Shown: positions 1-47,986 of the stretch, piece by piece
Position numbering within the stretch: position 1 is the first letter of the stretch
Layout: the number at the start of each line of letters is the position of its first letter
Assembly (NCBI GenBank): GCA_964623185.1
Contig: CAZUTD010000001.1
Coordinates: forward strand, 1 to 47,986
Length of the DNA stretch: 47,986 bases
Direction of reading: 5' to 3'
Source of the DNA: an uncultured Clostridiaceae bacterium
GTDB taxonomy: Bacteria > Bacillota > Clostridia > Peptostreptococcales > Natronincolaceae
Program-made: the position numbers and the translations under genes
The notes under the pieces: generated by a model
Databases searched by the model: none
Seen by the model: only the letters and a program-made list of their open reading frames with translations
Told to the model about the DNA's origin: nothing

Positions 1-36
1 ATTTTTTGAGAAAATTCATTATAAAAAACCCCCTAA

Positions 37-1245
37 TTAATTTAATATATCTTTAAAAGGCATCATAGCCTTTTCTAATATACCGTGAAGATATGCTAGG
101 ATAATACCATAGTTAATCATGGGAACTTCATTGTCCATTGAAAAAACCTGACGGTATTCCATTTCCTTTTTATTCAACATACATGCGCCACAATGGATAA
201 CCATTTTATATTTGGAAAGGTCTTCTTTGAAAAAACCCCCTGCAACATGATGGAAAATTAACTTTTTTCCGGTTTTCTTTTTCAATAGATTAGGTATTTT
301 TACAGTTCCTATATCATCGTCCTTGCGGTGATGGGTGCAACCTTCTGCCACCAAAATATGGTCCCCATCCTTAAGATTTTTAATTTCCTGGACAGCCTTA
401 TGAAATAAATCCAAATCCCCCTTGTTTTTTGCGAAAATAATTGAAAAAGATGTAAGTGGTATATTATCCGGCAATATTTTATCCACCTTGTCGAAAACCT
501 GTGAATCAGTTATAACTATATCCGGTCCGTTTTTTAAATGTTTTAATGTTTGCTCAAGTTCACTATCCCTGACCATCATGGCCATAGCACCATTATCTAA
601 AATATCCCTTAACACCTGCTGTTGTGGTAATATGAGCCTGCCCTTTGGGGCTGCCTTATCCAGGGGTGTTACCAAGACAACCAAATCCCCTTCCTTTACA
701 ATGTCATCCACAAGGTGTAGTTTTTCATCTTCTTCTTTTTGCAATTTCACCAACTGGACGATGAGATCCTTAATTCCCTCCCCTGTTATAGCAGATGTCT
801 TAACAATAGGAATATTCTTTATTTCTTCACCATTGATTGCATTGTCTTCTTTGGTAGAGTTATCAACCTTATTGATTACCTTAATAAAGGGTATCTTTCT
901 TTGTTTAAATTGTTTTATGAGGGCATCCTCTTGGTCTCCCCATTCCATATCCACAGTTGTTACAAGAATAGCTATATCAGTTTTTCTTAAAACCTCCCTG
1001 GTTTTTTCTATCCTTAGCTCCCCAAGTACCCCCTCATCATCGATGCCCGGCGTATCTATAAAAACAACAGGCCCTAAAGGCAGAACCTCCATACTTTTAT
1101 ATACTGGGTCAGTAGTAGTACCAGGTATTTCAGATACTACAGCAACCTTTTGATTTGTCAAGGCATTGATAAGACTCGATTTCCCTGCATTCCTCCTGCC
1201 AAATAATGCTATATGTAACCTATTGGCCCTCGGTGTTTTATTCAT
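37..1245 (-). CDS. hydF: [FeFe]-hydrogenase maturation GTPase HydF
   Basis: ORF 37..1263. N-terminal GTPase motifs are present (GRRNAGKSS P-loop, DTPG, NKVD). The C-terminal cluster motif CxH...HCxxC is present (EGCTHH ... IHCGACML). The ORF-track start at 1263 is a TTG. The ATG at 1245 (MNKTPR) lies 7 nt after AAAGGGGG and is the preferred start. Confidence 0.9.
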   Translation of the reverse strand: MNKTPRANRLHIALFGRRNAGKSSLINALTNQKVAVVSEIPGTTTDPVYKSMEVLPLGPVVFIDTPGIDDEGVLGELRIEKTREVLRKTDIAILVTTVDMEWGDQEDALIKQFKQRKIPFIKVINKVDNSTKEDNAINGEEIKNIPIVKTSAITGEGIKDLIVQLVKLQKEEDEKLHLVDDIVKEGDLVVLVTPLDKAAPKGRLILPQQQVLRDILDNGAMAMMVRDSELEQTLKHLKNGPDIVITDSQVFDKVDKILPDNIPLTSFSIIFAKNKGDLDLFHKAVQEIKNLKDGDHILVAEGCTHHRKDDDIGTVKIPNLLKKKTGKKLIFHHVAGGFFKEDLSKYKMVIHCGACMLNKKEMEYRQVFSMDNEVPMINYGIILAYLHGILEKAMMPFKDILN

Positions 1246-1261
1246 TGCCCAGCCCCCTTTC

Positions 1262-1314
1262 AAAAAAACATAAAACCCTTTATTAGGGTCATAGAAGAAT
1301 TCCTAATAAAGGGT
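1262..1314 (-). terminator. Intrinsic-terminator-like hairpin plus U-tract immediately 5' of the hydF RBS (candidate attenuator or riboswitch expression platform)
   Basis: Perfect 13-bp stem: ACCCTTTATTAGG at 1275..1287 pairs with CCTAATAAAGGGT at 1302..1314, with a 14-nt loop. On the minus strand it is followed by TTTTATGTTTTTTT. Only about 14 nt separate the U-tract from the hydF RBS and ATG, so there is no room for a promoter in between. Confidence 0.6.
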
Positions 1315-1471
1315 ATAGTTATCCCGTATAGTCAAATTCTCCTCTGCCCCGGATATATCCTCAGCATCAGAACATTCGTTGACTCAAGATGATTCACTCT
1401 CACCCTCAAGCAATATACTCTTAGGATCAAGTTCAATATAAAATGTAATATTTAGTTATATTCTTTATTCC

Positions 1472-1500
1472 ATAATATATCAGCAGCCATATACTGTCAA
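1472..1500 (-). promoter_or_regulatory. SigA-type promoter upstream of the hydF leader
   Basis: On the minus strand: TTGACA (1495..1500), 17-nt spacer, TATTAT (1472..1477). It lies between the stop of the 220-aa gene (1535) and the hydF leader. Confidence 0.6.
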
Positions 1501-1534
1501 TATCTTTTCCGTAAATTCGTTAAAAACTTAACTC

Positions 1535-2182
1535 CTAATCTTCTACCCCCCTCATTTTACATTTAAGATTTCCGCATTTTTCACATGTATGACGCTTGTA
1601 GCTTTTTTTCGAGTAATTAGTTGTCGCATACAAGAATCCCATCGATTTCAAGGGTTGGAATACAAATTTGTCATTGAGATTTATGCCCAACTTCACCAAT
1701 TCCAACCTTTCCCATAAAACCCCTTGGTAATGAAATGGAATTCCTTCATCCCCGGGTATTATCTTATTACCCAAATATATGCCTAACTCACGCATTTCTT
1801 TAAATATTTTTTGACAAAGTTCTTCCCCCATACTAAATAGTAAATCATTGGCCATAATATCTAAAACCAGAGCCTGCAAATAATGTCCCTGGTTAAATAA
1901 TTCCTCACATTTTGTCCCTATCTTCCCTCCCAAACTTATAAAACTATATACCACCACACTAGAATCATTTAGTAAATTTATTTTTAACTCTTCCTGCTTA
2001 TTTTCAAATTTCCATACCCCGATTGGCTCATTCAGCTTCTCTATAATGGGCAATAACTTGTCAAATAAATGATTGACCTTTTCATAAATACTGGTTTCTT
2101 TGGCACAATCCATTGCGGATAATACCTTGTCCCTATCAATATCAAGCAAAAATTCTTTTTCTATTCTTATCTCTTTCCCCAT
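1535..2182 (-). CDS. Methionine-synthase (MetH) activation-domain-like protein with C-terminal CxxCx4C cluster
   Basis: ORF 1535..2197 starts at a GTG. The ATG at 2182 (MGKEIR) lies 7 nt after GGGAG/GGAGA and is preferred. The pattern IPGDEGIPFHYQ...LGINLNDKFVFQPLKSMGFLY resembles the SPGYGD..Q...LGI.L....P.KS core of standalone Met_synt_B12-type proteins of Clostridia. The C-terminus reads CEKCGNLKC. Family assignment is from memory only. Confidence 0.45.
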   Translation of the reverse strand: MGKEIRIEKEFLLDIDRDKVLSAMDCAKETSIYEKVNHLFDKLLPIIEKLNEPIGVWKFENKQEELKINLLNDSSVVVYSFISLGGKIGTKCEELFNQGHYLQALVLDIMANDLLFSMGEELCQKIFKEMRELGIYLGNKIIPGDEGIPFHYQGVLWERLELVKLGINLNDKFVFQPLKSMGFLYATTNYSKKSYKRHTCEKCGNLKCKMRGVED

Positions 2183-2223
2183 ATGTTTTTCTCCCACCCA
2201 TATCTTATCTGTTGCTTGGACTC

Positions 2224-2252
2224 ATTATAACATTTAACTCCAATATTAAAAA
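2224..2252 (-). promoter_or_regulatory. Putative extended -10 promoter for the 220-aa gene
   Basis: The minus strand reads TGTTATAAT (extended -10, hexamer at 2224..2229). The -35 is weak: TTTTTA, 17 nt upstream. Confidence 0.4.
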
Positions 2253-2295
2253 CAGGCTCCCACTATTAAAGGACAACCTGTTTTCTGACATTTTG

Positions 2296-2715
2296 TTATT
2301 TTAATTTTTTAGCCTCTTCTATTAATAAAGCATCTTCCTGATTTTGAGCTTTAGGTTCTTCTAGATAATGGGGTATTTTCTTGCCATTACCATCAACTGT
2401 TACAAAGGTAATAAAGCCATCCACAACAACTTTTTCTTCCCCTTCCCTCGATACAGCAGCGTAGGCAGTTATACTTGTAGTCCCAGTTAAAACCACCTTG
2501 GATGCAACAGCCAGGATATCCCCCTTATTTAAAGGTTCTCTAAATCGCATTCCGTGAATTTTTACACAGACTATACTTTCAGAATTCCCATATGTAGCTG
2601 CGGCAGCAACAAAACATGCCTCTGTAAACCATTCAGCCATTCTACCGGCAAACAGTGTACCGTGGTGGTTTAAATCCTCTCCCTTAATAAGATGTGCTAA
2701 TTTAAAAGTCTTCAA
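2296..2715 (-). CDS. Acyl-CoA thioesterase, hotdog fold (YciA/BFIT-like)
   Basis: 139 aa. The DLNHHGTLFAGRMAEWFTEA motif is typical of acyl-CoA hydrolases. TTG start at 2715 lies 7 nt after GGAGG. Confidence 0.75.
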   Translation of the reverse strand: MKTFKLAHLIKGEDLNHHGTLFAGRMAEWFTEACFVAAAATYGNSESIVCVKIHGMRFREPLNKGDILAVASKVVLTGTTSITAYAAVSREGEEKVVVDGFITFVTVDGNGKKIPHYLEEPKAQNQEDALLIEEAKKLK

Positions 2716-2759
2716 CTTACTTCCTCCTTATGTAATTTATCATTTTGCATATGTAATAC

Positions 2760-2789
2760 ATTATACAAGCTTAATATAGATTATTGCAA
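2760..2789 (-). promoter_or_regulatory. SigA-type promoter for the thioesterase gene
   Basis: On the minus strand: TTGCAA (2784..2789), 18-nt spacer, TATAAT (2760..2765). Confidence 0.55.
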
Positions 2790-2961
2790 GTTATGACATG
2801 TATTTTGATAAAACTTTTTACTAAATCCCATTTCGTGAATAAAGCCTAATAATCGCTGCCAATACTATATACAATATGATATATTCCCCTTAATAGCGAT
2901 AATTAAACATTTGCCAAAGGGTACAATGTCTAAGTTTGCATATTATGACGAATTGCTTCCC

Positions 2962-2990
2962 TGTACCCAAACCCAAATTTGTGTTATAAT
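2962..2990 (+). promoter_or_regulatory. Putative extended -10 promoter for the 181-aa membrane protein gene
   Basis: TGTTATAAT at 2982..2990. The -35 is weak: TGTACC, 17 nt upstream. About 60 nt to the ATG at 3052. Confidence 0.45.
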
Positions 2991-3051
2991 TCTTTTATTC
3001 CATCTTTTTTATGTTTACGAAAATTAGCTAGAGTTTGGGGGTTTTGCTTAT

Positions 3052-3597
3052 ATGAGTAAGGTTGAAAATAAATATTCTTATCCTTCCCTGGTAAAAATAT
3101 ATAAAATATCTATGATTTCTTTATCCCTTGCTATTGTTTTTATATCTATATGGGATTTAGCTTTCAGTATTAATGAAAGCACCATTACCATAATTGCTAG
3201 ACTTGACTGGATTATATGGAGTGTATTTATTCTCGACTTAATTATTAATTTAATAATAGTGGAAGATAAAAAAAGGCATATAAAAATCAGCTTAATCGAA
3301 ATAGCAGTAGTGACTCCATTTGCAGTTTTTTTAAAACTTCCTGTTTATCTAAGGTCATCCAAGTTAATCCAAAAAACGGGTGTCCTTGCAAATCCTGTGG
3401 TAGTTACACCTGGCAAAACATCTCAAGAGGTGATTAATAAAATCAATTTATTGTTATCACAAAAATTTATTATACGGTCTTTTGCTTTTATTATGAAACC
3501 AAATGTTATCAGAATCTCAAAATTTATTAACCTTTCTGGAAGTTATTTTAGAAAAACAAAGAATTCAAAAACAGATGAAGATAAAAATAATTCTTAA
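3052..3597 (+). CDS. Small integral membrane protein resembling an isolated ion-transport / voltage-sensor-like N-terminal module (no pore region)
   Basis: 181 aa with 3-4 hydrophobic helices. The stretch DWIIWSVFILDLIINLII..KKRHIK.SLIEIAVVTPF resembles the S2-S3 pattern of bacterial K+ channel N-termini. No TVGYG-like selectivity filter is present. RBS GGGGG lies upstream. Confidence 0.35.
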   Translation: MSKVENKYSYPSLVKIYKISMISLSLAIVFISIWDLAFSINESTITIIARLDWIIWSVFILDLIINLIIVEDKKRHIKISLIEIAVVTPFAVFLKLPVYLRSSKLIQKTGVLANPVVVTPGKTSQEVINKINLLLSQKFIIRSFAFIMKPNVIRISKFINLSGSYFRKTKNSKTDEDKNNS

Positions 3598-3604
3598 ATC
3601 AAAT

Positions 3605-3650
3605 AAATCCACCCTTAAAATATATGAAGGTGGATTTAAATTTGATTTTT
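3605..3650. terminator. Bidirectional intrinsic terminator between convergent genes
   Basis: AAATCCACC (3605..3613) pairs with GGTGGATTT (3629..3637), with a 15-nt loop. T-rich tracts follow on both strands. Confidence 0.6.
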
Positions 3651-6600
3651 TATTCTTCTGTTACCGCTTTCTTTTGTCCCCTCAACCTTGCCTTTAGCTT
3701 ATATGAAAAATCATCAATAATTGTGTACACAACAGGAATTACAACTAGGGTTAAAAGGGTTGATAGAATTAATCCCGAAATAACAACCGTAGCCATAGGG
3801 GCTTGCACTTCTGCTCCCTCACCTATTCCAATAGCCAGGGGTACTAAGCCCAAGATAGTAGTTAAGGTGGTCATGAGTATAGGCCTTAATCTAACAGGGC
3901 CAGCCCTTACTACAGCCTCATCCCTATCCATGCCAGATTTTCTTAGGTAGTTAATATAATCCACCAATACAATCCCGTTGTTTACTACGATACCAGCCAA
4001 AATTATAACCCCTATCATTGATGGTACATTTATAGTTCTCCTAGTAATAAAGAGGCCGAAAAGTCCGCCTGAAAATGCTAAAGGTACTGATAAAATAATA
4101 GTAAACGGATGAACCAGAGATTCAAATTGTGCAGCCATAACCATGTAAATAAGAACTATTGCCAATAAAAGTGCCAAGAAAAGGTCGTAAATAGCATCAT
4201 TTAATTCTTCATTTTGTCCGCCGAATTCATAAGAGTATCCTTGAGGCATATTATATGCCTTTAATGACTTATCTATATCATCCGCTATACCCCTTAAATC
4301 CCTGCCGGATATTTGACCTGAAACAGTTACAATCCTTTGCTGTCCTTCACGAATAATTTGGATAGGACCCCTTTCTACATGAATACTGGCAATTTCATTT
4401 AGAGGAATTGTCCCACCCACCATGGTTGGAATCCCAATTTGCTCCAAATTGGTTAGACTCTCGGTTACAGAGTCATCACCCCTGACGACAACATCTATTT
4501 CATTACCTTCATATTTATACCTTGTAGCCGTTACACCTGAAGCAACACTTCTTATGGTATTGGCAATCTGTGCCGTGGTTAACCCATAGCTTGCTGCCTG
4601 GTATTTATTAACAAGGACCTGAACCTCCGGAGTGGCTTCGCTAAAACTCGTGCCTACTTCCCTAGTCCCCTCTACTTTTTCAATTAATTCTTTGAAATCT
4701 GAAGCGATTTCCTCTAAGGTTTCGAGTTCATCTCCCCTGATACCTATGCTAATGGGGTCTCCCCCTAATCCCATCATCATCATGGAGGATTCAACAACTG
4801 TAATTTCAGTACCAGGAATATCCCTAACAAGTTTTCTAATTTCATCAGAAATAGCCTTTGCATTTCTCTTTCTTTGTGATAAGGGTTTAAGACCTATATT
4901 TATATAGCCTTTACTACTTTCGCTACCACCCATCGACATCATTCCGCCAGACCCAATGGATGAAAATACAATGTCTGCCTCCTCAATTCCAGAAATCTTT
5001 TCCTCTACCTCTAATATAATGTCATTGGTTTCATGTAGTTCAGAGCCCGCCGGCAATGAAACATTTACCGTTATCTGTCCCTCATCGGTTGACGGGAAAA
5101 ACTCTGCACCTACGAAGAAGGCAGATACCATACTGCCCAAAAACACTAGTCCAGCTATAAGCAGAACTCTTTTTCTATAATTTAAACTCCAAGCTAAAAT
5201 TTCTCTATATTTATTATCGATGCTGGTAAGTCCCTTATCAAAAGCATCATATATAAGATCAATTTTTCTTTTTTTCCTGTCCTCTTCCTGGTCACCTGTA
5301 TAGCTTACTTTTAGGATTTTAGAAGATAACATGGGAATCAGTGTTATGGCCACTACCAAGGATGCAACCAGGGATAGGGTAACTGTCATTGCCAGTTCTT
5401 TAAAGATGGTAGAAACCATACCCCCAACAAAGACTATGGGTATAAAAACAGCAATTGTTGTAAGTGTAGATGCTGTTACCGCCATGGACACTTCTGATGC
5501 CCCAAGAATTGCAGCCTCTATCCTAGGATGCCCCTCGGACCTTAAGCGATAAATATTTTCCAAAACAACAATAGCATTGTCAACCAGCATACCCACTCCC
5601 AGCGCCAACCCACCCAAAGTCATTAGGTTCAAGGTTATATCACTGAAATACAATAAAATAAAAGTTGCTATTATTGAGATTGGAATCGAAGTCCCAATAA
5701 TTAAAGTAGTCCTGATATTCCTTAGGAACAAATATAAAATTCCAATCGCTAATAGGGCGCCAAAAATTGCATTTTTGAATACATTTTCAATTGCGTGGTT
5801 TATAAAAGTAGATTGATCAAAGACTGTCTCTATTTCAATATCTGGAAAATCACTTTTTAATTTGACTATCTCCTTATTAACTAAATTTGCCACCTGTACT
5901 GTGTTAACGCCCGATTGTTTTTGTATGGAGATATTTATGCTTTCCTTATCATTAACCCTAAAAATACTGTTGATTTCCTTGGGCGCCATTTTCACCTCGG
6001 CAATATCCTTAAGTTGTATAATTCCACCCGTAGCCAATGGGATAGGCATTTCCTGTATTTCCTCTACGGATTTAAATTCTCCCATTGTTCTGATAGCCAG
6101 TTCTTGGATACCCCTATCCACTGTTCCTCCTGGTAAGTTTAGGTTTGCGGCACCAATTAATTGAGATAATTGATTGATATCAAGACCATGGTTTTCTAGT
6201 AAAGATTCATTTACCTTTATCTGGACCTGGTTGGTATATCCTCCGAATATATCGGCAGAGGCAACCCCTTCTATCCTCTCTAATCTTGACTGAATTGTGT
6301 CCTCAGCCAAGGTTTGCAGGGAAGCTAAATCTCCCCCATGTGTTAGGGATAACTGTATGATAGGGGTAGAGTTGGGGTCGATTTTCAAAACCATAGGTTC
6401 AGATGCATCTTCTGGTAGCATCCCCTTTATTAAATCAACTTTTTCTCTCATTTCCAAAGTTGCAAAATCCATATCTGTTCCAAAGTTAAATAAAGCAATA
6501 ACAATAGAATTCCCCTGGGCCGATATGGAATTAATCGTGTCAATATTGCCAACAGTTGCTATAGCACCCTCTAGGGGGCGGGTTATAAGATTTTCCATCT

Positions 6601-6772
6601 CATAAGGTCCAACCCCTGAATAAGAGGTGCTTACGATAGCTACAGGCACTTCTATCTTTGGCAGTAAATCCAGGGGTAATCGGGTCAAAGAAATCGTCCC
6701 CAAGAGCACAATGACTAGCATTAGCATTGCAATAGTTACGGGACGCTCAACTGCTAATTTTGATAAGTTCAT
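3650..6772 (-). CDS. RND efflux transporter, AcrB/AcrD/AcrF (HAE1) family inner-membrane pump
   Basis: 1040 aa with the typical 12-TM plus two large loop domain layout. The N-terminus MNLSKLAVERPVTIAMLMLVIVLLG and the motif GLALGVGMLVDNAIVVLENI are hallmarks of the AcrB family. The start is 2 nt after the adaptor gene stop, which suggests translational coupling. Confidence 0.9.
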   Translation of the reverse strand: MNLSKLAVERPVTIAMLMLVIVLLGTISLTRLPLDLLPKIEVPVAIVSTSYSGVGPYEMENLITRPLEGAIATVGNIDTINSISAQGNSIVIALFNFGTDMDFATLEMREKVDLIKGMLPEDASEPMVLKIDPNSTPIIQLSLTHGGDLASLQTLAEDTIQSRLERIEGVASADIFGGYTNQVQIKVNESLLENHGLDINQLSQLIGAANLNLPGGTVDRGIQELAIRTMGEFKSVEEIQEMPIPLATGGIIQLKDIAEVKMAPKEINSIFRVNDKESINISIQKQSGVNTVQVANLVNKEIVKLKSDFPDIEIETVFDQSTFINHAIENVFKNAIFGALLAIGILYLFLRNIRTTLIIGTSIPISIIATFILLYFSDITLNLMTLGGLALGVGMLVDNAIVVLENIYRLRSEGHPRIEAAILGASEVSMAVTASTLTTIAVFIPIVFVGGMVSTIFKELAMTVTLSLVASLVVAITLIPMLSSKILKVSYTGDQEEDRKKRKIDLIYDAFDKGLTSIDNKYREILAWSLNYRKRVLLIAGLVFLGSMVSAFFVGAEFFPSTDEGQITVNVSLPAGSELHETNDIILEVEEKISGIEEADIVFSSIGSGGMMSMGGSESSKGYINIGLKPLSQRKRNAKAISDEIRKLVRDIPGTEITVVESSMMMMGLGGDPISIGIRGDELETLEEIASDFKELIEKVEGTREVGTSFSEATPEVQVLVNKYQAASYGLTTAQIANTIRSVASGVTATRYKYEGNEIDVVVRGDDSVTESLTNLEQIGIPTMVGGTIPLNEIASIHVERGPIQIIREGQQRIVTVSGQISGRDLRGIADDIDKSLKAYNMPQGYSYEFGGQNEELNDAIYDLFLALLLAIVLIYMVMAAQFESLVHPFTIILSVPLAFSGGLFGLFITRRTINVPSMIGVIILAGIVVNNGIVLVDYINYLRKSGMDRDEAVVRAGPVRLRPILMTTLTTILGLVPLAIGIGEGAEVQAPMATVVISGLILSTLLTLVVIPVVYTIIDDFSYKLKARLRGQKKAVTEE

Positions 6773-6774
6773 TA

Positions 6775-7983
6775 TTATTCACCCCTTACTACTTTCACCT
6801 GTTGTCCATTGGTTATATAATGTTGTCCCTTGATAATTACAATATCCCCTTCCTTTAAACCCTTCTCAACTTCAACATATAGACCAGTATCCAATCCTAG
6901 AACTATTTCTCTTTGGATTGCTTTATCATCTTCCACAATATAAACAAAGGTTTTCCCCTCATTTTCAATAATGCTACCCCTCTGAACAGCCAATATACCC
7001 TCACGGCTTTCTATATCTAACTCAATACTCCCACTCATACCGGGTTTTATCCTATGTTCTTCATTGGGTAGATAGACTTTTATTAAATATAATTGGTTTC
7101 TTTGATCAGGTGTTGGACTAATGTAGTCAATATATCCCTCAATTTCACTTTGACCATAAGCCGCTTCAATAGTTACCCTTACCTTTTGCCCCTTATACAG
7201 GCTATTTACAATCTTTTCGGAGATGTTTGCCTGTAGAAAAATCTCGTCCATATCGACAACCGTTGCCGCTGGCTGGGCATTAGAAACTAGTTCTCCTTCG
7301 ATTACATTCAAATTATTGACTATCCCAGAGATTGGTGCCTTAACCATGGTGTTATCAAAATTGCTTTCCACCTGTCCATAGCTGCTTTTTGCCTGTCTTA
7401 ATTGATCCAAGGCCTGTTCATGGGCTATTTCAGCTTGTAAGACCTGCATTTCTACAGTTTCCAAAGGTTTTAATGATGCTGCTAATTCCGCCTGCTCCAA
7501 CTGTGATTTTGATACTGCCCCTGCTTCATAAAGAGCTTGTGTTCTTTCCAAGTTTATTAATGCATTATCTATCTTTTCTTTTACCGAATCATATTGAATT
7601 TGGGCGGTTTTAACTCCATTTTCCGCTTGTTGAACAGCCTTTGCTGCTAAATCCAGACCCGCACCAGCCTGCTCAAGCGCCCTATTGACATCTTTTTGAT
7701 CCACAATAAATAAGACATCATCTTTTTCAACTTCATCACCAAGTTTTACACTGATTTTTGAAACGCTACCAGGTACCTGAGGAATAACCATAACTTCCTC
7801 ATTTGCAAACACCTTACCATTTAAAGTAATAAGCTTGGCAATGTTATCCTTCTTCAGAGTCTTTATTTCCACCGGCACATAGTTTTCCTCTTGGTTTACC
7901 GTTTCCTGTGAATTTTGACTGCATCCAACTGTTAAAACAATTATAAATAGTAATAATAGTGCAAATACCTTTTTTCTACCCAT
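6775..7983 (-). CDS. RND efflux periplasmic adaptor (membrane-fusion protein, HlyD/AcrA family), lipoprotein
   Basis: 402 aa. Signal peptide with lipobox LTVGC. Lipoyl/biotinyl-like hairpin, coiled-coil and beta-barrel pattern. AGGAGG lies 7 nt before the ATG. Confidence 0.88.
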   Translation of the reverse strand: MGRKKVFALLLLFIIVLTVGCSQNSQETVNQEENYVPVEIKTLKKDNIAKLITLNGKVFANEEVMVIPQVPGSVSKISVKLGDEVEKDDVLFIVDQKDVNRALEQAGAGLDLAAKAVQQAENGVKTAQIQYDSVKEKIDNALINLERTQALYEAGAVSKSQLEQAELAASLKPLETVEMQVLQAEIAHEQALDQLRQAKSSYGQVESNFDNTMVKAPISGIVNNLNVIEGELVSNAQPAATVVDMDEIFLQANISEKIVNSLYKGQKVRVTIEAAYGQSEIEGYIDYISPTPDQRNQLYLIKVYLPNEEHRIKPGMSGSIELDIESREGILAVQRGSIIENEGKTFVYIVEDDKAIQREIVLGLDTGLYVEVEKGLKEGDIVIIKGQHYITNGQQVKVVRGE

Positions 7984-8029
7984 CCCTCTTCCTCCTAGAA
8001 TTCACTTTTCAGGTCAAAAAATAAACTTC

Positions 8030-8500
8030 TTACTCCTGGCATAGGTCTACTAATTCTCCGCCCGTTATTTCCAAAAGTTCTTCTACAGTCACAGGTACCG
8101 CCGTATTAGCAGTACCGGCAGCAGCATAAACAAGATCAAACCTTTCCATGCTTTTGTCTATGAGAATTCTTATAGGATTCTTTAAGGCAAAGGGGCAAAC
8201 CCCACCCGGATGAAATCCTGTAATTTCCATACATTCTTCAGGTTTTGCAAGTTTAGGCTTAGCCCCTAATATCTTTTTTAAGGGTCCATTTTTTACCCTT
8301 ACATCACCACTGGTAACTACCAGGGCTTTTTCCTCCTTAGCTATAAACAAAATTGATTTTGCGATTTGTCCTACGGTTACGCCCAACTGGTCTGCAGCCA
8401 TTTGTGCAGTTTTAGTTGTTCCATCTTCAAATTCAATAACCTCTAATTCTATTGGTAAAGTTTCTAAATAATCCTTTACCCTTGCTAATGTAGATTCCAT
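8030..8500 (-). CDS. ybaK: YbaK/EbsC/ProX-family aminoacyl-tRNA deacylase (trans-editing domain)
   Basis: 156 aa. KSILF with the conserved Lys and GGVCPF near the C-terminal half are typical of the YbaK/ProX fold. It lies 46 nt upstream of the adaptor gene on the same strand. Confidence 0.75.
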   Translation of the reverse strand: MESTLARVKDYLETLPIELEVIEFEDGTTKTAQMAADQLGVTVGQIAKSILFIAKEEKALVVTSGDVRVKNGPLKKILGAKPKLAKPEECMEITGFHPGGVCPFALKNPIRILIDKSMERFDLVYAAAGTANTAVPVTVEELLEITGGELVDLCQE

Positions 8501-8670
8501 AACACTTACATCTCCTTCTGATATTACTTTTTATTGTGACCACTATATTTGAATAAGGACTTCACCTGTCAGTTAACATTCTTGGTGGGTAATTCCTACT
8601 TCCCCTGCAAATAAACACTTAACATGCAAAGAAGTCCCATTAAAATTGCGGACATAATATTTCTATGACC

Positions 8671-8700
8671 ATATTATCATAGAATATGGCCCAATAGCAA
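8671..8700 (-). promoter_or_regulatory. Putative extended -10 promoter with overlapping palindrome upstream of ybaK-RND
   Basis: On the minus strand: TTGCTA (8695..8700), 18-nt spacer, TGATAATAT (8671..8679). The palindrome CCATATT-N7-AATATGG (8669..8689) overlaps the -10 and the spacer. Confidence 0.4.
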
Positions 8701-8725
8701 TATATCAGTTTTTATCAAAAGTATT

Positions 8726-8774
8726 AGATAAAAAATAACACCTTCTCGATACTTATATATCTTAAAAGTGTTAT
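8726..8774 (-). terminator. Putative intrinsic terminator after the GAF-like gene
   Basis: A 9-bp stem with one bulge: ATAACAC(C)TT at 8735..8744 pairs with AAGTGTTAT at 8766..8774. On the minus strand it is followed by TTTTT. The loop is large (21 nt). Confidence 0.4.
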
Positions 8775-8802
8775 ATATTTACAATATCATATTATTATTA
8801 TT

Positions 8803-10665
8803 CTAAAAATTGTAGTCTAGAACATCTTTTAGACTATTGATGCTAGGTATTTTCTTAAAGTCTAATAAATCCAAATCATCATAACAAATGATAAAGAGAT
8901 AATTGTCGATTAAATAATGTTCATATTTTTCATACATGGACAGGTCAACATCAGCAAAGGGATGGGTTTCTACAAGCCTGTAATAAATGTTGATATTAAC
9001 ATTGAATTTATCCTTTTCCTGTATTTTTTTATTAATTGATTCATAAAATAATTGCCTCTTATCAGGTATGTACCTTTGCTTATGTTCTTCCAAAACATTC
9101 ATATGGTAAATGGTCGGACTTATATTTTTTGTAATGGTATCTATTAGGAGTATTTCTTCTTCTTGTAAATTGTTTGGAGTTTTTAGTACAAGTAAGTAGG
9201 CAAAGGGTGATTTCCACCCTTCTAAATTAAACTTTTCCGTAATAATTGGTGAAATTACTAATCCGGTGGAATCATAAAACAAATCAAGCAAATCTTTTTC
9301 TAGATAGTCCTGGTTGTTTTCTGCCGCAAAATTATAAATCATATCCCCGTCATAGGATTCTTCCCATTTTTCATTTATATTTAGTATTTCTCCAACCCCT
9401 ATATCATCAATGCTATGTTTAATTCTATATTGTTTTTCATTCTCTTTAAAAGCTATAAAGGCCTTTTCAATATCAAAGGATATATTCAAGGTCTTAAGCG
9501 TTATATCACATAACTCCTCAATTGATATACATTCATTTATATTTTCTACTAACTGATTAAAGCTGGTTAAAACATCATATTTTGCTTCTATAATTTGCTT
9601 CTGCCTCTGTGTTTCTTCAAATAAGATTGCATTTTCTAAGGCTATATATGTAAAGGAAGCCAATGACTCAATTAGTTCAAATATTGCAATATCGTAATCC
9701 TCCTGATTAACAGGTTCAGCCAAGGTTACTAACCCTAAAAGTTCGTCCTTTACGAGTAAAACAACATATTGTGCTCCTAATGAATAAAACTCCTCCCAAT
9801 TAACAAATAATTCTTTTATCAAATCAATATCCTCTTCCAGGCTTAACATTACCTTCCTATGTGAGAACTCCGCCTGGGGCCTAATTTCCAAATCTGCTAG
9901 ATGGGTTGAAAAATCATCTATATTCCTGTAGCCCAAAATTCTTAATTTATTAGATACCTTATCTACAATGCCAAAGGATGTAATTTTGCTACTTGTCATT
10001 TCACTAAAAATATCCACTGCCATACTTATCAAATTATCTAATTCTAATTCTGACAATAATGATCTGGCACTTTGGTTTATAGCAAATAAATTAAATATTT
10101 TTTGATCCAATTGTTTGTTTCTAGTCTTTAAGTCTGTAAAGTTTCTGTTATTTTCAAGTGCATTATTAAATAACCTCATCAAGCATACTGCCATAGTGTG
10201 GTCATCTTCATTAAAATCCCCCACGGCCTTCCCATCAGAGATAATAAAGCCAAACAATAAATCATCTATAATTAATGGAATAACAAGGTTCATGTCAAAT
10301 TTATCAAGGACTTCAATGGGAAAGTAATTTTCAAAGCGGTTTAATATTATACTCCCATGAAGTGTGGCAATTTTTTGAATCTTAGTCTTGTTTTTTATAC
10401 TATAATTTTGGATATTATATAATCTTTTACTTTTTAAAATAAATTCGTCGCCATCTATAATAAAAAGGGCTGATGCCTTTAGTGTTAAAATTTCGTTAGC
10501 AAATTCAAAAGCGTATTTGCTTAACTGCTCAGGAGTAAATCTTTGGGTGAAAAAATCTACTGCTTTGATCAAAGCATCATACCTGTACATCCTATTTGTA
10601 ACATACAATCCATCCAATATATTCTCTTCCCTTCTACGAAAAATGCAGTTCGTTGTCCATTGCAA
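8803..10665 (-). CDS. Hypothetical protein with three tandem GAF-like modules and no recognisable output domain
   Basis: 620-aa ORF. The pattern ...LLG.V.L.....ED....ELIESLA...ALENA recurs and resembles GAF C-terminal halves. The ORF overlaps the upstream gene by 32 nt, and the true start may be an internal TTG or ATG (about 10590..10620). Confidence 0.5.
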   Translation of the reverse strand: MQWTTNCIFRRREENILDGLYVTNRMYRYDALIKAVDFFTQRFTPEQLSKYAFEFANEILTLKASALFIIDGDEFILKSKRLYNIQNYSIKNKTKIQKIATLHGSIILNRFENYFPIEVLDKFDMNLVIPLIIDDLLFGFIISDGKAVGDFNEDDHTMAVCLMRLFNNALENNRNFTDLKTRNKQLDQKIFNLFAINQSARSLLSELELDNLISMAVDIFSEMTSSKITSFGIVDKVSNKLRILGYRNIDDFSTHLADLEIRPQAEFSHRKVMLSLEEDIDLIKELFVNWEEFYSLGAQYVVLLVKDELLGLVTLAEPVNQEDYDIAIFELIESLASFTYIALENAILFEETQRQKQIIEAKYDVLTSFNQLVENINECISIEELCDITLKTLNISFDIEKAFIAFKENEKQYRIKHSIDDIGVGEILNINEKWEESYDGDMIYNFAAENNQDYLEKDLLDLFYDSTGLVISPIITEKFNLEGWKSPFAYLLVLKTPNNLQEEEILLIDTITKNISPTIYHMNVLEEHKQRYIPDKRQLFYESINKKIQEKDKFNVNINIYYRLVETHPFADVDLSMYEKYEHYLIDNYLFIICYDDLDLLDFKKIPSINSLKDVLDYNF

Positions 10666-12313
10666 AATATGTTCCCTGTGTAACTTTACTAATCCTCTTC
10701 TGGATATTTTTTATTTCTAAAAAGGTTTGTGGATAGGCCTTTTTAAAAATATTGACCTCGCCCTCGCCTCTAGAACTCAAAACATCCATCAATGCCTTTC
10801 TTTTTTCCTCTAGGGTGGATATCTTTGCTAACAAATCATCATCAATTTTTTTATAGGCCTCATATTCCCGACCATGAACCTTTTTCTGATTCATTTTTAA
10901 TTTATTTTCATAAATTTTCATCTGTCTGCGATTTTTTTCCAATTCAATTAAGTGCTCCTTATATTGTAATAATAGTTCATCTAATTCCTTCTTTATTGCT
11001 GGTCTGTTAAAACCTTTGACATTAACAAAGGTCCTTCTTTCGGATACATTACCGATAGTGTAAACGCTTACCTTTGACTGGGCATTAAGGCTGCCACCAA
11101 TGATTTTTCCCTTGCTTGAATTCACAATTATACTTTGAGCATGTAAATCGGCATCCATGGCATAAAGCCCTATGTTAATATCCTGGCCTGCAATAACAGT
11201 ACAATCATTAATATATTTTACAAAAACATTTTTCCCAGCCTTAACCATGGCTCTACCCTTACCAGAAATCCCACCCTTGATATAAATATCTCCATGGGTA
11301 GATACTATTTCTTTAGCTGCCCCTATCCCTATATTCCCGTGTATAGAGATGTCTTTTTCCGCCTTAACACTAAAACCATCACAAACAATTCCATTAATTG
11401 TTACATAACCATTGAAAGTTATATTTCCCGTATCATAGTCCACATCACCGTCGATAATAAGATGATTTAAAATTTTTATTTTTCCATTTTCAAAAGAAAC
11501 TGCTCCGTCTATTAATGCCCTTAAAACTATTTGGCCATCCTCCATATTCTCGGAGATAGTATTGGAATCATAGCGTAGTAATTGGTCTTTTCCAGGCTTA
11601 GGTGGCAAAATTTGATCTGTTACGGTTTTTCCTGCCTCCCCTGGTGTAGCAGGCCTTTTCTCCCCGACCCAATTACCCTTCTCAACCTGTTGAATCAAAT
11701 TTAGTTCGTAGTAATCTACCTTTCCATCCTGCCTTACTACGGGTTTTCTATTGGATAAATCTATATATTTTATTTTTGCATTTTCACCATTTTTAGGCGG
11801 TATGCCCCGTGCAATGACTATATTCTCACGAGGTTTTAGGTCTCCCTTTATAACATCATAGCAGATACCATTGGTAACACCATTTTCCTTAAGTGCCTGT
11901 ATAAGCTCAACTTCCAACTTGTCTTTTGTAGCCTCAAATTCTGCATCGGTAACATTGATTCTTACTTGTGCTTCCATCTTATCTGCCGAAATAACAACCT
12001 CGATTTTGGGCCTTAATACCCCAATCTCTACAGGTTGAATCATTGTATCCCTTATTGCATCTCTTAGCATAATAAAATTAGTAACTTTAATTCTTGGATA
12101 TTTTTTTAAAATATCCCTATCAAATTTACTAATCTCATAACCGGGTTCATTAATAGATATTAGTACTTTTTCCCCACCTTGAATATAGAGAGTAAACTTG
12201 TCACAATCTAAAAACTCCTCAATACTTCCACCCTTGAGACTCAAATAACTCTCCCCCCTCATCAAAATTGGCCATAAGCCAGCAAAATAACCATTATATA
12301 ATTTATATGTCAA
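10634..12313 (-). CDS. DUF342 / FapA-family protein (beta-helical repeat core plus C-terminal coiled coil)
   Basis: 559-aa ORF. The repeat region GNITFNGYVTINGIVCDGFSVKAEKDISIHGNIG...IYIKGGISGKGRAMVKAGKNVFVKYI and the segment IEVVISADKMEAQVRI are typical of DUF342. The start is uncertain: the TTG at 12313 has no RBS, while an in-frame TTG 23 codons downstream follows GGGGGAGAG. Confidence 0.65.
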   Translation of the reverse strand: MTYKLYNGYFAGLWPILMRGESYLSLKGGSIEEFLDCDKFTLYIQGGEKVLISINEPGYEISKFDRDILKKYPRIKVTNFIMLRDAIRDTMIQPVEIGVLRPKIEVVISADKMEAQVRINVTDAEFEATKDKLEVELIQALKENGVTNGICYDVIKGDLKPRENIVIARGIPPKNGENAKIKYIDLSNRKPVVRQDGKVDYYELNLIQQVEKGNWVGEKRPATPGEAGKTVTDQILPPKPGKDQLLRYDSNTISENMEDGQIVLRALIDGAVSFENGKIKILNHLIIDGDVDYDTGNITFNGYVTINGIVCDGFSVKAEKDISIHGNIGIGAAKEIVSTHGDIYIKGGISGKGRAMVKAGKNVFVKYINDCTVIAGQDINIGLYAMDADLHAQSIIVNSSKGKIIGGSLNAQSKVSVYTIGNVSERRTFVNVKGFNRPAIKKELDELLLQYKEHLIELEKNRRQMKIYENKLKMNQKKVHGREYEAYKKIDDDLLAKISTLEEKRKALMDVLSSRGEGEVNIFKKAYPQTFLEIKNIQKRISKVTQGTYFAMDNELHFS

Positions 12314-12528
12314 TATTTTGTAAATTGTTTAGTAACTTTACTATTCGACATTATATTTATTATCCCTTCATATTTTTGGAATTTTCAATGTTATATTTCA
12401 AATTTTGTGTCCTTTTTTCGTATTTACTGCCCTTTTAAATAAACCCATTAATTGTAATGCCTTTCTTTGTTTTTTATTTGCACAAATTGTATTATAATGT
12501 AGATTAATGAGAGGTATTTTTATTATGG

Positions 12529-13125
12529 ATGGTGATAAGTATGGGATATAAATTACAAGAAATGAAAAAAATTATAACAAGTTTAGATAACAACCAGCCA
12601 CAAGCCTTAAAAATCAAATTATTGCAGGACTTGATTGAATCTGCAACCGCCTATAAGAAACAACTAATAAACCTATCTAGCCCAGCACAAGTGCAAACAA
12701 ATATAAATAGTTTGGATGTAAACCTTAGGAAGATTTCGGAAGAAAAGTTTTTATGTAAATCCGTCCAAGTTAAAAATTATTACGAAGGTGATTATTTAGA
12801 AAGATTTTCAGAAATAAGAACATCCGATTTAAAATCTTGCGACGCCTTTGAAGTACATAATAAATTTTGGCAGGCCCATGAGGTTTTTGGTGGCAATATC
12901 TTTGCATCTATTCCCCTTGCACTTATCGACCACCAACAATCCACCGCCTTACAAGGATTAAATTGGCTACCTGTCCTAGTCGACATATACGAAATTACAA
13001 ATGAATTTGATTCTAAAATTACCAGGGGCCAAATTATTAGCTCTGTTGCTAATATTTTTAACCACCATCTGCTGGTTAGGGAAGTTTATGGAGACCTTCT
13101 TATGTTATTGCATTACACCCAATAA
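12529..13125 (+). CDS. Hypothetical protein (198 aa), no recognisable domain
   Basis: Lone plus-strand ORF between two minus-strand operons. A TATAAT lies at 12493..12498 upstream. Start is uncertain between 12529 and 12541. Confidence 0.5.
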   Translation: MVISMGYKLQEMKKIITSLDNNQPQALKIKLLQDLIESATAYKKQLINLSSPAQVQTNINSLDVNLRKISEEKFLCKSVQVKNYYEGDYLERFSEIRTSDLKSCDAFEVHNKFWQAHEVFGGNIFASIPLALIDHQQSTALQGLNWLPVLVDIYEITNEFDSKITRGQIISSVANIFNHHLLVREVYGDLLMLLHYTQ

Positions 13126-13147
13126 AAATCCCGTTATTGCTTTTTCA

Positions 13148-13215
13148 AGGGGCAAATATATTGCCCCTCTATGTAATATCCCCCACCCAAATGGATGGAG
13201 GATATTTTAATTTTA
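13148..13215. terminator. Two hairpins between convergent genes (198-aa gene and cgs)
   Basis: Hairpin 1 is AGGGGCAA-ATATA-TTGCCCCT (13148..13168). Hairpin 2 is imperfect, ATATCCcCCA...TGGaGGATAT (13176..13205), and is followed by a T-rich run on the plus strand. Confidence 0.45.
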
Positions 13216-13224
13216 TTATATTTT

Positions 13225-16200
13225 TTACATAATCACTTCTACCTTATGGTCTTTCTTATCGTCAATTAAGGGAATATATTTTCCCAATATAGGCTTATCA
13301 TCCAAAATGATTTTCTTAACCATATTGTTTACTCCATCAGGATTTTTGACTGTAATATTATAAAGTGTACTTAAATACCGGTAGCTTACCTTGTACTCCT
13401 TCCAATCTTTTGGTATGCATGGATCTATTATCAATTTATCGCCCTTTTTCTTTAGGCCCAGTATATCTTTAATCCCCACCCTATACATCCATCCAGATAC
13501 ACCAGTATACCAGCTCCATCCCCCTCTTCCTATATGGGGGTTTACCGCATAGACATCTGCTGCCATAACATAGGGTTCTAATTTATAGGTTGCACATTCA
13601 AGAGGCGTCCTACTATGGTTAATGGGATTTATCAAGTTAAACAATTCCCATGCCTTGTCTCCATCGCCCAACATTGAAAACGCCTTAATAACCCAGGTTG
13701 CTGCATGGGTATATTGTCCTCCATTTTCTCTAACCCCCGGAACATATCCTTTTATATAGCCCGGGTTTTGGTCACCCTTATCAAAAGGTGGTGTGAAAAG
13801 AAGGATTAGACCTTCATTTTTCTTAATCAAGTACTCTTCTACTGCCTGCATCGCCTTAATGCTTCTCTCCTTATTTCCTCCTTGGGAGATAATGGACCAT
13901 GATTGGGCAAGCGAATCAATTTTACATTCAGTATTTGAGGCTGAACCCAAGGGAGAACCATCATCAAAGAAGGCCCGAATATACCATCCGCCATCCCAGG
14001 CATTTTTTTCAATAGCCTGGCCTATCCCTCTTGCATGGTTAACATACCGGTTTGCCCTATCCTCTTCCCCCATTTTCCTACATAATTTAGCAAAATCCAT
14101 TAATATGGAATACATAAACCAGCCTAACCATACACTCTCACCCTTGCCCTTATTCCCAACCGTATTCATACCATCATTCCAATCCCCGGACCCCATTAGA
14201 GGTATTCCATGTTGGCCAAATTTTAAACCCCTTTCGATGGAACGGAGACAATGCTCATATACGGAAGCCTTTTCTTGGGAAATTCTAGGTATCCCATATC
14301 TTTCATCTTCATCTTCTCTTAAGGGCTCCTCTTCTAAAAATCCTACCTCTTCTTCTAAAATACTATAATCCTCTGTAATTTCCAGGTATTCAACCACTGC
14401 ATAGGGCAACCATAATAAGTCATCAGAAAATCGTGTTCGTATTCCCTTGTCTCCCGCACCGGGATGCCACCAATGTTGAACATCCCCCTCCACAAATTGA
14501 TGGGCACAATTTAATAGAATCTGTTCCCGTGTTATTTCAGGACTAGGGTATACCATATTCATTGCATCTTGTAATTGGTCCCTATAGCCGTAAGCCCCTC
14601 CCGATTGATAAAATGCCGACCTTGCCCATATCCGGCAACATATGCTCTGATAAATTAACCATTGGTTTAACATTAAATTCATTGATAAATCAGGTGTCTC
14701 AACCTGGATAGTAGCAACTAATCCCAGCCAGTAATCCCTGATTTCATTTAGGGCATTTGTACAATTATCCATCTCCCTATAGTATGAAATCATTTTGTCC
14801 ACTTGGTCAAAATTTTGCCCCTGGCCAAGTAAAAACACCAATTCCTTTTCTTCCTGGCCTTGAATTTCTAAGTTAACCTGCAAGGCTACGCAGGGGTCAT
14901 ACCCGGCCCCAAAGCTATTAGAAAATTTCTCCCTTTTAAGACCAGCCGGTTTTTCCATATTCCCTTGGATACCAACAAATTCCCGTCTATCGCAGGTAAA
15001 AGAATGAATCTTTTCAGAAGTCGATACAAAGCCGATCCTACCCTTGAAGTCGGCATTATAGGGGTTACGAATTAAGATACCCCTGCCTTGCTTATCCAGG
15101 TCCGTCACAATATATTGCTGTGTTATTTCATCGCTTATTCCCATTACAGGCCTTATAAAATAAATCAAACTTAAATTCCTTTTTTCCTTGCCGGGATTTT
15201 TTAGTTTTAATAAGTTTATCTTTATACTATCTTCCTTAGCTACATAAACTGTTAGTTGCTGGTCTATCCCATTACCCTTATGCAAAAACCTTGAATAACC
15301 TAAACCATGCCCTATTGTATAGGTGGCTTTACTCCTAATAGGTTGACCAGTTGGGGACCAGGTCTCGCCTGTGTCCTCGTCCCTGATATAAATGATTTCT
15401 CCGGAGGGGTCGCCCACATAATCATTTGACCAGGGTGTTAGCCTGTTTTCCCTACTATTTTCTGCCCAGGTAAAACTGGAACCCCTTTCCGAAATAATAA
15501 AACCGAATTCTTTATTCGCAACAACATTAATCCAGGGTGCCGGGGTAGAAATATCATCCTTTAATTGAATAATATATTCCTTCCCATCTTTGCTAAATCC
15601 CCCGTAACCATTGTCATACTCAAGTTCTAAAACATCTTCCTTAATGCTATATTGTTTGCCAGCCTTGTCAAAAATTTTGTCCTCAAACAAATCTTCCTCT
15701 TTCATTTCAATTTGCTTGCTCAAAAATCCTTCCTCGGCCCTGACAACAAGCCTTGCAACCGTATATAAGAGATTTTTATCTTCTAATGGCATATTACTAA
15801 CATTTTTAATAAAAATTCCACCCGGTTGATCCATAATATGTTTTCCCTGGCCTGATGAAACTACATCCTGTATCAGATGGTGTAAGGGTTGGAAATAATT
15901 GCTTGCATCCTCATTTAAAATAAGCAAATCTACGGACAAGCCCCTTAACCGCCAATATTCATGGGCTTTTATAAATTGTTTTACAACACCTATATCCTCA
16001 GTGTTCTTTATACTTATTAAGACTATTGGCAAATCTCCGGATATCCCATATGCCCAGAGACCTGATTGGGACTTATTATTTGCCTTTAGTATATCTTCAT
16101 ATTTCCTTCTTAGGGGGTTTAAATAAATTATCTGTGCAATCATGTCCTGATAAAGTTTTAATTCACTTGGCTTTATATCCAAGTAGTTAATTTCCACCTG

Positions 16201-19200
16201 ACTTCTGGTAATAGCCAATTGAAAAGCCCTGTCTATAGCACTGCTGTCACCATATTTTTTAACAAGGGAAATTACCTTTTCCTTCGTTTTTTCAATCCCT
16301 ATTGTAAAATAGACAATTACTGATTGTCCGGGCGATACTTTCATTGTCTTTTTCAAGCTCATAATTGGATCCAATACAATTCCCACACTTCCGCCTAAGG
16401 GTTTTGTTAGGGCAACCGCATTACTAATATCCCTGCCCCTACCAATAAAAGCCTCCCTATTGCTTTCATATTGCAATCCACCCATCGTTTCACCCTCAAC
16501 AGCCACCCTATGAAAAATCCATTTAGCTTCCTTGCCATTTTCCCTGGATCTTCTGGAAGCGATAAGGGCATTTTCCTCTGGCAAGACCTCAGTCCTTACA
16601 AAAAGATTGCTAAAAGCAGGATGGGCTAAATCTGCATTTTGATGAGTGAGCACTATTTCAAAATAACTAGTAACTTCTATATTTGCTAATTCCTCCCCAT
16701 GATTAGTCAATCTTATCTTTCTGATTTCCACATTATCTTCAGGCGATACAACAATTTCTGTGTGTGTATCAATATCCTCATCCTTGCGAAAAAACTCCGC
16801 CTTATCCTGCGAAAAATTAACCCTATAGCTATCTGCTTGCTGATAAAAAGGTGCTACCCCGGTTGACCATATCCTGTTTTTATTAAGATGGTTAATAAAG
16901 ATATAAATCCCGTCTTTGCCTGTTATTGCATCTTGTCGCCATCTGCTAATTTGAATATCCCGGATTTTACTATAACCGGTTCCCCAATTAGTTAGCATGA
17001 GCGAGTAGTTTCCATTTGATAAAAGATGACATTGAGCTAGGGGTCCCTCCCATCCACCATATGTTCTTACCACTTTTTCAGTTTCAAACTTTTCCTTTGC
17101 CTTTCCCGACGAACATATCCCTTCCTTATATTGTTTTGTAATAATTATTCTTGTAGGGATTCTTTCTTGTAACAAGGTTTCACCTGCCCGTATTACTGGG
17201 TCCTTGTGAAAACGTTTTTGCATAATATTTTTATTGAAAAAATTGTTCAGGGAAACAAAAATCATCCCCTGATGATGAGCCATGAAGCTTTTCACAATTT
17301 CAAACTTTTCCTCGCTAACCATAGCCCTTGGCATATAATCAATAGCCTCATAAAGCCCATATTGTCCCTCTGCACCTGTTTGAATGAGGGCTAGGATATT
17401 ATCCATTGCATCCCTAGGCCTAAAAGGTAGGGCTAAAAATGTGGAATAGGCCGATATGACCAAATCCTTTGATAGGCCCCTTTTCAGTCCTAAGTCTGGA
17501 ATACCAAAGGCTTTATACTGATAATTCAATGCCATGTCAAAAGAATAGTAGCCAGATTCAGAAATTCCCCATGGAATATTTTTGTTTTGACAGTATGTTT
17601 TCTGTGCTTTTATCGTGGTGGAATAAGTTTCATCCATAAGCCCATTATCATAATTTTTCATTATTAAGTAGGGCATAAAATATTCAAACATTGTACCTGT
17701 CCAGGATACAAGGCTCCTGCTACCGTCTATAAGGGTCATAGTCCTCCCTAATTTAAACCAATGTTTTTGAGGAACTTCCCTTCTAGCTATGGCTATATAA
17801 CTAGCTGTTCTTGCCTCAGAGGCTAGTAAATCATAATAAGAGTTAGTAAGCCTCTCTTCATCCATATTATAACCGATAGAGAATAGGTGTCTTTTAGGAT
17901 CATATAGGTGGATAAATTCCGTAGCCTCCACAATATCATCCATTGACTTAATTACCTTATTTATTTTACCTATTAATCCATCAATATTATTAATTTTCTG
18001 TAATAATTCCTTTTCCAGGTCCTCGTTACCTGCTTGTCTCAATTCCCCTAATATTTCTTTATAAATTATTTTTAACTCTGATAAAGATTTATCCTCTAGG
18101 TCAAGCTGATACTTATCTATTATGATGGGTTTTGTAATAAAAAAACCTTCTACTTCCCTGCAAATAATATCTGCCATATCATAAAACCTACGTTCCCATC
18201 CGCAATAGGCATCAAGATCTTTTTGTCTATTTTTAATATGGTGACTGATGTCCATTAATTGATCCACTATGGATTTTTCCTGGCATAGGCACCCATATAA
18301 ATCATCCATGATTATTCCATCATTATCCTCCAATAATATAAGGGTATCCCTTAGACCCATTAGAATTTCCTTTCCAATCAAGGGTCTCTTTAAATATTCC
18401 TTTAAACCCTCCCTAGCTGTAATAATATAGCTAATAAAATTCCCACTATCCACAGTTGAAATATAATATGGCCTTAGGATTTCTAATGTAAGGGTATCAT
18501 ACCAATTAAACAAATGCCCCTTCCATTTTTCCATCTTTCCTATAGTTGTAATTGTTTTTTCAATTCTTTTTACCATTTCACTTGTTGATAAATAGCCAAA
18601 ATCTCTTGCCGATAAAACCGATATGATATAGATTCCAATATTGGTTGGAGAGGTTCTTTGGGCAAGTAGGTCCTTGGGTATAAGCTGATAATTATCAGGG
18701 GGCAAATTATTACTTTCATCCCCAACAAAATCTTCATAATAAGCCCAAGTTTTTCTTCCAATCTTACGGAGCAGCTCTAGTTCATATTTTTGCAGTTTAT
18801 GGTCCCCTTTCCTTGTTTCCTTGCTTATATTGAAAGCAACAAAAGGACCCATACCCCATAAGAATGCAATGGGTATTGTATAGAAAAAATTATAAGGTTT
18901 CAAAGTAAATGTTGAAATTAGTAAAATTGCGGTAATGATAAAACTGCTTTGCATCCTAATGGCAAAACTCTTAAAATCATCCGTTAGATTTCTTTCTACA
19001 TCAGCAGCCGTTGTCCATTCCAAAAGATTGTCTTTTGATATAAGGATACGATATAGGGTTCTCAAAATAGCATCTGCCATCATGTAGGCCTCATAGGGCA
19101 GAAATATGAAATCTAATACTACCCTGTAAAATGCAGCCTTGACCTCTGCCACCAGGTCTCCTTTGACCCTATCATTTTGTCTCATGTAATACCTATCTTT

Positions 19201-21711
19201 TAAATAATATAGCAAATTAATAAGCAGGGGGAATCCCATGATTATTATTCCCAGCCCTAACCAGAAAATCGCCTGACCTGGAAACACCGTTAAGGCAAAA
19301 ATAAACAATAAAAGCAGGGATATTGGCACTAGGCTCCGCCGCATATTATCTAAAATATGCCATCGTGCTAAAATTGGTAAAGGATTGTTTCTGCTTGGAA
19401 ACAACCATCTTATTAATTGCCAATCCCCCCTTACCCATCTATGAAGCCTAAGCATATAGGCGCTATATTTAGACGGATAATCGTCTATTAGTTCGAAATC
19501 CTCGGCTAATCCCGTTCTAAGATAACTTCCTTCTAATAAATCATGACTTAAGACCCTGTTTTCTGGTATTGCATTCTTTAAAAGCCTATTAAAAAGCTCC
19601 ACATCATAAATTCCCTTGCCCGTAAAAATACCCCTGCCAAATAAATCTTGATAAATGTCTGAGTTAGCTATAGTATACGAGTCAACCCCGCCCCTACCAG
19701 CAAAGGTTCTGGTGAAAAACGACCTATTTGCACTTTCTATGTTAACCCCGATTCTGGGTTGTATTAATCCATACCCTTCAATTACCACACCTTTCTTCTC
19801 ATCTATAATTGGCCTATTTAAGGGATGGGAAGCAATTCCAATTAATTTTTTCGCTGTATCCATAGGCAATTGGGTGTCGGCATCTATAGTTAAAATATAT
19901 TTTACGAATTTTAATTTTGTAATATCCCCTGAGAGAATGGAATAGGATGTTGATTCCTCGCCTAAAATTAACTGATTTAGCTCAACCAAGGCACCCCTTT
20001 TTCTTTCCCAACCCAGCCATTTATTTTGTTTTTGGCATAATTTCCTCTCCCTATGAAAATAATAGAAAATTTCCTTTCCATATTTCCTGTTTAAATTTTT
20101 TACCCCTTCCATTACTATATTGACAATTTCATTGTCTTCCGGCATTTCCTTGGTGTTAGCATCCTTAAAATCTCCTGCTAAGGCAAAATATAGGTTTTCT
20201 TCCAAATTGGCAAGATAAAAAACCTCTAATTGCCCCAAAATCTCCTTACCCCTTTGTCCGTCGGGAAGCAAAACAGGTACTACTACTAGGCTGCTTACCT
20301 CCTCAGGAATACCATTCCTGTACTCAATCCTGGGCAGAAAGCTTGGGGGAAATAAGTTTGTTAACAATGAATTAGTCAAGCTAACTGCCAAATCACTGGC
20401 AGAAATTAAAACAAGCAAACTAATTAAAGCCAATATTATCCCACTTGTTTCATTATGGAAACTTACTCCATAGGAAAGAGATAGCCAGAAAATAAGTATT
20501 GTAAATAGGGTAATGGGGATGAAATATATGGCTAAGGATTGTTTCTGAAGGAAATCCCTCTTATCAGGGTGATCTAAGGCCTCAAAAAGTTCTTTTCTAC
20601 CCTTATCAACCAGATAATATCCCACATGGCATTTTCTTTCATCCTCCTTCTTATCTTTTGCTAGCTGGCTTTGTTCAATAGCTTTTCTAGCCACTCTTGT
20701 TTCCGCTTCTTTTAATTTACGACCTATCTTCTCAACATGATTCCGATAATAATCCCTAGAATCAAAATCCAATTGGGAGTAGATATGGCCAGGATCCTTG
20801 TTTAAAATTTCCTCCACAATACTGAGACTTTCAAAAATATCATTCCAATCCAGGCTTGCTACCTTATTTAAACTTGTTATAGAATTTCCTATAGATATTT
20901 TTGCCTTTGCTTGGGTTTGATGCTCCTCCTCAACCAAGTCCCCAATTGTTGTATTATAATCTCTTAATTTTTTCTGCAAATAATTCAAAACTACTTCTGC
21001 CTCAATTTCATTCCTTTTCAATACCTTCAACAAATGTTCCACATAGGTAGAATTTGCCCTGCCATCTAATTCTATATTTGCTTTTATAGCTAACAAAATT
21101 TCCTCTTCTGGTAATTCCGCTGCCTTTTCAGCTTTTTCCCTTTCGCAATAAGAATAATATATCTTCTCACAAATTCTCCGGATATTTTCGATTAATGCTG
21201 TCCGAATCATCAGTGAAAGTGCCCATATTTCAGCTATTGTCAAGACTCTTTGGCATTGGTACGCTTTTACATAACTAATTAACAAATCCTCGTCTAGATT
21301 CCCATCAGTATGGGCAACAAATTCTAGGGCCACCCCATAAATTCTAGGATACCCCCTAAGAACACCAGTATTTAAGGTATTTAATCTTAGAAATTTCTCC
21401 TTTAACAAATTTTGTCTTACCTCTTTGGCCTGTTCCTCTACCTTGTAGAAGTTGTCTAATAACCATTCGGATGCTGGACATAGGTGTCCTTTATGGTTTA
21501 TAGCATCATGAAAATTTGCATATACCAGGGTAATAATTTTAAAATTTTGATCAATTCTTTTCAAAAGTTGACGCAAGGAAAAACTATCGGAAAATACAGT
21601 ATGATTTTTAGCAATTTCCCTGGCATGATGAACTAGTTCCTCAGAAGTTAGTAAGAGATTTTTTAAATCCATTCCTTGTTGTTTCCCATTTCTGCCCTTG
21701 TTAAGAAACAT
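13225..21711 (-). CDS. Cyclic beta-1,2-glucan synthase-like giant protein (Cgs/ChvB/NdvB architecture: GT84-like glycosyltransferase plus GH94 phosphorylase-like C-terminus)
   Basis: ORF 13225..21744 starts at a TTG. The ATG at 21711 lies 10 nt after AGGAGG and is preferred (2,828 aa). Motifs: IDADTQLP (aa 619-626), SHDLLEG, RLHRWVRGDWQ. TM clusters lie at about aa 403-465 and 805-975. C-terminal GH94-like segments are RFSDDLLWLP, GSGDWNDGMN and ENGGQYTHAA. Confidence 0.85.
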   Translation of the reverse strand: MFLNKGRNGKQQGMDLKNLLLTSEELVHHAREIAKNHTVFSDSFSLRQLLKRIDQNFKIITLVYANFHDAINHKGHLCPASEWLLDNFYKVEEQAKEVRQNLLKEKFLRLNTLNTGVLRGYPRIYGVALEFVAHTDGNLDEDLLISYVKAYQCQRVLTIAEIWALSLMIRTALIENIRRICEKIYYSYCEREKAEKAAELPEEEILLAIKANIELDGRANSTYVEHLLKVLKRNEIEAEVVLNYLQKKLRDYNTTIGDLVEEEHQTQAKAKISIGNSITSLNKVASLDWNDIFESLSIVEEILNKDPGHIYSQLDFDSRDYYRNHVEKIGRKLKEAETRVARKAIEQSQLAKDKKEDERKCHVGYYLVDKGRKELFEALDHPDKRDFLQKQSLAIYFIPITLFTILIFWLSLSYGVSFHNETSGIILALISLLVLISASDLAVSLTNSLLTNLFPPSFLPRIEYRNGIPEEVSSLVVVPVLLPDGQRGKEILGQLEVFYLANLEENLYFALAGDFKDANTKEMPEDNEIVNIVMEGVKNLNRKYGKEIFYYFHRERKLCQKQNKWLGWERKRGALVELNQLILGEESTSYSILSGDITKLKFVKYILTIDADTQLPMDTAKKLIGIASHPLNRPIIDEKKGVVIEGYGLIQPRIGVNIESANRSFFTRTFAGRGGVDSYTIANSDIYQDLFGRGIFTGKGIYDVELFNRLLKNAIPENRVLSHDLLEGSYLRTGLAEDFELIDDYPSKYSAYMLRLHRWVRGDWQLIRWLFPSRNNPLPILARWHILDNMRRSLVPISLLLLFIFALTVFPGQAIFWLGLGIIIMGFPLLINLLYYLKDRYYMRQNDRVKGDLVAEVKAAFYRVVLDFIFLPYEAYMMADAILRTLYRILISKDNLLEWTTAADVERNLTDDFKSFAIRMQSSFIITAILLISTFTLKPYNFFYTIPIAFLWGMGPFVAFNISKETRKGDHKLQKYELELLRKIGRKTWAYYEDFVGDESNNLPPDNYQLIPKDLLAQRTSPTNIGIYIISVLSARDFGYLSTSEMVKRIEKTITTIGKMEKWKGHLFNWYDTLTLEILRPYYISTVDSGNFISYIITAREGLKEYLKRPLIGKEILMGLRDTLILLEDNDGIIMDDLYGCLCQEKSIVDQLMDISHHIKNRQKDLDAYCGWERRFYDMADIICREVEGFFITKPIIIDKYQLDLEDKSLSELKIIYKEILGELRQAGNEDLEKELLQKINNIDGLIGKINKVIKSMDDIVEATEFIHLYDPKRHLFSIGYNMDEERLTNSYYDLLASEARTASYIAIARREVPQKHWFKLGRTMTLIDGSRSLVSWTGTMFEYFMPYLIMKNYDNGLMDETYSTTIKAQKTYCQNKNIPWGISESGYYSFDMALNYQYKAFGIPDLGLKRGLSKDLVISAYSTFLALPFRPRDAMDNILALIQTGAEGQYGLYEAIDYMPRAMVSEEKFEIVKSFMAHHQGMIFVSLNNFFNKNIMQKRFHKDPVIRAGETLLQERIPTRIIITKQYKEGICSSGKAKEKFETEKVVRTYGGWEGPLAQCHLLSNGNYSLMLTNWGTGYSKIRDIQISRWRQDAITGKDGIYIFINHLNKNRIWSTGVAPFYQQADSYRVNFSQDKAEFFRKDEDIDTHTEIVVSPEDNVEIRKIRLTNHGEELANIEVTSYFEIVLTHQNADLAHPAFSNLFVRTEVLPEENALIASRRSRENGKEAKWIFHRVAVEGETMGGLQYESNREAFIGRGRDISNAVALTKPLGGSVGIVLDPIMSLKKTMKVSPGQSVIVYFTIGIEKTKEKVISLVKKYGDSSAIDRAFQLAITRSQVEINYLDIKPSELKLYQDMIAQIIYLNPLRRKYEDILKANNKSQSGLWAYGISGDLPIVLISIKNTEDIGVVKQFIKAHEYWRLRGLSVDLLILNEDASNYFQPLHHLIQDVVSSGQGKHIMDQPGGIFIKNVSNMPLEDKNLLYTVARLVVRAEEGFLSKQIEMKEEDLFEDKIFDKAGKQYSIKEDVLELEYDNGYGGFSKDGKEYIIQLKDDISTPAPWINVVANKEFGFIISERGSSFTWAENSRENRLTPWSNDYVGDPSGEIIYIRDEDTGETWSPTGQPIRSKATYTIGHGLGYSRFLHKGNGIDQQLTVYVAKEDSIKINLLKLKNPGKEKRNLSLIYFIRPVMGISDEITQQYIVTDLDKQGRGILIRNPYNADFKGRIGFVSTSEKIHSFTCDRREFVGIQGNMEKPAGLKREKFSNSFGAGYDPCVALQVNLEIQGQEEKELVFLLGQGQNFDQVDKMISYYREMDNCTNALNEIRDYWLGLVATIQVETPDLSMNLMLNQWLIYQSICCRIWARSAFYQSGGAYGYRDQLQDAMNMVYPSPEITREQILLNCAHQFVEGDVQHWWHPGAGDKGIRTRFSDDLLWLPYAVVEYLEITEDYSILEEEVGFLEEEPLREDEDERYGIPRISQEKASVYEHCLRSIERGLKFGQHGIPLMGSGDWNDGMNTVGNKGKGESVWLGWFMYSILMDFAKLCRKMGEEDRANRYVNHARGIGQAIEKNAWDGGWYIRAFFDDGSPLGSASNTECKIDSLAQSWSIISQGGNKERSIKAMQAVEEYLIKKNEGLILLFTPPFDKGDQNPGYIKGYVPGVRENGGQYTHAATWVIKAFSMLGDGDKAWELFNLINPINHSRTPLECATYKLEPYVMAADVYAVNPHIGRGGWSWYTGVSGWMYRVGIKDILGLKKKGDKLIIDPCIPKDWKEYKVSYRYLSTLYNITVKNPDGVNNMVKKIILDDKPILGKYIPLIDDKKDHKVEVIM

Positions 21712-21751
21712 ATGTATTTTTCCTCCTTGTAGTAAAAAAGTCAAAACAAAA

Positions 21752-24235
21752 TTATTTCTGACTTTTTAATAATTTTTTGATCTTTTCCTTGTAAAATACC
21801 GATAACTCCTCTGCATATTCCTCAGAGAAACCTTCAGTGTAGATATTGAACAAAGGTTTTGCACTATCCGGCAGGATTAAGGTCCAACCCCTTTTATCTT
21901 TGATTTTAACACCTTCGAACAATTCTATATCTGTGGGTAAATATTCTTGTGCAAGCTGTTGGATAATCCGGCCCTTATCCTGCCACTCACAGGATATCTT
22001 ATCCTTTATAAAATAAAATTTTGGTATCTCCTTAAGCAGGTCCTCTAGCTTTATACTATTTCTAGTGAGAAAATCCACTATCATACCCAGACCCCATATA
22101 GCATGATAAGTCAAGATATATTGTGATAAACCTTTTTGTTTACCTTCTTCAACCATGGTCATACCATTCATAACACTTGCTGGACTAGATTTTACCCGTA
22201 TTATTTCAACCCCATAAGCTTGGGCAATTTTTTCGATACCGCTGGGTGCATTATAGGCTAATACAAGTTTTCCCTTATAGCCCTCTTTTAATAAAAGCAT
22301 AATCGTTAAGATATCAAACTTTTCATCTTTGATAATATCCCCATTTTGAGTAATTAAAGCCATCTCTTCCCCATTTTCATTAATTATTACACCAAAATCT
22401 GCCGCCTTTTCCCCCGTTTTTTGGGCTATAATTTCCAAATAATCCTTCATGGGAATTTCAGTAAGACTATCATGTATTATCTCTACATTACACCCAATCC
22501 TCTTAAGAAATTGTCCACCCAATTCCTGTATTAAGCTTGATTTTGAACTAATTATAATTAAGGGGGACTTCCTCTTTATTGCCGGAATATCCATTAGAAA
22601 ATCCATCCCATTATTTATATAAAACTCTTGGAAGTTCTCTATATTGAGGCTGGATTGGATGTCCTCCGCCTTACACCGTTTAAATTCTTCCCTATTAAAC
22701 AGATTTTCTATTTCCCTTTCTGCTGACCGTTGGATATTAACCCCCTTTTCATCTGCAAACTCGATATGGACCAAATTCCTATCCATCTTGTCCATTCTTA
22801 TATGTATTCCACCACTGCCATTAAAATGTTCAATTGCAAAACGATTAACCGGCATGACTGTTTTTCCGATATCAATTATCCCAGAACCAGAAGATCTCAT
22901 CCCCACTACCAAAGCGTTCTTAATAATCTTGCTAGCATTTGAAGCATCCGAACTAACTATTATGGTAGGTTTACCCTTGAGTGTGGAAACAAATGCTGCA
23001 CCCAATTTAGATGCAAATTCAGGACTGACATCAATATTCATTTCGCCAGAAACACCCTTAAAACCAAAAATATTTTTACATGCCTTTGTTCCCCAAACCA
23101 GGTTTTCATTGACAATAGTTTTTTCCTCTATCCACTTTTCCGGCCAGATTTTAATATTGGGCTTTATGATAACGCCCTCATCTAATCTGCTGTCATCCCC
23201 GATTACTGCATTTTCATAAATTTCTACATCCTTGCTTATTTTTACATTCTTACAAATTACTCCACCACGGCAATCTGCATTTTGTCCCACAACTACATTA
23301 TTCCAAATAACTGACCTTTTTAAAGACACCCCTTTTCCTATACTGCAACCGTCCCCTATCACCGTATAAGCTTCTATTTTACTTCCCCCACGAATTATAC
23401 AGTCCTCCCCAATATATACCGGTGGTTGAAAACTAACATTTCTGTCAATTTGTGTTCCATTTCCAACCCATACTCCTTTCTCTATCTCGTGACCCGATAA
23501 TTGAAAATCTACTTTACGGTCTAATAAATCAAAATGAGTTTGGACATAGGAGTCTAGAGCACCTACATCGCACCAATAATCATTAGTAATATAACCATAC
23601 ATTGCTACCCCATCTGCTAATAATTTTGGAAAGAGATCCTTGCTAAAGTCAAAGTTTTCTCCCCGTTTAAAATAATCCAAAACTTCTGGTTCCAAAACAT
23701 AGATACCGGTATTTATCGTATTGCTAAAGACCTCACCCCAACTAGGTTTTTCCAAAAATCTTCTTATATTACCATCCTTATTAATAATAACAACCCCATA
23801 TTCTACGGGATAAGCTTCATTTTTTAAAACAAGCGTAGCCTTAGAACCCTTACTTTTATGAAAATCTACTGCTTTATCTATGTCTATATCTGTAATGGCA
23901 TCTCCGCTCAATACAATAAAAGTTTTTTCTATAAAGTCCTCGGCATTTTTAACACTACCACCCGTACCCAGGGGAATATCCTCCTCAAAATATTTTATAT
24001 TTACACCCCACTTTTCACCCTGACCAAAATAATCGATGATTTTGTTTGGAAGATGGGCAATTGTAACCCCAATATCGCTTATTTTATGTCTTTTTAGCAA
24101 TTCTATAGTATATTCCATCGTGGGTTTATTAAGTATAGGCACCATAGGTTTGGGAATACAACAAGTAAGGGGCTTTAATCTCGTTCCTTTTCCTCCTGCC
24201 ATAATAATTGCTTTTATAACAATCCCTCCATTCAT
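21752..24235 (-). CDS. Sugar-1-phosphate nucleotidyltransferase (with left-handed beta-helix) fused to a PGM/PMM-like domain that has degenerate catalytic loops
   Basis: 827 aa. The N-terminus MAGGKGTRLKPLT..PKPMVPI and the FLEKPS motif indicate an NTP-transferase. Hexapeptide repeats span about aa 250-360. Residues 388-810 align by eye to the PGM/PMM fold (ADFGVIINENGEEMALITQNGDII against the AlgC-type ADLGIAFDGDGDRVGVVTNTGTII). It lies 40 nt upstream of cgs on the same strand. Confidence 0.8.
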   Translation of the reverse strand: MNGGIVIKAIIMAGGKGTRLKPLTCCIPKPMVPILNKPTMEYTIELLKRHKISDIGVTIAHLPNKIIDYFGQGEKWGVNIKYFEEDIPLGTGGSVKNAEDFIEKTFIVLSGDAITDIDIDKAVDFHKSKGSKATLVLKNEAYPVEYGVVIINKDGNIRRFLEKPSWGEVFSNTINTGIYVLEPEVLDYFKRGENFDFSKDLFPKLLADGVAMYGYITNDYWCDVGALDSYVQTHFDLLDRKVDFQLSGHEIEKGVWVGNGTQIDRNVSFQPPVYIGEDCIIRGGSKIEAYTVIGDGCSIGKGVSLKRSVIWNNVVVGQNADCRGGVICKNVKISKDVEIYENAVIGDDSRLDEGVIIKPNIKIWPEKWIEEKTIVNENLVWGTKACKNIFGFKGVSGEMNIDVSPEFASKLGAAFVSTLKGKPTIIVSSDASNASKIIKNALVVGMRSSGSGIIDIGKTVMPVNRFAIEHFNGSGGIHIRMDKMDRNLVHIEFADEKGVNIQRSAEREIENLFNREEFKRCKAEDIQSSLNIENFQEFYINNGMDFLMDIPAIKRKSPLIIISSKSSLIQELGGQFLKRIGCNVEIIHDSLTEIPMKDYLEIIAQKTGEKAADFGVIINENGEEMALITQNGDIIKDEKFDILTIMLLLKEGYKGKLVLAYNAPSGIEKIAQAYGVEIIRVKSSPASVMNGMTMVEEGKQKGLSQYILTYHAIWGLGMIVDFLTRNSIKLEDLLKEIPKFYFIKDKISCEWQDKGRIIQQLAQEYLPTDIELFEGVKIKDKRGWTLILPDSAKPLFNIYTEGFSEEYAEELSVFYKEKIKKLLKSQK

Positions 24236-24254
24236 CCTACTTTTGCATCAATCT

Positions 24255-24260
24255 TTATCA
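24255..24260. other. Novel join point of the tandem duplication
   Basis: The join reads caatctttAT|caagttc. The AT at 24257..24258 is shared by both parental boundaries (1426..1427 and 47088..47089). Confidence 0.95.
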
Positions 24261-24302
24261 AGTTCAATATAAAATGTAATATTTAGTTATATTCTTTATT
24301 CC

Positions 24303-24331
24303 ATAATATATCAGCAGCCATATACTGTCAA
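24303..24331 (-). promoter_or_regulatory. Duplicated copy of the hydF-leader promoter, now facing the unit-1 nucleotidyltransferase-cgs operon
   Basis: Same TTGACA-17-TATTAT sequence as 1472..1500. Downstream on the minus strand come about 40 nt of hydF leader, then the junction, then 21 nt, then the ATG at 24235. Confidence 0.55.
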
Positions 24332-24365
24332 TATCTTTTCCGTAAATTCGTTAAAAACTTAACTC

Positions 24366-25013
24366 CTAATCTTCTACCCCCCTCATTTTACATTTAAGAT
24401 TTCCGCATTTTTCACATGTATGACGCTTGTAGCTTTTTTTCGAGTAATTAGTTGTCGCATACAAGAATCCCATCGATTTCAAGGGTTGGAATACAAATTT
24501 GTCATTGAGATTTATGCCCAACTTCACCAATTCCAACCTTTCCCATAAAACCCCTTGGTAATGAAATGGAATTCCTTCATCCCCGGGTATTATCTTATTA
24601 CCCAAATATATGCCTAACTCACGCATTTCTTTAAATATTTTTTGACAAAGTTCTTCCCCCATACTAAATAGTAAATCATTGGCCATAATATCTAAAACCA
24701 GAGCCTGCAAATAATGTCCCTGGTTAAATAATTCCTCACATTTTGTCCCTATCTTCCCTCCCAAACTTATAAAACTATATACCACCACACTAGAATCATT
24801 TAGTAAATTTATTTTTAACTCTTCCTGCTTATTTTCAAATTTCCATACCCCGATTGGCTCATTCAGCTTCTCTATAATGGGCAATAACTTGTCAAATAAA
24901 TGATTGACCTTTTCATAAATACTGGTTTCTTTGGCACAATCCATTGCGGATAATACCTTGTCCCTATCAATATCAAGCAAAAATTCTTTTTCTATTCTTA
25001 TCTCTTTCCCCAT
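24366..25013 (-). CDS. MetH activation-domain-like protein with C-terminal Cys cluster (copy 2)
   Basis: Identical translation to 1535..2197 at offset +22,831. Confidence 0.45.
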   Translation of the reverse strand: MGKEIRIEKEFLLDIDRDKVLSAMDCAKETSIYEKVNHLFDKLLPIIEKLNEPIGVWKFENKQEELKINLLNDSSVVVYSFISLGGKIGTKCEELFNQGHYLQALVLDIMANDLLFSMGEELCQKIFKEMRELGIYLGNKIIPGDEGIPFHYQGVLWERLELVKLGINLNDKFVFQPLKSMGFLYATTNYSKKSYKRHTCEKCGNLKCKMRGVED

Positions 25014-25054
25014 ATGTTTTTCTCCCACCCATATCTTATCTGTTGCTTGGACTC

Positions 25055-25083
25055 ATTATAACATTTAACTCCAATATTAAAAA
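25055..25083 (-). promoter_or_regulatory. Putative extended -10 promoter (copy 2 of 2224..2252)
   Basis: Lies inside the duplicated unit at offset +22,831. Confidence 0.4.
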
Positions 25084-25126
25084 CAGGCTCCCACTATTAA
25101 AGGACAACCTGTTTTCTGACATTTTG

Positions 25127-25546
25127 TTATTTTAATTTTTTAGCCTCTTCTATTAATAAAGCATCTTCCTGATTTTGAGCTTTAGGTTCTTCTAGATAAT
25201 GGGGTATTTTCTTGCCATTACCATCAACTGTTACAAAGGTAATAAAGCCATCCACAACAACTTTTTCTTCCCCTTCCCTCGATACAGCAGCGTAGGCAGT
25301 TATACTTGTAGTCCCAGTTAAAACCACCTTGGATGCAACAGCCAGGATATCCCCCTTATTTAAAGGTTCTCTAAATCGCATTCCGTGAATTTTTACACAG
25401 ACTATACTTTCAGAATTCCCATATGTAGCTGCGGCAGCAACAAAACATGCCTCTGTAAACCATTCAGCCATTCTACCGGCAAACAGTGTACCGTGGTGGT
25501 TTAAATCCTCTCCCTTAATAAGATGTGCTAATTTAAAAGTCTTCAA
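25127..25546 (-). CDS. Acyl-CoA thioesterase, hotdog fold (copy 2)
   Basis: Identical translation to 2296..2715. Confidence 0.75.
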   Translation of the reverse strand: MKTFKLAHLIKGEDLNHHGTLFAGRMAEWFTEACFVAAAATYGNSESIVCVKIHGMRFREPLNKGDILAVASKVVLTGTTSITAYAAVSREGEEKVVVDGFITFVTVDGNGKKIPHYLEEPKAQNQEDALLIEEAKKLK

Positions 25547-25590
25547 CTTACTTCCTCCTTATGTAATTTATCATTTTGCATATGTAATAC

Positions 25591-25620
25591 ATTATACAAG
25601 CTTAATATAGATTATTGCAA
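25591..25620 (-). promoter_or_regulatory. SigA-type promoter TTGCAA-18-TATAAT (copy 2 of 2760..2789)
   Basis: This intergenic region was compared base by base with copy 1 and is identical. Confidence 0.55.
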
Positions 25621-25792
25621 GTTATGACATGTATTTTGATAAAACTTTTTACTAAATCCCATTTCGTGAATAAAGCCTAATAATCGCTGCCAATACTATA
25701 TACAATATGATATATTCCCCTTAATAGCGATAATTAAACATTTGCCAAAGGGTACAATGTCTAAGTTTGCATATTATGACGAATTGCTTCCC

Positions 25793-25821
25793 TGTACCCA
25801 AACCCAAATTTGTGTTATAAT
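25793..25821 (+). promoter_or_regulatory. Putative extended -10 promoter (copy 2 of 2962..2990)
   Basis: TGTTATAAT at 25813..25821. Identical to copy 1. Confidence 0.45.
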
Positions 25822-25882
25822 TCTTTTATTCCATCTTTTTTATGTTTACGAAAATTAGCTAGAGTTTGGGGGTTTTGCTTAT

Positions 25883-26428
25883 ATGAGTAAGGTTGAAAAT
25901 AAATATTCTTATCCTTCCCTGGTAAAAATATATAAAATATCTATGATTTCTTTATCCCTTGCTATTGTTTTTATATCTATATGGGATTTAGCTTTCAGTA
26001 TTAATGAAAGCACCATTACCATAATTGCTAGACTTGACTGGATTATATGGAGTGTATTTATTCTCGACTTAATTATTAATTTAATAATAGTGGAAGATAA
26101 AAAAAGGCATATAAAAATCAGCTTAATCGAAATAGCAGTAGTGACTCCATTTGCAGTTTTTTTAAAACTTCCTGTTTATCTAAGGTCATCCAAGTTAATC
26201 CAAAAAACGGGTGTCCTTGCAAATCCTGTGGTAGTTACACCTGGCAAAACATCTCAAGAGGTGATTAATAAAATCAATTTATTGTTATCACAAAAATTTA
26301 TTATACGGTCTTTTGCTTTTATTATGAAACCAAATGTTATCAGAATCTCAAAATTTATTAACCTTTCTGGAAGTTATTTTAGAAAAACAAAGAATTCAAA
26401 AACAGATGAAGATAAAAATAATTCTTAA
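25883..26428 (+). CDS. Small voltage-sensor-like membrane protein (copy 2)
   Basis: Identical translation to 3052..3597. Confidence 0.35.
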   Translation: MSKVENKYSYPSLVKIYKISMISLSLAIVFISIWDLAFSINESTITIIARLDWIIWSVFILDLIINLIIVEDKKRHIKISLIEIAVVTPFAVFLKLPVYLRSSKLIQKTGVLANPVVVTPGKTSQEVINKINLLLSQKFIIRSFAFIMKPNVIRISKFINLSGSYFRKTKNSKTDEDKNNS

Positions 26429-26435
26429 ATCAAAT

Positions 26436-26481
26436 AAATCCACCCTTAAAATATATGAAGGTGGATTTAAATTTGATTTTT
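26436..26481. terminator. Bidirectional intrinsic terminator (copy 2 of 3605..3650)
   Basis: Same hairpin, AAATCCACC pairing with GGTGGATTT. Confidence 0.6.
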
Positions 26482-29400
26482 TATTCTTCTGTTACCGCTT
26501 TCTTTTGTCCCCTCAACCTTGCCTTTAGCTTATATGAAAAATCATCAATAATTGTGTACACAACAGGAATTACAACTAGGGTTAAAAGGGTTGATAGAAT
26601 TAATCCCGAAATAACAACCGTAGCCATAGGGGCTTGCACTTCTGCTCCCTCACCTATTCCAATAGCCAGGGGTACTAAGCCCAAGATAGTAGTTAAGGTG
26701 GTCATGAGTATAGGCCTTAATCTAACAGGGCCAGCCCTTACTACAGCCTCATCCCTATCCATGCCAGATTTTCTTAGGTAGTTAATATAATCCACCAATA
26801 CAATCCCGTTGTTTACTACGATACCAGCCAAAATTATAACCCCTATCATTGATGGTACATTTATAGTTCTCCTAGTAATAAAGAGGCCGAAAAGTCCGCC
26901 TGAAAATGCTAAAGGTACTGATAAAATAATAGTAAACGGATGAACCAGAGATTCAAATTGTGCAGCCATAACCATGTAAATAAGAACTATTGCCAATAAA
27001 AGTGCCAAGAAAAGGTCGTAAATAGCATCATTTAATTCTTCATTTTGTCCGCCGAATTCATAAGAGTATCCTTGAGGCATATTATATGCCTTTAATGACT
27101 TATCTATATCATCCGCTATACCCCTTAAATCCCTGCCGGATATTTGACCTGAAACAGTTACAATCCTTTGCTGTCCTTCACGAATAATTTGGATAGGACC
27201 CCTTTCTACATGAATACTGGCAATTTCATTTAGAGGAATTGTCCCACCCACCATGGTTGGAATCCCAATTTGCTCCAAATTGGTTAGACTCTCGGTTACA
27301 GAGTCATCACCCCTGACGACAACATCTATTTCATTACCTTCATATTTATACCTTGTAGCCGTTACACCTGAAGCAACACTTCTTATGGTATTGGCAATCT
27401 GTGCCGTGGTTAACCCATAGCTTGCTGCCTGGTATTTATTAACAAGGACCTGAACCTCCGGAGTGGCTTCGCTAAAACTCGTGCCTACTTCCCTAGTCCC
27501 CTCTACTTTTTCAATTAATTCTTTGAAATCTGAAGCGATTTCCTCTAAGGTTTCGAGTTCATCTCCCCTGATACCTATGCTAATGGGGTCTCCCCCTAAT
27601 CCCATCATCATCATGGAGGATTCAACAACTGTAATTTCAGTACCAGGAATATCCCTAACAAGTTTTCTAATTTCATCAGAAATAGCCTTTGCATTTCTCT
27701 TTCTTTGTGATAAGGGTTTAAGACCTATATTTATATAGCCTTTACTACTTTCGCTACCACCCATCGACATCATTCCGCCAGACCCAATGGATGAAAATAC
27801 AATGTCTGCCTCCTCAATTCCAGAAATCTTTTCCTCTACCTCTAATATAATGTCATTGGTTTCATGTAGTTCAGAGCCCGCCGGCAATGAAACATTTACC
27901 GTTATCTGTCCCTCATCGGTTGACGGGAAAAACTCTGCACCTACGAAGAAGGCAGATACCATACTGCCCAAAAACACTAGTCCAGCTATAAGCAGAACTC
28001 TTTTTCTATAATTTAAACTCCAAGCTAAAATTTCTCTATATTTATTATCGATGCTGGTAAGTCCCTTATCAAAAGCATCATATATAAGATCAATTTTTCT
28101 TTTTTTCCTGTCCTCTTCCTGGTCACCTGTATAGCTTACTTTTAGGATTTTAGAAGATAACATGGGAATCAGTGTTATGGCCACTACCAAGGATGCAACC
28201 AGGGATAGGGTAACTGTCATTGCCAGTTCTTTAAAGATGGTAGAAACCATACCCCCAACAAAGACTATGGGTATAAAAACAGCAATTGTTGTAAGTGTAG
28301 ATGCTGTTACCGCCATGGACACTTCTGATGCCCCAAGAATTGCAGCCTCTATCCTAGGATGCCCCTCGGACCTTAAGCGATAAATATTTTCCAAAACAAC
28401 AATAGCATTGTCAACCAGCATACCCACTCCCAGCGCCAACCCACCCAAAGTCATTAGGTTCAAGGTTATATCACTGAAATACAATAAAATAAAAGTTGCT
28501 ATTATTGAGATTGGAATCGAAGTCCCAATAATTAAAGTAGTCCTGATATTCCTTAGGAACAAATATAAAATTCCAATCGCTAATAGGGCGCCAAAAATTG
28601 CATTTTTGAATACATTTTCAATTGCGTGGTTTATAAAAGTAGATTGATCAAAGACTGTCTCTATTTCAATATCTGGAAAATCACTTTTTAATTTGACTAT
28701 CTCCTTATTAACTAAATTTGCCACCTGTACTGTGTTAACGCCCGATTGTTTTTGTATGGAGATATTTATGCTTTCCTTATCATTAACCCTAAAAATACTG
28801 TTGATTTCCTTGGGCGCCATTTTCACCTCGGCAATATCCTTAAGTTGTATAATTCCACCCGTAGCCAATGGGATAGGCATTTCCTGTATTTCCTCTACGG
28901 ATTTAAATTCTCCCATTGTTCTGATAGCCAGTTCTTGGATACCCCTATCCACTGTTCCTCCTGGTAAGTTTAGGTTTGCGGCACCAATTAATTGAGATAA
29001 TTGATTGATATCAAGACCATGGTTTTCTAGTAAAGATTCATTTACCTTTATCTGGACCTGGTTGGTATATCCTCCGAATATATCGGCAGAGGCAACCCCT
29101 TCTATCCTCTCTAATCTTGACTGAATTGTGTCCTCAGCCAAGGTTTGCAGGGAAGCTAAATCTCCCCCATGTGTTAGGGATAACTGTATGATAGGGGTAG
29201 AGTTGGGGTCGATTTTCAAAACCATAGGTTCAGATGCATCTTCTGGTAGCATCCCCTTTATTAAATCAACTTTTTCTCTCATTTCCAAAGTTGCAAAATC
29301 CATATCTGTTCCAAAGTTAAATAAAGCAATAACAATAGAATTCCCCTGGGCCGATATGGAATTAATCGTGTCAATATTGCCAACAGTTGCTATAGCACCC

Positions 29401-29603
29401 TCTAGGGGGCGGGTTATAAGATTTTCCATCTCATAAGGTCCAACCCCTGAATAAGAGGTGCTTACGATAGCTACAGGCACTTCTATCTTTGGCAGTAAAT
29501 CCAGGGGTAATCGGGTCAAAGAAATCGTCCCCAAGAGCACAATGACTAGCATTAGCATTGCAATAGTTACGGGACGCTCAACTGCTAATTTTGATAAGTT
29601 CAT
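26481..29603 (-). CDS. RND efflux transporter, AcrB family (copy 2)
   Basis: Identical translation to 3650..6772. Confidence 0.9.
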   Translation of the reverse strand: MNLSKLAVERPVTIAMLMLVIVLLGTISLTRLPLDLLPKIEVPVAIVSTSYSGVGPYEMENLITRPLEGAIATVGNIDTINSISAQGNSIVIALFNFGTDMDFATLEMREKVDLIKGMLPEDASEPMVLKIDPNSTPIIQLSLTHGGDLASLQTLAEDTIQSRLERIEGVASADIFGGYTNQVQIKVNESLLENHGLDINQLSQLIGAANLNLPGGTVDRGIQELAIRTMGEFKSVEEIQEMPIPLATGGIIQLKDIAEVKMAPKEINSIFRVNDKESINISIQKQSGVNTVQVANLVNKEIVKLKSDFPDIEIETVFDQSTFINHAIENVFKNAIFGALLAIGILYLFLRNIRTTLIIGTSIPISIIATFILLYFSDITLNLMTLGGLALGVGMLVDNAIVVLENIYRLRSEGHPRIEAAILGASEVSMAVTASTLTTIAVFIPIVFVGGMVSTIFKELAMTVTLSLVASLVVAITLIPMLSSKILKVSYTGDQEEDRKKRKIDLIYDAFDKGLTSIDNKYREILAWSLNYRKRVLLIAGLVFLGSMVSAFFVGAEFFPSTDEGQITVNVSLPAGSELHETNDIILEVEEKISGIEEADIVFSSIGSGGMMSMGGSESSKGYINIGLKPLSQRKRNAKAISDEIRKLVRDIPGTEITVVESSMMMMGLGGDPISIGIRGDELETLEEIASDFKELIEKVEGTREVGTSFSEATPEVQVLVNKYQAASYGLTTAQIANTIRSVASGVTATRYKYEGNEIDVVVRGDDSVTESLTNLEQIGIPTMVGGTIPLNEIASIHVERGPIQIIREGQQRIVTVSGQISGRDLRGIADDIDKSLKAYNMPQGYSYEFGGQNEELNDAIYDLFLALLLAIVLIYMVMAAQFESLVHPFTIILSVPLAFSGGLFGLFITRRTINVPSMIGVIILAGIVVNNGIVLVDYINYLRKSGMDRDEAVVRAGPVRLRPILMTTLTTILGLVPLAIGIGEGAEVQAPMATVVISGLILSTLLTLVVIPVVYTIIDDFSYKLKARLRGQKKAVTEE

Positions 29604-29605
29604 TA

Positions 29606-30814
29606 TTATTCACCCCTTACTACTTTCACCTGTTGTCCATTGGTTATATAATGTTGTCCCTTGATAATTACAATATCCCCTTCCTTTAAACCCTTCTCAA
29701 CTTCAACATATAGACCAGTATCCAATCCTAGAACTATTTCTCTTTGGATTGCTTTATCATCTTCCACAATATAAACAAAGGTTTTCCCCTCATTTTCAAT
29801 AATGCTACCCCTCTGAACAGCCAATATACCCTCACGGCTTTCTATATCTAACTCAATACTCCCACTCATACCGGGTTTTATCCTATGTTCTTCATTGGGT
29901 AGATAGACTTTTATTAAATATAATTGGTTTCTTTGATCAGGTGTTGGACTAATGTAGTCAATATATCCCTCAATTTCACTTTGACCATAAGCCGCTTCAA
30001 TAGTTACCCTTACCTTTTGCCCCTTATACAGGCTATTTACAATCTTTTCGGAGATGTTTGCCTGTAGAAAAATCTCGTCCATATCGACAACCGTTGCCGC
30101 TGGCTGGGCATTAGAAACTAGTTCTCCTTCGATTACATTCAAATTATTGACTATCCCAGAGATTGGTGCCTTAACCATGGTGTTATCAAAATTGCTTTCC
30201 ACCTGTCCATAGCTGCTTTTTGCCTGTCTTAATTGATCCAAGGCCTGTTCATGGGCTATTTCAGCTTGTAAGACCTGCATTTCTACAGTTTCCAAAGGTT
30301 TTAATGATGCTGCTAATTCCGCCTGCTCCAACTGTGATTTTGATACTGCCCCTGCTTCATAAAGAGCTTGTGTTCTTTCCAAGTTTATTAATGCATTATC
30401 TATCTTTTCTTTTACCGAATCATATTGAATTTGGGCGGTTTTAACTCCATTTTCCGCTTGTTGAACAGCCTTTGCTGCTAAATCCAGACCCGCACCAGCC
30501 TGCTCAAGCGCCCTATTGACATCTTTTTGATCCACAATAAATAAGACATCATCTTTTTCAACTTCATCACCAAGTTTTACACTGATTTTTGAAACGCTAC
30601 CAGGTACCTGAGGAATAACCATAACTTCCTCATTTGCAAACACCTTACCATTTAAAGTAATAAGCTTGGCAATGTTATCCTTCTTCAGAGTCTTTATTTC
30701 CACCGGCACATAGTTTTCCTCTTGGTTTACCGTTTCCTGTGAATTTTGACTGCATCCAACTGTTAAAACAATTATAAATAGTAATAATAGTGCAAATACC
30801 TTTTTTCTACCCAT
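29606..30814 (-). CDS. RND efflux adaptor lipoprotein (copy 2)
   Basis: Identical translation to 6775..7983. Confidence 0.88.
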   Translation of the reverse strand: MGRKKVFALLLLFIIVLTVGCSQNSQETVNQEENYVPVEIKTLKKDNIAKLITLNGKVFANEEVMVIPQVPGSVSKISVKLGDEVEKDDVLFIVDQKDVNRALEQAGAGLDLAAKAVQQAENGVKTAQIQYDSVKEKIDNALINLERTQALYEAGAVSKSQLEQAELAASLKPLETVEMQVLQAEIAHEQALDQLRQAKSSYGQVESNFDNTMVKAPISGIVNNLNVIEGELVSNAQPAATVVDMDEIFLQANISEKIVNSLYKGQKVRVTIEAAYGQSEIEGYIDYISPTPDQRNQLYLIKVYLPNEEHRIKPGMSGSIELDIESREGILAVQRGSIIENEGKTFVYIVEDDKAIQREIVLGLDTGLYVEVEKGLKEGDIVIIKGQHYITNGQQVKVVRGE

Positions 30815-30860
30815 CCCTCTTCCTCCTAGAATTCACTTTTCAGGTCAAAAAATAAACTTC

Positions 30861-31331
30861 TTACTCCTGGCATAGGTCTACTAATTCTCCGCCCGTTATT
30901 TCCAAAAGTTCTTCTACAGTCACAGGTACCGCCGTATTAGCAGTACCGGCAGCAGCATAAACAAGATCAAACCTTTCCATGCTTTTGTCTATGAGAATTC
31001 TTATAGGATTCTTTAAGGCAAAGGGGCAAACCCCACCCGGATGAAATCCTGTAATTTCCATACATTCTTCAGGTTTTGCAAGTTTAGGCTTAGCCCCTAA
31101 TATCTTTTTTAAGGGTCCATTTTTTACCCTTACATCACCACTGGTAACTACCAGGGCTTTTTCCTCCTTAGCTATAAACAAAATTGATTTTGCGATTTGT
31201 CCTACGGTTACGCCCAACTGGTCTGCAGCCATTTGTGCAGTTTTAGTTGTTCCATCTTCAAATTCAATAACCTCTAATTCTATTGGTAAAGTTTCTAAAT
31301 AATCCTTTACCCTTGCTAATGTAGATTCCAT
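30861..31331 (-). CDS. ybaK: YbaK/ProX-family aminoacyl-tRNA deacylase (copy 2)
   Basis: Identical translation to 8030..8500. Confidence 0.75.
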   Translation of the reverse strand: MESTLARVKDYLETLPIELEVIEFEDGTTKTAQMAADQLGVTVGQIAKSILFIAKEEKALVVTSGDVRVKNGPLKKILGAKPKLAKPEECMEITGFHPGGVCPFALKNPIRILIDKSMERFDLVYAAAGTANTAVPVTVEELLEITGGELVDLCQE

Positions 31332-31501
31332 AACACTTACATCTCCTTCTGATATTACTTTTTATTGTGACCACTATATTTGAATAAGGACTTCACCTGT
31401 CAGTTAACATTCTTGGTGGGTAATTCCTACTTCCCCTGCAAATAAACACTTAACATGCAAAGAAGTCCCATTAAAATTGCGGACATAATATTTCTATGAC
31501 C

Positions 31502-31531
31502 ATATTATCATAGAATATGGCCCAATAGCAA
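31502..31531 (-). promoter_or_regulatory. Putative promoter with palindrome (copy 2 of 8671..8700)
   Basis: This intergenic region was compared base by base with copy 1 and is identical. Confidence 0.4.
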
Positions 31532-31556
31532 TATATCAGTTTTTATCAAAAGTATT

Positions 31557-31605
31557 AGATAAAAAATAACACCTTCTCGATACTTATATATCTTAAAAGT
31601 GTTAT
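31557..31605 (-). terminator. Putative terminator after the GAF-like gene (copy 2 of 8726..8774)
   Basis: Identical sequence to copy 1. Confidence 0.4.
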
Positions 31606-31633
31606 ATATTTACAATATCATATTATTATTATT

Positions 31634-33496
31634 CTAAAAATTGTAGTCTAGAACATCTTTTAGACTATTGATGCTAGGTATTTTCTTAAAGTCTAATAAA
31701 TCCAAATCATCATAACAAATGATAAAGAGATAATTGTCGATTAAATAATGTTCATATTTTTCATACATGGACAGGTCAACATCAGCAAAGGGATGGGTTT
31801 CTACAAGCCTGTAATAAATGTTGATATTAACATTGAATTTATCCTTTTCCTGTATTTTTTTATTAATTGATTCATAAAATAATTGCCTCTTATCAGGTAT
31901 GTACCTTTGCTTATGTTCTTCCAAAACATTCATATGGTAAATGGTCGGACTTATATTTTTTGTAATGGTATCTATTAGGAGTATTTCTTCTTCTTGTAAA
32001 TTGTTTGGAGTTTTTAGTACAAGTAAGTAGGCAAAGGGTGATTTCCACCCTTCTAAATTAAACTTTTCCGTAATAATTGGTGAAATTACTAATCCGGTGG
32101 AATCATAAAACAAATCAAGCAAATCTTTTTCTAGATAGTCCTGGTTGTTTTCTGCCGCAAAATTATAAATCATATCCCCGTCATAGGATTCTTCCCATTT
32201 TTCATTTATATTTAGTATTTCTCCAACCCCTATATCATCAATGCTATGTTTAATTCTATATTGTTTTTCATTCTCTTTAAAAGCTATAAAGGCCTTTTCA
32301 ATATCAAAGGATATATTCAAGGTCTTAAGCGTTATATCACATAACTCCTCAATTGATATACATTCATTTATATTTTCTACTAACTGATTAAAGCTGGTTA
32401 AAACATCATATTTTGCTTCTATAATTTGCTTCTGCCTCTGTGTTTCTTCAAATAAGATTGCATTTTCTAAGGCTATATATGTAAAGGAAGCCAATGACTC
32501 AATTAGTTCAAATATTGCAATATCGTAATCCTCCTGATTAACAGGTTCAGCCAAGGTTACTAACCCTAAAAGTTCGTCCTTTACGAGTAAAACAACATAT
32601 TGTGCTCCTAATGAATAAAACTCCTCCCAATTAACAAATAATTCTTTTATCAAATCAATATCCTCTTCCAGGCTTAACATTACCTTCCTATGTGAGAACT
32701 CCGCCTGGGGCCTAATTTCCAAATCTGCTAGATGGGTTGAAAAATCATCTATATTCCTGTAGCCCAAAATTCTTAATTTATTAGATACCTTATCTACAAT
32801 GCCAAAGGATGTAATTTTGCTACTTGTCATTTCACTAAAAATATCCACTGCCATACTTATCAAATTATCTAATTCTAATTCTGACAATAATGATCTGGCA
32901 CTTTGGTTTATAGCAAATAAATTAAATATTTTTTGATCCAATTGTTTGTTTCTAGTCTTTAAGTCTGTAAAGTTTCTGTTATTTTCAAGTGCATTATTAA
33001 ATAACCTCATCAAGCATACTGCCATAGTGTGGTCATCTTCATTAAAATCCCCCACGGCCTTCCCATCAGAGATAATAAAGCCAAACAATAAATCATCTAT
33101 AATTAATGGAATAACAAGGTTCATGTCAAATTTATCAAGGACTTCAATGGGAAAGTAATTTTCAAAGCGGTTTAATATTATACTCCCATGAAGTGTGGCA
33201 ATTTTTTGAATCTTAGTCTTGTTTTTTATACTATAATTTTGGATATTATATAATCTTTTACTTTTTAAAATAAATTCGTCGCCATCTATAATAAAAAGGG
33301 CTGATGCCTTTAGTGTTAAAATTTCGTTAGCAAATTCAAAAGCGTATTTGCTTAACTGCTCAGGAGTAAATCTTTGGGTGAAAAAATCTACTGCTTTGAT
33401 CAAAGCATCATACCTGTACATCCTATTTGTAACATACAATCCATCCAATATATTCTCTTCCCTTCTACGAAAAATGCAGTTCGTTGTCCATTGCAA
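31634..33496 (-). CDS. Hypothetical protein with tandem GAF-like modules (copy 2)
   Basis: Identical translation to 8803..10665. Confidence 0.5.
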   Translation of the reverse strand: MQWTTNCIFRRREENILDGLYVTNRMYRYDALIKAVDFFTQRFTPEQLSKYAFEFANEILTLKASALFIIDGDEFILKSKRLYNIQNYSIKNKTKIQKIATLHGSIILNRFENYFPIEVLDKFDMNLVIPLIIDDLLFGFIISDGKAVGDFNEDDHTMAVCLMRLFNNALENNRNFTDLKTRNKQLDQKIFNLFAINQSARSLLSELELDNLISMAVDIFSEMTSSKITSFGIVDKVSNKLRILGYRNIDDFSTHLADLEIRPQAEFSHRKVMLSLEEDIDLIKELFVNWEEFYSLGAQYVVLLVKDELLGLVTLAEPVNQEDYDIAIFELIESLASFTYIALENAILFEETQRQKQIIEAKYDVLTSFNQLVENINECISIEELCDITLKTLNISFDIEKAFIAFKENEKQYRIKHSIDDIGVGEILNINEKWEESYDGDMIYNFAAENNQDYLEKDLLDLFYDSTGLVISPIITEKFNLEGWKSPFAYLLVLKTPNNLQEEEILLIDTITKNISPTIYHMNVLEEHKQRYIPDKRQLFYESINKKIQEKDKFNVNINIYYRLVETHPFADVDLSMYEKYEHYLIDNYLFIICYDDLDLLDFKKIPSINSLKDVLDYNF

Positions 33497-35144
33497 AATA
33501 TGTTCCCTGTGTAACTTTACTAATCCTCTTCTGGATATTTTTTATTTCTAAAAAGGTTTGTGGATAGGCCTTTTTAAAAATATTGACCTCGCCCTCGCCT
33601 CTAGAACTCAAAACATCCATCAATGCCTTTCTTTTTTCCTCTAGGGTGGATATCTTTGCTAACAAATCATCATCAATTTTTTTATAGGCCTCATATTCCC
33701 GACCATGAACCTTTTTCTGATTCATTTTTAATTTATTTTCATAAATTTTCATCTGTCTGCGATTTTTTTCCAATTCAATTAAGTGCTCCTTATATTGTAA
33801 TAATAGTTCATCTAATTCCTTCTTTATTGCTGGTCTGTTAAAACCTTTGACATTAACAAAGGTCCTTCTTTCGGATACATTACCGATAGTGTAAACGCTT
33901 ACCTTTGACTGGGCATTAAGGCTGCCACCAATGATTTTTCCCTTGCTTGAATTCACAATTATACTTTGAGCATGTAAATCGGCATCCATGGCATAAAGCC
34001 CTATGTTAATATCCTGGCCTGCAATAACAGTACAATCATTAATATATTTTACAAAAACATTTTTCCCAGCCTTAACCATGGCTCTACCCTTACCAGAAAT
34101 CCCACCCTTGATATAAATATCTCCATGGGTAGATACTATTTCTTTAGCTGCCCCTATCCCTATATTCCCGTGTATAGAGATGTCTTTTTCCGCCTTAACA
34201 CTAAAACCATCACAAACAATTCCATTAATTGTTACATAACCATTGAAAGTTATATTTCCCGTATCATAGTCCACATCACCGTCGATAATAAGATGATTTA
34301 AAATTTTTATTTTTCCATTTTCAAAAGAAACTGCTCCGTCTATTAATGCCCTTAAAACTATTTGGCCATCCTCCATATTCTCGGAGATAGTATTGGAATC
34401 ATAGCGTAGTAATTGGTCTTTTCCAGGCTTAGGTGGCAAAATTTGATCTGTTACGGTTTTTCCTGCCTCCCCTGGTGTAGCAGGCCTTTTCTCCCCGACC
34501 CAATTACCCTTCTCAACCTGTTGAATCAAATTTAGTTCGTAGTAATCTACCTTTCCATCCTGCCTTACTACGGGTTTTCTATTGGATAAATCTATATATT
34601 TTATTTTTGCATTTTCACCATTTTTAGGCGGTATGCCCCGTGCAATGACTATATTCTCACGAGGTTTTAGGTCTCCCTTTATAACATCATAGCAGATACC
34701 ATTGGTAACACCATTTTCCTTAAGTGCCTGTATAAGCTCAACTTCCAACTTGTCTTTTGTAGCCTCAAATTCTGCATCGGTAACATTGATTCTTACTTGT
34801 GCTTCCATCTTATCTGCCGAAATAACAACCTCGATTTTGGGCCTTAATACCCCAATCTCTACAGGTTGAATCATTGTATCCCTTATTGCATCTCTTAGCA
34901 TAATAAAATTAGTAACTTTAATTCTTGGATATTTTTTTAAAATATCCCTATCAAATTTACTAATCTCATAACCGGGTTCATTAATAGATATTAGTACTTT
35001 TTCCCCACCTTGAATATAGAGAGTAAACTTGTCACAATCTAAAAACTCCTCAATACTTCCACCCTTGAGACTCAAATAACTCTCCCCCCTCATCAAAATT
35101 GGCCATAAGCCAGCAAAATAACCATTATATAATTTATATGTCAA
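33465..35144 (-). CDS. DUF342 / FapA-family protein (copy 2)
   Basis: Identical translation to 10634..12313. Confidence 0.65.
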   Translation of the reverse strand: MTYKLYNGYFAGLWPILMRGESYLSLKGGSIEEFLDCDKFTLYIQGGEKVLISINEPGYEISKFDRDILKKYPRIKVTNFIMLRDAIRDTMIQPVEIGVLRPKIEVVISADKMEAQVRINVTDAEFEATKDKLEVELIQALKENGVTNGICYDVIKGDLKPRENIVIARGIPPKNGENAKIKYIDLSNRKPVVRQDGKVDYYELNLIQQVEKGNWVGEKRPATPGEAGKTVTDQILPPKPGKDQLLRYDSNTISENMEDGQIVLRALIDGAVSFENGKIKILNHLIIDGDVDYDTGNITFNGYVTINGIVCDGFSVKAEKDISIHGNIGIGAAKEIVSTHGDIYIKGGISGKGRAMVKAGKNVFVKYINDCTVIAGQDINIGLYAMDADLHAQSIIVNSSKGKIIGGSLNAQSKVSVYTIGNVSERRTFVNVKGFNRPAIKKELDELLLQYKEHLIELEKNRRQMKIYENKLKMNQKKVHGREYEAYKKIDDDLLAKISTLEEKRKALMDVLSSRGEGEVNIFKKAYPQTFLEIKNIQKRISKVTQGTYFAMDNELHFS

Positions 35145-35359
35145 TATTTTGTAAATTGTTTAGTAACTTTACTATTCGACATTATATTTATTATCCCTTC
35201 ATATTTTTGGAATTTTCAATGTTATATTTCAAATTTTGTGTCCTTTTTTCGTATTTACTGCCCTTTTAAATAAACCCATTAATTGTAATGCCTTTCTTTG
35301 TTTTTTATTTGCACAAATTGTATTATAATGTAGATTAATGAGAGGTATTTTTATTATGG

Positions 35360-35956
35360 ATGGTGATAAGTATGGGATATAAATTACAAGAAATGAAAAA
35401 AATTATAACAAGTTTAGATAACAACCAGCCACAAGCCTTAAAAATCAAATTATTGCAGGACTTGATTGAATCTGCAACCGCCTATAAGAAACAACTAATA
35501 AACCTATCTAGCCCAGCACAAGTGCAAACAAATATAAATAGTTTGGATGTAAACCTTAGGAAGATTTCGGAAGAAAAGTTTTTATGTAAATCCGTCCAAG
35601 TTAAAAATTATTACGAAGGTGATTATTTAGAAAGATTTTCAGAAATAAGAACATCCGATTTAAAATCTTGCGACGCCTTTGAAGTACATAATAAATTTTG
35701 GCAGGCCCATGAGGTTTTTGGTGGCAATATCTTTGCATCTATTCCCCTTGCACTTATCGACCACCAACAATCCACCGCCTTACAAGGATTAAATTGGCTA
35801 CCTGTCCTAGTCGACATATACGAAATTACAAATGAATTTGATTCTAAAATTACCAGGGGCCAAATTATTAGCTCTGTTGCTAATATTTTTAACCACCATC
35901 TGCTGGTTAGGGAAGTTTATGGAGACCTTCTTATGTTATTGCATTACACCCAATAA
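35360..35956 (+). CDS. Hypothetical protein, 198 aa (copy 2)
   Basis: Identical translation to 12529..13125. Confidence 0.5.
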   Translation: MVISMGYKLQEMKKIITSLDNNQPQALKIKLLQDLIESATAYKKQLINLSSPAQVQTNINSLDVNLRKISEEKFLCKSVQVKNYYEGDYLERFSEIRTSDLKSCDAFEVHNKFWQAHEVFGGNIFASIPLALIDHQQSTALQGLNWLPVLVDIYEITNEFDSKITRGQIISSVANIFNHHLLVREVYGDLLMLLHYTQ

Positions 35957-35978
35957 AAATCCCGTTATTGCTTTTTCA

Positions 35979-36046
35979 AGGGGCAAATATATTGCCCCTC
36001 TATGTAATATCCCCCACCCAAATGGATGGAGGATATTTTAATTTTA
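35979..36046. terminator. Convergent-gene hairpins (copy 2 of 13148..13215)
   Basis: Identical sequence to copy 1, compared base by base. Confidence 0.45.
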
Positions 36047-36055
36047 TTATATTTT

Positions 36056-39000
36056 TTACATAATCACTTCTACCTTATGGTCTTTCTTATCGTCAATTAA
36101 GGGAATATATTTTCCCAATATAGGCTTATCATCCAAAATGATTTTCTTAACCATATTGTTTACTCCATCAGGATTTTTGACTGTAATATTATAAAGTGTA
36201 CTTAAATACCGGTAGCTTACCTTGTACTCCTTCCAATCTTTTGGTATGCATGGATCTATTATCAATTTATCGCCCTTTTTCTTTAGGCCCAGTATATCTT
36301 TAATCCCCACCCTATACATCCATCCAGATACACCAGTATACCAGCTCCATCCCCCTCTTCCTATATGGGGGTTTACCGCATAGACATCTGCTGCCATAAC
36401 ATAGGGTTCTAATTTATAGGTTGCACATTCAAGAGGCGTCCTACTATGGTTAATGGGATTTATCAAGTTAAACAATTCCCATGCCTTGTCTCCATCGCCC
36501 AACATTGAAAACGCCTTAATAACCCAGGTTGCTGCATGGGTATATTGTCCTCCATTTTCTCTAACCCCCGGAACATATCCTTTTATATAGCCCGGGTTTT
36601 GGTCACCCTTATCAAAAGGTGGTGTGAAAAGAAGGATTAGACCTTCATTTTTCTTAATCAAGTACTCTTCTACTGCCTGCATCGCCTTAATGCTTCTCTC
36701 CTTATTTCCTCCTTGGGAGATAATGGACCATGATTGGGCAAGCGAATCAATTTTACATTCAGTATTTGAGGCTGAACCCAAGGGAGAACCATCATCAAAG
36801 AAGGCCCGAATATACCATCCGCCATCCCAGGCATTTTTTTCAATAGCCTGGCCTATCCCTCTTGCATGGTTAACATACCGGTTTGCCCTATCCTCTTCCC
36901 CCATTTTCCTACATAATTTAGCAAAATCCATTAATATGGAATACATAAACCAGCCTAACCATACACTCTCACCCTTGCCCTTATTCCCAACCGTATTCAT
37001 ACCATCATTCCAATCCCCGGACCCCATTAGAGGTATTCCATGTTGGCCAAATTTTAAACCCCTTTCGATGGAACGGAGACAATGCTCATATACGGAAGCC
37101 TTTTCTTGGGAAATTCTAGGTATCCCATATCTTTCATCTTCATCTTCTCTTAAGGGCTCCTCTTCTAAAAATCCTACCTCTTCTTCTAAAATACTATAAT
37201 CCTCTGTAATTTCCAGGTATTCAACCACTGCATAGGGCAACCATAATAAGTCATCAGAAAATCGTGTTCGTATTCCCTTGTCTCCCGCACCGGGATGCCA
37301 CCAATGTTGAACATCCCCCTCCACAAATTGATGGGCACAATTTAATAGAATCTGTTCCCGTGTTATTTCAGGACTAGGGTATACCATATTCATTGCATCT
37401 TGTAATTGGTCCCTATAGCCGTAAGCCCCTCCCGATTGATAAAATGCCGACCTTGCCCATATCCGGCAACATATGCTCTGATAAATTAACCATTGGTTTA
37501 ACATTAAATTCATTGATAAATCAGGTGTCTCAACCTGGATAGTAGCAACTAATCCCAGCCAGTAATCCCTGATTTCATTTAGGGCATTTGTACAATTATC
37601 CATCTCCCTATAGTATGAAATCATTTTGTCCACTTGGTCAAAATTTTGCCCCTGGCCAAGTAAAAACACCAATTCCTTTTCTTCCTGGCCTTGAATTTCT
37701 AAGTTAACCTGCAAGGCTACGCAGGGGTCATACCCGGCCCCAAAGCTATTAGAAAATTTCTCCCTTTTAAGACCAGCCGGTTTTTCCATATTCCCTTGGA
37801 TACCAACAAATTCCCGTCTATCGCAGGTAAAAGAATGAATCTTTTCAGAAGTCGATACAAAGCCGATCCTACCCTTGAAGTCGGCATTATAGGGGTTACG
37901 AATTAAGATACCCCTGCCTTGCTTATCCAGGTCCGTCACAATATATTGCTGTGTTATTTCATCGCTTATTCCCATTACAGGCCTTATAAAATAAATCAAA
38001 CTTAAATTCCTTTTTTCCTTGCCGGGATTTTTTAGTTTTAATAAGTTTATCTTTATACTATCTTCCTTAGCTACATAAACTGTTAGTTGCTGGTCTATCC
38101 CATTACCCTTATGCAAAAACCTTGAATAACCTAAACCATGCCCTATTGTATAGGTGGCTTTACTCCTAATAGGTTGACCAGTTGGGGACCAGGTCTCGCC
38201 TGTGTCCTCGTCCCTGATATAAATGATTTCTCCGGAGGGGTCGCCCACATAATCATTTGACCAGGGTGTTAGCCTGTTTTCCCTACTATTTTCTGCCCAG
38301 GTAAAACTGGAACCCCTTTCCGAAATAATAAAACCGAATTCTTTATTCGCAACAACATTAATCCAGGGTGCCGGGGTAGAAATATCATCCTTTAATTGAA
38401 TAATATATTCCTTCCCATCTTTGCTAAATCCCCCGTAACCATTGTCATACTCAAGTTCTAAAACATCTTCCTTAATGCTATATTGTTTGCCAGCCTTGTC
38501 AAAAATTTTGTCCTCAAACAAATCTTCCTCTTTCATTTCAATTTGCTTGCTCAAAAATCCTTCCTCGGCCCTGACAACAAGCCTTGCAACCGTATATAAG
38601 AGATTTTTATCTTCTAATGGCATATTACTAACATTTTTAATAAAAATTCCACCCGGTTGATCCATAATATGTTTTCCCTGGCCTGATGAAACTACATCCT
38701 GTATCAGATGGTGTAAGGGTTGGAAATAATTGCTTGCATCCTCATTTAAAATAAGCAAATCTACGGACAAGCCCCTTAACCGCCAATATTCATGGGCTTT
38801 TATAAATTGTTTTACAACACCTATATCCTCAGTGTTCTTTATACTTATTAAGACTATTGGCAAATCTCCGGATATCCCATATGCCCAGAGACCTGATTGG
38901 GACTTATTATTTGCCTTTAGTATATCTTCATATTTCCTTCTTAGGGGGTTTAAATAAATTATCTGTGCAATCATGTCCTGATAAAGTTTTAATTCACTTG

Positions 39001-42000
39001 GCTTTATATCCAAGTAGTTAATTTCCACCTGACTTCTGGTAATAGCCAATTGAAAAGCCCTGTCTATAGCACTGCTGTCACCATATTTTTTAACAAGGGA
39101 AATTACCTTTTCCTTCGTTTTTTCAATCCCTATTGTAAAATAGACAATTACTGATTGTCCGGGCGATACTTTCATTGTCTTTTTCAAGCTCATAATTGGA
39201 TCCAATACAATTCCCACACTTCCGCCTAAGGGTTTTGTTAGGGCAACCGCATTACTAATATCCCTGCCCCTACCAATAAAAGCCTCCCTATTGCTTTCAT
39301 ATTGCAATCCACCCATCGTTTCACCCTCAACAGCCACCCTATGAAAAATCCATTTAGCTTCCTTGCCATTTTCCCTGGATCTTCTGGAAGCGATAAGGGC
39401 ATTTTCCTCTGGCAAGACCTCAGTCCTTACAAAAAGATTGCTAAAAGCAGGATGGGCTAAATCTGCATTTTGATGAGTGAGCACTATTTCAAAATAACTA
39501 GTAACTTCTATATTTGCTAATTCCTCCCCATGATTAGTCAATCTTATCTTTCTGATTTCCACATTATCTTCAGGCGATACAACAATTTCTGTGTGTGTAT
39601 CAATATCCTCATCCTTGCGAAAAAACTCCGCCTTATCCTGCGAAAAATTAACCCTATAGCTATCTGCTTGCTGATAAAAAGGTGCTACCCCGGTTGACCA
39701 TATCCTGTTTTTATTAAGATGGTTAATAAAGATATAAATCCCGTCTTTGCCTGTTATTGCATCTTGTCGCCATCTGCTAATTTGAATATCCCGGATTTTA
39801 CTATAACCGGTTCCCCAATTAGTTAGCATGAGCGAGTAGTTTCCATTTGATAAAAGATGACATTGAGCTAGGGGTCCCTCCCATCCACCATATGTTCTTA
39901 CCACTTTTTCAGTTTCAAACTTTTCCTTTGCCTTTCCCGACGAACATATCCCTTCCTTATATTGTTTTGTAATAATTATTCTTGTAGGGATTCTTTCTTG
40001 TAACAAGGTTTCACCTGCCCGTATTACTGGGTCCTTGTGAAAACGTTTTTGCATAATATTTTTATTGAAAAAATTGTTCAGGGAAACAAAAATCATCCCC
40101 TGATGATGAGCCATGAAGCTTTTCACAATTTCAAACTTTTCCTCGCTAACCATAGCCCTTGGCATATAATCAATAGCCTCATAAAGCCCATATTGTCCCT
40201 CTGCACCTGTTTGAATGAGGGCTAGGATATTATCCATTGCATCCCTAGGCCTAAAAGGTAGGGCTAAAAATGTGGAATAGGCCGATATGACCAAATCCTT
40301 TGATAGGCCCCTTTTCAGTCCTAAGTCTGGAATACCAAAGGCTTTATACTGATAATTCAATGCCATGTCAAAAGAATAGTAGCCAGATTCAGAAATTCCC
40401 CATGGAATATTTTTGTTTTGACAGTATGTTTTCTGTGCTTTTATCGTGGTGGAATAAGTTTCATCCATAAGCCCATTATCATAATTTTTCATTATTAAGT
40501 AGGGCATAAAATATTCAAACATTGTACCTGTCCAGGATACAAGGCTCCTGCTACCGTCTATAAGGGTCATAGTCCTCCCTAATTTAAACCAATGTTTTTG
40601 AGGAACTTCCCTTCTAGCTATGGCTATATAACTAGCTGTTCTTGCCTCAGAGGCTAGTAAATCATAATAAGAGTTAGTAAGCCTCTCTTCATCCATATTA
40701 TAACCGATAGAGAATAGGTGTCTTTTAGGATCATATAGGTGGATAAATTCCGTAGCCTCCACAATATCATCCATTGACTTAATTACCTTATTTATTTTAC
40801 CTATTAATCCATCAATATTATTAATTTTCTGTAATAATTCCTTTTCCAGGTCCTCGTTACCTGCTTGTCTCAATTCCCCTAATATTTCTTTATAAATTAT
40901 TTTTAACTCTGATAAAGATTTATCCTCTAGGTCAAGCTGATACTTATCTATTATGATGGGTTTTGTAATAAAAAAACCTTCTACTTCCCTGCAAATAATA
41001 TCTGCCATATCATAAAACCTACGTTCCCATCCGCAATAGGCATCAAGATCTTTTTGTCTATTTTTAATATGGTGACTGATGTCCATTAATTGATCCACTA
41101 TGGATTTTTCCTGGCATAGGCACCCATATAAATCATCCATGATTATTCCATCATTATCCTCCAATAATATAAGGGTATCCCTTAGACCCATTAGAATTTC
41201 CTTTCCAATCAAGGGTCTCTTTAAATATTCCTTTAAACCCTCCCTAGCTGTAATAATATAGCTAATAAAATTCCCACTATCCACAGTTGAAATATAATAT
41301 GGCCTTAGGATTTCTAATGTAAGGGTATCATACCAATTAAACAAATGCCCCTTCCATTTTTCCATCTTTCCTATAGTTGTAATTGTTTTTTCAATTCTTT
41401 TTACCATTTCACTTGTTGATAAATAGCCAAAATCTCTTGCCGATAAAACCGATATGATATAGATTCCAATATTGGTTGGAGAGGTTCTTTGGGCAAGTAG
41501 GTCCTTGGGTATAAGCTGATAATTATCAGGGGGCAAATTATTACTTTCATCCCCAACAAAATCTTCATAATAAGCCCAAGTTTTTCTTCCAATCTTACGG
41601 AGCAGCTCTAGTTCATATTTTTGCAGTTTATGGTCCCCTTTCCTTGTTTCCTTGCTTATATTGAAAGCAACAAAAGGACCCATACCCCATAAGAATGCAA
41701 TGGGTATTGTATAGAAAAAATTATAAGGTTTCAAAGTAAATGTTGAAATTAGTAAAATTGCGGTAATGATAAAACTGCTTTGCATCCTAATGGCAAAACT
41801 CTTAAAATCATCCGTTAGATTTCTTTCTACATCAGCAGCCGTTGTCCATTCCAAAAGATTGTCTTTTGATATAAGGATACGATATAGGGTTCTCAAAATA
41901 GCATCTGCCATCATGTAGGCCTCATAGGGCAGAAATATGAAATCTAATACTACCCTGTAAAATGCAGCCTTGACCTCTGCCACCAGGTCTCCTTTGACCC

Positions 42001-44542
42001 TATCATTTTGTCTCATGTAATACCTATCTTTTAAATAATATAGCAAATTAATAAGCAGGGGGAATCCCATGATTATTATTCCCAGCCCTAACCAGAAAAT
42101 CGCCTGACCTGGAAACACCGTTAAGGCAAAAATAAACAATAAAAGCAGGGATATTGGCACTAGGCTCCGCCGCATATTATCTAAAATATGCCATCGTGCT
42201 AAAATTGGTAAAGGATTGTTTCTGCTTGGAAACAACCATCTTATTAATTGCCAATCCCCCCTTACCCATCTATGAAGCCTAAGCATATAGGCGCTATATT
42301 TAGACGGATAATCGTCTATTAGTTCGAAATCCTCGGCTAATCCCGTTCTAAGATAACTTCCTTCTAATAAATCATGACTTAAGACCCTGTTTTCTGGTAT
42401 TGCATTCTTTAAAAGCCTATTAAAAAGCTCCACATCATAAATTCCCTTGCCCGTAAAAATACCCCTGCCAAATAAATCTTGATAAATGTCTGAGTTAGCT
42501 ATAGTATACGAGTCAACCCCGCCCCTACCAGCAAAGGTTCTGGTGAAAAACGACCTATTTGCACTTTCTATGTTAACCCCGATTCTGGGTTGTATTAATC
42601 CATACCCTTCAATTACCACACCTTTCTTCTCATCTATAATTGGCCTATTTAAGGGATGGGAAGCAATTCCAATTAATTTTTTCGCTGTATCCATAGGCAA
42701 TTGGGTGTCGGCATCTATAGTTAAAATATATTTTACGAATTTTAATTTTGTAATATCCCCTGAGAGAATGGAATAGGATGTTGATTCCTCGCCTAAAATT
42801 AACTGATTTAGCTCAACCAAGGCACCCCTTTTTCTTTCCCAACCCAGCCATTTATTTTGTTTTTGGCATAATTTCCTCTCCCTATGAAAATAATAGAAAA
42901 TTTCCTTTCCATATTTCCTGTTTAAATTTTTTACCCCTTCCATTACTATATTGACAATTTCATTGTCTTCCGGCATTTCCTTGGTGTTAGCATCCTTAAA
43001 ATCTCCTGCTAAGGCAAAATATAGGTTTTCTTCCAAATTGGCAAGATAAAAAACCTCTAATTGCCCCAAAATCTCCTTACCCCTTTGTCCGTCGGGAAGC
43101 AAAACAGGTACTACTACTAGGCTGCTTACCTCCTCAGGAATACCATTCCTGTACTCAATCCTGGGCAGAAAGCTTGGGGGAAATAAGTTTGTTAACAATG
43201 AATTAGTCAAGCTAACTGCCAAATCACTGGCAGAAATTAAAACAAGCAAACTAATTAAAGCCAATATTATCCCACTTGTTTCATTATGGAAACTTACTCC
43301 ATAGGAAAGAGATAGCCAGAAAATAAGTATTGTAAATAGGGTAATGGGGATGAAATATATGGCTAAGGATTGTTTCTGAAGGAAATCCCTCTTATCAGGG
43401 TGATCTAAGGCCTCAAAAAGTTCTTTTCTACCCTTATCAACCAGATAATATCCCACATGGCATTTTCTTTCATCCTCCTTCTTATCTTTTGCTAGCTGGC
43501 TTTGTTCAATAGCTTTTCTAGCCACTCTTGTTTCCGCTTCTTTTAATTTACGACCTATCTTCTCAACATGATTCCGATAATAATCCCTAGAATCAAAATC
43601 CAATTGGGAGTAGATATGGCCAGGATCCTTGTTTAAAATTTCCTCCACAATACTGAGACTTTCAAAAATATCATTCCAATCCAGGCTTGCTACCTTATTT
43701 AAACTTGTTATAGAATTTCCTATAGATATTTTTGCCTTTGCTTGGGTTTGATGCTCCTCCTCAACCAAGTCCCCAATTGTTGTATTATAATCTCTTAATT
43801 TTTTCTGCAAATAATTCAAAACTACTTCTGCCTCAATTTCATTCCTTTTCAATACCTTCAACAAATGTTCCACATAGGTAGAATTTGCCCTGCCATCTAA
43901 TTCTATATTTGCTTTTATAGCTAACAAAATTTCCTCTTCTGGTAATTCCGCTGCCTTTTCAGCTTTTTCCCTTTCGCAATAAGAATAATATATCTTCTCA
44001 CAAATTCTCCGGATATTTTCGATTAATGCTGTCCGAATCATCAGTGAAAGTGCCCATATTTCAGCTATTGTCAAGACTCTTTGGCATTGGTACGCTTTTA
44101 CATAACTAATTAACAAATCCTCGTCTAGATTCCCATCAGTATGGGCAACAAATTCTAGGGCCACCCCATAAATTCTAGGATACCCCCTAAGAACACCAGT
44201 ATTTAAGGTATTTAATCTTAGAAATTTCTCCTTTAACAAATTTTGTCTTACCTCTTTGGCCTGTTCCTCTACCTTGTAGAAGTTGTCTAATAACCATTCG
44301 GATGCTGGACATAGGTGTCCTTTATGGTTTATAGCATCATGAAAATTTGCATATACCAGGGTAATAATTTTAAAATTTTGATCAATTCTTTTCAAAAGTT
44401 GACGCAAGGAAAAACTATCGGAAAATACAGTATGATTTTTAGCAATTTCCCTGGCATGATGAACTAGTTCCTCAGAAGTTAGTAAGAGATTTTTTAAATC
44501 CATTCCTTGTTGTTTCCCATTTCTGCCCTTGTTAAGAAACAT
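36056..44542 (-). CDS. Cyclic beta-1,2-glucan synthase-like giant protein (copy 2)
   Basis: Identical translation to 13225..21744. Preferred ATG at 44542; the ORF track extends to 44575. Confidence 0.85.
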   Translation of the reverse strand: MFLNKGRNGKQQGMDLKNLLLTSEELVHHAREIAKNHTVFSDSFSLRQLLKRIDQNFKIITLVYANFHDAINHKGHLCPASEWLLDNFYKVEEQAKEVRQNLLKEKFLRLNTLNTGVLRGYPRIYGVALEFVAHTDGNLDEDLLISYVKAYQCQRVLTIAEIWALSLMIRTALIENIRRICEKIYYSYCEREKAEKAAELPEEEILLAIKANIELDGRANSTYVEHLLKVLKRNEIEAEVVLNYLQKKLRDYNTTIGDLVEEEHQTQAKAKISIGNSITSLNKVASLDWNDIFESLSIVEEILNKDPGHIYSQLDFDSRDYYRNHVEKIGRKLKEAETRVARKAIEQSQLAKDKKEDERKCHVGYYLVDKGRKELFEALDHPDKRDFLQKQSLAIYFIPITLFTILIFWLSLSYGVSFHNETSGIILALISLLVLISASDLAVSLTNSLLTNLFPPSFLPRIEYRNGIPEEVSSLVVVPVLLPDGQRGKEILGQLEVFYLANLEENLYFALAGDFKDANTKEMPEDNEIVNIVMEGVKNLNRKYGKEIFYYFHRERKLCQKQNKWLGWERKRGALVELNQLILGEESTSYSILSGDITKLKFVKYILTIDADTQLPMDTAKKLIGIASHPLNRPIIDEKKGVVIEGYGLIQPRIGVNIESANRSFFTRTFAGRGGVDSYTIANSDIYQDLFGRGIFTGKGIYDVELFNRLLKNAIPENRVLSHDLLEGSYLRTGLAEDFELIDDYPSKYSAYMLRLHRWVRGDWQLIRWLFPSRNNPLPILARWHILDNMRRSLVPISLLLLFIFALTVFPGQAIFWLGLGIIIMGFPLLINLLYYLKDRYYMRQNDRVKGDLVAEVKAAFYRVVLDFIFLPYEAYMMADAILRTLYRILISKDNLLEWTTAADVERNLTDDFKSFAIRMQSSFIITAILLISTFTLKPYNFFYTIPIAFLWGMGPFVAFNISKETRKGDHKLQKYELELLRKIGRKTWAYYEDFVGDESNNLPPDNYQLIPKDLLAQRTSPTNIGIYIISVLSARDFGYLSTSEMVKRIEKTITTIGKMEKWKGHLFNWYDTLTLEILRPYYISTVDSGNFISYIITAREGLKEYLKRPLIGKEILMGLRDTLILLEDNDGIIMDDLYGCLCQEKSIVDQLMDISHHIKNRQKDLDAYCGWERRFYDMADIICREVEGFFITKPIIIDKYQLDLEDKSLSELKIIYKEILGELRQAGNEDLEKELLQKINNIDGLIGKINKVIKSMDDIVEATEFIHLYDPKRHLFSIGYNMDEERLTNSYYDLLASEARTASYIAIARREVPQKHWFKLGRTMTLIDGSRSLVSWTGTMFEYFMPYLIMKNYDNGLMDETYSTTIKAQKTYCQNKNIPWGISESGYYSFDMALNYQYKAFGIPDLGLKRGLSKDLVISAYSTFLALPFRPRDAMDNILALIQTGAEGQYGLYEAIDYMPRAMVSEEKFEIVKSFMAHHQGMIFVSLNNFFNKNIMQKRFHKDPVIRAGETLLQERIPTRIIITKQYKEGICSSGKAKEKFETEKVVRTYGGWEGPLAQCHLLSNGNYSLMLTNWGTGYSKIRDIQISRWRQDAITGKDGIYIFINHLNKNRIWSTGVAPFYQQADSYRVNFSQDKAEFFRKDEDIDTHTEIVVSPEDNVEIRKIRLTNHGEELANIEVTSYFEIVLTHQNADLAHPAFSNLFVRTEVLPEENALIASRRSRENGKEAKWIFHRVAVEGETMGGLQYESNREAFIGRGRDISNAVALTKPLGGSVGIVLDPIMSLKKTMKVSPGQSVIVYFTIGIEKTKEKVISLVKKYGDSSAIDRAFQLAITRSQVEINYLDIKPSELKLYQDMIAQIIYLNPLRRKYEDILKANNKSQSGLWAYGISGDLPIVLISIKNTEDIGVVKQFIKAHEYWRLRGLSVDLLILNEDASNYFQPLHHLIQDVVSSGQGKHIMDQPGGIFIKNVSNMPLEDKNLLYTVARLVVRAEEGFLSKQIEMKEEDLFEDKIFDKAGKQYSIKEDVLELEYDNGYGGFSKDGKEYIIQLKDDISTPAPWINVVANKEFGFIISERGSSFTWAENSRENRLTPWSNDYVGDPSGEIIYIRDEDTGETWSPTGQPIRSKATYTIGHGLGYSRFLHKGNGIDQQLTVYVAKEDSIKINLLKLKNPGKEKRNLSLIYFIRPVMGISDEITQQYIVTDLDKQGRGILIRNPYNADFKGRIGFVSTSEKIHSFTCDRREFVGIQGNMEKPAGLKREKFSNSFGAGYDPCVALQVNLEIQGQEEKELVFLLGQGQNFDQVDKMISYYREMDNCTNALNEIRDYWLGLVATIQVETPDLSMNLMLNQWLIYQSICCRIWARSAFYQSGGAYGYRDQLQDAMNMVYPSPEITREQILLNCAHQFVEGDVQHWWHPGAGDKGIRTRFSDDLLWLPYAVVEYLEITEDYSILEEEVGFLEEEPLREDEDERYGIPRISQEKASVYEHCLRSIERGLKFGQHGIPLMGSGDWNDGMNTVGNKGKGESVWLGWFMYSILMDFAKLCRKMGEEDRANRYVNHARGIGQAIEKNAWDGGWYIRAFFDDGSPLGSASNTECKIDSLAQSWSIISQGGNKERSIKAMQAVEEYLIKKNEGLILLFTPPFDKGDQNPGYIKGYVPGVRENGGQYTHAATWVIKAFSMLGDGDKAWELFNLINPINHSRTPLECATYKLEPYVMAADVYAVNPHIGRGGWSWYTGVSGWMYRVGIKDILGLKKKGDKLIIDPCIPKDWKEYKVSYRYLSTLYNITVKNPDGVNNMVKKIILDDKPILGKYIPLIDDKKDHKVEVIM

Positions 44543-44582
44543 ATGTATTTTTCCTCCTTGTAGTAAAAAAGTCAAAACAAAA

Positions 44583-47066
44583 TTATTTCTGACTTTTTAA
44601 TAATTTTTTGATCTTTTCCTTGTAAAATACCGATAACTCCTCTGCATATTCCTCAGAGAAACCTTCAGTGTAGATATTGAACAAAGGTTTTGCACTATCC
44701 GGCAGGATTAAGGTCCAACCCCTTTTATCTTTGATTTTAACACCTTCGAACAATTCTATATCTGTGGGTAAATATTCTTGTGCAAGCTGTTGGATAATCC
44801 GGCCCTTATCCTGCCACTCACAGGATATCTTATCCTTTATAAAATAAAATTTTGGTATCTCCTTAAGCAGGTCCTCTAGCTTTATACTATTTCTAGTGAG
44901 AAAATCCACTATCATACCCAGACCCCATATAGCATGATAAGTCAAGATATATTGTGATAAACCTTTTTGTTTACCTTCTTCAACCATGGTCATACCATTC
45001 ATAACACTTGCTGGACTAGATTTTACCCGTATTATTTCAACCCCATAAGCTTGGGCAATTTTTTCGATACCGCTGGGTGCATTATAGGCTAATACAAGTT
45101 TTCCCTTATAGCCCTCTTTTAATAAAAGCATAATCGTTAAGATATCAAACTTTTCATCTTTGATAATATCCCCATTTTGAGTAATTAAAGCCATCTCTTC
45201 CCCATTTTCATTAATTATTACACCAAAATCTGCCGCCTTTTCCCCCGTTTTTTGGGCTATAATTTCCAAATAATCCTTCATGGGAATTTCAGTAAGACTA
45301 TCATGTATTATCTCTACATTACACCCAATCCTCTTAAGAAATTGTCCACCCAATTCCTGTATTAAGCTTGATTTTGAACTAATTATAATTAAGGGGGACT
45401 TCCTCTTTATTGCCGGAATATCCATTAGAAAATCCATCCCATTATTTATATAAAACTCTTGGAAGTTCTCTATATTGAGGCTGGATTGGATGTCCTCCGC
45501 CTTACACCGTTTAAATTCTTCCCTATTAAACAGATTTTCTATTTCCCTTTCTGCTGACCGTTGGATATTAACCCCCTTTTCATCTGCAAACTCGATATGG
45601 ACCAAATTCCTATCCATCTTGTCCATTCTTATATGTATTCCACCACTGCCATTAAAATGTTCAATTGCAAAACGATTAACCGGCATGACTGTTTTTCCGA
45701 TATCAATTATCCCAGAACCAGAAGATCTCATCCCCACTACCAAAGCGTTCTTAATAATCTTGCTAGCATTTGAAGCATCCGAACTAACTATTATGGTAGG
45801 TTTACCCTTGAGTGTGGAAACAAATGCTGCACCCAATTTAGATGCAAATTCAGGACTGACATCAATATTCATTTCGCCAGAAACACCCTTAAAACCAAAA
45901 ATATTTTTACATGCCTTTGTTCCCCAAACCAGGTTTTCATTGACAATAGTTTTTTCCTCTATCCACTTTTCCGGCCAGATTTTAATATTGGGCTTTATGA
46001 TAACGCCCTCATCTAATCTGCTGTCATCCCCGATTACTGCATTTTCATAAATTTCTACATCCTTGCTTATTTTTACATTCTTACAAATTACTCCACCACG
46101 GCAATCTGCATTTTGTCCCACAACTACATTATTCCAAATAACTGACCTTTTTAAAGACACCCCTTTTCCTATACTGCAACCGTCCCCTATCACCGTATAA
46201 GCTTCTATTTTACTTCCCCCACGAATTATACAGTCCTCCCCAATATATACCGGTGGTTGAAAACTAACATTTCTGTCAATTTGTGTTCCATTTCCAACCC
46301 ATACTCCTTTCTCTATCTCGTGACCCGATAATTGAAAATCTACTTTACGGTCTAATAAATCAAAATGAGTTTGGACATAGGAGTCTAGAGCACCTACATC
46401 GCACCAATAATCATTAGTAATATAACCATACATTGCTACCCCATCTGCTAATAATTTTGGAAAGAGATCCTTGCTAAAGTCAAAGTTTTCTCCCCGTTTA
46501 AAATAATCCAAAACTTCTGGTTCCAAAACATAGATACCGGTATTTATCGTATTGCTAAAGACCTCACCCCAACTAGGTTTTTCCAAAAATCTTCTTATAT
46601 TACCATCCTTATTAATAATAACAACCCCATATTCTACGGGATAAGCTTCATTTTTTAAAACAAGCGTAGCCTTAGAACCCTTACTTTTATGAAAATCTAC
46701 TGCTTTATCTATGTCTATATCTGTAATGGCATCTCCGCTCAATACAATAAAAGTTTTTTCTATAAAGTCCTCGGCATTTTTAACACTACCACCCGTACCC
46801 AGGGGAATATCCTCCTCAAAATATTTTATATTTACACCCCACTTTTCACCCTGACCAAAATAATCGATGATTTTGTTTGGAAGATGGGCAATTGTAACCC
46901 CAATATCGCTTATTTTATGTCTTTTTAGCAATTCTATAGTATATTCCATCGTGGGTTTATTAAGTATAGGCACCATAGGTTTGGGAATACAACAAGTAAG
47001 GGGCTTTAATCTCGTTCCTTTTCCTCCTGCCATAATAATTGCTTTTATAACAATCCCTCCATTCAT
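44583..47066 (-). CDS. Nucleotidyltransferase fused to a degenerate PGM/PMM-like domain (copy 2, retains the native upstream region)
   Basis: Identical translation to 21752..24235. The upstream sequence beyond 47089 is unique. Confidence 0.8.
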   Translation of the reverse strand: MNGGIVIKAIIMAGGKGTRLKPLTCCIPKPMVPILNKPTMEYTIELLKRHKISDIGVTIAHLPNKIIDYFGQGEKWGVNIKYFEEDIPLGTGGSVKNAEDFIEKTFIVLSGDAITDIDIDKAVDFHKSKGSKATLVLKNEAYPVEYGVVIINKDGNIRRFLEKPSWGEVFSNTINTGIYVLEPEVLDYFKRGENFDFSKDLFPKLLADGVAMYGYITNDYWCDVGALDSYVQTHFDLLDRKVDFQLSGHEIEKGVWVGNGTQIDRNVSFQPPVYIGEDCIIRGGSKIEAYTVIGDGCSIGKGVSLKRSVIWNNVVVGQNADCRGGVICKNVKISKDVEIYENAVIGDDSRLDEGVIIKPNIKIWPEKWIEEKTIVNENLVWGTKACKNIFGFKGVSGEMNIDVSPEFASKLGAAFVSTLKGKPTIIVSSDASNASKIIKNALVVGMRSSGSGIIDIGKTVMPVNRFAIEHFNGSGGIHIRMDKMDRNLVHIEFADEKGVNIQRSAEREIENLFNREEFKRCKAEDIQSSLNIENFQEFYINNGMDFLMDIPAIKRKSPLIIISSKSSLIQELGGQFLKRIGCNVEIIHDSLTEIPMKDYLEIIAQKTGEKAADFGVIINENGEEMALITQNGDIIKDEKFDILTIMLLLKEGYKGKLVLAYNAPSGIEKIAQAYGVEIIRVKSSPASVMNGMTMVEEGKQKGLSQYILTYHAIWGLGMIVDFLTRNSIKLEDLLKEIPKFYFIKDKISCEWQDKGRIIQQLAQEYLPTDIELFEGVKIKDKRGWTLILPDSAKPLFNIYTEGFSEEYAEELSVFYKEKIKKLLKSQK

Positions 47067-47316
47067 CCTACTTTTGCATCAATCTTTATTTTGTGAGAAT
47101 CTCGTATTTCTATACATAAAACAACTTAAATCTTCTTAATCAAAAAAGATCTAGCATCTCAACAAACATTTAAAAACATGTAATATTTATACTAAAATAA
47201 CAAGATATATATCAGGGAATTTTGACTAGCATTGGCTTCTTTTGGTGGGAATAATACTGAGGCTAGAAAAGAAAAGCCTTATTTTACCCGATTTTTGGGC
47301 TTTTGTCCATAACCCA

Positions 47317-47345
47317 AGTATAGCAAGTTTGTCGACATATGTCAA
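47317..47345 (-). promoter_or_regulatory. Native SigA-type promoter of the nucleotidyltransferase-cgs operon
   Basis: On the minus strand: TTGACA (47340..47345), 17-nt spacer, TATACT (47317..47322). The 10-bp palindrome GACATATGTC (47334..47343) overlaps the -35 and the spacer. This implies a 5' leader of about 245 nt to the ATG at 47066. Confidence 0.6.
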
Positions 47346-47414
47346 GAATGTTTCACGAATATTTTGACTTTATTGTTTTCTCGACCTTATATCCCAAGGT
47401 TTTTACCATTGCTA

Positions 47415-47443
47415 TTGTTTTTTATTTTAAGAATGGCTATAAT
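47415..47443 (+). promoter_or_regulatory. Putative SigA-type promoter for yajQ
   Basis: TTGTTT (47415..47420), 17-nt spacer, TATAAT (47438..47443). About 45 nt to the ATG, with RBS GAAGGGAGG. Confidence 0.5.
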
Positions 47444-47490
47444 AGTAATGCCTAATTGAATAAAACTCGTTGGCGAAGGGAGGAATATAA

Positions 47491-47985
47491 ATGGCTGCAA
47501 AAAATAGTTCCTTTGATATTGTTTCACAAGTGGACATGCAGGAAATAGCAAATGCAATTAACCAAACAGAAAAAGAGATTGCACAAAGATTTGATTTCAA
47601 AAATACCGACACAATAATTGAAAGAAATGAGGATGAAATACAAATAGTTACCTCTGATGATTTTAAGGTGCGAAATGCAGTAGACATTTTACAATCAAAA
47701 CTTACAAAAAGAAAAGTACCCCTTAAGGCTTTAGATTATCAAAAAGTAGAAAACGCCTTAGGAGGAAGGGCTAAGCAAGTTATAAAAATTAAACAGGGAA
47801 TAAACCAAGAAGAGGCAAAAAAAATAAATACTCTTATTAAAAACTTAAAATTAAAAGTGCAAGCCTCCGTTCAGGGGGATCTTATCCGAGTATCAGGCAA
47901 AAATCGTGATGACCTTCAAGAAGTAATCCAAGCTTTAAAATCTGCCAACCTACCCATTAATCTGCAATTTATAAACTATAGGTAA
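47491..47985 (+). CDS. yajQ: YajQ-family (UPF0234) nucleotide / cyclic-di-GMP-binding protein
   Basis: 164 aa. SFDIVSQVDMQEIANAINQTEKEIAQRFDFK and the C-terminus PINLQFINYR match the canonical YajQ pattern (SFDIVSEVD..E..NA..Q...E...RFDFKG ... QF.N.R). Strong RBS. The stop codon is at 47983..47985. Confidence 0.93.
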   Translation: MAAKNSSFDIVSQVDMQEIANAINQTEKEIAQRFDFKNTDTIIERNEDEIQIVTSDDFKVRNAVDILQSKLTKRKVPLKALDYQKVENALGGRAKQVIKIKQGINQEEAKKINTLIKNLKLKVQASVQGDLIRVSGKNRDDLQEVIQALKSANLPINLQFINYR

Positions 47986-47986
47986 A

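Follow-up and report, generated by a model that had tools for sequence, protein, structure and literature searches.

A probable tandem duplication of a 22.8-kb chromosomal segment in an uncultivated digester bacterium, with its junction found in raw reads

Here we describe a perfect head-to-tail repeat in the genome of an uncultivated, low-GC (~36%) anaerobic-digester bacterium, probably one of the Clostridia. In one strain of the species, a chromosomal segment of 22,831 bp has probably been duplicated in tandem. The window, as we call the whole stretch of DNA analysed (47,986 nt), holds two identical copies of the unit between hydF and yajQ. The junction between them exists in raw reads and is not an invention of an assembler, because its k-mers are present in a contig built directly from reads by the Logan resource. 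Homology-independent tandem duplication is a known way in which gene amplification and new genes begin, and the window offers a rare natural case, from an organism that is anaerobic and uncultivated, in which a perfect and therefore suspicious repeat of a deposited contig can be checked against an unrelated read set.

Results

Geometry of the repeat

The initial annotation had described a perfect 22.8-kb tandem repeat and called for a full alignment of its copies. Compared with itself at an offset of 22,831, the window contains a single long identity run of 22,833 nt, in which 1426..24258 equals 24257..47089 with 0 mismatches, and the next-longest run at that offset is 4 nt. The copies are adjacent, head to tail, and have no spacer between them. 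The three boundary sequences read exactly as first written, with only AT in common, and the flanks proved unique as claimed, with hydF on the left and yajQ/DUF520 on the right. A circular replicon read twice was rejected on the evidence of these flanks, which differ and are both chromosomal in relatives.

1..1425, no strand: left unique flank, with the first ~7 hydG codons, hydF and most of the hydF leader; collinear with same-species contigs that run into hydG and hydE
1426..24256, no strand: copy 1 of the 22,831-nt unit, from the identity run
24257..47087, no strand: copy 2, without a difference from copy 1
24257..24258, no strand: shared AT, the join; also at both parental boundaries, 1426-1427 and 47088-47089
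24229..25752, no strand: region across the junction, matched at every base by Logan contig SRR8925797_266485
47088..47986, no strand: right unique flank, the native glucan-operon upstream region followed by yajQ

The junction in sequencing reads

The main doubt about such a repeat, an assembly error, is answered by the presence of the junction in the reads of SRR8925797, which were processed by a separate pipeline. This run is an Illumina digestate metagenome from a full-scale biogas plant in China (PRJNA533495; PMC7842101), and its 1,524-nt Logan contig SRR8925797_266485 (locus L027) is 100% identical to the window across the junction, reading 28 nt of the right end of the block, then AT, then the left end of the block. 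Logan discards k-mers seen once and builds its contigs at k=31 (PMC12424806), so each junction 31-mer (for example CATCAATCTTTATCAAGTTCAATATAAAATG) must be present at least 2 times in SRR8925797. The first base of the contig precedes the divergence of junction and wild-type right flank by exactly k-1 = 30 nt, the offset expected at a branch in the k=31 graph between the junction and wild-type continuations. At the left end of the unit, the low-coverage graph of this run retained the path from the junction and not the path from hydF. The support for the junction consists of one contig from one run, which is possibly also the source of the window's contig; the junction 30-mer is absent from the GTDB species representatives, the JGI metagenomes and IMG/VR.

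This match bears directly on the possibility that an assembler, scaffolder or merger simply concatenated two overlapping ~24-kb sequences instead of merging them (1..24256 and 1426..25155 in single-copy coordinates). The contig has exactly such a concatenated shape, and its 2-nt overlap is at chance level, but the same junction occurs base for base in a raw-read contig from an unrelated pipeline, and rescuing the error by supposing that the SRA run was contaminated with the assembled contig is implausible. We regard a pure error of this kind as very improbable. There is a small chance that the junction is a chimera, formed when two fragments were fused during library preparation and then duplicated by PCR, in which case no cell would carry the duplication. 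Logan needs just 2 occurrences of a k-mer (PMC12424806), and the near-absent homology at the join resembles that of random chimeras; however, a random chimera would have had to bring together two intergenic sites of one locus in matching orientation, and a second assembler would also have had to use it for the NCBI contig. If that contig comes from a different sample, the chimera is excluded outright.

A real junction may still be misrepresented in the assembly, and it is conceivable, though unlikely, that the two-copy contig is an assembler's walk over a minority variant or over a mixture of copy numbers from 2 to many. A de Bruijn graph stores each k-mer once, and a double pass through a loop yields identical copies (PMC12424806). 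Under such a walk both the copy number of two and the 0 mismatches would hold by construction and be silent on age or fixation, and copy number and zero divergence alike could be products of assembler looping. The original claim that zero divergence signals a very recent event is therefore over-read, as identity informs on age only if the copies were assembled independently. The window appears to be an entire NCBI contig; this contig is short, and its flanks outside the repeat (1.4 kb and 0.9 kb of the 47,986 nt) are small, an odd shape for a well-assembled region; in addition, the junction and wild-type continuations coexist at the right end of the unit in SRR8925797, and every other sample is wild type only. 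A tandem duplication in a single genome also yields both continuations, however, so the branch does not discriminate, and the retention of the junction path at the left end of the unit argues against a rare variant in that run.

The single-copy state in relatives

At least 8 other digester metagenomes yielded contigs of the same species (96.4-99.7% identical). These are collinear through both breakpoints, and they carry the block once, with hydF on one side and yajQ on the other. Contig SRR13522557_360, which was stitched without conflict over 30,015 nt, likewise has the unit once and no internal repeat, and the unit is syntenic core chromosome across all strains of the species. Because the relatives run straight through both breakpoints with the block once, the ancestral state is, by this comparison of sequences, the single copy, hydF - unit - yajQ; the single-copy layout that the initial annotation had proposed to look for in related genomes was found in every other sample. 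The expected reciprocal deletion junction was absent from all loci retrieved. Proteins of the relatives were matched by exact look-up with gene-caller starts, and longest-ORF starts (220 aa, 827 aa) matched nothing. The same kind of look-up, which covers records other than the NCBI source entry, gave no match for the window-specific allele of the 402-aa adaptor or for a 78-aa antisense ORF spanning the junction, and the JGI metagenomes lack a 30-mer that marks the glucan synthase allele of this strain.

Genes of the unit

The unit holds 11 genes, which encode an RND pump and its adaptor, a YbaK-like protein, a GAF protein, a FapA protein, a thioesterase, three hypothetical proteins and the two members of a cyclic beta-1,2-glucan operon. 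The count had first been given as 12; we discounted ORF 3624..3950(+), which overlaps the 3' end of the RND pump gene on the opposite strand and is not among the genes called in the same-species contigs.

1535..2182 (copy 2 24366..25013), minus: hypothetical protein, 215 aa, Cys-rich C-terminus
2296..2715 (copy 2 25127..25546), minus: 4HBT-fold thioesterase, 139 aa
3052..3597 (copy 2 25883..26428), plus: hypothetical protein, hydrophobic, probably membrane, 181 aa
3650..6772 (copy 2 26481..29603), minus: RND efflux permease (AcrB family), 1040 aa; Pfam ACR_tran 1.3e-265, NCBIfam RND_permease_2
6775..7983 (copy 2 29606..30814), minus: RND membrane-fusion adaptor, 402 aa; domain matches
8030..8500 (copy 2 30861..31331), minus: YbaK/tRNA_edit-domain protein, 156 aa; domain matches
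8803..10617 (copy 2 31634..33448), minus: GAF-domain protein, 604 aa as called in relatives
10634..12244 (copy 2 33465..35075), minus: FapA-family protein, 536 aa
12541..13125 (copy 2 35372..35956), plus: hypothetical protein, 194 aa
13225..21744 (copy 2 36056..44575), minus: cyclic beta-1,2-glucan synthase, ORF 2839 aa, 2827 aa in relatives; GH94 domains
21752..24235 (copy 2 44583..47066), minus: sugar-1-phosphate nucleotidyltransferase-phosphohexomutase fusion, 827 aa

The glucan synthase matches PDB 8rf0/8rf9 over its full length at 1914 bits, and the 827-aa fusion protein is likely the NDP-glucose source for it. The closest GTDB representative for the 827-aa protein is Alkaliphilus pronyensis, at 53% amino-acid identity. 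The 215-aa protein has no Pfam or NCBIfam match, and the longest-ORF start of its gene would give 220 aa.

This content matters for one further reading, in which the junction derives from an excised 22.8-kb circle, mobile or episomal, and not from a chromosomal tandem array. A circle would give the same junction and the same graph, but we consider it exceedingly improbable: none of the 11 unit proteins has an integrase or recombinase domain in Pfam or NCBIfam, genes for replication or transfer, att-like repeats and tRNAs are all missing from the unit, and a circle without a replicon could not become detectably abundant. Moreover, the breakpoints cut a promoter-leader region and sit 21 nt from a start codon, and the unit belongs to the core chromosome described above. 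An integrative or excising mobile element in general fails for lack of an integrase or recombinase, att or terminal repeats, or a tRNA.

The breakpoints

The initial annotation had found no IS element, rRNA, tRNA, integrase or long repeat at the edges, and this holds: no repeat longer than chance and no repeat family links the two breakpoints, no tRNA was found, and Rfam at gathering score returned no family in 1..25000. The best local alignment of the +/-200 nt around the endpoints scores 26, against 21.6 +/- 2.9 for random pairs. The stretch shared by the endpoints is 2 nt long, and 2 nt or more is shared by 18.8% of random breakpoint pairs in this sequence. Since such a match is expected by chance in about 19% of joins, the AT proves no mechanism, and as a microhomology signature it is weak. 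The join is effectively blunt, which is compatible with the RecA-independent origin first proposed without demonstrating it. Perfect identity plus microhomology is by itself not evidence, as assemblers and chance both yield the two. A 12-nt repeat, ATGTAATATTTA, occurs close to both breakpoints but out of register and at chance level.

Several other routes to the junction were considered. Duplication mediated by repeats (IS, rrn or REP) fails because there are no direct repeats of tens of bp at the endpoints; hairpin-promoted template switching was ruled out because neither breakpoint has a stable DNA hairpin; and a riboswitch or other RNA at the breakpoint regions gained no support, as no Rfam family matched there.

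Regulatory layout at the flanks

The breakpoints were originally described as intergenic, leaving two intact copies of every gene. All ORFs are indeed whole and none is cut by either breakpoint, but only 21 nt separate the right breakpoint from the ATG of the 827-aa gene downstream of it, and of its native upstream sequence the left glucan operon retains just this stretch. Upstream DNA consequently differs between the two copies of the operon, which, judging from the sites listed below, are probably under different regulation.

37..1245, minus: hydF, [FeFe]-hydrogenase maturation GTPase, 402 aa; Pfam HydF_tetramer 9.6e-46, HydF_dimer 6.3e-41; start checked
1275..1314, minus: 13-bp hairpin followed by a T-run, directly upstream of the hydF SD and ATG, outside the unit
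1472..1500, minus: promoter-like TTGACA-17-TATTAT (11/12), putative hydF promoter; inside the unit and so duplicated
24303..24331, minus: putative hydF promoter, second copy; the ATG of the left-copy 827-aa gene follows 68 nt further downstream
47345..47317 and 47309..47281, minus: promoter-like sites in the right flank
47491..47985, plus: yajQ (DUF520)

The promoter sites are consensus matches only, and 3 sites of at least 11/12 occur in 25 kb against a random expectation of 1.4. The hairpin at 1275..1314 looks, from its sequence, like a terminator or attenuator.

Discussion

Proposed origin of the duplication

The window is most likely a further, recent case of homology-independent tandem duplication, a known class whose short-junction features the sequence displays. 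We propose a single illegitimate, homology-independent join between sister chromosomes. One of the joined ends would lie 21 nt upstream of the 827-aa gene and the other, on the sister chromosome, 109 nt downstream of the 215-aa gene, and the join would have turned hydF - unit - yajQ into hydF - unit - unit - yajQ. All 11 ORFs would thereby be doubled. By the sequence, native upstream DNA would remain in front of hydF and of the right-hand glucan operon, while the left copy of the operon would lose its own ~250-nt upstream region with its promoter-like sites. In exchange, the left copy would gain a copy of the putative hydF promoter. As the terminator-like hairpin is not part of the unit, transcription of the 139-aa and 215-aa genes would also read through into this copy.

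By analogy with other such duplications, homologous recombination between the copies would be expected to collapse or amplify the array readily, and the duplication would then persist only by drift or a bottleneck, or by selection acting on one of its genes through dosage or rewired expression. Selection for pump dosage, as first suggested, is speculation. If the window's contig and SRR8925797 come from different digesters, the shared junction might mark a lineage that keeps the duplication and is spreading with it in nature, a possibility that we hold to be rather doubtful. Were it true, persistence of the lineage despite the usual instability of tandem repeats would imply sustained selection, and the selected trait could be the dosage of the RND pump, the dosage of cyclic glucan or the fusion of the glucan operon to the hydF promoter, the last of which would free one copy of the operon from its native upstream region. 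For users of this genome, the doubled RND pump and cyclic-glucan genes are an event at the level of a strain or subpopulation and not part of the gene content of the species.

Comparison with known duplications

Gene duplication-amplification (GDA) in Salmonella and E. coli starts with tandem duplications of the short-junction type, as reportedly described by Reams and Roth and by Sandegren and Andersson. Like that class, the window has identical, spacer-free, head-to-tail copies whose endpoints share between 0 and a few nt, no IS or rrn at the edges, relatives with a single copy, and a unit of tens of kb with many unrelated genes. Unlike it, the present case comes from metagenomes of an uncultivated anaerobe and not from laboratory selection, and its RecA-independence and instability are inferred.

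A natural counterpart comes from S. lugdunensis HKU09-01, whose deposited genome contains the isd locus in a tandem duplication of 32 kb. This duplication was validated by Southern blot and shows RecA-dependent instability (PMC5004866). Both are duplications of roughly 30 kb in the deposited genome of a natural strain, both were confirmed independently, both have single-copy sister strains, and both include transporters together with unrelated metabolic genes. The isd duplication arose by recombination between two ORFs that share 19 nearly identical nt, with a hybrid gene as the result (PMC5004866), whereas here 2 nt are shared, the breakpoints are intergenic, and the novelty is a fusion of promoter and operon rather than a hybrid ORF. 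The window also resembles false assembly duplications in its perfect identity, its arbitrary junction and its short contig made up almost entirely of repeat, but it differs from them in having the junction in the raw-read k-mers of an independent pipeline.

In heteroresistance, efflux or resistance genes are amplified in tandem (for example PMC12892994 and PMC11846870). The presence of an RND pump with its adaptor makes a comparable dosage effect conceivable here; the heteroresistance amplifications, in contrast to the present case, commonly arise by homologous recombination (PMC12892994) and are tied to a measured resistance phenotype.

The repeat unit and its genes

When each base was compared with the base 22,831 nt downstream, a single run of identity extended over 22,833 nt with 0 mismatches (1426..24258 = 24257..47089), the second-longest run at that offset being 4 nt. 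The unit is therefore 22,831 nt long, the 2 extra nucleotides being an AT common to both parental boundaries, and the perfect tandem repeat described in the initial annotation is confirmed. Its three boundary sequences also held on direct reading: CTCTTAGG / ATCAAGTTC on the left, CAATCTTTAT / TTTGTGAG on the right, and CAATCTTT / AT / CAAGTTC at the join. The window is without any N, no Rfam family reaches its gathering score within 1..25000, and the flanks outside the two units amount to 1.4 kb on the left, where the window end truncates hydG after ~7 codons, and 0.9 kb on the right.

Genes of the unit and its flanks (unit coordinates are those of copy 1; add 22,831 for copy 2)
37..1245, minus strand, HydF (left flank)
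1535..2182, minus strand, hypothetical protein, 215 aa
2296..2715, minus strand, 4HBT thioesterase, 139 aa
3052..3597, plus strand, hypothetical protein, 181 aa
3650..6772, minus strand, RND permease, 1040 aa
6775..7983, minus strand, RND adaptor, 402 aa
8030..8500, minus strand, YbaK-like protein, 156 aa
8803..10617, minus strand, GAF protein
10634..12244, minus strand, FapA-family protein
12541..13125, plus strand, hypothetical protein, 194 aa
13225..21744, minus strand, cyclic beta-1,2-glucan synthase, 2839-aa ORF (structure match PDB 8rf0/8rf9)
21752..24235, minus strand, nucleotidyltransferase-phosphohexomutase fusion, 827 aa
47491..47985, plus strand, YajQ/DUF520 (right flank)

Each unit holds 11 genes rather than the 12 counted initially. 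The likely source of the larger count is a 108-aa ORF (3624..3950 and 26455..26781, both plus strand) that overlaps the RND pump gene in antisense, at the 3' end of that gene. This almost certainly spurious ORF is called in none of the same-species contigs. The 2839-aa ORF aligns end to end with cyclic beta-1,2-glucan synthases of known structure (PDB 8rf0/8rf9, 1914 bits). In this low-GC digester bacterium the synthase (about 2830 aa) adjoins the fused nucleotidyltransferase-phosphohexomutase gene (13225..24235), and the two probably form a self-contained two-gene cyclic-glucan operon.

Single-copy layout in the same species

Exact-protein look-ups in Logan and ENA assemblies of biogas and anaerobic-digester metagenomes returned same-species contigs that are 96.4-99.7% identical to the window. 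All those reaching a breakpoint cross it without a break (L001-L003 and L021-L026 on the left, L011-L015 on the right), with a local identity of 99.5-100%. For contig SRR13522557_360, 30,015 nt of one physical contig could be stitched from three overlapping loci without conflict, and here the unit stands once between yajQ and hydF, with no internal repeat. Taken together, these contigs establish hydF - unit - yajQ as the normal layout of the species, and the flanks of the window as genuine chromosome. Outside the window, on its right, four Logan contigs from four runs (L012-L015) break off ~1.9 kb past yajQ, within a small ORF and at one of two positions that differ by 15 nt. The ENA contig NODE_591 continues through this point; a repeat or strain-variable element is suggested here.

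Across at least 8 samples the same-species contigs share one common allele set, from which the window strain deviates in patches only: the GAF and FapA genes differ by 12-17 SNPs/kb, the glucan synthase and 827-aa genes by up to 74 SNPs/kb. These SNP-rich patches (7000..12000 and 15000..24000, plus the second copy), with near zero differences elsewhere, have the look of putative imports from a diverged lineage by homologous recombination. No JGI metagenome contig contained a 30-mer that marks the glucan synthase allele of the window.

The junction in independent reads

A junction 30-mer was absent from GTDB representatives, JGI metagenomes and IMG/VR. A look-up of the 215-aa protein returned the Logan contig SRR8925797_266485 (1,524 nt), whose alignment to the single-copy reference ends exactly at base 1426 and leaves 28 bases unaligned. 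These read CATTCATCCTACTTTTGCATCAATCTTT and correspond to the 28 bases at the unit's end that precede the shared AT; the entire contig equals window 24229..25752, base for base. Since Logan (k=31) discards k-mers seen once (PMC12424806), the junction-spanning 31-mers must each be present two or more times among the SRR8925797 reads; that they stem from a library chimera duplicated by PCR is unlikely. Junction and wild-type right flank part ways 28 + 2 = 30 = k-1 bases after the start of the contig. Such a start fits a branch node from which the right end of the unit would lead both to yajQ-side DNA and to the left end of the unit, and the topology of a tandem array is exactly such a branch.

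MEGAHIT contigs are simple graph paths and one contig cannot hold a unit twice, so the window's contig comes from some other pipeline. MEGAHIT was the assembler used in the survey of full-scale Chinese biogas plants that produced SRR8925797, an Illumina digestate metagenome (PRJNA533495; PMC7842101). Two unrelated pipelines thus share the join, and an error made purely by an assembler or scaffolder is thereby ruled out. A duplication existing only in the assembly, the main doubt raised initially, is rejected on the identical join in the SRR8925797 contig, and we regard the duplication as most likely real.

The window is probably a complete deposited contig, for its own adaptor allele is on record on one NCBI contig, of 47,986 nt, the length of the window. 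What the perfect identity means depends on how the contig was made. If a graph assembler walked unit - junction - unit, the copies would be identical by construction and the copy number would be 'at least 2'; with a contig derived from long reads, the lack of any difference over 22,831 nt would indicate a very recent event. A recent duplication is plausible; the 0 mismatches stand, and the recency read from them went too far, since the identity may come from a graph walk. We judge it improbable, though deserving of some weight, that the junction is real and only the two-copy, zero-divergence form reflects an assembler's walk through a mixed population. We think it likely that the tandem duplication is genuine and chromosomal, and that a substantial part, at least, of a natural population carries it; a chimera, a false join and a circle jointly hold the remaining probability. 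Should the same junction recur in independent digesters, long-term selection would be implied.

Origin of the join

The initial annotation read the shared AT as a microhomology signature. A shared stretch of at least 2 nt was found in 18.8% of 200,000 random breakpoint pairs drawn from the window sequence, so the shared AT does not speak for a mechanism guided by microhomology; the most fitting term for the join is homology-independent. Aligned locally, the neighbourhoods of the breakpoints (+/-200 nt) reach a best score of 26, where random pairs give 21.6 +/- 2.9. An exact 12-nt repeat, ATGTAATATTTA, occurs at 1443..1454, 24274..24285 and 47178..47189, at chance level (8% of random pairs score equally well), and is excluded as a guide of the join because its offsets from the parental breakpoints, +17 and +90, are out of register. 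There is no stable DNA hairpin at either breakpoint. Repeat-mediated duplication is rejected, since no repeat family was found to link the two unit edges and the neighbourhood alignment reaches only 26, and so is an excising mobile element, since none of the 11 unit proteins has an integrase, transposase, replication or transfer domain and no tRNA was found in the window. A real duplication without flanking repeats is what stands of the initial interpretation, which made too much of microhomology, identity, copy equivalence and the role of the pump, and miscounted the genes.

By its anatomy this is a tandem duplication of the short-junction class, with which gene duplication-amplification begins. 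Sister chromosomes would here have been joined illegitimately, and the long perfect repeat would then collapse or expand in a RecA-dependent manner, the course known from Salmonella and E. coli. Tandem duplication and gene amplification are treated in PMC5004866, which also describes the closest documented natural parallel in the literature consulted, likewise in a deposited genome: the 32-kb isd duplication of S. lugdunensis HKU09-01, confirmed by Southern blot and lost in up to 45% of colonies unless recA is deleted. The isd event involved a 19-nt near-identity and gave a hybrid gene, whereas the window's join shares 2 nt and gave a promoter/operon fusion; the window's duplication is a new instance of an already known kind.

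Predicted regulation across the junction

Nearly all genes lie on the minus strand, hence transcription runs from right to left; we infer promoters, terminators and read-through from consensus matches. The right breakpoint precedes the ATG of the 827-aa gene (24235) by 21 nt, and this ATG and the GGAGGG within the ORF are present in both copies. The right-copy glucan operon retains its native upstream region (47088..47490), with a promoter-like TTGACA-17-TATACT (with TG) at 47345..47317 and a further promoter-like site at 47309..47281. The left-copy operon is without this region, so the two copies are not equivalent as initially supposed; beyond the 21 nt it has the 3' neighbourhood of the copy 2 215-aa gene, including TTGACA-17-TATTAT at 24331..24303. 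The ancestral equivalent of that site, 1500..1472, is the sole strong promoter-like site upstream of hydF. Promoter-like sites matching at least 11/12 number 3 in 25 kb (1.4 expected), and two of the three lie upstream of hydF and of the glucan operon, correctly oriented.

The hydF leader (~220 nt long behind the putative promoter, within 1246..1500 on the minus strand; fold z-score -2.07) contains a 13-bp hairpin with arms at 1275-1287 and 1302-1314, then a U-run, directly before the hydF SD and ATG. It matches no Rfam family (the best match, SCARNA7 at E=0.05, is meaningless) and may be an undescribed attenuator or riboswitch for the hydF-hydG-hydE maturase operon. The left breakpoint cuts this leader ~40 nt past the predicted transcription start and leaves the terminator-like hairpin (1275..1314) outside the unit, so there is no obvious stop to read-through into the left glucan operon, for which the copy 2 139-aa and 215-aa genes would be the source. 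hydF itself is still preceded by a promoter copy and leader of its own.

The SD ahead of the annotated ATG of the 827-aa gene is poor (24202..24235 = 47033..47066, minus strand), and the GGAGGG inside the ORF lies 6 nt ahead of an ATA codon, at which a start would produce MKAIIMAGGKGTRL, the N-terminus canonical for nucleotidyltransferases. The gene may in truth start at this non-canonical ATA, or its annotation may include 6 codons too many.

Follow-up and report, generated by a model that had tools for sequence, protein, structure and literature searches.

A window of 47,986 nt, analysed over its whole length, carries two copies of a two-gene operon for a sugar-phosphate nucleotidyltransferase/phosphohexomutase and a cyclic beta-1,2-glucan synthase, and raises the question whether a duplication has placed one of these copies behind the promoter of the hydF leader. 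An initial annotation had proposed that it has, and that the operon copy concerned has lost its native promoter and leader and would henceforth follow the expression signals of hydrogenase maturation. Several points have to be settled: how the repeat is built, whether its join exists in the organism, which signals were gained and lost at the breakpoints, and what kind of regulation the hydF leader itself may exert.

Organisation of the duplicated locus

Comparison of the window with itself by BLAST revealed that positions 1426-24258 recur at 24257-47089 over 22,833 nt with 100% identity, no mismatches and no gaps, so that the two operon copies are indeed, as had been reported, identical in sequence, and so is everything else in the repeated unit. 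As the two matching segments overlap by 2 nt, the unit amounts to 22,831 bp, and the same spacing of 22,831 was obtained by a separate repeat search of the window. The layout is flank A (1-1425), unit, unit and flank B (47090-47986), and both flanks (1425 and 897 nt) are unique within the window according to the self-BLAST. Taken together, the self-comparison and the breakpoint sequences reveal a direct repeat, arranged head to tail between unique flanks, with a single novel junction, and comparison of the two breakpoints yielded no direct or inverted repeat common to both beyond a 2-nt AT. Such an arrangement is best explained by a direct tandem duplication of 22,831 bp, in which the end of the unit was joined illegitimately to its start at the 2-nt microhomology. 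Since the copies are perfectly identical, the event would be very young.

The relevant genes of the locus all lie on the minus strand (Table 1), and in single-copy contigs of the same species hydG and hydE come after hydF. Each unit comprises 10 genes, a complete RND efflux pair (AcrB/HlyD) among them. The gene of the 827-aa protein is followed after 43 nt by that of the 2827-aa protein. Alignments of the latter with the structures 8rf0 and 8rf9 of cyclic beta-1,2-glucan synthase run from one end to the other (1914 bits, residues 22-2777) and make it a predicted full-length homolog of Cgs/NdvB. The 827-aa protein would be the enzyme that supplies NDP-sugar, no sugar specificity being assignable since every NCBIfam match falls below its curated cut-off. 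Exact-protein look-ups of the 827-aa, 816-aa and 2827-aa products returned no record. The nearest named relatives of HydF belong to Acetivibrio saccincola and Herbivorax (73-74%), those of the 827-aa protein to Natronincola, Clostridium aceticum and Alkaliphilus (62-64%), and a contig scan of the GTDB representative genomes, which do not include the source species, gave Alkaliphilus pronyensis as the nearest, at 53%.

Table 1. Location of the features discussed in the text; positions refer to the window unless a locus of a relative is named.
Feature	Position	Strand	Basis or remark
hydF, 402 aa, untouched by the duplication	37..1245	-	Pfam HydF_dimer, HydF_tetramer and GTPase domains
Conserved hydF leader RNA, ~170 nt: P1, P2, terminator, alternative antiterminator	1264..1433	-	Covariance model, pair counts
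Tandem duplication unit, copy 1, 22,831 bp	1426..24256	none	Self-BLAST identity to 24257-47087
Original hydF-leader promoter, TTGACA-17-TATTAT, 11/12, native context	1472..1500	-	Promoter scan
Cyclic beta-1,2-glucan synthase gene (cgs), copy 1, 2827 aa	13225..21708	-	Pfam GH94 and Glycoamylase
827-aa sugar-phosphate nucleotidyltransferase/phosphohexomutase gene, copy 1, now downstream of the captured promoter	21752..24235	-	Pfam NTP_transferase, Hexapep, PGM_PMM_I
Native 5' UTR kept by copy 1, 21 nt	24236..24256	-	Identical to 47067-47087
Novel join, unit end to unit start, 2-nt AT microhomology	24255..24258	none	Breakpoint sequences
hydF leader remnant, ~40 nt	24257..24296	-	Non-conserved spacer, then the start of helix P1 (7-8 nt, ACUUGAU)
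Tandem duplication unit, copy 2	24257..47087	none	Self-BLAST; match continues 2 nt to 47089 (AT microhomology)
Captured copy of the hydF-leader promoter, TTGACA-17-TATTAT	24303..24331	-	Identical to 1472-1500
827-aa gene, copy 2, native upstream region kept	44583..47066	-	ORF position
Conserved upstream block TTGTTTTATGTATAGAAATAnnnnATTCTCACAAAATAA, ~39 nt	47086..47124	-	Probable proximal promoter or operator
Distal sigma-70-like site TTGACA-17-TATACT, 11/12, TG extension	47317..47345	-	Promoter search
215/220-aa ORF, 4HBT thioesterase, AcrB/HlyD RND efflux pair, tRNA_edit-domain protein	within each unit	-	Other unit genes
GAF protein, FapA-like protein	within each unit	-	Further unit genes
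yajQ (DUF520)	right end of window	+	Gene annotation
Leader RNA in relatives	L108:1309-1469, L109:1404-1573, L110:342-511, L022:1-161		Covariance model
Leader RNA in relatives	L021:2822-2981, L024:2821-2982, L025:2823-2982		Covariance model

Existence of the join

Through other proteins of the locus, the species was found in five further, independent metagenome assemblies, at least partly from biogas fermenters, which are 96.4-100% identical to the window and in which the locus, from yajQ via the operon to hydF-hydG-hydE, is contiguous and single-copy. None of the five contains the join; each contig matches one side only and breaks at 24257/24258. These assemblies are what an assembly artefact would predict, that is, a chimeric read or molecule, or a mis-resolved graph loop, in a genome which is single-copy and in which no cell carries the fusion. 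The window is moreover one entire NCBI contig and its unique flanks are very short, as would fit a chimeric long read or a loop walked once on minority reads, while perfect identity of the copies is also the outcome of a graph edge traversed twice. Because the flanks (1.4 and 0.9 kb) are so short, the contig covers only 25 kb of real locus.

Several observations speak against such an artefact. The breakpoints share just 2 nt, hence a collapse of k-mers or overlaps could not make the join, which must have been present in the reads; the 2-nt overlap thus excludes k-mer collapse as the source but leaves a chimeric read possible. Neither a concatemer nor a repeat collapse is in agreement with the contig, where the repeat stops short of the ends and no breakpoint repeat of k-mer length is found. 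Compared with Illumina-type contigs of the same species, the window exhibits 97 mismatches over 16.8 kb and not a single gap, and since the differences are substitutions only, the contig appears to be a high-accuracy assembly rather than one of raw noisy long reads; assembled chimeras are uncommon from accurate reads. In addition, it is improbable that, in a metagenome, a random chimera would join two fragments of one 25-kb locus in matching orientation. On balance, an artefact is regarded as unlikely, albeit a serious contender, and the physical reality of the join as likely, if well short of certain.

Divergence between strains of the species is uneven along the unit. The part with cgs and the 827-aa gene (~13200-24250) is 96.4-97.4% identical among same-species strains and contains 3 small indels, and the rest of the unit, compared over 1-13000, is less divergent (99.1-99.7% identity, no indels).

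The same end-to-start junction sequence would also be expected if a copy of the 22.8-kb unit had been excised as a circle. However, the contig ties the join to both chromosomal flanks, the breakpoints lack terminal repeats, and domain searches, which left four ORFs without an NCBIfam match and three of these also without a Pfam match, gave no gene of a mobile element such as an integrase or transposase; a circle in place of a chromosomal tandem array is therefore considered highly improbable. A circular concatemer is ruled out by the unique flanks. An origin from a mobile element was likewise rejected, as neither breakpoint repeats nor, among the ORFs that had a match in those searches, a recombinase or transposase was found. 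The tRNA scan gave no tRNA or tmRNA gene in the window and hence no signature of an integration site.

Signals gained and lost at the breakpoints

The -35 and -10 hexamers of the hydF-leader promoter are spaced by 17 nt, within the 16-18 nt of sigma-A promoters. Sites matching the sigma-70 consensus in at least 11 of 12 positions occur three times in the 25,155-bp single-copy sequence versus 1.4 expected, and the consensus match by itself is weak evidence, barely above chance. The site is regarded as a working promoter mainly because its position is conserved in orthologous hydF loci, which were gathered from metagenomes and from proteins found via homology search: all seven loci with upstream sequence harbour a perfect TTGACA, a spacer of 17-18 nt and TAnnAT (10-11/12), located 15-58 nt 5' of the leader RNA in surroundings that are otherwise unalignable. 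The minus-strand copy that the initial annotation had placed at 24303..24331 lies exactly there, and the promoter it duplicates is thus one kept in seven orthologous loci.

The join sets this promoter before a leader remnant of about 40 nt from hydF, after which come 21 nt of native UTR, the 827-aa gene and cgs. The -10 element ends at 24303, which predicts a transcription start near 24296. The ATG at 24235 lies 21 nt from the join (24257/24256), or 23 nt if the shared AT is counted, so that both this distance and the length of the leader remnant are as had been reported. The resulting chimeric 5' UTR of ~60 nt has a weak predicted fold (-11 kcal/mol, z = -0.7), and the terminator scan, with the interval taken in the identical copy, gave no terminator-like site between the captured promoter and the 827-aa gene. 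A co-oriented promoter is hence found upstream of a gene deprived of its own upstream region, with no terminator in between. For the 827-aa gene, neither the start codon nor the Shine-Dalgarno sequence is certain, and the annotated ATG has only a poor, abutting Shine-Dalgarno sequence; all candidate start codons and Shine-Dalgarno-like sequences lie 3' of the join.

A strong GGAGGG Shine-Dalgarno sequence is located 6 nt before an ATA codon which opens the sequence (M)KAIIMAGG (window 24215-24229 and 47046-47060, minus strand), and the homologs of the 827-aa protein in Clostridium aceticum and C. formicaceticum begin with (M)KAIIMAGG. In a sister species the codon at this position is ATT, and no canonical start codon is found in frame upstream of it. 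The gene may thus be translated from a non-canonical AUA/AUU codon.

What copy 1 has lost can be judged from the upstream region of copy 2. When the window was aligned with three further lineages, whose 827-aa proteins are 68, 68 and 53% identical to its own, a block, TTGTTTTATGTATAGAAATAnnnnATTCTCACAAAATAA, stood out upstream of the nucleotidyltransferase-cgs operon, and its core is invariant across the four lineages. In the relatives it is found at L101:3831-3869, L103:1028-1066 and L001:4118-4157, and its distance to the start codon varies from ~20 nt in the window to ~35 (L103), ~85 (L001) and ~150 nt (L101). Judged by this conservation, the block is probably a proximal promoter or operator. 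Its pattern, GTATA ... CACAAAATA, resembles sporulation-type promoters, in which a -35 element with ATA or AC is combined with a CATA-AAT-like -10 element (PMC3789822), a likeness which is suggestive only, as types of sigma factor could not be discriminated. The block occurs once within the window; the join severs it 4 nt short of its 3' end, and it is consequently missing from copy 1.

The initial annotation had assigned native control to the sigma-70-like site at 47317..47345, ~244 nt from the ATG at 47066, and had stated that copy 1 lost this promoter together with the leader. The loss is plain from the breakpoint, but the assignment does not hold as it was made, for the conserved block is the one at 47124-47086; the position of the distal site is not conserved among the aligned relatives, though it is plausible as a promoter nonetheless. 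As read from the sequence, copy 1 keeps no native upstream signal, whichever of the two sites is the native promoter.

A second rearrangement was observed at the equivalent locus of a sister species (L102:914-1995; ERZ778607 NODE_4677), where a 539-bp tandem duplication covers the promoter region and the first ~100 codons of the nucleotidyltransferase gene. Its copies are 98.2% identical, with 10 mismatches clustered at the start of copy 2, and its join lies at a ~7-nt microhomology (CTTTTTA). Samples L103 and L104 are single-copy there.

The left breakpoint of the window is situated within the hydF 5' leader, past the promoter and 7-8 nt into the conserved leader RNA, and the right one 21 nt 5' of the operon start codon, at the 3' edge of the conserved upstream block. 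Each of them thus lies only a few nucleotides from the border of a conserved regulatory element, and the join keeps the promoter while dropping both the attenuator and the native block, an outcome that is suggestive, even if one event cannot prove selection. The fusion could nevertheless be an incidental by-product of a real duplication, namely of an amplification that is transient or confined to a minority, and that is neutral or was selected for the dosage of AcrB/HlyD, cgs or other genes. The unit holds ten genes with an entire efflux pair, its perfect identity bespeaks a very young event, and spontaneous duplications at microhomologies are established to be frequent and unstable (PMC6614815). 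Moreover, as no terminator is present between the 215-aa gene of unit 2, which lies upstream, and the join, read-through from unit 2 may also feed copy 1. An incidental fusion is accordingly held to be quite possible, though somewhat short of an even chance, and selection of the fusion, as opposed to gene dosage, is not claimed for this duplication.

The hydF leader RNA and related systems

The sequence between the promoter and hydF, of which the duplicated promoter carries only a remnant, encodes a conserved RNA of ~170 nt. A covariance model built from five sequences scored 163 bits in the window and 124-161 bits in 7 other distinct sequences, and the HydF proteins of the loci bearing the leader are 64-93% identical to that of the window. 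The element also occurs in a cultured species, Acetivibrio saccincola (GCA_002969215.1), and it is missing from one close relative (L023). About 75 further hydF loci, whose HydF proteins are 50-56% identical, gave weak matches only and were not counted as members; examples are L073 (30 bits) and L060 (28 bits), the latter lying 5' of a lyase-like gene, behind which come hydF and one more ORF. At locus L109, the gene call of HydF (433 aa, L109:1501-2802) starts inside the leader RNA, and the start has probably been mis-called because the RNA element is unannotated.

The RNA consists of a three-part hairpin (P1), a second hairpin that is nearly invariant in sequence (P2, UUCUgaUGCYgaGGA-loop-UCCrgGGCAgaGGAG) and a terminator composed of a 13-bp stem and a U-run (1314-1262). 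In these three elements 98.5% of the alignment cells are paired, a share that does not exceed 62% once the partners are slid, and compensatory changes are seen in 9 pairs. An alternative antiterminator helix is formed by the 3' strand of P2 and its tail, which pair with the end of the 5' arm and the loop of the terminator; here 91.4% of the cells are paired versus at most 69% on sliding, 4 pairs show compensatory changes, and the helix contributes -13 to -18 kcal/mol in every sequence. A structured domain, an intrinsic terminator and a competing antiterminator are thus all present, as in leader attenuators. The terminator hairpin, which the initial annotation had described at 1262..1314 and found to be absent from the fusion, is therefore not an isolated element but part of this conserved RNA.

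No credible match to the leader was found in Rfam 15, at E-values up to 10 for the sequence of the window and up to 1 for six relatives; searches at the gathering threshold gave nothing credible either, and the native leader of the operon had no credible Rfam match at this threshold or at permissive E-values. A literature search returned no description of a leader or riboswitch of hydF, hydE or hydG. Protein-binding leaders of the PyrR or TRAP type, both considered by eye from the GA-rich motifs, were discarded: Rfam gave no PyrR match, and the GAG triplets show no regular spacing and are not conserved. The architecture points to a transcription attenuator or riboswitch and makes the leader a candidate new element. 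A more specific reading, that it represents a new class of riboswitch which controls hydFGE and senses a metabolite of H-cluster assembly, for example a substrate or product of a radical-SAM enzyme, is offered tentatively and is, at present, a doubtful one; if it were true, the duplication would amount to a natural construct of a promoter minus its aptamer. An unclassified leader RNA before hydFGE that is found in a cultivable species would provide a handle on the regulation of [FeFe]-hydrogenase maturation, and in this respect the leader is a more novel and more useful outcome than the junction.

The join (1426/1425) cuts the leader RNA after ACUUGAU, and because only 7-8 nt of P1 remain, the duplicated promoter is without any regulatory RNA. 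Most likely, hydF is regulated through the leader RNA that was left behind. Hence copy 1 would be expressed constitutively and would not vary along with hydrogenase maturation. The proposal that the two operon copies are under different control can accordingly be retained as a prediction, but not the proposal that copy 1 follows the signals of the hydrogenase maturases, the regulation being probably in the part that was lost. In the reading preferred here, sigma-A holoenzyme would initiate near 24296 and read into the 827-aa gene and cgs of copy 1 without attenuation, copy 2 would remain under native control, and hydF would retain its own promoter and attenuator. That the join is real and is also transcribed from the captured promoter is favoured, if only slightly. 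Provided that the join is real, the locus would represent a natural case of promoter capture in an uncultured organism, in which a duplication rewires expression at once and leaves one cyclic-glucan operon copy constitutive and the other natively controlled; no new principle would be added.

With respect to known systems, the hydF leader resembles the terminator/antiterminator leaders of Firmicutes in that a sigma-A promoter is followed by a conserved structured domain and an intrinsic terminator, with an antiterminator, backed by compensatory changes, whose formation excludes that of the terminator. It differs from the known leader attenuators of this group in belonging to no Rfam family and in being represented by 8 distinct sequences only; its effector may be a ligand, a protein or a tRNA.

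Promoter capture at the join of a duplication is, as the initial annotation noted, a known route, and two precedents are at hand. In the long-term evolution experiment with E. coli, the Cit+ trait was actualised through promoter capture by the rnk-citT tandem duplication (PMC5918244), and in the activation of genes in E. coli, microhomology-mediated tandem duplications and deletions give rise to promoter capture (PMC6614815). The event described here shares with the latter the short direct repeats at the breakpoints and a tandem duplication that recruits a nearby bacterial promoter; those events, however, were obtained by laboratory selection with a reporter, whereas here a single event is seen in one assembly. 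With rnk-citT it shares a head-to-tail junction by which one copy of a downstream gene comes to stand behind a promoter that belongs to the opposite end of the unit (PMC5918244). There, the captured promoter activates a gene that is silent under the growth condition, and both expression and fitness were measured (PMC5918244), while the operon described here already has a control region of its own and is known, in a 22.8-kb unit of an uncultured Clostridia-like organism, from sequence only. In its predicted structure the junction is a promoter capture of the rnk-citT type, the mechanism being already known and the instance new, and unlike in rnk-citT, the captured promoter has here been parted from its own RNA attenuator.
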